A stretch of 39,200 bases of DNA, taken from a virus. Its lineage: Duplodnaviria; Heunggongvirae; Uroviricota; Caudoviricetes. Under the pieces are notes generated by a model. That model was not told where the DNA came from. It saw only the letters and a program-made list of their open reading frames with translations, and made no database searches. The stretch is from the IMG/VR virus record IMGVR_UViG_3300015360_001243, positions 113,999 through 153,198 of that record, one strand, 5' to 3'. Every line of letters begins with the position of its first letter. Within the stretch, counting starts at the first letter, position 1. Shown piece by piece: positions 1-39,200 of this stretch. Both the position numbers and the translations under genes were made by a program.

Positions 1-1
1 A

Positions 2-244
2 GCGCTAAGTATCCATGGCCCTTTCTTTAAGAAGCGTAAACAAATTGTAGAAAATACAAGAACACTGTCGCTGACTAATCAAACTAAAAAGGCTGTGTAC
101 AATGATTGGATGGTTAATGCTTTCATTCTCAAAGAGCCAGTCGACCAGGCATATTTAGTCTTTATCAAAAGGGTAGACGGAAAAAAGCTACCCATTCCAA
201 GAGGAATTATTACAGTTCCCATTTCCGATCTGAGGTTTGACTGA
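2..244 (+). CDS. 3' end of a hypothetical protein (truncated by window edge)
   Basis: Open frame from base 2 (ALSIHGPFFKKRK...VPISDLRFD) ends at TGA 242-244, which overlaps the next ATG (TGATG coupling). Not in the ORF track. Confidence 0.7.
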   Translation, partial: ALSIHGPFFKKRKQIVENTRTLSLTNQTKKAVYNDWMVNAFILKEPVDQAYLVFIKRVDGKKLPIPRGIITVPISDLRFD

Positions 245-597
245 TGTTTACTAAGGCATTTTTAAAGAAGATTAAAGAGCAGTTATTGCAAGAGAAAGAA
301 GTTCTATCAGGAAAGGCCGTCCATCGTGCGGATATAGACACTGACGGAGATGAGACGGATGAAGTCCAAGGAAACATGTTGATTGAATTAGAGAATCAAC
401 TTAATTCTAGGAACAATCAAAAGCTAAGTCAAATTAATGACGCTCTCAAAAAGTTAGCAGATAAAACTTACGGATTATGTCAGGAATGCGAAGAAGATAT
501 TCCGGAAAAAAGATTGCTTCTTAACCCATATTTTGTAATATGTGTCTCCTGCGCCGAAGAACGTGAAACAGAAACCAAACAAAGAAAGAGGTTCTGA
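244..597 (+). CDS. dksA: DksA/TraR-family C4 zinc-finger RNA polymerase regulator
   Basis: Coiled-coil tip GDETDEV (DxxD), INDALKKLADKTYGLCQECEEDIPEKRL and CVSC zinc finger; 117 aa. Confidence 0.9.
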   Translation: MFTKAFLKKIKEQLLQEKEVLSGKAVHRADIDTDGDETDEVQGNMLIELENQLNSRNNQKLSQINDALKKLADKTYGLCQECEEDIPEKRLLLNPYFVICVSCAEERETETKQRKRF

Positions 598-599
598 AA

Positions 600-1184
600 T
601 TGAATACCATTGTAACTGAAACAACTGAACATGGCGAAATGCCAGTTGATGTTTATCAAAAACTATCTAACGATCGTATTCTTTTCATCTGCCATGAAAT
701 TGATGACCATCTGGCGGCAGATATTACCGCAACTTTGTTATTGAAAGATTCGGAAGATTCAACTAGAAAGATCACTTTATTTATCAATTCACAAGGTGGA
801 GACGTTCGAAACGCTTTCATGATTTGTGATATGATGGGAATGATTGAAGCTCCTATCGAAACAGTCTGCATCGGAGCTGCCATGAACGAGGCCGCTTTGA
901 TTCTTGCCTCGGGCACACCCGGTTGCCGCTTTGCCACCAAGAACGCAATCATCGCCTCTAGTCAACTTTCCCACGATTATTTCTCGCGAGGCAATTTAAC
1001 TGACGCTAAGAAGTTACTTGATTTGAGCTTAGGTGATAACAAGCGAATGATGGAGCTTCTATCACGAACTACTGGCAAGACTATGAAGCAAGTGACTGCC
1101 GATTTTGATCGTCAGGTGTTTATGACTTCTCAGCAAGCCGCTCGTTATGGTTTAATTGATAAAGTTGTTACATTTAGTAAATAA
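600..1184 (+). CDS. clpP: ClpP-family protein lacking the catalytic triad (ClpR-like)
   Basis: TTG start; DVYQKLSNDRILF, LFINSQGG, TVCIG, YGLIDKV are ClpP motifs; triad positions read N96, S121, Q172 instead of S/H/D. Confidence 0.85.
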   Translation: MNTIVTETTEHGEMPVDVYQKLSNDRILFICHEIDDHLAADITATLLLKDSEDSTRKITLFINSQGGDVRNAFMICDMMGMIEAPIETVCIGAAMNEAALILASGTPGCRFATKNAIIASSQLSHDYFSRGNLTDAKKLLDLSLGDNKRMMELLSRTTGKTMKQVTADFDRQVFMTSQQAARYGLIDKVVTFSK

Positions 1185-1193
1185 GGTAAGACT

Positions 1194-1778
1194 ATGAAGA
1201 ATCATGATCATGAACCGATGCGCGCCCCGCTCTTAATGGGGTATGCTGACACGTATGTCAAACTGGCTAAAAACCGTATCCTATTTGTTGCTGAAGGCGT
1301 TGATGATACTATGGCGGCCCAATTGTCTGCCATGTTACTATATTTAGATAATGAAGATCATGATAATCCAATTGAAATGTATATTCATTCCAATGGTGGG
1401 CATGTAACCGGATTGGCCAATATCTATGACGTCATGCAAATGATTAAAGCGCCTATCAAAACTGTTTGTATTGGTAAGTGTTACTCAGCCGCCGCAGTCT
1501 TGCTTGCTGCCGGAACGAAGGGCATGCGCTATGCCTTTAGGAATTCCAGCGTAATGATTCATGGAATCCAGTTTGGTTTCCCTATTCCCGGTCATGATAT
1601 GACGAGTTCTAAGAGTTATTTTGATTTTGTCAATAGCAATAATGATAATATTATGAAAATGTTAGCATCTCATACCGGGCATACTTTGGAAAAGGTAAAG
1701 GCCGATTGTAAGGAAGATGTTTGGTTGACGGCTGAAGGAGCTAAAGCTTACGGTATTATTGACCATATTGTTGGTTAA
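1194..1778 (+). CDS. clpP: ATP-dependent Clp protease proteolytic subunit, intact triad
   Basis: NRILF, MYIHSNGG, TVCIGKCYSAAA (S98), VMIHG (H123), EDVWL (D175), AYGIIDHI. Confidence 0.92.
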   Translation: MKNHDHEPMRAPLLMGYADTYVKLAKNRILFVAEGVDDTMAAQLSAMLLYLDNEDHDNPIEMYIHSNGGHVTGLANIYDVMQMIKAPIKTVCIGKCYSAAAVLLAAGTKGMRYAFRNSSVMIHGIQFGFPIPGHDMTSSKSYFDFVNSNNDNIMKMLASHTGHTLEKVKADCKEDVWLTAEGAKAYGIIDHIVG

Positions 1779-1802
1779 ATAGAATTTGTTGTGGAGTGAC
1801 AG

Positions 1803-1821
1803 AGGCCCTTTTGGGCCTTTT
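1803..1821 (+). terminator. Rho-independent terminator after the clpP pair
   Basis: AGGCCC-TTTT-GGGCCT hairpin followed by TTT, 25 nt after the clpP stop. Confidence 0.65.
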
Positions 1822-1872
1822 GTCGTTTTAGAATTCAAATTAGGTGGAATAGCAATATTTTCCTATATCTTT

Positions 1873-3447
1873 ATGCTTAAAGTGGCCCGTAAACCATCTA
1901 CAGATCCGGTTCAGGAGAAGTTGAGGAACAATAAAGCCTTGTGGAACAAGGAAATTTCTGTTTTCATCAACGACCTAATCCATTTGAAAAAGACGATGAA
2001 TGGCTGGCCCTCCAAGTTCTATCAAGAGAAATCTTTTATTAAGGAACCTATTCCTGCTGATCCTGTTAGCATTTTAGGAGTTTTAACGGGCGACTTCCAA
2101 GAAATTGCTCAAAAGGGCAATGGCATCGTTCAAGAGCAATTGAATTATGCTAAGACTCGCCGTAAGAAACAACCAAAGCAACTAAATTTACCATTAGGTC
2201 AACCACAGCCTAAGCCAACGACAGAGCCAGCGGCTCCGGAGCCAGATTTGTCACAACAACTTGCCCTTCCTAGTGTAGCTTCTCAAGAATCTGATTTAGT
2301 TAAAGTAGCATCTAAATTTGAAGATAAGTACTCTTTTGAAAAAGAGGCTTCTAACGTTTTCACTCGTTTCTTTACGAAATTATTTAATCCAACTATTGGA
2401 TTTGGAGATAAAGCAGATCTACGTAGAGCCAGAATGGCTATGTTGGATTCCGCCGCCACTTCCTATAAAGGTCTTGCATATTTTCAAGCAACAGTCGTTA
2501 AATCTTCTAAAGATAGTATTCATGTCGCTCAAAAGCAACTTGATGAAGTGTGGAACAATTGGAATTTAGTATCTAAACCTTATGCCATTTTTAAAGCTAG
2601 TAAATCTATCAATGCCCCAGATAAAGGCGGTACGATTGAATCACTAATCAATAAAGATAATGATACAGAAGAAAAAATTCTTGAAAAAACTCACGAAGGA
2701 TTAGAAGATATTTCTCCTGAAGAGGCTGCTGAAGAAGTATCAGAACAAAGCAATAGACCACGTTCTCCTCAAGTAGATCCTATCTACAGGTTAGAGGTTG
2801 TTAAGAATATGGCCGCCGACTACAGGAATTACTATCCACTTTTAGCTTCCTATAATCTTGATGGTGGTGGATATCTTTACGAACTCGATGCTGCCGTTGA
2901 TAAGCTTGTTGCTACTAAAGGGAAAGTTATAACCCCAGATTTTAATATGTTCTATGAAAAGGCTGTTAGATATAGTAATCAAGAATTAGGAACTACTGCT
3001 AATAGTTTTAGGGAAATGGTTAGTCAACTAAAGGCCCGCGCTAAACAACAGTTGAAACCACAACCTGCTATCAAGCCTGTACCAGTTACTCCTGCTGTTG
3101 TTGAAGATGCTCCACCAGATACTTTAGATCCAACAAAAACTGCAATGGAAAAAACTGCTCAAAAATTCCTACAAAAGTGGTTTGGCAAAACCAGACATCA
3201 ACTCAGTATGTTTGATAAAACATCTTCTAATAGACTTAATTGTTTTAAGATGGCAGAAGAATTAAGAAAAGAAATTAATAACATAATGAATGAGTTAGAA
3301 AAGGGTCTTGATCAAGAGAAATTAGATCCGCTTATGAAGAACGCTCAAAGTAAAATGACTATTTTAAGAGGCTTGATGAGATCATTACATTTATCTCTTC
3401 AATTAGCTGAGAAATCTAAGAAGCCCCAAAAACCTAAGAAGAAGTAA
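1873..3447 (+). CDS. Hypothetical protein (524 aa), helical and Pro-rich segments
   Basis: Long ORF; ATG 1873 (MLKVARK) preferred over TTG 1786 because the upstream stretch spans the terminator hairpin. No family recognised. Confidence 0.8.
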   Translation: MLKVARKPSTDPVQEKLRNNKALWNKEISVFINDLIHLKKTMNGWPSKFYQEKSFIKEPIPADPVSILGVLTGDFQEIAQKGNGIVQEQLNYAKTRRKKQPKQLNLPLGQPQPKPTTEPAAPEPDLSQQLALPSVASQESDLVKVASKFEDKYSFEKEASNVFTRFFTKLFNPTIGFGDKADLRRARMAMLDSAATSYKGLAYFQATVVKSSKDSIHVAQKQLDEVWNNWNLVSKPYAIFKASKSINAPDKGGTIESLINKDNDTEEKILEKTHEGLEDISPEEAAEEVSEQSNRPRSPQVDPIYRLEVVKNMAADYRNYYPLLASYNLDGGGYLYELDAAVDKLVATKGKVITPDFNMFYEKAVRYSNQELGTTANSFREMVSQLKARAKQQLKPQPAIKPVPVTPAVVEDAPPDTLDPTKTAMEKTAQKFLQKWFGKTRHQLSMFDKTSSNRLNCFKMAEELRKEINNIMNELEKGLDQEKLDPLMKNAQSKMTILRGLMRSLHLSLQLAEKSKKPQKPKKK

Positions 3448-3448
3448 T

Positions 3449-3856
3449 ATGGAAAACGGATTTATCTTTTTAGACACTAATGTATTTCCAACTCTTTTTG
3501 CTATTTCAGAAGAAGAGCAAGCTAAAGGTTTAATGAAGAGAGACTGGCCACCTCCAGTTATGTCTTTCATTTACGGTTCTCCTAGAGTCACTCAGTTTTG
3601 GATGAAGAATACTCCAAGCCCTCTTGATATTATTTTTTCTTGCAATGGTGTTATTACGCAAATCTGTAGAGGGGAACCCTGGTCTACGGATCTAGTTGGA
3701 GATTATCGACCAAGTGACTTGGTGGTAGAGTTACCATTTGGCACGGCTCTTGCATCCGGTATCAAGGTAGGACACAAGGTAGGCTTGGTCAAACCCACGT
3801 ACGACGAATTGAAAAGAATTGTTGCCGCCAAATATAACGGTATTATAAAAATTTAA
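3449..3856 (+). CDS. DUF192 family protein
   Basis: KGLM...FWMKNTPSPLDIIF...VVELPFG...GIKVG signature of DUF192. Confidence 0.85.
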   Translation: MENGFIFLDTNVFPTLFAISEEEQAKGLMKRDWPPPVMSFIYGSPRVTQFWMKNTPSPLDIIFSCNGVITQICRGEPWSTDLVGDYRPSDLVVELPFGTALASGIKVGHKVGLVKPTYDELKRIVAAKYNGIIKI

Positions 3857-3861
3857 GGTCC

Positions 3862-3889
3862 TTGCCTTCATTATTTTTATGATTACTAT
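3862..3889 (+). promoter_or_regulatory. Candidate sigma70-type promoter giving a leaderless mRNA
   Basis: TTGCCT-16 nt-TACTAT, then 7 nt to ATG 3897; no Shine-Dalgarno in between. Confidence 0.4.
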
Positions 3890-3896
3890 GTGAAAC

Positions 3897-4883
3897 ATGG
3901 ATGCAATTCATGACTTCAACCACATTCTCAAGTCTTTCAATATTAAGGCTACCTGTGTCAACTACAGTCAGGTAGATAGCTATTTCTATTATGATTTGAA
4001 GCTTAATCCGAATGCTAGGGTTCGAGATATCCAGAAGTATAGCGATGAGATCTCTCTTGCGCTCAAGACTCCTTGTAAGCCTAGCGTTAAGGTACTTCAT
4101 AGCGAGGGAGTTGTCCGCTTGGAATTTGCTGGTCCCCGGACGAAGGTGCTCAAGCTATTTGATTATTTTACTAACGATAAGGTTCCTACCGGCCAAATTA
4201 ACTGTCTGTTGGGACAAACTGTTGAGGGTCAGAGAATGTGGATGGACTTAGCGACTAATCCGCACATGCTTATCTCTGGAACCACTGGCTCTGGAAAGAG
4301 TGTTCTTCTTCACAACATTATCGCCAACTTGTTGAACTACAACAATGTTGATCTATATCTTATCGATCCTAAGAGGATTGAATTTTCGGGGTATGAGAGT
4401 ATTGAAAAAATTAATGTTTCATACACCTATGAAGATGCGGTCTCTTTGCTTGAGGGTATGCTCCAAGTAATGGAAGATCGATACAATAGAATGAGACTGG
4501 GACAGAATCCTGCGTCTATCAAACCGATAGTTATTATTATCGACGAATTTGCAGACCTCATTTTACAAGACAAGAATGATGTGTTCTACACTTCACTTTG
4601 TCGATTGGCACAGAAATGTAGGGCTGCTAAGATTCATATTGTCCTGGCTACTCAACGTCCCTCTGTCAATATCATCAACGGTGTCATTAAAGCTAACTTT
4701 CCGGCTCGTATCGCATGTCGAGTGGCCAGCCATGTTGACTCTAAAGTTATTTTGGATTCTTCAGGGGCTGAAAATTTGCTTGGCAAGGGCGATGCTCTTG
4801 TTCGTGACAACTCTAGGTTCTTAGAACGATTTCAGATTGCATATACAGATGCGGCTGAAGTCTGTTCTATATTCGGTGTATAA
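3897..4883 (+). CDS. ftsK: FtsK/SpoIIIE-family ATPase (motor domain only)
   Basis: PHMLISGTTGSGKS Walker A, LIDPK, IIIDEFADL Walker B, LATQRPS, GAENLLGKGDAL; no membrane anchor or gamma domain. Confidence 0.88.
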   Translation: MDAIHDFNHILKSFNIKATCVNYSQVDSYFYYDLKLNPNARVRDIQKYSDEISLALKTPCKPSVKVLHSEGVVRLEFAGPRTKVLKLFDYFTNDKVPTGQINCLLGQTVEGQRMWMDLATNPHMLISGTTGSGKSVLLHNIIANLLNYNNVDLYLIDPKRIEFSGYESIEKINVSYTYEDAVSLLEGMLQVMEDRYNRMRLGQNPASIKPIVIIIDEFADLILQDKNDVFYTSLCRLAQKCRAAKIHIVLATQRPSVNIINGVIKANFPARIACRVASHVDSKVILDSSGAENLLGKGDALVRDNSRFLERFQIAYTDAAEVCSIFGV

Positions 4884-6229
4884 TGGAAGCTAGCTCTCAT
4901 AATTTATTGGATATTGATTCGCTTATCGAAGAATTCTTAGAGAAGCATGCAAAAGGTATTCAAACTATTCATCGCGTCTATCATCATGATAGCAATGAAT
5001 TAGGTGTTCGTGCGTTCGTAGCCGAATTAATGGAAGAGTTAAGGACGGGCTGCGTTACCTTCTTGAATAAGGATTCACCCATCGACGAGTTGAATCCTTA
5101 TCTCTTTTATATTGTCAATGCTGTTGCCAAGAAAAAAGCAGCTCCGCAAGTTAAAAAAATAACTGAATATCTATGCCCCGGTTGTCTTTTTTTAGGTAAA
5201 GAAAATCTAACAACTATGGTTAACAAGTTGTTTCGTTGTGACGATTGTGAGGGCGAATTAAAGGCAACTACTGATCCAAAGAAAGTGTTGTTCTTTAGAA
5301 CTTTTTTCAAACACAACAAAGCCGGCTATCATTGCGGGGAGTGCTCTAGATTTATTCCACATCCTTTGGATGAGGCGCCAATTATTTCGTGCCCCTACTA
5401 TGATTGTTGTTTTGTGGGCTCTTGGTCGTCTCTTGGGAGGATGCATCACCCCACTTCTCAGAGTAATGCCGAGGTGGTTACCCTTGACGCTTCATTAAAA
5501 AATGGAAGCACGTTCAAGGATATGGTGGCCTCTGAAGGGCCCGATGCTCAGGTACAAATGGAGAATGAAGAAGACCTAATTAACAAGGTCTCCATTTTGA
5601 GAAACGTGATTGATTCTCAAAGCAATAGCGTTTCTTATAGTAGTTCTGATTTTACTATCAAACACAAGCATTTAGTCTATGAAGCTTTCGCTAACCTACT
5701 CAAAAAATACCCTCAAGATATAGTTGATTACCTTTTTAACGGAAGTTATAATGGGTTTCAACATAGAGTATTTCAAGAATACATTAGACTTTTAGAGTGC
5801 TCATTGCCGTTTTCATTTAAGAAGGCTGGTGAAATGCAAATAGTTTCATCTCTATTAGATAATAACTTGAATTTATTTGATGGTATTAGTGTGTTTAATG
5901 GAGCAGTAAATGATAAGATGTCCATTAAGAATGAAACAAAAGAATTTTACATTGGTGGGCGTAAAGGAACTATCGCAAAGCCATTTTATATTGGTAAATT
6001 GTTGAGTGTAGCGGATGCAAAAACAAAAGATCCATTAAATGATCATGTGGTTGGTTACAGTTTTTCCAAAATTAAGATGCGGGATATAGTACCTGGGACT
6101 GAAGTAGTGGTCTCACATTTACGAGTACCCCCTCATTACCAAATGGGAGGGATGGTTTACGTCAATAGAATTCGTAAAAAGATTGTGGACCGTGCTCAAT
6201 CTTTACTAACCAAGAGCATCGATGATTAA
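4883..6229 (+). CDS. Hypothetical protein, possible divergent sigma factor with zinc-binding insert
   Basis: 448-aa ORF. N-terminus resembles ECF region 2 (LNPYLFYIVNAVAK), four Cys pairs follow, then VTLDASLKNGSTFKDMV resembling the sigma 3.2 linker. The ORF is solid; the sigma call is tentative. Confidence 0.5.
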   Translation: MEASSHNLLDIDSLIEEFLEKHAKGIQTIHRVYHHDSNELGVRAFVAELMEELRTGCVTFLNKDSPIDELNPYLFYIVNAVAKKKAAPQVKKITEYLCPGCLFLGKENLTTMVNKLFRCDDCEGELKATTDPKKVLFFRTFFKHNKAGYHCGECSRFIPHPLDEAPIISCPYYDCCFVGSWSSLGRMHHPTSQSNAEVVTLDASLKNGSTFKDMVASEGPDAQVQMENEEDLINKVSILRNVIDSQSNSVSYSSSDFTIKHKHLVYEAFANLLKKYPQDIVDYLFNGSYNGFQHRVFQEYIRLLECSLPFSFKKAGEMQIVSSLLDNNLNLFDGISVFNGAVNDKMSIKNETKEFYIGGRKGTIAKPFYIGKLLSVADAKTKDPLNDHVVGYSFSKIKMRDIVPGTEVVVSHLRVPPHYQMGGMVYVNRIRKKIVDRAQSLLTKSIDD

Positions 6230-6665
6230 AGAATATAAACCTCAAATAATTAAAGTTCGTCTATCTACACCTATAATGGCGCGCACACGATGCAAATATT
6301 GCGCAGGACTTCCTGAAATATATTACTTTTTAAGAAATCCCACAATGTGGTTTAGTCCTAGAAGAGCGCTAGACCAAGCCGCTTATATTAAGCAGCTTCT
6401 GGAAATTATTAGGAAGCATGGATTTATGGATGAACCGAAGCAATTTACTTCGGTTTCCTTTCTATCACATGATGTTATATACGCCAAGTACCGCCCCCGC
6501 ATGCATCGCACGCTTGGCAGTAATGCAGCATTTGATATTGTAGAGTTTTTAACTTGCGCTTGTATGCGAAGCTCTTGGGCTTTTTCAGATAAGTCCGTTA
6601 GCAATAGACCGGAAATTACCTGTCGAAAAGCTAAGGGGAGATTCCCAACTAAATTTGAGTTTTAG
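6222..6665 (+). CDS. Hypothetical protein with Cys motifs
   Basis: 147-aa ORF overlapping upstream stop; CKYC and CAC motifs; only TAG-ended gene called here. Confidence 0.7.
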   Translation: MIKEYKPQIIKVRLSTPIMARTRCKYCAGLPEIYYFLRNPTMWFSPRRALDQAAYIKQLLEIIRKHGFMDEPKQFTSVSFLSHDVIYAKYRPRMHRTLGSNAAFDIVEFLTCACMRSSWAFSDKSVSNRPEITCRKAKGRFPTKFEF

Positions 6666-7069
6666 AAGTGTAATATATTGAGCTTATTTTTAACCTGAGA
6701 CTCAAGAGTATTAAAGTCATCAGCTAATTCTTCGAATAATTTCCATTGTCTATCGATTAATTTATAGCAAGAGTAGTAAGATAACCTAGCTATAGTATCA
6801 TAGTAATCTTTGCTGGCGTGATGAAGGTGGCTTGGGGCTAAAGTATTGGCGAAAAAAATCCAATCCCCTAAATTCTGGTAGGTTAAAAAATCTTGATTGT
6901 TACGGGCTTGCGCAAACAGGATGGTGACACTATCTTTACTGAGATCGAATTGCGCGGATTTGTATTTTCCGTAAATGCTAATAATGTAAGCTTTGGTGTC
7001 TCGATGACACTCTAGATCAGTTAGTAATTCTTCGAATAAGTTTGTAATGTTCTTGTGAGCAATATCCAT
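6662..7069 (-). CDS. Hypothetical protein (helical), divergent from topA
   Basis: ORF fills the gap between 6665 and topA; ATG 7069 (MDIAHK) preferred because the 7117 start overlaps topA. Confidence 0.7.
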   Translation of the reverse strand: MDIAHKNITNLFEELLTDLECHRDTKAYIISIYGKYKSAQFDLSKDSVTILFAQARNNQDFLTYQNLGDWIFFANTLAPSHLHHASKDYYDTIARLSYYSCYKLIDRQWKLFEELADDFNTLESQVKNKLNILHF

Positions 7070-7100
7070 TGAAATATATGAGAATATTGATGGAGTATAT

Positions 7101-8888
7101 ATGAAAACGTTAGTCATTGTGGAATCTCCTGCTAAAGGACAAAAGATTCAAGAGTATCTCGGAAAAGATTTCATTGTTATGGCTAGCAAAGGTCATATTA
7201 CTGATTTAGCTAAAGGCGGGATTCATGGCCTAGGAGTTGATGTTGATAACAACTTCAAACCTAGATACGTTCTATCAGAAGATCGATTTGAGATTATGGA
7301 TGCCCTTCTAGCTACAGCTAAGAAAGTTGATCGTATCCTAGTTGCAAGCGACCCCGATCGAGAAGGAGAAGCCATTGCGTGGCATCTTGCCGATCGTCTT
7401 GCTGATACTGGCAAGCCAATCAAGCGCATGGTCTTCAATAAGATTAAGAAGGATGCCCTCCAGAAGGCTCTTAAAGAGGTTCGTGATATCGATATCAATC
7501 TCTTCCACTCCCAAGAGGCAAGGCGCATCCTGGACCGTTTGGTGGGCTTTATGGCCTCTCCATTCCTGATGAATTTCTTCGGCCCCAAACTATCGGCTGG
7601 CCGCGTCCAATCTGTTGTTACACGTATGGTCATTGACCGTGAACGAGAAATTGAAAATTTCGTCCCAGAAGACTTCTGGACAATTCAAACCAAACTAACT
7701 ACTCTTAGTGGTGAAAGTTTTGTTGCCAAATATACTGGTCGTCTTACAGTTTTAGTTGATGCGAATGCCGCCAAAGCAGGACTTAATACTAAAGATTACG
7801 TTATCTCTGAGGTTATCTCTGCGGAGGAGAAGCGAAGCCCACAAGCCCCACTTGTTACTTCAACCCTTCAACGAATTATGTCCAAGAACCATGGATTTGA
7901 TGCCGAACGTACCATGAAGGCCGCTCAAGCTCTTTACGAGAGTGGTTATGTTTCCTACATTAGAACTGACTCAGTTAGAGTTGGTGATGAAGATATTGAA
8001 GCTGTTCGTCAATGGTTAAAAGTCAATAAATATGCAGTTCCTTCCAAGCCTAATACATTCAAAAATAAGGATGCAGTTCAGGATGCTCATGAATGTATTC
8101 ATCCCACTGATTTGGATTTGAAGCCTGGTGCGCAATATGCAATCATTGATCCAGATGAGAAGCTTGTATATGAGACTATTTGGAAGAGCTTCATTGCTAG
8201 TCAGATGCCTTCGGCAGTTTATGACACGCTAAGTGTGACGGCTCACCCTCAAGGTGATATGAAGTTTAAAGTAAAAGCTGGCGGCAAGGCCCTAAAAGAT
8301 AAGGGTTATCTTCAAATGTTCGGCGTTGATGATGGCGAGGGGATTGATATTCCTGCTCTCAAAGTTGGCGATATTGTTACTTTGACTGGTACAGGCGCTC
8401 TCAAAATGGAGAAGAAGTCTACTCAACCACCTCCTCGTTTCTCTGAGGATAAGTTGATTAAGGAATTGGTCAATAAGAATATTGGACGACCAGCTACTTA
8501 TGCAGATCTTCTAAGCAAGATTTGCGCTCGTCTCTATGTAGAGAAGAAGGGTAGCGTCTATCATGCTACTGATTTAGGTAAGAAGATTACCGATGAATTA
8601 GTCAACTATTTTACATTTATGGATTACAACTACACCGCTAATATGGAACAACAGCTCGATGAAGTTGAAAGTGGAAAAGTAAATCATATTGACATGCTAA
8701 AAAAGTTTTTCCCAGAATTCAAGAACGAATTGAATAAGGCATATCTAGGTCATGGCGGAACTCTTTGCAGTAAGTGCGGAAGTCCAATGTCCGTCCGCTC
8801 TACAAAGACTGGCGACAAGTTTATGGGCTGTTCAGCCTTCCCCAAGTGTCGTAACACATTCCAGATTAATGCATCTCCTGCCGCGTAA
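7101..8888 (+). CDS. topA: Type IA DNA topoisomerase I
   Basis: LVIVESPAK, ASDPDREGEAIAWH (Toprim), SAGRVQS, SYIRTDS (active Tyr), one C-terminal zinc ribbon (CSKC...GCSAFPKC); SD GGAG. Confidence 0.96.
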   Translation: MKTLVIVESPAKGQKIQEYLGKDFIVMASKGHITDLAKGGIHGLGVDVDNNFKPRYVLSEDRFEIMDALLATAKKVDRILVASDPDREGEAIAWHLADRLADTGKPIKRMVFNKIKKDALQKALKEVRDIDINLFHSQEARRILDRLVGFMASPFLMNFFGPKLSAGRVQSVVTRMVIDREREIENFVPEDFWTIQTKLTTLSGESFVAKYTGRLTVLVDANAAKAGLNTKDYVISEVISAEEKRSPQAPLVTSTLQRIMSKNHGFDAERTMKAAQALYESGYVSYIRTDSVRVGDEDIEAVRQWLKVNKYAVPSKPNTFKNKDAVQDAHECIHPTDLDLKPGAQYAIIDPDEKLVYETIWKSFIASQMPSAVYDTLSVTAHPQGDMKFKVKAGGKALKDKGYLQMFGVDDGEGIDIPALKVGDIVTLTGTGALKMEKKSTQPPPRFSEDKLIKELVNKNIGRPATYADLLSKICARLYVEKKGSVYHATDLGKKITDELVNYFTFMDYNYTANMEQQLDEVESGKVNHIDMLKKFFPEFKNELNKAYLGHGGTLCSKCGSPMSVRSTKTGDKFMGCSAFPKCRNTFQINASPAA

Positions 8889-8916
8889 AGAAAGAAAGAA
8901 CGAGCACACATAGGAA

Positions 8917-10248
8917 ATGACTACTAAAAATAAGAAAACTCAGGGATACCTTTCTCCTAATGAATTGGAGAAGCAGGAATCCCTGAATTCAGAGAGACTC
9001 CGTAAGTTGACGGAAGTGTCGCGAGCGCAGCCAGTCGGCGCTCCGCTAAAGGCTCGCCCTACGGCCAATTTCATTGAATTGATGAATTGGACAGTTGATA
9101 GTTTTGGACAAGAACTAAAGGACTCTAAACTATTAGAGAAGTTTGTCCATAATAGAATTATCGTGGATGGACAATTTCTTCAGTTTTGTGAAGAGGCTAA
9201 TGTAAAAGTAACTTGCCTTTATAAGGATTCGGTTATCTCCTGGAAGACTGATCATAATTTTGAAAAGTTTTTTGCACAAGGAGTATTTCGTATAGAAGCT
9301 AAGGGTGTAGAATTTCTACACGCCGCCTTGTTCCACAAGGGTAACCAACATGAAGATGAAGTAAGTTTCTTCGTGGTAGTTTCTCAAGGAAACTATGAGG
9401 CCTACCTTGAATTACGTAATAAGTTTGATACTTGGATGGCTGAGCGTGATAGAAGCAACCTTCACATTCGAGTAATTGATGGTGAGGATCTTCCTTATAC
9501 CAAGGATGCGAAGTGGGCGGACCTCTTTCTCCCAGAAGATATTAAGACGGAAGTTAAAGAACTAGTAGAAAATTTCCTAGCTTCTAAGGATTTCTATATC
9601 GAAAAGAAGATTCCATGGAAGCGTGGTGTTTTATTGTTCGGTCAACCTGGTAACGGCAAGACCTCAATTATCCGTACGATTATCTCGGAATACAACTTCA
9701 AACCTGTAACTTTTGTGCCAGGAGCCAATGCCGAAGCAATGCGCGAGGCCTTTTCCTATGCCGAAGAGCAGAGCCCGGCCCTATTATACATCGAAGATTT
9801 AGATTCTCTTATTGAGAATGGAATGGATATTTCTACCTTCCTTAATCTTCTAGATGGTATTTCAGCTAAAAATGGTTTATTGGTCATGGCTACGGCCAAT
9901 GATGTTAGAAAATTAAAGGCTAACATTATGAAAAGACCATCAAGATTTGACAGAAAATTCGAAATTCCTGTTCCAAATCAAGAAATGTCTCATATATATC
10001 TTAAAAAGTGGTTTGGAACCATCATCTCGGCAGCTAAGCTCCGAGAGCTATCCAAGCTAGCTGAGAAACATGAACTGTCATATGCTTATTTGAAAGAACT
10101 TTATATCTCTTCTATGTTTGAGGCGTTATCTAATAACCGTAAGACTCCGACTGTGAAAGATATTGATAATACTTTTGCTAGACTTATCAGAGAAAAAAAC
10201 AGCTCTGATACTGGGACTGAAATTAATACCGACAAATACTTTAAGTGA
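8917..10248 (+). CDS. Classic-clade AAA+ ATPase with uncharacterised N-terminal domain
   Basis: GVLLFGQPGNGKT Walker A, LYIEDLD Walker B, FLNLLDG, ATAN...KRPSRFD second region of homology. Confidence 0.88.
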   Translation: MTTKNKKTQGYLSPNELEKQESLNSERLRKLTEVSRAQPVGAPLKARPTANFIELMNWTVDSFGQELKDSKLLEKFVHNRIIVDGQFLQFCEEANVKVTCLYKDSVISWKTDHNFEKFFAQGVFRIEAKGVEFLHAALFHKGNQHEDEVSFFVVVSQGNYEAYLELRNKFDTWMAERDRSNLHIRVIDGEDLPYTKDAKWADLFLPEDIKTEVKELVENFLASKDFYIEKKIPWKRGVLLFGQPGNGKTSIIRTIISEYNFKPVTFVPGANAEAMREAFSYAEEQSPALLYIEDLDSLIENGMDISTFLNLLDGISAKNGLLVMATANDVRKLKANIMKRPSRFDRKFEIPVPNQEMSHIYLKKWFGTIISAAKLRELSKLAEKHELSYAYLKELYISSMFEALSNNRKTPTVKDIDNTFARLIREKNSSDTGTEINTDKYFK

Positions 10249-10272
10249 AAGTTAAAACGGGTCAACTGGACA

Positions 10273-10653
10273 ATGAAAGATAATAGTTATAAGAAGCAAC
10301 CAAGGAGATATCCTTCAAAAAAGGCACCGAAGGGAGGTGAATCGCAGCCAGTCGTAGTCAACGACAAATTTGCACATATCGAACCTGTGCAGGCCCAACC
10401 CTTGGAAGTCAAAGTATACAATGGTAACTTTGATAAAGCTCTCAGAGCATTTAGGGCTCTAGTTCAAAAGGAACGTATTCTCTCTGTTTACAAAGAGAAT
10501 CAATCGTTCGAAAAACCCTCTGATAAACGCAGGAGAAAGCGTAACGAGATGAAGAGGAAACGTCATGAAATGAACAACCCTCGACCTGAGGGCCATTCTG
10601 GCGGTGGCAAGAAGAACTTCAAGCCACGCTCCAAGTCTCAGTCTCCAGAATGA
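10273..10653 (+). CDS. rpsU: Ribosomal protein bS21 with N- and C-terminal extensions
   Basis: VKVYNGNFDKALRAFRALVQKERILSVYKENQSFEKPSDKRRRK matches the bS21 pattern (VxV...ALRxF...EKPS.xRxRK). Confidence 0.85.
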   Translation: MKDNSYKKQPRRYPSKKAPKGGESQPVVVNDKFAHIEPVQAQPLEVKVYNGNFDKALRAFRALVQKERILSVYKENQSFEKPSDKRRRKRNEMKRKRHEMNNPRPEGHSGGGKKNFKPRSKSQSPE

Positions 10654-10659
10654 GTAACG

Positions 10660-11394
10660 ATGTCAACTGATAAAAAAGTTAAGGTTTACAAAAATCCGGC
10701 AAGGAATCGCCCGGAAGCCCATAAGCAATATGTGCCACAGTATCAACTTCTAGGTGTTGAACCTGAAGAATACAAAAGCCCGTTATCACCTGGCTACAAA
10801 CCAGTTGTGGCAACGCCATCCACTGATAATCCACGAACTCCTAGGGCCGTCATTAGACAGCCTTATGCTGAGTCCGTTCCATCTCCAATTGGTAGGGGTC
10901 GAGGACTTATACCTAATGTTGGAAACAATATGGAACAGACTTGGTCTGGAGTAGATGGTGAAGTCATTGTGGATGATATTAGCGTAGACCCTAACCAGAC
11001 TATGGTTGACAATAATGATTTCGTCAGTGCAGCCGCCCTTGGGCTGCCTGAAGAGACGGAAGAGGAGCTACCCTCTTTAGATGAGGTAGAAAATCCTCCT
11101 CGCAAGCAATTTGCGGTACCAGAAGAATCAAAATCATTTCTTACCAAAAATGAACTAGAAGATGCTCTTTCTCATGAATATCTTTCAACTGTTATTAAAC
11201 AGTTAGAGGAAGATGATTATCTATTACTAGTATCTGGGCAAGCAATTTGTTCAGGTCCAGAAGAATATGTTCAAGAGCAAACTAGACTTCTCATTTTCGG
11301 AGAACATGAATTGTATAATGGTAATCCCGTCTCAGTTGATGATATAGTAGTTATTAAGAGAGCCAAAATAAAGGTTGGCGTATTCTTAGAATAA
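10660..11394 (+). CDS. Hypothetical protein, Pro-rich and acidic
   Basis: 244-aa ORF in operon-like packing; no family recognised. Confidence 0.8.
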   Translation: MSTDKKVKVYKNPARNRPEAHKQYVPQYQLLGVEPEEYKSPLSPGYKPVVATPSTDNPRTPRAVIRQPYAESVPSPIGRGRGLIPNVGNNMEQTWSGVDGEVIVDDISVDPNQTMVDNNDFVSAAALGLPEETEEELPSLDEVENPPRKQFAVPEESKSFLTKNELEDALSHEYLSTVIKQLEEDDYLLLVSGQAICSGPEEYVQEQTRLLIFGEHELYNGNPVSVDDIVVIKRAKIKVGVFLE

Positions 11395-11403
11395 GGTACT
11401 ACT

Positions 11404-12216
11404 GTGACTACGGAACCACGCAAAGCTTCAGACATTTTACTTGAGCTAGAGAAAAAGCTAGATATTGCTTTGAATATCATTCGTACTCAGGATTTGAATA
11501 TTAAAATTCTTTCCAATAAGCTAAACGGCATTGTTGAGACTTTAGAAAAGAAATCGATTGAGACGCCGAAATTTACTGTAGAGGCTATTAATTCTATTCC
11601 TCAAGCTAGGATGTTGCCGCCTCAAGTTCAAGTTGGGGATGATCGAAATCTTCTAGTTTCTCCTGATGATAAATTACCGTTAGAAACTGAGCCAAGAGGA
11701 TTTAGAAGAACTTCTAGGCCAGAAACTTTTGCTGGCGATGATGCTTATCTTGCCAAACCTTCTGGAGCGGTTACTCCTAAGTATCCGGTACAGATGCCTG
11801 GTGCGCCTCCTGGAAGAAATCCTAACGCTCCTCCGCCTGGTAGAGAGGCCGAAGTTGTGGTCCCTGCTCAGCCAAAGCCTAAAGTAGCGGTGGCCCCAGC
11901 GCCAGAGCCAACGAAACAACAACAAGTATTACTTCAAAACGCCGTTCCAGTAATGCAAAGAGTGGTTAATGCTCATGGTAAATCTTTGTTTTTGGCTGAT
12001 GTAGAAATTATTGATTTAACTACTATGCAGCAGGTCGTTAAGACCAGGACTAATGGAACAGGTAAATGGATGGCTTCTTTAGGTATCGGTGATTATCGTG
12101 TTATCATCCGTAAGCTAGAGGCTGCTACTAAGGAAAGACTAGAAGTGACACAAGAAATCCATATCGATGGAAGTCAGTCACCTTTTGAGCTTCAGACCGT
12201 AATTATCAAATCATAA
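11404..12216 (+). CDS. Hypothetical protein: N-terminal coiled coil, Pro-rich linker, C-terminal beta-sandwich
   Basis: GTG start after TAAGG; C-terminal VVNAHGKSLFLADVEI...TRTNGTGKW...LGIGDYRV resembles carboxypeptidase-regulatory-like domains. Confidence 0.75.
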   Translation: MTTEPRKASDILLELEKKLDIALNIIRTQDLNIKILSNKLNGIVETLEKKSIETPKFTVEAINSIPQARMLPPQVQVGDDRNLLVSPDDKLPLETEPRGFRRTSRPETFAGDDAYLAKPSGAVTPKYPVQMPGAPPGRNPNAPPPGREAEVVVPAQPKPKVAVAPAPEPTKQQQVLLQNAVPVMQRVVNAHGKSLFLADVEIIDLTTMQQVVKTRTNGTGKWMASLGIGDYRVIIRKLEAATKERLEVTQEIHIDGSQSPFELQTVIIKS

Positions 12217-12239
12217 AGAATCTCGTAGATCGCCGATCT

Positions 12240-12247
12240 GATATATA
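12240..12247 (+). promoter_or_regulatory. GATATATA motif inside a GCCGAT/ATCGGC inverted repeat
   Basis: GCCGAT-CTGATATATA-ATCGGC-ATG (12232-12256); motif recurs in other intergenic gaps. Confidence 0.5.
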
Positions 12248-12253
12248 ATCGGC

Positions 12254-12937
12254 ATGCCACAAACATATAAAGTAATAGTTGCCGACCCGCCTTGGCCTTT
12301 CAAAGATACTCTCAAGATGTCTGACGTAGCTCGTGGAGCCGCAGCCAACTATGATTTGATGTCTATGAAAGATATTAAAGAACTTCCTATGAAGCAGTTT
12401 GCTGATTCAGATGGATGTGTATTGGCATTATGGGTTCCATCATCTCTACTTCAAGATGGTTTAGATACCATGAAGGCTTGGGGCTTTGATCATAAGCAAA
12501 CTTATATTTGGGTTAAAACTAGAAAACAAGAAAGTTTAAAAAAGATTTTCTTCAAGACAGCTTTAGAAATTATTCAAGATATGAATGCTAAAGTTCCTAA
12601 GAAAAAGATTCTAAATAACTTCTCAATGAATCTAAATGCTGCGTTGGCTTTTGGTATGGGACGATTATTTAGACAGACTCACGAAATAGCGTTAATTGGA
12701 ACAAGTAATAAAGGGATATATAAATCACTGAAGAACAAATCTCAACGTTCTGTTAGTTTGGCCCCGAATCTAAAACACTCTTCAAAACCAGATGACTTGC
12801 AAAAGTCTCTGGAAGAAATGTTTCCATCGGGTAAGAAACTAGAATTGTTTGCTCGCAGGCGCCTGGATGGTTGGACCTGTTTGGGTAATGAGATTTGCAA
12901 CGGGGAAGACATCAGGGATTCGCTCGCCAAATTATAA
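12254..12937 (+). CDS. MT-A70 family N6-adenine methyltransferase
   Basis: YKVIVADPPW catalytic motif, LALWV, WGF...YIWVK, GMGRLFRQTHE, HSSKP, KLELFARR...GWTCLGNE. Confidence 0.9.
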   Translation: MPQTYKVIVADPPWPFKDTLKMSDVARGAAANYDLMSMKDIKELPMKQFADSDGCVLALWVPSSLLQDGLDTMKAWGFDHKQTYIWVKTRKQESLKKIFFKTALEIIQDMNAKVPKKKILNNFSMNLNAALAFGMGRLFRQTHEIALIGTSNKGIYKSLKNKSQRSVSLAPNLKHSSKPDDLQKSLEEMFPSGKKLELFARRRLDGWTCLGNEICNGEDIRDSLAKL

Positions 12938-12953
12938 GAATTCCTACTGCGTC

Positions 12954-12981
12954 TTGACTTCCTAATTTTAAGGATTATTGT
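12954..12981 (+). promoter_or_regulatory. Candidate sigma70-type promoter giving a leaderless mRNA
   Basis: TTGACT-16 nt-TATTGT, then 6 nt to ATG 12988. Confidence 0.45.
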
Positions 12982-12987
12982 GTCATC

Positions 12988-13500
12988 ATGGCTAAGAAAA
13001 CGTTACTATTAAATGCTAGCTACGAAGTGCTTTCTTTCATTCCAGAGAGAAAAGTTTTCAAGCTCTTGTTCAAAGACAAGGTTGAGGTAATCTCAGCTTG
13101 GGACGATTACATCATCTGGGGCTCTGGAAAGTTGAAGCACCCCTCTATTTTGAGATTGAAGAATCATGTTCGTAGGAACTACTTCAACTCTAACTTCAGT
13201 CGTAAGGCTCTAGTTAAAAGAGATAGAAGCACTTGCCAATATTGTGCAAGAAAGCTTACAGCATCTCAAATTACCATTGACCACGTCCTTCCAAGGGCGC
13301 AAGGCGGTATTACGTCCTTCACTAACTGTGTTGCATGTTGCCAAATCTGTAACAACAAGAAGGCCGATAGGACGCCGGAACAAGCCAGCATGGTTCTTCT
13401 CAAGAGACCTACTCATCCATCATTTTCAGCACATGCTTACGTGGCAGATCCACAAGAGCATTGGCATAATGACTGGGATGACTTTTTAGGAAATTCATAA
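12988..13500 (+). CDS. HNH endonuclease (McrA-like)
   Basis: TLLLNASYE N-terminus, KRDRSTCQYC, TIDHVLPRAQGG, NCVACCQICNNKKADRTP. Confidence 0.92.
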   Translation: MAKKTLLLNASYEVLSFIPERKVFKLLFKDKVEVISAWDDYIIWGSGKLKHPSILRLKNHVRRNYFNSNFSRKALVKRDRSTCQYCARKLTASQITIDHVLPRAQGGITSFTNCVACCQICNNKKADRTPEQASMVLLKRPTHPSFSAHAYVADPQEHWHNDWDDFLGNS

Positions 13501-13556
13501 AAAGACGGTATCTCATTGAGATTACTCATGAAAAAGGTAATTAATGTATGGTTTAT

Positions 13557-13586
13557 AAGGGGATAAGGTGAAAGCTTTATCCCCTT
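13557..13586 (+). terminator. Strong hairpin after the HNH gene, probable terminator
   Basis: AAGGGGATAA-GGT-GAAA-GCT-TTATCCCCTT: 10 perfect pairs plus 3 pairs (two G-U) closing a GAAA tetraloop; weak T tail. Confidence 0.55.
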
Positions 13587-13626
13587 TAATCATTCAATAT
13601 TACAGAATACTAGAATAGTCTCTCTC

Positions 13627-13634
13627 GATATATA
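13627..13634 (+). promoter_or_regulatory. GATATATA motif
   Basis: CGATATATAGGACGGACC-ATG; 9 nt before ATG 13644. Confidence 0.5.
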
Positions 13635-13643
13635 GGACGGACC

Positions 13644-13889
13644 ATGACCAAGGTAAGCTGTAACTGCATAGTGTGTGCTCAAGAATTTGATTCAGATGAC
13701 CTACAGAGCGTAGCCTTGTCCGAAATCAACGTGACCAATTTTAAGGTCTGTCAGGCATGCTTTGATAGTTCAGATCCAGCCGAGGATTATCGTGAAGTAC
13801 GTTCCGTAGTCGAATGGTATTCTACAGCTACAACAGCCAAGTACTATTACAATGAAGTCAAGGACATTCTAAAGTCAAGAAAAGATTAA
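13644..13889 (+). CDS. Small Cys-motif hypothetical protein
   Basis: 81 aa, CNCIVC and CQAC pairs. Confidence 0.75.
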   Translation: MTKVSCNCIVCAQEFDSDDLQSVALSEINVTNFKVCQACFDSSDPAEDYREVRSVVEWYSTATTAKYYYNEVKDILKSRKD

Positions 13890-14051
13890 TCATAGTAGTT
13901 CTATGATAATTACTTTACCGCCTTCATCTTTTTCTTCTTCCTCTTCTTGCTGAGGCTTCTCTATTGGAGGGTACAACTCAATATGCAGGGGCAGCGGCTC
14001 ATTTTCTTTCTTGCGCTCTGGCGTATGAATGAAAGGGATAAAAGGATACAT
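13890..14051 (-). CDS. Small acidic hypothetical protein (53 aa)
   Basis: MYPFIPF...QQEEEEEKDEGGKVIIIELL; GGAGG Shine-Dalgarno just upstream of ATG 14051 on the minus strand; stop abuts the convergent gene. Confidence 0.65.
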   Translation of the reverse strand: MYPFIPFIHTPERKKENEPLPLHIELYPPIEKPQQEEEEEKDEGGKVIIIELL

Positions 14052-14088
14052 AGAAACCTCCGCTGTATTAATATGTTGGAATATACTC

Positions 14089-14289
14089 ATGTTATGTCCC
14101 AACTGTGCCAAACTAGCTGCGTTACAAACTAACAAGACTTGTAATCGTTGTCAATCTCCCGTTTTCACTAATATTTCTGTGTTATGCGAGAACTGTTCCA
14201 ATGGTTCTCAGCAATGTGCTGTGTGTCTAAAGAAGATAATTCCGTTGGGCGCAAATGCCAAAAGAGGCTGCAACTGCGGGCGTAAGTAA
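14089..14289 (+). CDS. Small Cys-rich zinc-binding hypothetical protein (66 aa)
   Basis: MLCPNC...CNRC...CENC...CAVC...CNC; ATG 14089 avoids overlap with the divergent gene. Confidence 0.75.
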   Translation: MLCPNCAKLAALQTNKTCNRCQSPVFTNISVLCENCSNGSQQCAVCLKKIIPLGANAKRGCNCGRK

Positions 14290-14305
14290 GTTATATAGGT
14301 AAGTA

Positions 14306-14836
14306 ATGATTATTGTTAACAATGAAGAAGCTCTCCGCGTTAAATGCGAAGATGTGAAGCCTGAAGAAGTGGCTGAACTGATTGCGACATTAGAAGCGGA
14401 ACTCAATAATGCTAACCGTTTAGGTCGTGGCGGGATTGGTTTGGCGGCCCCTCAAATTGGGATCGCTAAAAACATCGCTATCGTTCGACTAGGACCATCC
14501 GCTAATATCGATCTAGTTAACTGTAAATTAGATAAAGGTTTTGATCCAACTCTTTTTAAAGATGAAGGATGTTTATCATTCCCTGGACGAGTAGAAGATA
14601 CTACTCGTTTTCAGGAAGTACATATTATTAACAATCTCGTGTATCCACATTCTTTTGTTGCTACTGGATTAATAGCGGTTGTTTGTCAACATGAATTAGA
14701 TCATTTGAATGAAACTTTGATTATGGATCGTAAGGTCCCTAAGTTAGTTCCAATAGTTAATAAGAAAAAGGCTGGCCCAAACGATCCCTGCACTTGTGGG
14801 TCGGGTAAGAAATATAAAAAGTGCTGTAATAAGTGA
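14306..14836 (+). CDS. def: Peptide deformylase with C-terminal SEC-C motif
   Basis: [23 protein letters not shown] motifs; [18 protein letters not shown] tail. Confidence 0.93.
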
Positions 14837-14842
14837 GGACCA

Positions 14843-15076
14843 ATGACTAATAAACCCGATGTACTATCTAATGATTTACTTATTGCTGATGCTCTCCTAA
14901 GACTAAAGGCAATAGAAAATTTGCTTATTGCCAAAGGAATCTTTTCTAGAGATGAGTTTAATGCTGAGATGACCTCAATCACCAAAGTTATCGCAAAGGC
15001 TCTTCTAGAAAAAGCTAATGTTTCTGGAAATCTAGATGAATTAATTGAATCCCTAGGAAAGGGCTCAGATAATTAA
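14843..15076 (+). CDS. Hypothetical protein (77 aa)
   Basis: ORF with GAGG SD; coupled to next gene by TAATG. Confidence 0.75.
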   Translation: MTNKPDVLSNDLLIADALLRLKAIENLLIAKGIFSRDEFNAEMTSITKVIAKALLEKANVSGNLDELIESLGKGSDN

Positions 15077-15390
15077 TGCGGTTTCTTACTCAAGAAGAAG
15101 ATTTCAAATTAACGTCTAAAACGCAATCTTTATATTTTTACGCCTCCTGGATGCCCTTTCATAAGAAAATGCTCGTAATGATTGGTAAAATGGAAGAGAA
15201 GCATAAGGATATTGAGTTTATTGCTATTGATACGGACCATTTTAAAGGGTTATGTAAAAGATTTACTATTGATCAAATACCCTCTGTTTTGATTGTTAAA
15301 GATGGTATTGAAATAAAAAGAATAACTGGGCTGGTTTTAACTAGTGCATTTAGAAGCGCATTTGCTGATATATGTAGTTCTGAATCCTAA
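15076..15390 (+). CDS. Thioredoxin-fold protein lacking CxxC
   Basis: LYFYASWMPFH at the WCxxC position, FIAIDTD, IDQIPSVLIVKDG.EIKRITG. Confidence 0.8.
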   Translation: MRFLTQEEDFKLTSKTQSLYFYASWMPFHKKMLVMIGKMEEKHKDIEFIAIDTDHFKGLCKRFTIDQIPSVLIVKDGIEIKRITGLVLTSAFRSAFADICSSES

Positions 15391-15406
15391 AATATTGGAG
15401 TATTTC

Positions 15407-15751
15407 ATGACCGTTAAGAAAGCCGTTAAAGAGCCTACGTTAGCACAACAAGCTGCCGCTGAATTGCAAACTAGGGATGCAGAGACCGCAAAGAAGATCC
15501 AGAGCACCGAAGCTGGAGACATTTGGAACGAGATTAAGGATAAGGGCATTGAAATGTTTGCCCTCCCAGATCAAAAAGTTCATATGCATGTTCATCCCGT
15601 TAATATTGAGCCAAGTAAGTTGTATTTACTACTAAATTCTTCATCCGTTCTTCCGTCACTAGAAACAGCGATAGGCAAGAATTATGTTGTCGAGCTAGTT
15701 AACAAGTATGTTAGTGTTGCTCGTGCAGTAGTTCCTGCAACCGCTAAATGA
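15407..15751 (+). CDS. Hypothetical protein (114 aa)
   Basis: ATG 15407 preceded by GGAG; the 15344 start overlaps the upstream gene. Confidence 0.78.
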   Translation: MTVKKAVKEPTLAQQAAAELQTRDAETAKKIQSTEAGDIWNEIKDKGIEMFALPDQKVHMHVHPVNIEPSKLYLLLNSSSVLPSLETAIGKNYVVELVNKYVSVARAVVPATAK

Positions 15752-15757
15752 GGTCTT

Positions 15758-16273
15758 ATGCCATTTGATGATGAAGATACAGATCAACCATCTATTCAGT
15801 CCCAAAAAGTAGGTCTGAAAAATGTTAGTACTCAAAAATCTATTTTTGATTCAATGCCCAAGAAGCCCTCTCAGGATGATTTAGATCGTAAAGTGAAAGT
15901 CATTCAAGAGAGAGCTTCTCATCATAAAGCTAAGGCTGCCGATTTAGCGATGCAATTCAATAAATCTATGGCTGATAAAACTTTAGCTCAGAATAGAAAT
16001 CAGTTTCAAGCTTCTTTGGAAAAGGAATTATTAGGACAGATGGTTCAACTTGCTATTGATATCAATGACGATAGAAATGAAGCTCATGAGGGAATGGGCT
16101 CTTTAAGTTGGGTTGTTCTTTTATTGAAGACATGTTTCGCTCAAAGAGACAAAATTAATTCTCTTGAATATCAGGTTTCTCAATTAACGGCCAAGACCGA
16201 CCCTAAAAATCTTTCTGATTTGATTTCAAAAGAAATTGAGAAGGCTCTTGACAAATTCACAAAGAGTGAGTAA
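15758..16273 (+). CDS. Hypothetical coiled-coil protein
   Basis: 171-aa ORF with GAGG SD; no family recognised. Confidence 0.8.
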   Translation: MPFDDEDTDQPSIQSQKVGLKNVSTQKSIFDSMPKKPSQDDLDRKVKVIQERASHHKAKAADLAMQFNKSMADKTLAQNRNQFQASLEKELLGQMVQLAIDINDDRNEAHEGMGSLSWVVLLLKTCFAQRDKINSLEYQVSQLTAKTDPKNLSDLISKEIEKALDKFTKSE

Positions 16274-16276
16274 CTT
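16248..16276 (+). promoter_or_regulatory. Candidate sigma70 promoter embedded in the upstream gene end
   Basis: TTGACA-17 nt-TAACTT, then 5 nt to ATG 16282. Confidence 0.55.
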
Positions 16277-16281
16277 CTGCC

Positions 16282-16461
16282 ATGGTAACTAAAGAAACCC
16301 TGATGTCCCTTATTTCTGAGGAAAAGGATAACTTTAGTAGGTACACTCAACTATGCGCAATGTATCAAATACAACCGGACCCGTTAGCTACGGCGAAGCA
16401 TCTTGGGAGACTGGAAACGCTCCAGAAGCTTCTACAGGAAAAAGTTACGATCAAGAGCTAA
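16282..16461 (+). CDS. Small hypothetical protein (59 aa), not in ORF track
   Basis: MVTKETLMSLISEEKDNFSRYTQLCAMYQIQPDPLATAKHLGRLETLQKLLQEKVTIKS*; fills the gap after 16273 and sits directly under a promoter. Confidence 0.55.
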   Translation: MVTKETLMSLISEEKDNFSRYTQLCAMYQIQPDPLATAKHLGRLETLQKLLQEKVTIKS

Positions 16462-16997
16462 TCCTACAGGCTAATACCGTGCCACTGATGTCTGTCTTCA
16501 GACATTACAATATTCGAGTTGACGCTGTTCGATGTATCATCGTATGTCCATTTAAGTCCCATAAAGGAGGTCGAGAAAACTCGGGCTCCTTTAAGTATTT
16601 TGCGGATACGAATAGTTTCTGTTGTTTTGGATGCAAGACAGGTGGGTCCTGGGCTCACGGCGTTGAATTCATTGCAGCAATGGATGGAATTAGTCGTAGT
16701 AAATCGGCTATGAAGATTGTTAGATTGTTTGGCGATGAGATTGATGTCGACGGCATCGATGACTTGCAGATGGAGAATTTTGCTGAAAAATTCGAAATCA
16801 TGATGGGCTTTTCCAATTATGTTAGGGACTTGCGCCAGAACAATTTAGATGAAAAATCCGCAGCGTACATAGAGGACGTGTGCAGGGTATATGATAGAAT
16901 GAACTTCCGACATAAGCTTACTATTGAGGCATTGCGCCGAATTGTTGATGAGCTTAAAGAGGATATTAGATTACATACAATATGTCCCACGCCATAA
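16353..16997 (+). CDS. Stand-alone CHC2 zinc-finger protein (DnaG primase zinc-binding domain)
   Basis: CPFKSH...ENSGSF...NSFCCFGCKTGG...VEFIAAMDGIS...A pattern of the primase ZBD; no Toprim domain follows. Confidence 0.8.
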   Translation: MRNVSNTTGPVSYGEASWETGNAPEASTGKSYDQELILQANTVPLMSVFRHYNIRVDAVRCIIVCPFKSHKGGRENSGSFKYFADTNSFCCFGCKTGGSWAHGVEFIAAMDGISRSKSAMKIVRLFGDEIDVDGIDDLQMENFAEKFEIMMGFSNYVRDLRQNNLDEKSAAYIEDVCRVYDRMNFRHKLTIEALRRIVDELKEDIRLHTICPTP

Positions 16998-18184
16998 TCC
17001 TTGGTGACGTGCATTTAGGTAAAGGAGTCAATATCGGTCGAGCCGGTATTGGTGCCAATCTTAATAGCAGAGTCGCAGACCAATTAAACCTACTAGACTG
17101 GACGTTAGAGCAAGCGGTTGATAGGGGAATTGAACACATCATCGTTACTGGAGATGTTTTTGAAGATCCTAAACCTCACCCATCTCTAATCACCATGTTT
17201 ATCGCTTGGCTCAAAAAGTGTCAAGCATATGAAGTTCATGTCCACATTATCTTGGGAAACCATGATATGCTTCGTAGCGGTATGGTTTTTACCTCTTCTC
17301 TTGATATTATCAATGAAGTAGAGTTAGAGAACATTAACGTCTATAAGGATATTAACACGATTTTTATCGGCACATCAGCCATTACTATAATGCCCTTCCG
17401 AGATAGGAAGTCTTTTAGTTGTAACTCTAATGCTGAAGCGCTTGGCATTCTCCGTGAAAGCCTGGTTTATGAATTGGCTACTGCGCCAGTTACATATAAG
17501 AAAATTTTAGTTGGTCATTTAGCTATTGAAGGCTCTATCCCCGTTGGCGATGAAATCGATGATATTGCTAATGAATTGTTTTGTCCGCTTGATATGTTCA
17601 ACGGATACGACTACGTTTGGATGGGTCACGTTCATAAGCCTCAAGTTATGAAGAAAAAGAATCCGTATATTGCCCACGTTGGCAGCATGGATATCTCTAA
17701 TTTTGGAGAGACGGATCATCAAAAATATATTGTTATTCTGAATTGTGATTCAGAGACTAGCGGATTTGAAATGGAATATCTTCCAACTCGTCCGCTTAAA
17801 AAACTTGCTGTATCTGTTCCTAAGGACACTATCGATACTACTGCTTACGTTATCGAGCAAATCAAGAAAGAGACTCAGGATTTCAGCCGTTCAATTGTCA
17901 GAGTGGAAGTTACTTTGGCCGATCCTGGATTGAAATCTGTTAGCAAATCAAGCATTGAAAAATTCTTGACGGAACAAGGCGCGTTCAACGTAACCAATGT
18001 TTCAGAGTCTAAGAAGATCGCACTCATTAAAAAGGATGGTAGTAATGTTCTTGACACTAAGATGGATGTCGTAACCGCCATTAAAACATATGCGGAAGCT
18101 CATATTGAAGCGCAGCATCGTGATGCTTACATAGAGCAGTCATTAGAAATCTATTATCTTTACAAAGCTGAGGCCAAAGAATGA
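16982..18184 (+). CDS. sbcD: SbcD/Mre11-like metallophosphoesterase nuclease
   Basis: ILGDVHLG, VTGDVFE, ILGNHD, VGHL, MGHVHKPQ, YVGS-like HVGS motifs. Confidence 0.92.
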   Translation: MSHAIILGDVHLGKGVNIGRAGIGANLNSRVADQLNLLDWTLEQAVDRGIEHIIVTGDVFEDPKPHPSLITMFIAWLKKCQAYEVHVHIILGNHDMLRSGMVFTSSLDIINEVELENINVYKDINTIFIGTSAITIMPFRDRKSFSCNSNAEALGILRESLVYELATAPVTYKKILVGHLAIEGSIPVGDEIDDIANELFCPLDMFNGYDYVWMGHVHKPQVMKKKNPYIAHVGSMDISNFGETDHQKYIVILNCDSETSGFEMEYLPTRPLKKLAVSVPKDTIDTTAYVIEQIKKETQDFSRSIVRVEVTLADPGLKSVSKSSIEKFLTEQGAFNVTNVSESKKIALIKKDGSNVLDTKMDVVTAIKTYAEAHIEAQHRDAYIEQSLEIYYLYKAEAKE

Positions 18185-20403
18185 AGTTACTCAGGCTCTA
18201 TATTAAAGACTTTCTTTGTTATGATGTTGGGTATGTAGATTTTACTCAGTTTAGCGCTGCCCTTATTGTTGGAAAAAAAGAAAACAATGACATGTACTCG
18301 AACGGTGTTGGTAAAACCACCATCTTCAAAGCTATTGAATACATTCTATTCAATGAGTCAGATTGCCCTCTAGAGAGAGTTATTAGGGATGACACTAATA
18401 AGTGTCAGATTGTACTTGATTTTATTATTGGAGATCAAGAATATAGACTGGCCCGTTCCAGGACTAAGAAGGGCGCCACCGACCTTACACTGTTTCAACG
18501 CAATGGAACTGATGGTGAGCTAGGTGAAGTTCTGCACAACGCTAACGAAGAGCCTTTCCTGTCCAAGAAAGAAACCGAGAAATTCTGGAAGGACATTTCG
18601 GGCAGCCGAGCCTCGGATACAGAAAAGAACCTAGCAAAACTTATTAAATTGAATCATAAGGCCTTCATTAGTACGGCCCTGTTTCCTCAGAATGATATGA
18701 GCGGTCTTCCGACCGCCACTCCTGAGAAACGTAAAGCCATTCTCAAAGATGGCCTTGACCTTGTTATCTATGCCAAGTTGGAAAAGCTAGCTAAAGAAAA
18801 GGCTGGTATTATATCCAAAGATATCGAAAAGAACAAACTTCTTATCGAAACGATTGGCGATCCTCTTAAAGAAATTGAATTGCTAGGCCAGCAACTATCT
18901 ACCGTAGACGTTACTCTGAAAGATAAGGGAGATCTACTTGTCTTGGCTTCGGCTGAGCAAGAGGCTTTTGCAATTAAAATTGCTGAGCTTACAACCCTGC
19001 ATTCTACACTGGAAAGTAAGTTTGCTTCATTACTAGTTCAAGAAAAGACTTTATCCGGAGAAAAATCTAGGTTAGAAATTTCTGTAAAAGAATACACTTC
19101 TAAAAAATCCAACACCGCTAAAGCGGCTCGTGAACTTGTAGAAGAAATTAAGACGCTGAAAATTCAGCAAGCCGAGTTGATTGCGCTTGATTATTCTCAG
19201 ATAGATATTATCACCGAGCAAATTAATCTGTTTAAAGAGAAAATTGCTACACATAATGTAACTATCAAAAATAGTTTAGAGGAGTATGAGGACTTAAAAG
19301 TTCCCATGCCGAGTGGTAGTAAGTGTAAGTCTTGTCGTAAGTCCATGTCTGACAAAGATAGGGAGAACCACAAGGAGCATACCGCCGCTGAAATGAAGTC
19401 TCTTCAAGAAGCGATTGCTACGGCTAAGAAAGAAATTGCTTCTTTAAATCCAGAAGTACTCAAAAAACAACAAGAAATTAACAGCCTAAATCTTTCTAAG
19501 CAGCAATTAGAAAGCATTCTTACCAAGATTACCGCAAAAAATAAAGAAATTCAAGATAAGAAATCTCTTCATGATGAGTATTCCGATCTATTAAAGAAAT
19601 TTCAAGGCGAATTACTCTCTAAAACAGAGGAGTTGGATCTTATTAAGGAAGAACTGAAGAATTCCTCCGTTGAAGAAGCTGAGGTCGTCAAAGCTCAAAT
19701 TGATGCTGAGAAGGCTAAATCAACCACTATAGTGGCAACTATCGGCCTTTTGAATAAAGAAATCAACCACTATAATAGTAATAAAGCTGTTGTTCAACAT
19801 ACTATCGAGCAGAAAACTAAGGATAGTCTAAAAAAGATAGAATTGACTAAATCTCTAGCAGAGCTAGAGGTTAAATTCGGTGTATTCCCTCTAGTTATAC
19901 AAGGATTCTCATCAACTGGTATTCCTAACCTTATCATTCAAAACGTCTTGGATGATTTGCAGATTGAGGCTAATAATCTATTGGCACAGCTTAAGCCTGG
20001 CCTTCAGCTTTCGTTCTTTGTTGAAAAAACGGTGGAGAAGACGGGCGACCAGGCTGATACACTTGGCATCAATTATCATATTAATGGTAAAGAAAGATAC
20101 TACAAACAATTGTCTGGAGCCATGCAACTGGCTGTAGCTTTTAGCTTGAAACTAGGCTTTTCATTCTTGCTTCAGAAGACAATCGGAACCGATATTAGAT
20201 TTCTTCTATTGGATGAAATTGATCAGTCTTTAGATAAGGCTAGCGTAGATGCATTCGCAGATATTGTAAAGTTTTTCCAAAAGGATTTTACCATTCTAAT
20301 TATTACGCATAACGATCGATTAAAAGATAAATTCTCCCATGCTATATTGGTCGAACAAGATATCAATATGGTATCAAGAGCAAGAGTAGTTTCCTCTTGG
20401 TAA
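18181..20403 (+). CDS. sbcC: SbcC/Rad50-like SMC ATPase
   Basis: NGVGKTT Walker A, coiled coil with CKSC zinc hook, LSGAMQ signature, LLLDEID Walker B, IITHN; ATGA overlap with sbcD. Confidence 0.92.
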   Translation: MKLLRLYIKDFLCYDVGYVDFTQFSAALIVGKKENNDMYSNGVGKTTIFKAIEYILFNESDCPLERVIRDDTNKCQIVLDFIIGDQEYRLARSRTKKGATDLTLFQRNGTDGELGEVLHNANEEPFLSKKETEKFWKDISGSRASDTEKNLAKLIKLNHKAFISTALFPQNDMSGLPTATPEKRKAILKDGLDLVIYAKLEKLAKEKAGIISKDIEKNKLLIETIGDPLKEIELLGQQLSTVDVTLKDKGDLLVLASAEQEAFAIKIAELTTLHSTLESKFASLLVQEKTLSGEKSRLEISVKEYTSKKSNTAKAARELVEEIKTLKIQQAELIALDYSQIDIITEQINLFKEKIATHNVTIKNSLEEYEDLKVPMPSGSKCKSCRKSMSDKDRENHKEHTAAEMKSLQEAIATAKKEIASLNPEVLKKQQEINSLNLSKQQLESILTKITAKNKEIQDKKSLHDEYSDLLKKFQGELLSKTEELDLIKEELKNSSVEEAEVVKAQIDAEKAKSTTIVATIGLLNKEINHYNSNKAVVQHTIEQKTKDSLKKIELTKSLAELEVKFGVFPLVIQGFSSTGIPNLIIQNVLDDLQIEANNLLAQLKPGLQLSFFVEKTVEKTGDQADTLGINYHINGKERYYKQLSGAMQLAVAFSLKLGFSFLLQKTIGTDIRFLLLDEIDQSLDKASVDAFADIVKFFQKDFTILIITHNDRLKDKFSHAILVEQDINMVSRARVVSSW

Positions 20404-20412
20404 GGAGTGCGT

Positions 20413-21021
20413 ATGTACAAGATTGCAATAACTGGAAAAGCAAATACGGGTAAAAACACAGTTGGCAAATTGCTATTTAAGCATCTTTATGATTTGAAGT
20501 TTGATTATACTAAAGGCCCCGCCGAGAGTTTCTCTGGGATTAAGTATATGGCGTTTGCCGATCCAATCAAAGAAATGATTCGTATAGCTTATCCTGAAGT
20601 TCCCCGTAAGTGGCTTTATGGGTCTTCTAAATTCAGGACGCAAACTATTCCGGGAGCTTTCAAGAATGGAATCCCGTTGACAGTACGCCAATGTCTAATT
20701 GATATTGGTAACGATTTTGGCCGTGCTAATAAATCAGATATTTGGCTTCGCAATTTTGACAACAGATTTGCTAAACAAGTTAAGAAGACAACTAGCATTG
20801 TTGCTGTTACAGATTGTCGTTTTCGTAATGAGTTCGATCATCTTAAGAGTCTTGGGTTTTACCAAATCAGGTTGATGAGGGATTCTCATACTAAGATTAA
20901 TGACATTAGTGAAACTAATCAAGATGGCATTGCCGATAATGAATTTGACTATGTCATTAATAACAATGGCTCTTTAGAAGAGCTTGAAAATCACGTAAAG
21001 AAAATCGTCTCTCAACTCTGA
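20413..21021 (+). CDS. Deoxynucleoside monophosphate kinase (phage type)
   Basis: IAITGKANTGKNT P-loop, AFADPIKE, RQCLIDIG..FGR, VTDCRFRNE, SET; AAGGAG SD before ATG 20413. Confidence 0.85.
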   Translation: MYKIAITGKANTGKNTVGKLLFKHLYDLKFDYTKGPAESFSGIKYMAFADPIKEMIRIAYPEVPRKWLYGSSKFRTQTIPGAFKNGIPLTVRQCLIDIGNDFGRANKSDIWLRNFDNRFAKQVKKTTSIVAVTDCRFRNEFDHLKSLGFYQIRLMRDSHTKINDISETNQDGIADNEFDYVINNNGSLEELENHVKKIVSQL

Positions 21022-21050
21022 AATTACGTATATTTCGGTATCTACTTAAG

Positions 21051-21365
21051 ATGAGCACCGAAGGTATAAAATCTAATTTGGTTCCAGAATTCCTAGCTAA
21101 TGGCGAGGATAAATTCTATCGTTCCATTATGTTTATAGCCATACAAAAATTAGTGTTAATAAATAAAGGGGCCTATCGAGGAATCCCTCCCCACATAGAA
21201 TATCTAGATTATTATGATAGGTTCATAATATTGTATAGAAGAGAGGGAGATGAGGTTTATCTTAGTATAGCCAAGATGCTCCGCAAGGCAGCCCATAAGC
21301 TTTATCGCATAATGTTGAAAAAGAATATGACCCCTCCTAATGCAAAGTTCCTAAATTTGGTTTAA
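21051..21365 (+). CDS. Hypothetical protein (104 aa)
   Basis: ORF in operon-like packing; no family recognised. Confidence 0.75.
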   Translation: MSTEGIKSNLVPEFLANGEDKFYRSIMFIAIQKLVLINKGAYRGIPPHIEYLDYYDRFIILYRREGDEVYLSIAKMLRKAAHKLYRIMLKKNMTPPNAKFLNLV

Positions 21366-21366
21366 T

Positions 21367-22356
21367 ATGGCAGTTATCAGCGTTTCAGTTACAGCTTCCG
21401 ACGAACAAGTAGTGGCCGGGATTCCCAAGACCGTATCTATTACCACCAATATTACAGCGTCCATTTTTTATACGCTAGATGGTTCTACGCCCACTTTGTT
21501 CTCTACCATGTACACTGGCGCTATCTTTTTGCCATATGATAAACTCTCAGTAACTTTAAAAATTCTTGCCAGCAATGGAGTTGATACCTCCCCAATAGTT
21601 TCTGAAACCTATCTTACAAATATGGCCAGCGGCACTAACGTTCGTCTTGCTCACTCAGGCACAGACGCACAAGCGCAGGAAAATATTCCAGATTTATATC
21701 CCTATGGTACTAATCCAATTCAACCTAATGCTGGTTTTCAAAGCCCAGCCGAAGTAGGTATCACGGTTAATAACCCAGCCCTACCTTCCAATCCAACAGG
21801 ATTTGATGCTGCTGGCGATCCAACAGGATTCACTAATCAACCATTTGATCTATTAAATTATAGTGTCAAGTATTCTGAGACAGATAGAATTGGACAAATG
21901 GGACATGGTATAGGAACCCTTCCGTCAAAATCTGTTATTGAACAAGTGCCTCCTCCACCTGAAGAAACATTTCAAAACACCCCAACTTTTGACCCTCGTG
22001 CTTTCGTTATTTTTCAAGATGCCTCGACGGAGAATCCAGAGGATCCCCCTCACATCAATAGAATGCAATTTTCACTAGAAGATCCTGAGAGAGCAAGAGA
22101 CGGCGCCCATTTCTTTACTGCTGGAATGGACTCGCCCCCTTTGAGTGGAACATTTTTGCGCTCCCACTATAATCCAAGAACTAATCAAATTACTTACTAT
22201 TACAGAGACAGTTGGACTAACAAGTGGATTATTTCAACAATGCCATATGTTCCAAGTGCCTCTGCGGGCAACTTATCAGGAATGGTTTTGTCCAAACAGG
22301 CTGGTGCCGGATTTGTTTTTGAATGGCAGCCATTTGCTCGCAGAGTATTATTCTAA
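21367..22356 (+). CDS. Hypothetical protein with N-terminal chitobiase/FN3-associated beta-sandwich
   Basis: IFYTLDGSTPT..ST.YTGAI...TLKILA motif of CHB_HEX_C/Fn3-associated domains; Pro-rich remainder. Confidence 0.7.
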   Translation: MAVISVSVTASDEQVVAGIPKTVSITTNITASIFYTLDGSTPTLFSTMYTGAIFLPYDKLSVTLKILASNGVDTSPIVSETYLTNMASGTNVRLAHSGTDAQAQENIPDLYPYGTNPIQPNAGFQSPAEVGITVNNPALPSNPTGFDAAGDPTGFTNQPFDLLNYSVKYSETDRIGQMGHGIGTLPSKSVIEQVPPPPEETFQNTPTFDPRAFVIFQDASTENPEDPPHINRMQFSLEDPERARDGAHFFTAGMDSPPLSGTFLRSHYNPRTNQITYYYRDSWTNKWIISTMPYVPSASAGNLSGMVLSKQAGAGFVFEWQPFARRVLF

Positions 22357-22370
22357 AACTTATTCAGATA

Positions 22371-22378
22371 GATATATA
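22371..22378 (+). promoter_or_regulatory. GATATATA motif
   Basis: AGATATATAG in the 54-nt gap, 32 nt before ATG 22411. Confidence 0.5.
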
Positions 22379-22410
22379 GTTATTACACATTAAGCGAAAA
22401 GATAATAATT

Positions 22411-23205
22411 ATGGTATCTAAGGAAGACGAATTCCGCGTATCTGTTAGTAAGACTAAAACATTCATCGATTGTAAGGCAAAATTTAAGTTCTGCTATGTA
22501 GAAAAACTTCCTCGTAAAGACTGGGATTTTCACGTGTTCGGCAAGTTTTGCCATTCAGTTCTTGAAGAGTTCCATAAGACCTACATGGAAGGTTGCTTGC
22601 TTCCTTACAATATTGTAATGGGAGATTCTTTCAAGAAGGCTCTTGTTGAGTATAAAGACAAGATGACTCCACAAATGCGCAAGGATTGTTGGGACATCAT
22701 TGATAAGTATTTGCGTATGGTGACAAAGGAGAAAAATAATGGAACTCCTGCCAACGTTATTGCTGTTGAAAAAAGATTCGAATTACCTGTCGGTGAAAAT
22801 ATTGTTTTAAACGGAGCAATTGACAGAATTCAATTAGATGCTGATGGTGTAGTGCACGTTGGCGACTATAAGACCGTCAAAAATAAAAAATATCTGAAGG
22901 ACGATTTTTTTCAATTATTAACTTATGCCTTCGTTATAATGTCTGAAGACCCGACAATCACCAAGGTCAGGGCGTCTTACATTCTTTTGCGATATGATTT
23001 TGAGTATATTACTACAGAATTCAAGCGAGAAGATGTGATGAGCGTAGAACAAAAGTATATCGACTACGTAACAGCAATGGTGACAGAGAAAAATTTCACA
23101 CCTAACCCGACCGCTTTATGTAATTACTGCGACTATCAAGAACGATGTCCAGAGGGTAAAACTAAATCTTACAATAAACCAGTCTACGGTGAAGTAGGTT
23201 ACTAA
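22411..23205 (+). CDS. PD-(D/E)XK nuclease, RecB/Cas4-like
   Basis: SVSK..TFIDC, G.FCHSVLE, AVEKRF, GAIDRI, DYKT, QLLTYA, CNYCDYQERC (1+3 Cys arrangement typical of Fe-S staple nucleases). Confidence 0.88.
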   Translation: MVSKEDEFRVSVSKTKTFIDCKAKFKFCYVEKLPRKDWDFHVFGKFCHSVLEEFHKTYMEGCLLPYNIVMGDSFKKALVEYKDKMTPQMRKDCWDIIDKYLRMVTKEKNNGTPANVIAVEKRFELPVGENIVLNGAIDRIQLDADGVVHVGDYKTVKNKKYLKDDFFQLLTYAFVIMSEDPTITKVRASYILLRYDFEYITTEFKREDVMSVEQKYIDYVTAMVTEKNFTPNPTALCNYCDYQERCPEGKTKSYNKPVYGEVGY

Positions 23206-23214
23206 GAGGATCAA

Positions 23215-24462
23215 ATGCAAATTGAAGTTAAAGAAATTGAACCATGCAAGTTGTCGATTCATTATACGGCTTCCGCCCTAGAGATTATGAATAAGCGAGG
23301 AGAAATACTCACTCATTTCAAGAAGGCTCCGGTTCCAGGCTTCCGTCAAGGTAAGGCATCCTTAGATGCTATTAAGGTTCATTATCGCACTCAAATCGAA
23401 GAGTCTCTTAAGAGAGCTTTGGCAGAAGATGCGTATCACAATACCTTATTTGAAAAGAAGATTAAGCCCCACGGCGCCCCACGTTTCAATTCCCTGCTTA
23501 TGGCAGATGGCAAGTTTACGTGTGAATTCGATTTACACACTAAACCAGAGTTTGAGATGGCGTCTTATATTGACATAACACTTCCTAAGCCGCATGAGGA
23601 AGAAGATGAAGTCGCGGTCACTGAAAAAATGATGCAGGAACTTAGAGTTCGTTTTGGTGAAGTTACTCCTTTTTCTGAAACTGATTTCGTTGAGAATGGC
23701 GATAATGTCATTCTAGACTATGAGGGTTTCTTAGATGGTGAGAGGGTTGAAAATCTTTGCGCCACCGGAGAGATGCTTACCGTTGGTAATACCAATTTTA
23801 CGTATTTCGATCAGAACATTCTTGGAATGATTGTTGGCGAAACAAGAGAGTTTGATTTGCTTGTTCCAGAAGATAGTCTGCCTTCTTTAGCTGGTAAGAG
23901 CGTACACCTTGTTGTAACACTTCATACCGGATCTAAGACTGTTCCGTATCCTCTAGATGATACTTTGGCAATTCGTCTTGGAAAGAAAGATTTTTCTGAG
24001 TTAAAGGAATATGTTAAGGGTACTGCCGCTGCTACTCTTCAAAACAAAGCAAAGGGCCAGATTAACGAAGCCGTTGCTAATAAGTTAGTGGCTGAGACCG
24101 TTATTGCAGTTCCAAACTGGATGTCTCTATCTGAGGCTCAATATTTAGCACATAACGCTAAAATTGATTGGGCTACAATGGCTGACGTTGATAGAGAGAA
24201 ATATCTCAGCATGGCAGAGAAGAATGTCAAGCTAGCTTTGATTCTAGATAGAGTTAGAGAAGAACAGCCCGAAGCTCAGTTGACTGATCAAGAAGTGTTT
24301 GATGTTATCAAACAGAATCTTGCTAAAACTAATGTGAATAGACCAATGGACGAAGTCATGGAACAAATGAATAAGTCTGGATATTTGCAAATTTTGTTCT
24401 CTCGTATTCGAGATGAACATACCATGGATTACATTACTAAAAGTGTAAAATTTGTTGAATAA
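23215..24462 (+). CDS. tig: Trigger factor
   Basis: VPGFRQGKA ribosome-binding loop, FKBP-like GDNVILDYEG.LDGE...GM.VGETREF, C-terminal helical domain; 415 aa. Confidence 0.92.
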   Translation: MQIEVKEIEPCKLSIHYTASALEIMNKRGEILTHFKKAPVPGFRQGKASLDAIKVHYRTQIEESLKRALAEDAYHNTLFEKKIKPHGAPRFNSLLMADGKFTCEFDLHTKPEFEMASYIDITLPKPHEEEDEVAVTEKMMQELRVRFGEVTPFSETDFVENGDNVILDYEGFLDGERVENLCATGEMLTVGNTNFTYFDQNILGMIVGETREFDLLVPEDSLPSLAGKSVHLVVTLHTGSKTVPYPLDDTLAIRLGKKDFSELKEYVKGTAAATLQNKAKGQINEAVANKLVAETVIAVPNWMSLSEAQYLAHNAKIDWATMADVDREKYLSMAEKNVKLALILDRVREEQPEAQLTDQEVFDVIKQNLAKTNVNRPMDEVMEQMNKSGYLQILFSRIRDEHTMDYITKSVKFVE

Positions 24463-24474
24463 GGAGATTGTGCG

Positions 24475-24792
24475 ATGAGTAAGAAAGACGGACAAACCCC
24501 GGTTACGTTCCCAGAGAAGTATGCCAAGGTGATTGATAAGATGCCAGAGTTCAAAGATATTGCCGAAGCGGCAGGTGTCGATGACTTGAAGAAGATTATC
24601 GTTACCTGTGAAGGAAACCTTTATACCATTGAGAAAGAGAAGGAAGATGATATCAAACTCTCTGGCGCAAAGGAATTCGTAAAGGAATATTCCGAGCCAT
24701 ATCGTGATGCTGCCAAGGCTCAGACAGCAAAGATTAAGTATGCTCTATTCTTGCTTGAAGGCAAGGGAGTTGACTTAAACAATAAGGACTAA
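24475..24792 (+). CDS. Hypothetical protein (105 aa)
   Basis: AAGGAG SD; ORF in operon-like packing. Confidence 0.8.
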   Translation: MSKKDGQTPVTFPEKYAKVIDKMPEFKDIAEAAGVDDLKKIIVTCEGNLYTIEKEKEDDIKLSGAKEFVKEYSEPYRDAAKAQTAKIKYALFLLEGKGVDLNNKD

Positions 24793-24794
24793 TA

Positions 24795-25073
24795 ATGAAA
24801 ACGGAGAGATTTGTGGTCCAAGCATGCTGTGGAAAAACAGCAGTTATCTTAAAAACTGACCAACCTTTGACTAAAGATCACATAGTTAAGTTGGTTGCAT
24901 TAGGTTGGCGCGAGCAAGAGCATTTTACTAAAGCGGGAATACTATATGTGGATAATCCGGACTTTATTCTGACGGGTCCGATAGGTTCCGATAGACTAAC
25001 CGTCAAATGTAAACACGCTGAATGCACCCAAAAACTCAATGATTTGGAGGTGTTACTTCAGCAGTTGGGGTAA
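24795..25073 (+). CDS. Hypothetical protein (92 aa)
   Basis: AAGGA SD; ACCG and CKHAEC motifs. Confidence 0.75.
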   Translation: MKTERFVVQACCGKTAVILKTDQPLTKDHIVKLVALGWREQEHFTKAGILYVDNPDFILTGPIGSDRLTVKCKHAECTQKLNDLEVLLQQLG

Positions 25074-25075
25074 CA

Positions 25076-25741
25076 ATGGCTAGTAATAACGCAGGATCTA
25101 TTGGAAATATTAGAAAGAAATTCCATTATACCCATGAATTGATTTCTACAGCTTATCATGAGGCAGGCCATACAGTTTATGGGTTACTTCATCATATGAA
25201 TATTGACTCTGTTCTAGTATTCGAAGATAAGAAATCTAAAAGAATTCATGGGTTTACTCATTATGACCCTGCTGAATTATCCGAAATTCAGGACGCCAAT
25301 CTCTTTAATGACCGTCTGCATGCTGAAATCTGTTTATCTTACGCAGGGTTAGTGGCAGAGAAGCGTAGCTTCAAGTTACTTTCAGGGACCGATAAGTTCC
25401 CTATGTTCTTGAGAGAGGGCTCTTGTCATGACTTTTCAGAGGCCGCCGAACTCTTTCAAAAGTGGGCTTTATGTAAGCCCGGAAGAGAAAGATACAATTA
25501 CAAGCAAAAATTGATCAAACAAATTGATCAAGAATTAATTGATCACTGGGATGCGGTCTCCTTAGTGGCTCACGGCTTGTTTAAAAAGAAAAAAATTCTA
25601 TTCAGTGAACTTCAAGATTTGTTGACTAAAAAAAGTCAAAATAAACAATTTTGGAAAAATCAATTCAAGGCCATTAATTATATGTATAACAATAATGAGA
25701 CCCTTGACGAAAAAGAATTAAAATCTATATTGTCCATTTGA
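25076..25741 (+). CDS. Stand-alone peptidase M41-like (FtsH protease-domain-like) protein
   Basis: TAYHEAGHTV (HExxH), ICLSYAGLVAEK, GSCHDFSEA (third ligand Asp); no AAA or membrane segment. Confidence 0.8.
   Translation: MASNNAGSIGNIRKKFHYTHELISTAYHEAGHTVYGLLHHMNIDSVLVFEDKKSKRIHGFTHYDPAELSEIQDANLFNDRLHAEICLSYAGLVAEKRSFKLLSGTDKFPMFLREGSCHDFSEAAELFQKWALCKPGRERYNYKQKLIKQIDQELIDHWDAVSLVAHGLFKKKKILFSELQDLLTKKSQNKQFWKNQFKAINYMYNNNETLDEKELKSILSI
25704..25731 (+). promoter_or_regulatory. Candidate sigma70 promoter for dnaE, embedded in the upstream gene end
   Basis: TTGACG-16 nt-TATATT. Confidence 0.5.
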
Positions 25742-25866
25742 TCGAAAAGTAACCACACCGTATTCCCTGGCATTAGTACACTCAGCCTACCCTTAGGCTG
25801 GAAGCGCTCACGAACGAGTTAGATGTACACTGTATGTTACAGTACACAACCATAGGAAGTACTATG
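25742..25866 (+). other. Structured 5' leader of dnaE (candidate cis-regulatory RNA)
   Basis: Stems 25776-82/25821-28, 25783-89/25794-800, 25806-09/25816-19, 25829-34/25838-43 and 25851-55/25862-66 (last one buries the ATG). Folded by eye only. Confidence 0.4.
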
Positions 25867-28800
25867 TCTGACTTTGTCTCATTACATAATCAAACCGATT
25901 TTTCTATTCTCGATTCTCTTATCTCTCCAAAAGCTCTTTTCAATCGAGCCAAAGAGTTAGGACAAACGGCAGTCGCAGTTACCGACCACGGAACACTGGC
26001 TGCCACTTGGGACGCGCTCAAAGCTTCGCGCGACACTGGAGTGAAGCTCATCATCGGATGCGAATGTTATTTCGTAGAGGATGCCAGTAATATCAATGAG
26101 AAGTTTAGGCACATCATTCTTCTAGCTAAGAATGCGGTGGGATATCGAAATTTACTAACGCTCAACAAAAAGGGATTCGACCAAGGACATTTTCTTGGCA
26201 AGAGAGTTTATCCAGTTGTTGACTGGAAGTTACTTGCTCAGCATGCCGAAGGACTTATTTGCCTTACTGCTTGTGGCAATGGTATCATTAGTCAATTACT
26301 AATGAACAAGAAATTTGAAGAAGCAGGACAAACCCTTCTCAAACTCAAAGTATTGTTTGGTGAGAATCTTGGTTTAGAGATTCAGGCAAACAACATGAAG
26401 CGTGGCTCTAATATTTTTAACGATGAAATTGATCAGCAGTTTCTCAATCGTCGAATGATTGAGCTTGGTAAGGCGCATGGAGTTCGTGTTGTTCCAACTT
26501 GTAACGCTCATTATGTCAAAAAAGAAGATAGCGATACGCACGATACTTTGTTGGCGATCGGCTCTCATCAACCCAAGCATTCTAATTTCCGCCTCAAGTA
26601 TCCCGTTTCGGATTTCTACATGAAGACGGGCGAGGAAGTAGCGACCTTTTTTACTCGTAACTACGGTGAAAATGTCGCTAAAGAATTGTGTGCTAATACC
26701 ATTTTCTTCTCAGAAATGTGCGAACAGCCAGATTGGATTGATCCTAAGTTTTCGAATCCTTCAGGGAAAGAACTTCCAATTTTCCCGGTGAAAGATGAGC
26801 CCGACCTACCGGAGTTTTTCGCCTGGGTTGCTACTCAGCCTGACGATGTCAAAACTTTAGAAGATGATAAGTTATTCCTGCGTTTTCACTGTCAAAAGTA
26901 TTTCGAGTCTCGTATTAAGGATCTGACTGATGAGAAGCGAGTTGAGTATCAAGCTCGTCTGGCCGAAGAGTTAGACGTTATTGAGTTCCACGGATTTTCC
27001 AGTTATATGCTTATCGTTGCCGATTTTATTGATTGGGCACGTAAACATGATATTGCTGTTGGAGATGGTCGTGGTTCTGTTGGAGGGTCATTAATTGGAT
27101 TCCTTCTCGGCATCCATCAGGCTGATCCTATTAAGTACAATCTAATCTTTGCTCGTTTTCATAATAAGGAAAAGTCCAGCTTCCCAGATATTGATACTGA
27201 CTTTGCTCCTTCCGGTCGCGCGCGTGTGCAAGAGTACTTGCGTAAAAAGTATGGTGAGGACCACGTGGCTCACGTTTCTAACGTGAATACAATCACACCT
27301 AAAGTTTATGTTAGAGATATCTCTCGCGTATGCGAACTTGGTGGCTCTAAGGAAGATGCTGTTCGTATTGGTAATGATGTGGCCGATTGTATTCCTGCGG
27401 ATATTCACTCTATTGATGATGCTATTGCCAAGGTACCGCTGTTTGGTGAGTATTGTAAGAAGTACCCTCAGCTTCTTCAGTATCGAGACATCTGCGGCAA
27501 GTACCGTGCATGGTCAACCCATGCCGGAGGTATCATTATCTCTGCTCGTCCTTTGACCGGCCTCGTCCCTCTTAGGAAGGATAAGGATGGCGCACTAGCT
27601 ATTGAGTACGATAAGGACAAGGCCGAAGAGAATGGTTTGGTCAAGATGGATACTCTTGGTCTTACGACTTTAGATATTATTGGTGAGACTTATAAGATCA
27701 TTAAAGCTCGTGGTAAAGAATTGCCACCAGAAATTATGGACTATGATGTCTATGATAAAGAGTCCTATGATCTTATCACTAGCGGCGACACGTTCTGTGT
27801 TTTCCAGTTAGGAACCAGCGCCGGAACCATTGACTTGTGCCGCAGAATCAAGCCAATGAATATCAATGACCTTGCTAACATCAACGCTCTTGCCCGCCCT
27901 TCGGCTCGTGACATGCGTAATGATTTTATCAAAACTAGAAATGGTGAGAGAAAATTCTCGCTTCTTCATCCTAAGTTAGGTCGTGCTTTCAATAGCACTT
28001 ACGGCTTCGGTCTTTATGAAGAGTGTTTGATGTATCTGGCTCAGGACGTAGCAGGATGGTCTCTTCACTCTGCCGACCGTTTGCGTAAGCTAACGAAGGA
28101 AAAGGGCAAGAATCCAAAGAAGGCTCAAGCCTGGAGAACAGAATTCATTACGGATGCTACTAAGCAAGGCGTTAATGAAGAGATTGCTAAGCGTATTTGG
28201 GATGAAGTTGTAGACAAGTTCCAAGGTTACGGCTTCAACGTCTCTCACGCTGTTCTTTATTCTATGACTGGTTTCAAGACCGCTTATCTCAAAGGACATT
28301 ACCCTATTGAGTTCTTGTTAGCTAACTTAATGGATAAGGTTAAATCTAATGCTCCAGACGCTGTCAACGAAATTAACAAGATTAAGAAAGAGTTAAGGAA
28401 GCATAAAGTCAAGATTGTACCACCGGATATCAATCACTCTGAATTGACCTATACTATTTCTGATGGTAACAAACTGATGACGGGACTTGATGCTCTCAAG
28501 TTTGTCGGTGACGATGCTATTAAAGAGATTATCGAGAAGCGCCCCTTCAATAGTTTTTTTGATTTCATGGCCAGAATAGATTCCAAGAAGGTAAGAGCTA
28601 ATAGTATTCAGGCTCTTGCGGCTGCTGGAGCTATGGATTCTTTCAAGCTTCCACGTAAACTTATCTTCTTGTATGTTTCTGATTATCGTAAGAAGCTCCA
28701 AGTTTGGATGAAGAAGCATGATCCTTCTAAGGAAGAATTTATATACCCGTGGCCGGCTGAGACGGATTGGACTATTCCTGAGCTTTATGCCCTGGAACAG

Positions 28801-29394
28801 TTTTACTTGGGCGAATCCTTTATCTGCAAGCCTGCCGAGGCTTATGGTAAGTTCTTCAAGGATAGCCATGTAACAATTTATGAAGTTCGTAAGGAGGCCG
28901 ACAAGACCAAAGTTCGCCCAGTCAAGGCTATTGTTCGAGACTATTTCGAGTTCAAGGTCAAGAAAGAGACTAGCAAGTACTATGGCCAATCCATGGTCAA
29001 GGCCGTAATTGAAGATAAAAACGGCGACCAGTGCTCTTGTACTATCTTCCCAGACCGCTGGAAGATGGTTCAGGACCGTATCAAGGAAGTCAATAGTAAA
29101 GCTGAATTTGACTCTGGGATTGGTTTAAGCTTCTCTGGAAGTACCAATAACTATGAAGATGATATTGGTATTATTTTGGATGATGTTTATACCGTTGCCA
29201 CTATCCCAGCCCTACCTGCTGACTTGAAGGCCAAGAAAGTCAATCTAAAGGAAGCTAAAGCCAAGGGAAAACTAGGCGTTTCGTCTGCTGCGGACTATGT
29301 TAATAATGCTGGCCAGACCCTAGAAGAGCGCCTAGAAGACATGCTCTACGATGAAGGGCTCATTGATTTAGATGAAGACCCTGACGATGATTGA
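25864..29394 (+). CDS. dnaE: DNA polymerase III alpha subunit (DnaE type)
   Basis: PHP domain (TDHG, GCE, LLAKN), GRGSVGGSL, FPDIDTDF catalytic motif, STHAGG, KMDTLGL, FQGYGFNVSHA, OB-fold; AGGAAG SD before ATG 25864. Confidence 0.97.
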   Translation: MSDFVSLHNQTDFSILDSLISPKALFNRAKELGQTAVAVTDHGTLAATWDALKASRDTGVKLIIGCECYFVEDASNINEKFRHIILLAKNAVGYRNLLTLNKKGFDQGHFLGKRVYPVVDWKLLAQHAEGLICLTACGNGIISQLLMNKKFEEAGQTLLKLKVLFGENLGLEIQANNMKRGSNIFNDEIDQQFLNRRMIELGKAHGVRVVPTCNAHYVKKEDSDTHDTLLAIGSHQPKHSNFRLKYPVSDFYMKTGEEVATFFTRNYGENVAKELCANTIFFSEMCEQPDWIDPKFSNPSGKELPIFPVKDEPDLPEFFAWVATQPDDVKTLEDDKLFLRFHCQKYFESRIKDLTDEKRVEYQARLAEELDVIEFHGFSSYMLIVADFIDWARKHDIAVGDGRGSVGGSLIGFLLGIHQADPIKYNLIFARFHNKEKSSFPDIDTDFAPSGRARVQEYLRKKYGEDHVAHVSNVNTITPKVYVRDISRVCELGGSKEDAVRIGNDVADCIPADIHSIDDAIAKVPLFGEYCKKYPQLLQYRDICGKYRAWSTHAGGIIISARPLTGLVPLRKDKDGALAIEYDKDKAEENGLVKMDTLGLTTLDIIGETYKIIKARGKELPPEIMDYDVYDKESYDLITSGDTFCVFQLGTSAGTIDLCRRIKPMNINDLANINALARPSARDMRNDFIKTRNGERKFSLLHPKLGRAFNSTYGFGLYEECLMYLAQDVAGWSLHSADRLRKLTKEKGKNPKKAQAWRTEFITDATKQGVNEEIAKRIWDEVVDKFQGYGFNVSHAVLYSMTGFKTAYLKGHYPIEFLLANLMDKVKSNAPDAVNEINKIKKELRKHKVKIVPPDINHSELTYTISDGNKLMTGLDALKFVGDDAIKEIIEKRPFNSFFDFMARIDSKKVRANSIQALAAAGAMDSFKLPRKLIFLYVSDYRKKLQVWMKKHDPSKEEFIYPWPAETDWTIPELYALEQFYLGESFICKPAEAYGKFFKDSHVTIYEVRKEADKTKVRPVKAIVRDYFEFKVKKETSKYYGQSMVKAVIEDKNGDQCSCTIFPDRWKMVQDRIKEVNSKAEFDSGIGLSFSGSTNNYEDDIGIILDDVYTVATIPALPADLKAKKVNLKEAKAKGKLGVSSAADYVNNAGQTLEERLEDMLYDEGLIDLDEDPDDD

Positions 29395-29417
29395 TATATA
29401 CGATATTAGATAATAAT

Positions 29418-29444
29418 AAAACCGGGCTTTTAACCCGGTTTTTT
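29418..29444. terminator. Rho-independent terminator after dnaE (possibly bidirectional)
   Basis: AAAACCGGG-CTTTTAA-CCCGGTTTT-TT. Confidence 0.8.
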
Positions 29445-29460
29445 GGTTAAATGAAATAGA

Positions 29461-29469
29461 TGATATAAT
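29461..29469 (+). promoter_or_regulatory. Extended -10 promoter element
   Basis: Exact TGnTATAAT (TGATATAAT) just past the terminator, 37 nt before ATG 29507. Confidence 0.55.
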
Positions 29470-29506
29470 TTGTATATGCAATCTAGGCATACTAAGGGAT
29501 AAAGTT

Positions 29507-30436
29507 ATGAAGCTAAAAGAATGGGCAGACAAACAGGGCATTTCATATTTGACGGCATGGCGCTGGTTCAAAGCACACGATGCACGCCTTGCTAATGCAT
29601 ACCAATCTGATTCTGGTACGATTATCGTTCCAGACGATTCTGATGCTTTGGAGCCGTCAATGGGTGTCGCACAATCAAGTAATGATGTCATGTCTTCTGT
29701 TCTTAAAAAGACAGTAGAACTTAGTAAAACCAATGGGTCAGTCGAAGACCTTGCTGCATGGATTCTTTCTAATTTTAGTTTAAAGCCAAATACTTATTCT
29801 GAAACTCCAAAGTACTCTAGAGTTAAACCAAAATCTGAAGAGGTACAAAACCACTTCAAACAATTCTTGAAGCCAAAGGGCGACAAGCCAAAGCCAAACA
29901 TGTTTACAGCAGATCCTGCTGCACTTGATGATTTGATGGCTAAGTCTGATGATTTAACAACTAAAGAATTAGTTGATGAAATTCACAAGATTGGAGCCGA
30001 TGCCGGCGCCTCAGTAAACGCTACTGATGCTCCAGAAGTAGAAGATCTTATGAAAGATCTATCTTTTGCATTAAATACAAACTCGCCACCTTTAGCATCA
30101 GGTATTATGACTAGTGCTTCCGGAAACCCATTCCTTATGAATGGTATTACGAACTATGGTGACATTGCTGGGGGTGTGGTTTCGAGGAGTGTTGATTTAA
30201 CTCCACAACAACTCAACTATACCGACTCTACGAACGACACCTTCAGCAATTCTTATGGTACCGCCGGCTCCTCGGTACTACTGAGCGCAGCTTCTGCTGG
30301 CCCAGTTACACAATCTTTTTACAGTGCGGCATTTCAGCCAACTCAGAAAGAGATTGAATCGGCTTCCCGTATTTCCTCTACGGTTACTGAAAAACCACGC
30401 AGAGGAAGAAAATCCTTAAAGGGGAAGAAACAATGA
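29507..30436 (+). CDS. Protein with IS607-resolvase-like N-terminal HTH and long non-catalytic tail
   Basis: MKLKEWADKQGISYLTAWRWFKA...SGTIIV matches the MerR-like HTH of IS607 TnpA; no YARVS serine-recombinase motif follows. Confidence 0.7.
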   Translation: MKLKEWADKQGISYLTAWRWFKAHDARLANAYQSDSGTIIVPDDSDALEPSMGVAQSSNDVMSSVLKKTVELSKTNGSVEDLAAWILSNFSLKPNTYSETPKYSRVKPKSEEVQNHFKQFLKPKGDKPKPNMFTADPAALDDLMAKSDDLTTKELVDEIHKIGADAGASVNATDAPEVEDLMKDLSFALNTNSPPLASGIMTSASGNPFLMNGITNYGDIAGGVVSRSVDLTPQQLNYTDSTNDTFSNSYGTAGSSVLLSAASAGPVTQSFYSAAFQPTQKEIESASRISSTVTEKPRRGRKSLKGKKQ

Positions 30437-31089
30437 AGTTTGTGCCTAATTTTGTTCAAAAAATCATATGGAAGTTTAACTGCTTTGCACTTACCAAACA
30501 AGTTTGTTTGAGTAAATGGTTTAATTCAAAGTATTTTTTCTTGTTCGAACTACTTACTTTAAAATCAGTGTTGCTTAGTAATAAACTAGTTAGAAAATAT
30601 ATTGTTCTAAAAGGTAAGGATCCTGATTATGCAGCTCCTGCACCTCTTCCAATCCCGCCACCCGAACCAACTATTGAAGAGATCTTGAATAAACATGGTA
30701 TTTTTTCTACCAGAGGTAAAAGTACTAATATGTTTGGTGGTTATAAATATGGATGGGTAAAGAATCCAAGCACACACCCTGTATTAAAGGCCCGAGCCGC
30801 GTTTAAAGAATCTCAGAGAGTCCCGGTGTTCGTACCAGAGCCAGCTCCATTAGAAGTGACTTTGCATCAAACGGAGGCTGTTGAAACTCCAAGTGAGCCA
30901 GTTGAAAATCCGTTTTTTAGTGCATCAGGTGAAATAAATCCAGCGTCCTTAAAGGGCGCTCTTGAAAAGCTTAAGGAATATGCTTTTGAATTAGAAACGC
31001 AAGCATTAGCTCAAGAAATTAGTTCTAATCCACCTTCTGTTAAGAAGAGTAAAGTAAAGACTATTAAGACATCTAAGAAGAGAAATTAA
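30433..31089 (+). CDS. Hypothetical protein (218 aa)
   Basis: ATGA overlap with upstream stop; Pro-rich and basic segments. Confidence 0.72.
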   Translation: MKFVPNFVQKIIWKFNCFALTKQVCLSKWFNSKYFFLFELLTLKSVLLSNKLVRKYIVLKGKDPDYAAPAPLPIPPPEPTIEEILNKHGIFSTRGKSTNMFGGYKYGWVKNPSTHPVLKARAAFKESQRVPVFVPEPAPLEVTLHQTEAVETPSEPVENPFFSASGEINPASLKGALEKLKEYAFELETQALAQEISSNPPSVKKSKVKTIKTSKKRN

Positions 31090-31101
31090 GGGATAAAATT
31101 A

Positions 31102-31527
31102 ATGATTCGAAAAATCAAACAATATTCTGATAGAGGAAGTATTAAGAACATAGCAAACGCAATTGTTGATGGCAATTTTGCTATTACTCAACTTCCTCCT
31201 ACGGCCTCTGAATTGAGAGTACAGAAATTGTTTGAGTATGCTCAAAAAAATAATGATAAAGAATTGCAAGACGCTACCGGCTTTATTACTACAGATTACA
31301 TCGGCGATAAAACAGCTTTACCGCTGAGCGTCTATCGTATTAGAAAGATAGTTGATGATATAAAGTCTAAGTCACCTGGCAGGATCGAACAACTCAGCCA
31401 AGAATATTCTGATTGTTTTCCAGAATCACTAAGTGATGTTTTAGGAAAAGAATATCGAAATCAAAAAGCTATGATTAAAAACGCTAGTGCCCAGAAGTAT
31501 CCGTTATTCTGGAGAGTGAGTAAATAA
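31102..31527 (+). CDS. Hypothetical protein (141 aa)
   Basis: TAAGGGATAAA leader shared with gene 29507; ORF in operon-like packing. Confidence 0.75.
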   Translation: MIRKIKQYSDRGSIKNIANAIVDGNFAITQLPPTASELRVQKLFEYAQKNNDKELQDATGFITTDYIGDKTALPLSVYRIRKIVDDIKSKSPGRIEQLSQEYSDCFPESLSDVLGKEYRNQKAMIKNASAQKYPLFWRVSK

Positions 31528-32396
31528 TGAAGTGTATATCTTGTTCAACTGAAATCAATCCGCAATGGAAACATGCTATTGATATGAACGTTTGTCCTTT
31601 TTGCGGCAAGCATATTATGGAAGAGCATCTAAAGAATCTATTTGCTTCTTTACGTGAAACCATGGATGGATTACAAGCTTATCCAGAGCAACTAGATGAT
31701 TGGATGTTATCTAATCATAATTACGTTAAAACTGATTCTCCTGATATTGGTAAGTATATGCCTGCCGATATGGTTAAGGATCTAAAGAAATTAGAGGATG
31801 ATAAGGATTTTCATAAACGAAAAGAAAGTCAAAAGTTTACAGTCAAGGTAAAGACTGAGAATGGTGAAGAGGAAGTTTTGGCTGAAAAGATTCAGTCAGA
31901 GGAGGCAACCAGCGACTTTTTCAAAAGGGCCGAGGTTATTAGACCAGTATCCTCCCAGCAGCCAAGTGCCCAAGGTGGTGGCGGCTCCACGAACCATAAT
32001 TTCCAATCCCCAGCAGAAAAGACTCAACATCTTAAAAAAGTTGCACAACAAATCAAAAGAGAAGGGTCTCAAGGTATAACCATGAGCGGAGGCTCAATGT
32101 CCCTACCTGCTGAAATGTTGGAACACGCGGATCCGGAAGCTGTAGCAGAATTTCAGTCCATGATGTCTGGAGGCGAAATTAGTTCTTCCATAGACTCTGG
32201 TGGGGATGATGATGTTCCTTCTCATATCCTAGCCGCTAATCAGGCTTTGGCGGCCCGCAAGGGCAAAGGCGGCTCTAGTAATGCAGCCGATCTATTAAAG
32301 CTCCAGCAGATGCAAGAGCGCGTAAAGAACTCACGAGAAGCTTTTGAAACTGGAGAGAATCGTGGCAGTAAAGGCGGCGGGTTTTCCAGAACCTAA
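31527..32396 (+). CDS. Hypothetical protein with N-terminal zinc ribbon
   Basis: MKCISC...CPFCG; TAATG coupling. Confidence 0.8.
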   Translation: MKCISCSTEINPQWKHAIDMNVCPFCGKHIMEEHLKNLFASLRETMDGLQAYPEQLDDWMLSNHNYVKTDSPDIGKYMPADMVKDLKKLEDDKDFHKRKESQKFTVKVKTENGEEEVLAEKIQSEEATSDFFKRAEVIRPVSSQQPSAQGGGGSTNHNFQSPAEKTQHLKKVAQQIKREGSQGITMSGGSMSLPAEMLEHADPEAVAEFQSMMSGGEISSSIDSGGDDDVPSHILAANQALAARKGKGGSSNAADLLKLQQMQERVKNSREAFETGENRGSKGGGFSRT

Positions 32397-32411
32397 AAAG
32401 GACGGTAAGTT

Positions 32412-32714
32412 ATGTCCATGAGAGTAATTGATAATAAAAAGGTCGATATGACCGATGATGAAGTAAAGATGTATGATAGAATCGTGCAATCTTATACTAC
32501 GGCCACTAATAAGGGCGAAGACCTTTTCATCGATCTTTTTGAAACTGACAATGATGGTATTATTGTCTTTTTAAAGCCACCTTCTAAGTTCCGAACGAGC
32601 TTCGAAGTATTCTTGTTTTTGATGAGTATTATGCAGCATCAGCATCTTCGACAGATGCACAAACAGGTGGACGATGCCTGCAAACAAATTAAAGAAAAGT
32701 TGAAAGACAAGTAA
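32412..32714 (+). CDS. Hypothetical protein (100 aa)
   Basis: ORF in operon-like packing; no family recognised. Confidence 0.78.
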   Translation: MSMRVIDNKKVDMTDDEVKMYDRIVQSYTTATNKGEDLFIDLFETDNDGIIVFLKPPSKFRTSFEVFLFLMSIMQHQHLRQMHKQVDDACKQIKEKLKDK

Positions 32715-32769
32715 TACTATTTGTCGAGAAAAAGTTCAACTGATTACATATTATAGTAAGGAAGACGAT

Positions 32770-33282
32770 ATGAGCCAGCAAGTAAGACTTGGTGATTTGT
32801 TAGGGACAGAGTTAGAGGAAGATTTTGCTAATTTCGACCTGACTGAAATCCAGGATGTGTTGGAAAGACTTCAGGAAACTGATGCCATTGACTTGGCTCA
32901 CGCTGAGTTATTGCAACAACAAGCATTAAGGGGAGCAGACGTAATTGTAGGTCATCTGGGGAAGATTGTGAAAACAGTTGGTTACCTAGAAGCTAAAGTA
33001 GCAAGCACAAAAAATAAAGTGTCTTTGGATTATCAAGCGCCAGATGGGGCAAGAACAACCTTAGACATGAAAAAATGGGCAGGAGAAAGTTCGCCCGAAG
33101 TAGAAGAAGTGCAAATTAAACTAGCAAAGGCCAAGGGAAGCAAACTCGTACTTGAACGTAAATATGAACTTTTGGTGAAATCTCACCATCATTTTAAAGA
33201 TATTGCGGCGGGCCTCAGACGAACGATCCTCGGATATAGTTCTGGCACGACAAACGAGAAAGTTCCCGATGGCTACGAATGA
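32770..33282 (+). CDS. Helical hypothetical protein, possible UvsY-like recombination mediator
   Basis: 170 aa, coiled-coil pattern, immediately upstream of recA. UvsY resemblance is by size, position and pattern only. Confidence 0.45.
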   Translation: MSQQVRLGDLLGTELEEDFANFDLTEIQDVLERLQETDAIDLAHAELLQQQALRGADVIVGHLGKIVKTVGYLEAKVASTKNKVSLDYQAPDGARTTLDMKKWAGESSPEVEEVQIKLAKAKGSKLVLERKYELLVKSHHHFKDIAAGLRRTILGYSSGTTNEKVPDGYE

Positions 33283-33293
33283 TAGGAGATAGA

Positions 33294-34460
33294 ATGTCGA
33301 ATAAATTAGACGCATTTTTCAAAAGTTATGCGGAGTCAGCAGAACAACTTGATTACAAAATGGCCCATGAAACTGTAGGTAAGAAGTTACCTGCAACCTC
33401 AACGGGCTCTCTAGCGTTAGATAACGCTCTGTCAGCGGGCGGCTTACCAAAGGGTAGACTCTTTCAATATTATGGTCCAACTGGATCCGGTAAAACGTTG
33501 ATGGCAATGTTGGCTATGAAAGAAGCTCAGGCCGACGATCCCACCGCTCAACAAATGTTTATTGACGCAGAAGGAACTTTCGATCCTAACTGGGCAGAAT
33601 CTCTAGGATTAGATACTTCTCGTATCATCTTGGTTGAACAAGAGACTGCCGTTATTGGTCGTAAATGTTTTGAATTGATTCTTGGTGTTCCTAAGGAAGA
33701 CAAGAAGACGCACGAATTAGTCGGCAAAGCTAAAGATGGATTGCTAGACCTTATCATGGCTGGCGAATTGAACATCAATATGGTGGTTCTAGATTCCTTG
33801 GGAGCCATCATGCCCCCTGGAGAAGATATCTCTAGAGTCGGTAAAATGAATATGTCTTTGCTTGCAAGGTTTTTGACTACGACATTCCGTAAGCTATCTT
33901 TAGATGCTAATAAGGCTCAAGTTCCTTTCATCTTTATTAATCACAAGAAAGATGGAATGGATCCTTATGGATCAGATCACACATTCTCTGGTGGTAATAG
34001 TTACGCTCATTTCTTGTCAGCTAACATCTATTTTGAATCAGTCAATAGGGCTGATGCCAAGGTGTTGGATGAGAATGAAGATAGAATTGGCGCCACCATT
34101 CGTGCCACTATTGAGAAATCTAAGTTCGGTCCGTGGCCGCGCAAGTGCGAATTCAGAGTAAACTTTGGAATCGGCGTTATAGACAAGCATCTTGAGATCG
34201 CTCAACTGGCACTAGATTACAATGTAGTCACTAAGCCAACAACCGTATCTCATGAATTTGGAGATCGTAAGTGGGTTGGTTTCGGTAAGTTCTGCGATGC
34301 AATCAAAGATGAACCAGCGCTATATGATGAATTAGCTCTCAAGATTATCGAAGCTCGCGATGCGAAACTTGCAGATAAGTTGAAGGAGCAAGAGCTTAAA
34401 ACTGCCGCTCGTGAAGCCGAAGTTAAAGAGGGCAAGAAGAAAGTAAAGAAAGGCGAATAA
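33294..34460 (+). CDS. recA: RecA-family recombinase
   Basis: GGLPKGR, YGPTGSGKT Walker A, FIDAEGTFD, VVLDSLGA Walker B, IFINH, GG, KSKFGP; AGGAG SD favours ATG 33294 over 33279. Confidence 0.93.
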   Translation: MSNKLDAFFKSYAESAEQLDYKMAHETVGKKLPATSTGSLALDNALSAGGLPKGRLFQYYGPTGSGKTLMAMLAMKEAQADDPTAQQMFIDAEGTFDPNWAESLGLDTSRIILVEQETAVIGRKCFELILGVPKEDKKTHELVGKAKDGLLDLIMAGELNINMVVLDSLGAIMPPGEDISRVGKMNMSLLARFLTTTFRKLSLDANKAQVPFIFINHKKDGMDPYGSDHTFSGGNSYAHFLSANIYFESVNRADAKVLDENEDRIGATIRATIEKSKFGPWPRKCEFRVNFGIGVIDKHLEIAQLALDYNVVTKPTTVSHEFGDRKWVGFGKFCDAIKDEPALYDELALKIIEARDAKLADKLKEQELKTAAREAEVKEGKKKVKKGE

Positions 34461-34461
34461 A

Positions 34462-34803
34462 ATGACTGAGAAAGATTTCGCAGTTAGTTCAGTAGGGATT
34501 CCATCAGTAGCTACGGTTTCAAAGAAACCTTGTTATTTGATTACCCTAGTGGACCCTGCTGGAAAAGGAACAATAGTAAGTCGTTTTATTACGCTTGACA
34601 AGCCTGACTTGCTAAGTGGATTTGTCCAAGTTAAAGGAACCTTTGTTGAAGGCGGCGATGAAGTTTTGGTAAAAACTTTTACTGAAGTTTTAGCTGCAAC
34701 CCCTAAAGAATCCTTTATAGATATTATGCTTCCTTGGCATCGTATACACAGCATAAGAAGCCTTGTTTTTAATGCAAATAAACCCGCAACAGTAATCAGA
34801 TAA
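34462..34803 (+). CDS. Hypothetical protein (113 aa)
   Basis: ORF in operon-like packing. Confidence 0.75.
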   Translation: MTEKDFAVSSVGIPSVATVSKKPCYLITLVDPAGKGTIVSRFITLDKPDLLSGFVQVKGTFVEGGDEVLVKTFTEVLAATPKESFIDIMLPWHRIHSIRSLVFNANKPATVIR

Positions 34804-34812
34804 AGTAAGAAA

Positions 34813-35139
34813 GTGAGCAATAAAATGGCATCTAATAGTAAGACAAATAATCGCAGAATTTCTGCAATCGACAGTGTCGACGACATTGTTTTTCGTGGAG
34901 TTTCTTCGGTTGTTGAAAAACAATCTAAGGACATGTGGATTGGGACCATGACTGAGTTGGCAAGAGCTTTGAACAGAGTTTCAAGCAAGAGACAACGCAC
35001 GATTCTACCAGGAAGTCCAGGCGCTCTTAGAGTGGTAATTAATAGAGTAGTGAATAGACTACGTAACAGTGGTATCGGAGTAAGATTTGTTCGTACTACT
35101 GATCATGGAAGAACTCGTTTAGTTAGATTTACACAATAA
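34813..35139 (+). CDS. Basic hypothetical protein, possible nucleic-acid binding
   Basis: Arg-rich 108-aa ORF; GTG 34813 or ATG 34825 start. Confidence 0.7.
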   Translation: MSNKMASNSKTNNRRISAIDSVDDIVFRGVSSVVEKQSKDMWIGTMTELARALNRVSSKRQRTILPGSPGALRVVINRVVNRLRNSGIGVRFVRTTDHGRTRLVRFTQ

Positions 35140-35217
35140 TGTGTAGTAGAATAAAAACAGTAGATTGTTAATAGAAAAGTACCTTAGTGTACAGAAGATA
35201 AATAACAGGAGATTAAG

Positions 35218-35967
35218 ATGACTACATTTGGTGAAGTATCATATGCTGATGACGTATACGGTGGCGACAGTAACAAGAAGACCACTAACAACAAGGATTT
35301 ATTCCTTCGTTTGAATGAAGGATCTAACGAAGTTAGATTAGTAACCGCGCCCCACCAGTACTTGGTGCACAAGGTTAAGAAAGACCCAAACAATCCAAAG
35401 GATTTCGGGCAAAAGGTAAAGTGCTCTCAGCTTCACGGCTCATGCCCACTTTGCGAAGCTGTAGAAGCTAAGGTAGCTGGTGAAGAAAAAGCTAAGCCAC
35501 GCTGGTTCTACGGAGTAATTGATCGTAAGACTGGAACTTACAAAATTCTAGACATTTCTTACCAAGTCTTTTCTCAAATCAGAAAGCTTGCAAGAAACAC
35601 TCAGCGTTGGGGAGATCCAACCAAGTATGACATCGATATTGTCGTAGACAAGAACGGTGGCGCTGCTGGTTACTACTCTGTTCAACCAATTTCCAAGGAG
35701 CCGCTATCCGCTGCTGACCAGGACATTAAGGACAAGGCCGATCTTGATGACCTCAAGAGACGCTGCACTCCATTGACCGCAGAACAAGTTACGAACATTG
35801 TCAATAAGATCAGAGGAATTGCAACCACGGCAACCGCTGCTGCTACTGGCACTGCTCCAGCAACCAAGACTGCTGCTAAGGCACCTGTTGCCAAGACCCC
35901 AGCCGTCAGCATGACTGATGACGAGGAATTGCCAGAGACCTTTCCAGAGTACGCAGATAACGCCTAA
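35218..35967 (+). CDS. Phage single-stranded DNA-binding protein, gp32-like
   Basis: FLRLNEGSNEVRLV, H...C.QLHGSCPLC zinc ligands, RWFYGVIDR, GDPTKYDIDI, Ala/Thr linker and acidic tail; AGGAG SD. Confidence 0.78.
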   Translation: MTTFGEVSYADDVYGGDSNKKTTNNKDLFLRLNEGSNEVRLVTAPHQYLVHKVKKDPNNPKDFGQKVKCSQLHGSCPLCEAVEAKVAGEEKAKPRWFYGVIDRKTGTYKILDISYQVFSQIRKLARNTQRWGDPTKYDIDIVVDKNGGAAGYYSVQPISKEPLSAADQDIKDKADLDDLKRRCTPLTAEQVTNIVNKIRGIATTATAAATGTAPATKTAAKAPVAKTPAVSMTDDEELPETFPEYADNA

Positions 35968-36046
35968 GGCTTAATTGTGTTGTTATCAAATGGGGTTCAA
36001 GGTAAAACTTGAGCCCTATTCTATTTTTAACGTTATATTATCTAAC

Positions 36047-36601
36047 ATGACTAAAAGAGTGTTAGGGTTTGACGTGTCGAGTACCACCATTGGGTATTCT
36101 GTTCTTGATTATGATGGGACAGATTGTAAATTGTTTGATTCGGGATACCTTAAGCCACTTAAAACTGGTACTATAATTGAACGCATTGTAGATACTCGCA
36201 ATAAGATTCAATATATTATTGGCAAGTATCAGCCTAATGATATTGGAATTGAAGAGATCATTCAATTCATGCAAGGAAAGAGCACCGCTAAAACTATTAT
36301 TATGTTAACCACATTCAATAGAATGATTTGTTTATGTGCTCACGATTATCTTGGAAAGTCTCCTCAGTTATTTAGTGTTATGACTATTCGTCATGGTTTG
36401 AAGTTTGGCAAGGAACTTCCAAAAAAAGAAGATATGCCGGAGCTTGTTTCCAAACATTTAGGAATTACATTCCCCTACGAGACCAATAAAAAGGGAAAAC
36501 TAAAGGTTGAAAATTACGACAGAGCAGATGGAATCGCGGTCGGCCTTTATTATACTCTTTTGTTGATGGGTAAGATTACACGTAAGGGCAAGAAAAAATG
36601 A
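36047..36601 (+). CDS. ruvC: RuvC-like Holliday junction resolvase
   Basis: VLGFDVSSTTIGYSV, IGIEE, YDRADGIAVG acidic catalytic motifs; ATG 36047. Confidence 0.82.
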   Translation: MTKRVLGFDVSSTTIGYSVLDYDGTDCKLFDSGYLKPLKTGTIIERIVDTRNKIQYIIGKYQPNDIGIEEIIQFMQGKSTAKTIIMLTTFNRMICLCAHDYLGKSPQLFSVMTIRHGLKFGKELPKKEDMPELVSKHLGITFPYETNKKGKLKVENYDRADGIAVGLYYTLLLMGKITRKGKKK

Positions 36602-37539
36602 ATCTCAAGGAAGCTTATTCAATCTTAGAAATACCTCAAGGCACGCCTCCGGAGGATGCCAAGAAGAAGTATCGAGAACTTACTAAAAAGTACCACCCTG
36701 ATATCAACAAGGATGCTGGGGCTGAAGATAAGTTCAAAAAGATTAATGAAGCTTACCAAGTTGTCTCTAGTGGAAAGAGTAATGATCGTGCCGAACAACC
36801 TCAATGGCAACAAAACCAAAACCCTTATAATCCTTTTGGTCGCCAGGCGAAGCAAGTTAGTCATATTGAAGCAAGAACTACTGTTTCTTTCAAAGACTCA
36901 GTTCTTGGCTGCAAAAAAGAATTGAAGTTCAATCGTAAGACTAAGTGTAAAGATTGCAATGGAGAAGGCGAGATAGCTAAAAATAACGGATGTGAAAAGT
37001 GCGGTGGTAAAGGACAGGTAGTTACCCGTCAAGGATTTTCCGTTATGATTGAGACTTGTTCTAAATGTTATGGTAGAACTCAAGCAGATGCTTGTAACAC
37101 TTGTAATTCAGAAGGTACATTAGAGGCTGAGGTCACAATTACTGTTTCTATTCCGGGCGGGATTCAAAATGGAAACATTTTACGTCTTGGTGGTATGGGT
37201 AATTTCGCTGGCCACTTTGGACCGATAGAGCAACATAGCGATGTCTATTTGCATTTAAATGTAACACCGGAAAAAGATTTAGAGTTACAAGGAAATGATG
37301 TTGTAACCAAACTATCTATTTCTTTGTTGGAAGCTTTAAAGGGTTGTCATAAACCAGTAAAAACTATCTTAGGGACCAGAGATATACAGATTAAATCTAA
37401 ATCAAAGAATAAAGAAGAAGTCATTATTTCACATTTAGGAGTTAACCGACAAGGTAATCAAAGAGTTATTCTGGATATAGAGTATCCTGAGAACGTTGAT
37501 AATCTAATTAATATTCTATCTGAGGAAGGAAAAGCTTAA
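36598..37539 (+). CDS. dnaJ: DnaJ chaperone (class A architecture)
   Basis: J-domain with YHPD, AEDKFKKINEAYQVV; CKDCNGEG, CEKCGGKG, CSKC, CNTCNSEG repeats; IPGG...GDVY-like C-terminal domain. Confidence 0.93.
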   Translation: MNLKEAYSILEIPQGTPPEDAKKKYRELTKKYHPDINKDAGAEDKFKKINEAYQVVSSGKSNDRAEQPQWQQNQNPYNPFGRQAKQVSHIEARTTVSFKDSVLGCKKELKFNRKTKCKDCNGEGEIAKNNGCEKCGGKGQVVTRQGFSVMIETCSKCYGRTQADACNTCNSEGTLEAEVTITVSIPGGIQNGNILRLGGMGNFAGHFGPIEQHSDVYLHLNVTPEKDLELQGNDVVTKLSISLLEALKGCHKPVKTILGTRDIQIKSKSKNKEEVIISHLGVNRQGNQRVILDIEYPENVDNLINILSEEGKA

Positions 37540-37877
37540 TGGCATTTTCAACTTTTTGCACCACCAAGGGTTGCGGTAAAATTCAAGAACCCTTTTTAGA
37601 TCCCCAAGATAATAAAGTTTATTGCTCTCTGTGCGAGGGTGAAATAACTAATCTTACTCCTTTTGTTAAGAACCAAATGAAGGCTTCGAAGCAATTTAGG
37701 CAAAAGAAAATTAAACCATTTGCCGTCAAATGCATGAAATGTGGCCGAGAAGAGCGACCGAAAGTGGAGAACAACGATATAGTCTGTGGTGTCTGCTCGC
37801 AGCCTATGGACAATCTCAGCCCTATCTTCAAGAACATGTTGAAGGAAAAACTCAAGACGATTGACAAAGAAGTGTAA
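37539..37877 (+). CDS. Hypothetical double zinc-ribbon protein
   Basis: CTTKGC, CSLC, CMKC, CGVC; TAATG coupling. Confidence 0.78.
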   Translation: MAFSTFCTTKGCGKIQEPFLDPQDNKVYCSLCEGEITNLTPFVKNQMKASKQFRQKKIKPFAVKCMKCGREERPKVENNDIVCGVCSQPMDNLSPIFKNMLKEKLKTIDKEV

Positions 37878-37900
37878 GCATACCAGTGAGGAAGTTCGGC

Positions 37901-38671
37901 ATGTTAGACAAGATTGTAGAATCAGCTAGATATCTACTTGATAATTTCCCTGAAGCACGGGAATGTAAGGATTATCTTGATTCTCGTTTGAATCAAGAGA
38001 GTCAGGAGTTGTTTAACTTTGGCTATTTTCCTGGCATTCAGAATCTTAGCGTTCTGACAGACATGGTTGGCGAAGACGTTCTTCGTAAACTCAAGCTACT
38101 TTACACTAAATCTATAGAGGATACTATGGGCCCCCGCAGTTATCCCATTTGTTATTTTGAGCATCACCCTCTAATCATGCCCTACCGTAATCCCTACGGT
38201 GAAGTGGTCGCTTTGGTCGGCAGGTCTCTTCTAAACGATGAGGAGCGCACAGCCCAAGGAATAAAGTCAAAATATAAGAATACGCAAGAAACCTCAGCTT
38301 TTAAGAAAGGTAACCTATTATTTGGTCTTTATGAGAATAAAAAGCATATTTTAGATCAAAATTGTGTTTATATTGTAGAAGGTCAATTTGATGTTATTAA
38401 ATCTGTAGAGATGGGATTTAAAAATATTGTTGCTTTAGGGACGAATTCTATGACTGCATATCAATTTTCAGTCATTAGCAGATACACGGATAACATATTT
38501 CTTTTATTAGATAATGATGTGTCTGGTGAAAAGGGGAGGAAACATATTATAAGTAAGTTTGGCAAACTTGCCAATATTCAAAATTTCTATTTACCAAATC
38601 CCTATAAAGACATAGACGAATACTTTACTAAAACTGGTGAAGAGTCTGTGTCTTTTGTTGTCAGAGCATGA
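37901..38671 (+). CDS. dnaG: DnaG-type primase catalytic core (no zinc-binding domain)
   Basis: YLDSR, FGYFP, LIMPY.N..GEVVALVGR, KYKNT.ET..FKKG..LFGL, VEGQFDV, VALGT, LLDND.SG, KDIDEY. Confidence 0.88.
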   Translation: MLDKIVESARYLLDNFPEARECKDYLDSRLNQESQELFNFGYFPGIQNLSVLTDMVGEDVLRKLKLLYTKSIEDTMGPRSYPICYFEHHPLIMPYRNPYGEVVALVGRSLLNDEERTAQGIKSKYKNTQETSAFKKGNLLFGLYENKKHILDQNCVYIVEGQFDVIKSVEMGFKNIVALGTNSMTAYQFSVISRYTDNIFLLLDNDVSGEKGRKHIISKFGKLANIQNFYLPNPYKDIDEYFTKTGEESVSFVVRA

Positions 38672-38678
38672 TCTGACA

Positions 38679-38686
38679 GATATATT
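38679..38686 (+). promoter_or_regulatory. GATATATT variant motif
   Basis: CAGA-TATAT-TCTG mini inverted repeat in the gap before ATG 38721. Confidence 0.35.
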
Positions 38687-38720
38687 CTGATTCGGTCTCT
38701 AAATCTAGCTGGGAGTTCAT

Positions 38721-39161
38721 ATGGAACGAAGAAAAAATAGGTCAGATAAGTATCAATGGGTTTTGTTAGAAACGGTTTGCTCAAATGACATGTTGGAATC
38801 ATTTTGCAACGAGGATAGTATTTCTGCAAGACTTAACCCTTACGCATACGACGAGGGCTTAATTGAGTTGGAAGAACAGTTAAAAAAAGAATTTTGGAGA
38901 GTAGTTGATACATTATTGACCCCACGACAAAGAGAAGTTATTAGACTATATGCAGATGGCTACACCCAAATGGAAATCGCCAAGATGCTGAATGTCAACC
39001 AAAGCTCGATTACAAAGTCATTAAATGGAAATGTGGACTACAAGAACGGTAAAAAGATTTACGGAGGAGCCAGAAAGAAAATCCGTAAGATTATCGAAAA
39101 TGACGACAAGATCAAAGACATCTTGACTAAAATGAGAGATTTAAGAGAAGAGCGTTGGTAA
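38721..39161 (+). CDS. Sigma70 region-4-like HTH protein
   Basis: LLTPRQREVIRLYADGYTQMEIAKMLNVNQSSITKSL; no region 2 within the 146 aa. Confidence 0.82.
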   Translation: MERRKNRSDKYQWVLLETVCSNDMLESFCNEDSISARLNPYAYDEGLIELEEQLKKEFWRVVDTLLTPRQREVIRLYADGYTQMEIAKMLNVNQSSITKSLNGNVDYKNGKKIYGGARKKIRKIIENDDKIKDILTKMRDLREERW

Positions 39162-39175
39162 TTCGGAAATGACCT

Positions 39176-39183
39176 GATATATA
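39176..39183 (+). promoter_or_regulatory. GATATATA motif
   Basis: CTGATATATAAT (39174-39185) is identical to 12238-12249; followed by GGAGG SD for a gene beyond the window. Confidence 0.55.
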
Positions 39184-39200
39184 ATGTTTCGGAGGTTAGA

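Follow-up and report, generated by a model that had tools for sequence, protein, structure and literature searches.

It is an open question why Clp proteolytic cores should include ClpR-type subunits that lack an active site, and nearly all work on it concerns cyanobacteria and plastids. The question is raised anew by uncultured giant phages, a large group that carries two ClpP paralogues side by side, one without the catalytic triad (the dead gene) and one with it (the live gene). What might such a pair do for a virus? We addressed this from a 39,200-nt window (the whole stretch of DNA analysed) at the end of a 153-kb IMG/VR fragment that is ~35% complete, and from related genomes.

244..597, + strand: DksA/TraR zinc-finger gene; precedes the pair in all loci with genes listed
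600..1184, + strand: dead ClpP paralogue, ClpR-like by function, TTG start, 194 aa, PF00574
1194..1778, + strand: live ClpP, S98/H123/D175 intact, ATG start, 194 aa, PF00574
1801..1830, + strand: terminator-like hairpin (1801-1820) with T tail
1873..3447, + strand: conserved downstream gene of no known family, 524 aa, context of the pair
8917-10248: classic-clade AAA+ ATPase (PAN/Cdc48/FtsH-like), 56-79% identity across the clade, syntenic

The gene pair and the phages that carry it

The two reading frames are 9 nt apart and their products share 39% identity. Both belong to the ClpP/peptidase S14 fold, as judged from PF00574 matches and from AlphaFold models (pLDDT 83 for dead and 81 for live, with N-termini of low confidence) that match PDB ClpP chains at TM 0.80-0.86; the top Foldseek matches of the dead model were M. 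tuberculosis ClpP1P2 entries. The initial annotation had described a first paralogue that lost its triad but kept a canonical N-terminal loop, followed by a second with S98/H123/D175 and a non-canonical N-terminus, and alignment to S. aureus ClpP confirmed each of these points: N96, S121 and Q172 of the dead gene correspond to Ser98, His123 and Asp172 (the alignment is free of gaps around N96 and S121), and S98, H123 and D175 occupy the triad positions of the live gene. The dead subunit retains the N-terminal axial loop, the apical pocket and the C-terminal Lys. The live subunit has a non-canonical N-terminus, a Pro-containing handle strand and no C-terminal tail, and because its N-terminus and positions 27, 29 and 61 of its apical pocket are variable, it lacks a canonical axial loop and docking pocket. 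Its triad Ser and His are kept across the family (121/121 and 64/64), the third position is Asp in 52, Glu in 11 and Asn in 1 of 64 subunits, and the live subunit is predicted to be catalytically active. The subunits with Glu in place of the catalytic Asp include L023, L025, L029, L069 and L079; in L145 and L146 the live genes seemed to lack the His, an effect of misalignment.

Pair-bearing tailed phages have genomes of 430-490 kb, with relatives' contigs of up to 491 kb. One relative, G004, carries terminase, portal and major capsid genes, which identifies the carriers of the pair as giant tailed phages. Gene order in relatives is HU, dksA, dead clpP, live clpP, an unknown gene, DUF192, ftsK, topA, the AAA+ ATPase and S21. 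No close INPHARED phage was found for these genomes, a pattern scan of GTDB yielded no dead homolog, and a match to LR756504.1 was an ordinary ClpP. As clues to the host, trigger factor gave a single match (29%) and atlas taxa were mixed.

The dead gene precedes the live gene in 64/64 distinct full-length pairs and in all loci of sufficient extent, and a reverse search found it upstream in 31/31 live-family loci. Exactly two ClpP genes were present per genome (19/19), and neither gene of the pair was found alone in forward and reverse searches and in distant loci. The intergenic gap is ≤15 nt in 61/64 pairs, with a 4-nt overlap in 17; this spacing suggests co-transcription, and the dksA/TraR gene is probably part of the same operon. 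The TTG start of the dead gene (600-602), a weak codon retained in 57/63 relatives, may set the subunit ratio. The terminator that the initial annotation placed after the pair stands only in part: the hairpin is present at 1801-1820, but terminator matches in the pair region are not enriched (5 versus 3.0 ± 1.8 expected by chance) and most relatives lack the hairpin, a similar one being seen by eye after the pair in ~14/61. A TTGTGGAG-like motif (1788-1830) precedes the hairpin here and in ~10 relatives, and the copy at the pair is the sole genomic copy followed by a strong hairpin. The window also encodes S21 with an N-terminal extension (10273-10653), trigger factor (23215-24462) and DnaJ (36598-37539), a host-like translation and proteostasis set, to which the genome adds EF-Ts-like and IF3-like genes outside the window.

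Head proteases with a ClpP fold exist, and the pair could be read as a protease of prohead maturation in which the dead subunit is a non-catalytic scaffold, a role with which weak PHROG matches (E 1e-14 to 1e-23) and the failure to find a separate S78 protease in five genomes agree. We regard this as very improbable. The score is 164 bits to cytoplasmic ClpP versus 47 bits to head-maturation models, and NF045542 gives 47 and 62 bits against a cut-off of 120. In G004, ~50 kb separate the pair from terminase and portal, and its distance to the major capsid gene is 73 kb; the pair sits among dksA, HU, FtsK, topA and S21, and head maturation has no role for a docking pocket.

Age and ancestry of the dead gene

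In all 120 homologous dead clusters (67-99% identity), Ser, His and Asp are each missing from their respective triad positions, and the triad is absent from all 51 rows of the dead-clade alignment. Where dS is measurable, dN/dS of the dead gene is ~0.05-0.11, like that of the live gene. With a profile search, the dead family grew to ~35 clusters at 50% identity. These form one triad-less branch (SH 98), and five distant representatives keep the same setting, preceded by dksA and followed by a triad-bearing ClpP. Against this purifying selection and family-wide loss of the triad, it is hardly credible that the dead gene is a young duplicate undergoing decay or an enzyme with different catalytic residues, although most near relatives carry Asp where Ser had been and Arg where Asp had been, as a new active site might. 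In distant members the old Ser position is D, N, G, K, F, H, Y or others, and this free variation indicates that no new catalytic residue was adopted. The initial annotation had named recent decay, seen as intact triads in relatives or free loss of the dead gene, as one outcome that would overturn its reading; purifying selection and fixed linkage refute decay, and the conservation that it left to be established holds, for the pair and for the loss of the triad, in 64/64 pairs, 120 triad-less clusters and 31/31 loci. The sequence data support the view of the dead gene as an old, selected partner rather than a product of decay. A D96-R172 salt bridge replacing the triad was considered and rejected, because the N/Q switch is essentially one event and the bridge is not kept in distant members. 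At the substrate groove, R70 (807-809) and E97 (888-890) of the dead subunit are invariant across the 64 pairs; a salt bridge between them may, speculatively, close the groove.

ClpR is defined by function as a ClpP homolog without the triad (PMC7966870), a definition that fits the first gene. The combination of a triad-less subunit with an active ClpP of the same size and fold resembles cyanobacterial ClpP3/ClpR and plastid and apicoplast ClpP/ClpR (PMC4673316, PMC7966870). The phage pair, a putative core, differs from these cores in that it is viral and comes with no cognate ClpC gene, and it differs from ClpR in that all three triad positions of its dead subunit are replaced by other residues. 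The ClpR label proposed initially is thus apt for function, but both insertions of Prochlorococcus and Synechococcus ClpR (10 and 9 aa; after strand 1 and in the substrate-groove loop) are missing from the dead subunit. Identity to cyanobacterial ClpR is 31-34%, versus 39% to its own live partner, and the dead subunit scores 115 against a cut-off of 263 with NF009204, which we take to be the cyanobacterial ClpR model. A maximum-likelihood tree places cyanobacterial ClpR among cellular ClpPs, apart from the phage branch (16.5 lnL units), but joining the two is not rejected by the AU test (p 0.21). Uniting the dead and live phage genes in one clade improves on the free tree by 4.4 units (AU p 0.58). 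The likelier reading, though not proven, is that the dead subunit arose independently by duplication within the phage lineage and is convergent with ClpR.

The available text of reports on jumbo phages describes single active ClpP genes, some with a phage ClpX, and the ClpXP of phage G, and this portion mentions no inactive partner (PMC7824862, PMC12484599). As far as that text goes, the pair shares with jumbo-phage ClpP its phage origin, its cytoplasmic type and a proposed action on proteins of the host or the phage. The literature searched, which covered few subscription papers, contained no account of an inactive viral partner for ClpP; to that extent, the initial view that a dead/live arrangement is undescribed in a phage is upheld.

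Docking surface, active site and subunit interfaces

Per-position entropy was compared between dead and live subunits in the 64 pairs, each pair sharing a genome. Mean core entropy is equal (1.14 bits dead, 1.14 live), and conservation is distributed differently. The apical pocket, represented by 14 positions that we take to form it on the basis of ADEP and IGF contacts, has 0.60 bits in the dead versus 1.44 in the live subunit (p 0.001-0.002 at three sequence weightings), and the N-terminal loop 1.28 versus 2.72; for the triad the order is reversed, at 1.68 dead versus 0.26 live. The difference persists for the seven same-subunit pocket positions named in PMC9823225 (p 0.02-0.03) and is not significant for the three aromatic positions named in PMC9765437 alone (p 0.19). 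When the pocket was divided post hoc into the half lying on the same subunit and the half supplied by the neighbour, the former had 0.33 bits in dead versus 1.66 in live subunits. The neighbour-supplied half, of which L49 and D52 are retained in both, is conserved in the live paralogue to at least the degree seen in the dead one (0.54 versus 1.32, p 0.02-0.04), and mixed rings therefore fit as well as separate rings. These patterns support a docking surface kept on the dead subunit and a catalytic site kept on the live one. The first pocket position of the dead subunit is Thr or Ser in 64/64 pairs; the pocket is non-canonical, with an invariant Thr at S. aureus position 115 and Glu at 89, so its ligand may be other than a host IGF loop. 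The inter-paralogue covariation signal in the 64 pairs was dominated by phylogeny.

A comparable division is known from cells. In Streptomyces, cutting falls to ClpP1, and all Clp ATPases, ClpX and ClpC among them, dock on ClpP2, whose first pocket position is Ser (PMC9765437); in Chlamydia, the axial loop is a ClpX determinant and the paralogue without it does not bind ClpX (PMC9823225). The phage live gene, with no canonical axial loop, resembles that non-binding Chlamydia paralogue. As in ClpP1P2 of Streptomyces, Mycobacterium and Chlamydia, one phage paralogue has the pocket (a small hydroxyl at position 61) and axial loop, and the other, with a non-canonical N-terminus, cuts, which in the phage is a reading of its sequence (PMC9765437, PMC9823225). 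In ClpP1P2 both subunits keep the triad. In the phage pair, the presumed docking subunit no longer has any of the three residues, the genes belong to a virus and the motor would be supplied by a different organism.

At the sensor, the dead subunit retains D170 and R171, whereas position 170 is Asp in 0/64 live subunits and Arg171 is present in 26/64. Without Asp170 in the live subunit, the usual inter-ring salt bridge is impossible in a dead-ring/live-ring stack. A charge-swapped sensor in the live subunit was rejected, being limited to near relatives, with the Arg kept in 26/64. Both handle strands deviate from the Gly-rich consensus; in the dead subunit this strand carries two inserted residues and lacks the Gly-rich motif, in contrast to host ClpP. 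This suggests interfaces unlike those of host ClpP. Complex prediction for one dead and one live chain, with alignments, gave 0.24 against a mark of 0.32, which speaks neither for nor against assembly.

These features also bear on a decoy, in which a dead oligomer, or dead subunits mixed into host ClpP, would soak up host ClpX/ClpA and protect phage proteins while the live subunit works separately. Host-like features of the dead subunit that speak for a decoy are its docking surface, its axial loop and its D170/R171 sensor, on which a homo-tetradecamer would depend; its handle strand is not host-like. Moreover, a decoy need not stay tied to live ClpP, yet neither gene occurs alone; the live subunit, with no conserved gate and pocket, would have no obvious activator; and a phage tmRNA with AA-ending tags (below) points to more degradation, not less. 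We consider a decoy unlikely.

Candidate motors and substrates

The initial annotation had noted that no ClpX/ClpA gene lies in the window, and this now extends to 22 genomes, with no ClpP-docking ATPase even in near-complete ones. ClpX and ClpS had no match in the 22 genomes, 8 of them at least 90% complete. The sole Clp-type ATPase, in G015, scored best as ClpB and had no IGF/IGL loop at the expected place; remaining AAA_2 matches were weak and partial, on frames of 370-730 aa.

L117 1210-3429, − strand: one relative's ClpB-like ATPase, 739 aa, no docking loop, apparently no middle domain
L173 1501-1852 (G000 99179-99530): tmRNA of this genome, tag ANDNAFAPLALAA

We consider it fairly probable that the pair forms a heteromeric Clp core, with a host unfoldase docked on the dead subunit and cutting left to the live subunit. 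The dead subunit would supply the apical pocket and N-terminal loop gripped by an IGF/IGL-loop unfoldase, and the live subunit the active sites. As no docking-competent Clp ATPase is phage-encoded, the motor would most likely come from the host, ClpX (or ClpA/ClpC) being the leading candidate. Each ring could hold one paralogue, as in Streptomyces ClpP1P2, or rings could be mixed, as in ClpP3/ClpR. Likely substrates would be proteins tagged by the phage tmRNA and host proteins removed during takeover. We infer co-assembly, live-subunit activity, motor and substrates in this scheme. The initial proposal that the dead copy docks and the live copy cuts gains from the old, selected dead gene, the distribution of docking surface and catalytic site and the lack of a phage docking ATPase; its layout of one ring each fares no better than mixed rings. 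Linkage and tmRNA would also be expected from vertical inheritance of core genes.

The core might instead be driven by a non-Clp activator of the phage, either the 524-aa downstream protein or the AAA+ ATPase at 8917-10248, both conserved nearby; the non-canonical yet invariant pocket residues of the dead subunit fit such a partner. The 524-aa protein has a conserved N-terminal 100 aa and central block and a conserved Pro-x-hydrophobic-Gly element that reads IGF or VGF in 13/53 copies; the copy in the window has an IGF-like tripeptide. The Phe of the element varies freely, however, and an IGF docking motif there was rejected; other genes often intervene, and the PAN/Cdc48/FtsH-like ATPase lies 7 kb off and has no IGF-type motif. 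A phage activator is, in our view, decidedly unlikely.

For a heteromeric core powered by a host unfoldase, the tmRNA offers a source of substrates. It was present in 20/22 genomes, mostly 9-15 kb before the pair, and 7/7 tags read end in AA, the C-terminal feature recognised by ClpX. tmRNA also has a separate role in ribosome rescue. SmpB was absent from the genomes searched, so it, too, must be host-supplied. Tentatively, and with considerable doubt, the parts may form a phage tag-and-destroy pathway, in which the phage tmRNA would mark proteins and an independently evolved pseudoprotease would capture the host unfoldase and feed a phage protease unable to dock alone, redirecting host ClpX from host ClpP. 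If true, the pair would illustrate how giant phages can commandeer an ATP-driven motor of the host and steer proteolysis. With its apparently separate origin, and with docking and cutting assigned to different subunits, a two-gene viral system would also offer a minimal, easily expressed model for the role of dead ClpR-type subunits. Just before the tmRNA (L173 612-1074; also L172 and L177) lie four tRNA-Thr genes with all four anticodons, including the rare AGT.

Follow-up and report, generated by a model that had tools for sequence, protein, structure and literature searches.

The locus analyzed here raises the question of whether phage genes for factors that act from translation initiation to the folding and disposal of new proteins, dispersed along the DNA, serve one common end or are neighbors by chance. 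The window, which is the whole stretch of 39,200 nucleotides that was analyzed, is the terminal 39 kb of a 153-kb virus record from an uncultured phage of a microbial mat. Within the huge-phage genome, it belongs to the arm that serves replication and host takeover. The original prediction had assumed a huge phage, and the viral nature of the DNA stood; the record itself, however, is only a 153-kb fragment (approximately 35% complete in comparison with the full genomes of its relatives), and the hugeness is taken from those relatives. The complete relatives have genomes of approximately 430–480 kb, and the eight IMG/VR records of relatives with a completeness of 90% or more range from 361 to 481 kb, which is above the 200 kb used to define huge phages.

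Every gene named in the original prediction corresponded to a real, intact ORF on the plus strand at the position it had given, with the coordinates listed below. When the co-occurrence of tig, def, rpsU, dnaJ, and clpP was surveyed, all five families (Trigger_N, peptide deformylase [PDF], bS21, DnaJ, and ClpP) were found together in 17/17 related IMG/VR records, and their order and spacing were constant, so that they are colinear rather than distributed in unrelated, patchy ways. Shared inheritance within one clade would by itself yield this co-occurrence. The combination had been called unusual, but it is the rule within this lineage and has already been annotated automatically in published huge-phage genomes. 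The helper set has long belonged to the core of a widespread phage lineage; it is not new as sequence, being present in published genomes, and it is without discussion in the papers that were found. The idea of a functional unit was not supported by the gene arrangement, in which the helper genes are spread over approximately 37 kb and fall into five or more separate strings, interleaved with replication and recombination genes (topoisomerase, SbcCD, DnaE, RecA, RuvC, and primase).

Huge phages have been reported with bS21 carrying N-terminal extensions, PDF, IF-3, and tmRNA (Al-Shayeb et al. 2020, Nature 578:425, PMC7162821). In the supplementary GenBank file for BM_PHAGE_CIR_35_55 (437,772 bp, circularized), there is a "Trigger factor" CDS whose N terminus matches the trigger factor (TF) of the window, with DnaJ approximately 12 kb and PDF approximately 9 kb from it in the same relative order as in the window. 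This genome therefore appears to belong to the lineage of the window phage. The main text of PMC7162821, in contrast, does not mention trigger factor, chaperones, or Clp; it does not single out the helper genes as a set conserved in synteny, nor does it remark on the methionine aminopeptidase (MetAP) or on the SEC-C tail of PDF. No paper was found that discusses a phage trigger factor. Bacteroidetes phages that encode bS21 also carry chaperones and a Clp protease, which were read as proteostasis control (Chen et al. 2022, ISME Commun, PMC9723584). In those phages, bS21 is a late-expressed gene located among structural genes, whereas in the window, its neighbor is an AAA+ gene and the region is of the replication type; deformylase is not mentioned in PMC9723584.

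The trigger factor gene (23215–24462, plus strand; 415 aa) begins 9 nt after a PD-(D/E)XK (Cas4-like) nuclease gene. Its description as a full three-domain trigger factor with a GFRxGK loop was borne out by domain, family, and structure comparisons, less clearly so for the central FKBP-type PPIase domain. The Pfam domains Trigger_N (5e-19) and Trigger_C (1.2e-10) were detected; FKBP_C scored 20.4, slightly below the Pfam cut-off of 21.1; the fold itself is there, with the model matching FKBPs and 1l1p. The protein also passes the NCBIfam tig equivalog TIGR00115 (193.8 bits versus a cut-off of 180.2). The AF2 model (pLDDT 95.2) has C-terminal helices at aa 260–410, its N-domain reaches a TM score of 0.81 to 1oms in Foldseek, and full-length E. 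coli TF (1w26 and 2vrh, E 1e-22) heads its Foldseek matches, 2vrh being the ribosome-bound form. The ribosome-binding loop reads GFRQGKAS, and G42, R44, G46, and K47 are near-invariant among 124 relatives, with the loop F varying in a few.

The phage TF resembles bacterial TF (E. coli Tig, 1w26, 2vrh) in its three-domain architecture, fold, and GFRxGK loop, but the two are only 22–23% identical, the PPIase match is weak, and the final Pro of GFRxGxxP is replaced by Ser. The phage protein falls in a distinct subfamily that comprises at least 150 clusters scoring at least 131 bits, in comparison with 63–72 bits for solved bacterial TFs. The phage gene is flanked by the nuclease and DnaE genes, whereas bacterial tig lies beside clpP-clpX. 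TF was found in 17/17 relatives, with 649 homologues in all, and relatives at just 25–31% identity keep the nuclease–TF–DnaE–...–DnaJ context. A search of 185,579 species genomes returned a sole match, which was partial and 29% identical.

The PDF gene (14306–14836, plus strand; 176 aa) was found in 17/17 relatives. Its Pfam domains are Pep_deformylase (9.1e-25; 87.5 bits versus a cut-off of 22.8) and SEC-C (1.9e-07), and the NCBIfam equivalog was missed (82.3 versus 103.95). Equivalog cut-offs of NCBIfam were not reached by PDF, DnaJ, or ClpP. In the type 1B motif test (GxGxAAxQ, EGCLS, and HExxH), all three catalytic motifs were intact ([13 protein letters not shown] and QHELDH). The catalytic core and these motifs are common to type 1B PDF, minimal phage PDFs, and the PDF here; the solved phage PDFs, from Vibrio phage Vp16 (5mtc) and cyanophage S-SSM7 (3uwa), have short chains (137 and 154 aa). 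Solved PDFs align with the PDF of the window only as far as aa 145–151, and the usual C-terminal α-helix after the catalytic core was not found in it. The remainder consists of a basic, Pro-rich linker followed by a SecA-type CxCxSGxKxKxCC knuckle, the SEC-C motif at aa 159–174, which was absent from the original prediction. Cellular PDFs end in a helix, and in E. coli, this helix docks on the ribosome. On the evidence of the sequence, the SEC-C knuckle stands in place of the usual ribosome-docking helix of PDF. The tail is present on PDF in 68/80 related viral loci.

The metal-binding domain of SecA binds ribosomes and SecB, ribosome binding by YecA goes through a SecA-like metal-binding domain, and such a domain is present on many bacterial MetAPs (10.1101/613315, 10.1101/2020.07.21.215244). 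YecA/AscA, YchJ, and bacterial MetAPs, the last being likewise nascent-chain enzymes, have the same small knuckle as the phage PDF (Cranford-Smith et al.). Among the papers found, none describes a SecA-type knuckle on a deformylase. MetAP is encoded by 8/8 relatives with a completeness of 90% or more, and unlike many bacterial MetAPs, the phage enzyme of relatives is without an SEC-C-type tail. A peripheral member of the set, a thioredoxin-fold protein (15076–15390, plus strand; 104 aa; Pfam Thioredoxin 3.1e-09), shares a tight gene string with PDF.

The bS21 homologue (10273–10653, plus strand; 126 aa; Pfam Ribosomal_S21 2.9e-14) scored 52.9 bits against both Pfam (cut-off 27) and TIGR00030 (cut-off 28.95). 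Its S21 domain occupies aa 45–97, preceded by an extension of 44 aa and followed by a basic one at the C terminus, and bS21 ORFs of 97–140 aa are present in 17/17 relatives. Directly upstream lies the gene of a classic-clade, YjoB-like AAA+ ATPase (8917–10248, plus strand; 443 aa; Pfam AAA 7.4e-18), whose Walker A motif is GQPGNGKT and whose best PDB match is B. subtilis YjoB (7w42, 7e-36); it was found in 17/17 relatives, always adjoining bS21. At many genes of the phage, the Shine–Dalgarno sequence is weak or missing.

The DnaJ-like co-chaperone (36598–37539, plus strand; 313 aa) was also found in 17/17 relatives, with matches to Pfam DnaJ (1.6e-16), DnaJ_C (1.4e-25), and DnaJ_CXXCXGXG (1.4e-07). 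Its assignment as a class A DnaJ with an intact HPD held in part. The J domain has HPD, DnaJ_C is present, and the zinc finger has four CxxC pairs with all eight Cys, only two repeats being canonical CxxCxGxG; however, a Gly/Phe-rich region after the J domain was not found when the sequence was read, and the TIGR02349 score of 195 bits is far below the equivalog cut-off of 377. The linker at approximately aa 57–88 is Q/N/P-rich, with two Gly and one Phe. The start of DnaJ and the stop of a RuvC-like gene overlap, and DnaJ also overlaps the next ORF and is followed by primase.

Proteolysis is represented by a tandem ClpP pair, present in 15/17 relatives, and by a stand-alone protease domain. 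ClpP paralogue 1 (600–1184, plus strand; 194 aa, TTG start; Pfam CLP_protease 9.6e-46) has lost its catalytic triad (Ser to Asn, His to Ser, and Asp to Gln). ClpP paralogue 2 (1194–1778, plus strand; 194 aa; CLP_protease 2.5e-51) keeps Ser, His, and Asp and is far closer to true ClpP in NCBIfam (174 bits) than to ClpP-like head maturation protease (61.6 bits). The pair follows a DksA/TraR-type C4 zinc-finger gene (244–597, plus strand; 117 aa; Pfam zf-dskA_traR 1.1e-10), the first in the string DksA–ClpP1–ClpP2; its product has CxxC...CxxC in its sequence and matches NCBIfam DksA_like at 4.9e-17, below the cut-off. The FtsH-type (M41) metalloprotease domain (25076–25741, plus strand; 221 aa) was recognized by its HEAGH motif, which fits the HEXXH zinc site, and by its fold, its Pfam M41 score of 26.3 bits being under the cut-off of 29.9. 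No variation was seen among 49 homologues at H28, E29, H32, and E95, and the AF2 model (pLDDT 91.9) had as its top Foldseek matches, without exception, protease domains of FtsH, AFG3L2, or YME1. Whereas FtsH has a fused AAA+ module and a membrane anchor, the phage protein is the protease domain only; the AAA+ gene at 8917–10248 lies approximately 15 kb upstream. The M41-like gene shares the gene string of the trigger factor and was found in 15/17 relatives.

HSP70 (DnaK), GrpE, Cpn60 (GroEL), SmpB, and SecB were not found in the contig or in four complete relatives, and for a ClpX-type partner, only weak generic AAA matches were available as a stand-in. IF-3 and GroES are encoded in the same genome outside the window; among the contig and the four complete relatives, GroES is present in 4/5. 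IF-3 is patchy, with 3/5 records. DnaK/GrpE, GroEL, ClpX/ClpA, and SmpB, being absent, must therefore be supplied by the host, which agrees with the dependence on host DnaK and unfoldases that had been proposed. The phage itself contributes the ATP-independent, ribosome-docking or partner-recruiting parts and must depend on the host for the ATPase engines.

Taken together, we consider it fairly probable that this lineage-borne set of nascent-protein factors supplements the host factors during infection with phage-tuned versions. The set would be carried long-term as vertically inherited, single-copy core genes of the lineage. bS21, joined by IF-3 in some members, would act at initiation; the knuckle-tethered PDF, MetAP (in complete relatives), and the full trigger factor would act at the ribosomal exit; DnaJ and GroES would serve as co-chaperones; and the set would also include the ClpP pair, one dead and one live, the classic AAA+ ATPase, and an FtsH-type protease domain in soluble form. 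During infection, the phage would add its own supply of N-terminal processing, folding, and clearance factors, which could keep processing, co-translational folding, and clearance from limiting the output of several hundred phage proteins. Such a need may arise as host ribosomes produce the phage proteins while host gene expression declines. The original prediction had the phage replace the host factors, but the findings fit simple supplementation equally.

A competitor, although we judge it unlikely, is that each gene was acquired independently and does a job of its own, the genes being chance neighbors within a large core genome that is inherited vertically. DnaJ would then bring in host DnaK for remodeling of the phage replisome, much as lambda requires DnaJ/DnaK for DnaB release; TF would act after translation, as a chaperone in the assembly of large phage complexes; the M41 domain and ClpP would degrade host or defense proteins; and PDF and bS21 would each act alone at the ribosome. 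The distribution of the genes over their several strings is consistent with this, as are the overlaps of DnaJ with the RuvC-like gene and the next ORF and the primase that follows DnaJ, and a DnaJ without a G/F region that overlaps replication genes suggests another role. The place of TF between the Cas4-like nuclease and DnaE, kept even in the most divergent relatives (25–31% identity), points the same way. A jumbo-phage survey took DnaJ for an assembly aid and ClpP for a peptidase that may be directed against the host (PMC7824862), and TF binds folded proteins and helps assembly, according to the title of PDB 3gty. However, neighborhood in an early/middle region of a phage is weak evidence of function, and the knuckle PDF, MetAP, and GFRxGK-loop TF all point to the ribosomal exit and are core in complete relatives, which argues against wholly separate jobs.

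The strong form of the replacement idea is a selective hijack, in which the phage versions outcompete the host factors and, with bS21 and IF-3, make ribosomes favor phage messages and nascent chains. It draws on the extension of bS21 at both termini in all relatives, on a ribosome anchor of PDF that differs from that of cellular PDF, on the weak or absent Shine–Dalgarno sequences, and on the proposal that phage bS21 selects phage transcripts (PMC9723584). We nevertheless regard it as improbable, given that none of the present results points to displacement, IF-3 is not universal in the clade, and TF, PDF, and MetAP serve nearly all nascent chains in cells. To our knowledge, no message selectivity is known for these three factors. 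Similarly doubtful is a reading in which the phage re-equips both ends of the ribosome to give a phage-specialized ribosome and in which the M41 domain and the AAA+ ATPase form a split, soluble FtsH-like protease. If this were true, bS21 and IF-3 would sit at the decoding side, with the AAA+ ATPase possibly loading bS21, and PDF, MetAP, and the divergent TF would sit at the exit, so that phage proteins would be preferentially made and matured; the split protease would serve quality control.

Finally, that the contig is cellular DNA or a megaplasmid miscalled viral, with ordinary housekeeping genes, is very improbable and is largely refuted by the absence of 16S rRNA and uL2 from the contig and from the eight near-complete relatives, by a relative that was circularized as a phage genome of 437,772 bp (PMC7162821), and by a TerL-like gene of 633 aa located approximately 13.5 kb beyond DnaJ in relatives. 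Several relatives do carry the IMG/VR label "provirus," conjugative megaplasmids can carry a trigger factor (PMC12934698), and the matches of the terminase-like and sheath-like genes found in the relatives are weak; the phage TF, however, is without a close relative in the species genomes searched, and nearly all genes of the contig lie on a single strand, together with 31 tRNAs and a tmRNA, both outside the window. The tag peptide of this tmRNA ends in LALAA.

The distribution of the protein-maturation genes was surveyed in 17 related IMG/VR records, which were searched in full. All five families (Trigger_N, Pep_deformylase, Ribosomal_S21, DnaJ, and CLP_protease) occurred in every one of the 17 relatives, with the genes always in the order ClpP, bS21, peptide deformylase (PDF), trigger factor (TF), and DnaJ and at nearly the spacing of the window. 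Within this lineage, the genes that the original prediction had read as a dispersed phage kit, covering the path from initiation to the folding and disposal of proteins, are thus not patchily or unrelatedly distributed. Uniform presence within a clade is also predicted by simple inheritance and does not on its own demonstrate functional coupling.

The window forms the terminal 39,200 bases of a 153,198-bp virus record with a completeness of 35% (CheckV). All but one of its approximately 50 real ORFs lie on the + strand, and the coding fraction of 89% under table 11 ruled out an alternative genetic code for the record. TAG is the rarest stop, ending 11 of 186 long + strand ORFs in the record, and ARAGORN identified a tRNA whose CTA anticodon would decode TAG at G000:C1:104550-104624 (coordinates of the whole record), approximately 9.4 kb before the window; it may act as a suppressor in a phage that uses the standard code. 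Outside the window, the record contains 31 tRNA genes and one tmRNA. Pfam scans of all main ORFs identified the window as a replication and recombination arm, in which the kit genes are interleaved with genes for a type IA topoisomerase, SbcD, SbcC, dNMP kinase, PD-(D/E)XK nuclease, DnaE, RecA, RuvC, primase, MT-A70 methylase, and HNH endonuclease.

Several lines of evidence establish that the element is a phage, as had been assumed from the sequence, and not a cellular contig. No 16S rRNA or uL2 was found in the record or in the eight relatives that are at least 90% complete (361-481 kb), and protein-guided IMG/VR scans located relatives on contigs of up to 481 kb. Relatives encode a terminase-like protein of 633 aa approximately 13.5 kb beyond DnaJ, which corresponds to a position just past the end of the record, and a sheath-like protein of approximately 930 aa; both are weak matches with consistent placement. 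One relative, BM_PHAGE_CIR_35_55, has been published as a circularised phage genome of 437,772 bp from bay mud (PMC7162821). The DNA of the record was present in eight microbial-mat metagenome runs, all of them DNA. The relatives G001, G003-G006, and G008 (97-100% complete, 361-481 kb) carry the IMG/VR label "provirus," yet they contain neither 16S rRNA nor uL2, and the label may have been triggered by their many cell-like genes.

The TF of the window (23215-24462) scored above the NCBIfam tig equivalog cut-off. Its AF2 model, built with an alignment of 124 relatives, had a pLDDT of 95.2 and a pTM of 0.84, and Foldseek matched it over approximately 430 columns to full-length Escherichia coli TF, including the ribosome-bound form; the N-domain gave a TM score of 0.81 to 1oms, and the middle domain matched FKBPs. 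The ribosome-binding loop reads GFRQGKAS, and across the family G42, R44, G46, and K47 are nearly invariant, with the loop F varying in a few members. The family comprises 649 clusters at 90% identity, the best 120 of which are all 415-427 aa long, and 156 clusters below 1e-30 at 50% identity. Members that are 31% and 25% identical to the window protein are still encoded between a CHB_HEX-domain gene plus PD-(D/E)XK nuclease and DnaE, with RecA or DnaJ downstream. Solved bacterial TFs scored 63-72 bits against the phage TF, whereas the top 150 clusters scored at least 131 bits, and E. coli TF is only 22% identical. Because the family is large, keeps the same neighbors at 25-31% identity, and leaves the solved bacterial TFs with far lower scores, these comparisons mark TF as a long-standing core gene, passed on vertically within a deep lineage of huge phages, and not a recent acquisition. 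A single-protein scan of 185,579 species genomes yielded one partial match only (29% identity, on a Planctomycetota MAG contig). In GenBank phages, tblastn gave 22 matches, all at 32% identity or less and none a relative, mostly short unannotated "Bacteriophage sp." contigs or records resembling host DNA. Many homologues are labeled "trigger factor" at JGI, and the family is listed as "unknown function" in PHROGs.

PDF (14306-14836) contains all three catalytic motifs. Its alignments to solved PDFs end at aa 145-151, and in its tail a basic, Pro-rich linker leads to a SEC-C motif (Pfam), which was found in 68 of 80 related viral PDF loci in a search biased towards the tail. Ribosomes and SecB are both ligands of the SecA metal-binding domain, YecA uses this domain to bind ribosomes, and the methionine aminopeptidases (MetAPs) of many bacteria carry a SecA-type metal-binding domain (10.1101/613315; 10.1101/2020.07.21.215244). 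Because the domain binds ribosomes in these published proteins, the SEC-C knuckle that replaces the C-terminal helix of PDF would most simply be an alternative ribosome anchor; our literature search found no description of such a knuckle on PDF. A type I MetAP is encoded in all eight relatives at least 90% complete and in 11 of 17 overall, being missing only from fragments. The MetAP-PDF distance in relatives is approximately 130-155 kb, whereas the record ends approximately 25 kb after PDF, so the absence of MetAP from the record is uninformative. Since MetAP occurs in every near-complete relative, gene content indicates that the lineage has the full set of three classical exit-site factors (PDF, MetAP, and TF).

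DnaJ (36598-37539) combines the HPD motif and a DnaJ_C domain with the eight cysteines of the zinc finger; its assignment to class A is only partly right because the linker is Q/N/P-rich, not G/F-rich, and the score lies well below the DnaJ equivalog cut-off. Of the two ClpP copies, ClpP1 (600-1184) has lost Ser, His, and Asp, and ClpP2 (1194-1778) retains all three. In NCBIfam, the two copies resemble genuine ClpP much more closely than they do ClpP-like head proteases, and given this match and its position beside DksA in a region of replication genes, a role of ClpP2 as a prohead protease was set aside. The "M41-like" peptidase (25076-25741) fell below the Pfam cut-off and was by that measure the weakest claim of the original prediction, but it was borne out by a HEAGH motif, by H28, E29, H32, and E95 being invariant in 49 homologues, and by a model (pLDDT 91.9) whose best structural matches were all FtsH, AFG3L2, or YME1 protease domains. 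The protein is an FtsH-type protease domain that stands alone, and it is present in 15 of 17 relatives, approximately 1.9 kb after TF.

Partner genes were searched for in the record and in four complete relatives, and HSP70, GrpE, Cpn60, and SecB were absent from all of them. A ClpX-type unfoldase was not found, the only hits being weak generic AAA matches; a 369-aa ORF of the record with a weak AAA_2 match was rejected as ClpX, since it is a generic AAA/AAA_5 protein. A GroES (Cpn10) of 97 aa is encoded before the window at G000:C1:27884-28153 and in three of the four complete relatives; no GroEL was found anywhere in the record or these relatives. The phage tmRNA, also before the window (G000:C1:99179-99530), encodes the tag ANDNAFAPLALAA, ending LALAA. 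SmpB was found in neither the record nor the four complete relatives, and the tmRNA would therefore need host SmpB. The gene content shows a consistent pattern in which the phage encodes ATP-independent docking or recruiting parts (TF, PDF, MetAP, DnaJ, GroES, and ClpP). DnaK, GroEL, a Clp unfoldase, and SmpB must, on this gene content, be borrowed from the host, in line with the predicted dependence on host DnaK and unfoldases.

The kit genes are distributed among at least five tight gene strings that are separate from one another: DksA-ClpP1-ClpP2; topoisomerase-AAA-bS21; small ORF-PDF-small ORF-thioredoxin; nuclease-TF-two small ORFs-M41; and RuvC-DnaJ-small ORF-primase, in the last of which stops and starts overlap. 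Because of this separation, and with DnaJ joined to RuvC and primase, the task of DnaJ could instead be in replication, as it is in lambda, and that of TF in assembly. The analysis established directly that the genes are intact, which folds they encode, that they are conserved, and that partner genes are lacking; the steps of action in protein maturation are drawn from knowledge of the families. TF would dock at the ribosomal exit via its GFRxGK loop, and DnaJ would use HPD to stimulate host DnaK. A host unfoldase would power the live ClpP, which may share a mixed ring with the dead copy and could clear products that the phage tmRNA has tagged. We favor a reading in which the phage proteins supplement the host factors and do not replace them.

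bS21 (10273-10653) scored above the cut-off in both Pfam and the NCBIfam equivalog model. Its S21 domain spans only aa 45-97 of 126, an extension of the kind already described for huge-phage bS21 (PMC7162821). The AAA+ protein (8917-10248) belongs to the classic clade, with Bacillus subtilis YjoB as the closest solved relative; its gene is separated from bS21 by a 24-nt gap (8917-10653 for the pair) and is found directly upstream of bS21 in all 17 relatives. In another group of bS21 phages, bS21 is expressed late and lies among structural genes (PMC9723584), surroundings that differ from those in the window. IF-3 is encoded in the record outside the window. A clear Shine-Dalgarno sequence is missing from the 20 nt upstream of many window genes, and a weak TAAGG recurs 8-12 nt ahead of approximately 10 genes; this sparseness may be relevant to the phage bringing its own bS21 and IF-3.

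To our knowledge, although phage translation genes are known, the factors that meet the protein at the ribosome exit have been little studied, with the exception of PDF. bS21, PDF, IF-3, and tmRNA in huge phages have already been published (PMC7162821), as have ClpP and DnaJ in jumbo phages (PMC7824862), and chaperones and Clp protease beside bS21 have been interpreted as proteostasis control (PMC9723584). In the GenBank files that supplement Al-Shayeb et al. (PMC7162821), at least 12 genomes carry TF, and one of these TF CDSs matches the window TF at its N-terminus and has DnaJ and PDF nearby. No paper discussing a phage TF was found in our literature search, the sole mobile-element case being a megaplasmid (PMC12934698). 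The set is best filed with the known huge-phage translation and proteostasis genes, its specifics being the deep core TF, the PDF knuckle, MetAP, and the co-chaperone-only strategy. A widespread giant-phage lineage keeps TF, a PDF with a putative special tether, and, in complete genomes, MetAP as old core genes, and it keeps co-chaperones and none of the ATP-driven chaperone engines. The pattern offers a concrete and testable account of the way in which a virus carrying hundreds of genes may secure protein maturation while depending on its host, and the TF, 22% identical to that of E. coli, and the PDF with its SecA knuckle offer natural variants for studies of exit docking.

With regard to transcription signals, sigma-70-like promoters occurred at chance level (58 versus 50.9 ± 7.2; 56 versus 47.5 ± 6.1). 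The record contains 14 copies of the octamer GATATATA on the + strand and one on the - strand, compared with approximately 6.6 per strand expected from shuffles. Its window sites (12240, 13627, 22371, 29393, and 39176; also 12715, inside a gene) are mostly intergenic and include one just ahead of the nuclease-TF-M41 string; the octamer is a possible promoter element of the phage. Two strong terminator-like hairpin-plus-T structures were detected. One, at 1801-1820 just after ClpP2, lies inside a predicted TTG-started ORF of 553 aa (1786-3447), and the actual start of this ORF may lie downstream of the predicted one. This ORF and one of 448 aa (4883-6229) adjoin the ClpP pair and an FtsK-like gene; neither matched Pfam or PHROGs, and the 553-aa ORF also had no match in NCBIfam. 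The other structure, at 29418-29442 just after DnaE, has 11 pairs and T runs on both sides and was called on the - strand. The window DnaE itself (25834-29394, 1186 aa) showed no intein, LAGLIDADG, or Hint match; in more distant relatives (L183:11888-16735 and the contig of P0269), DnaE is approximately 1,600 aa long, with intein and LAGLIDADG or Hint matches.
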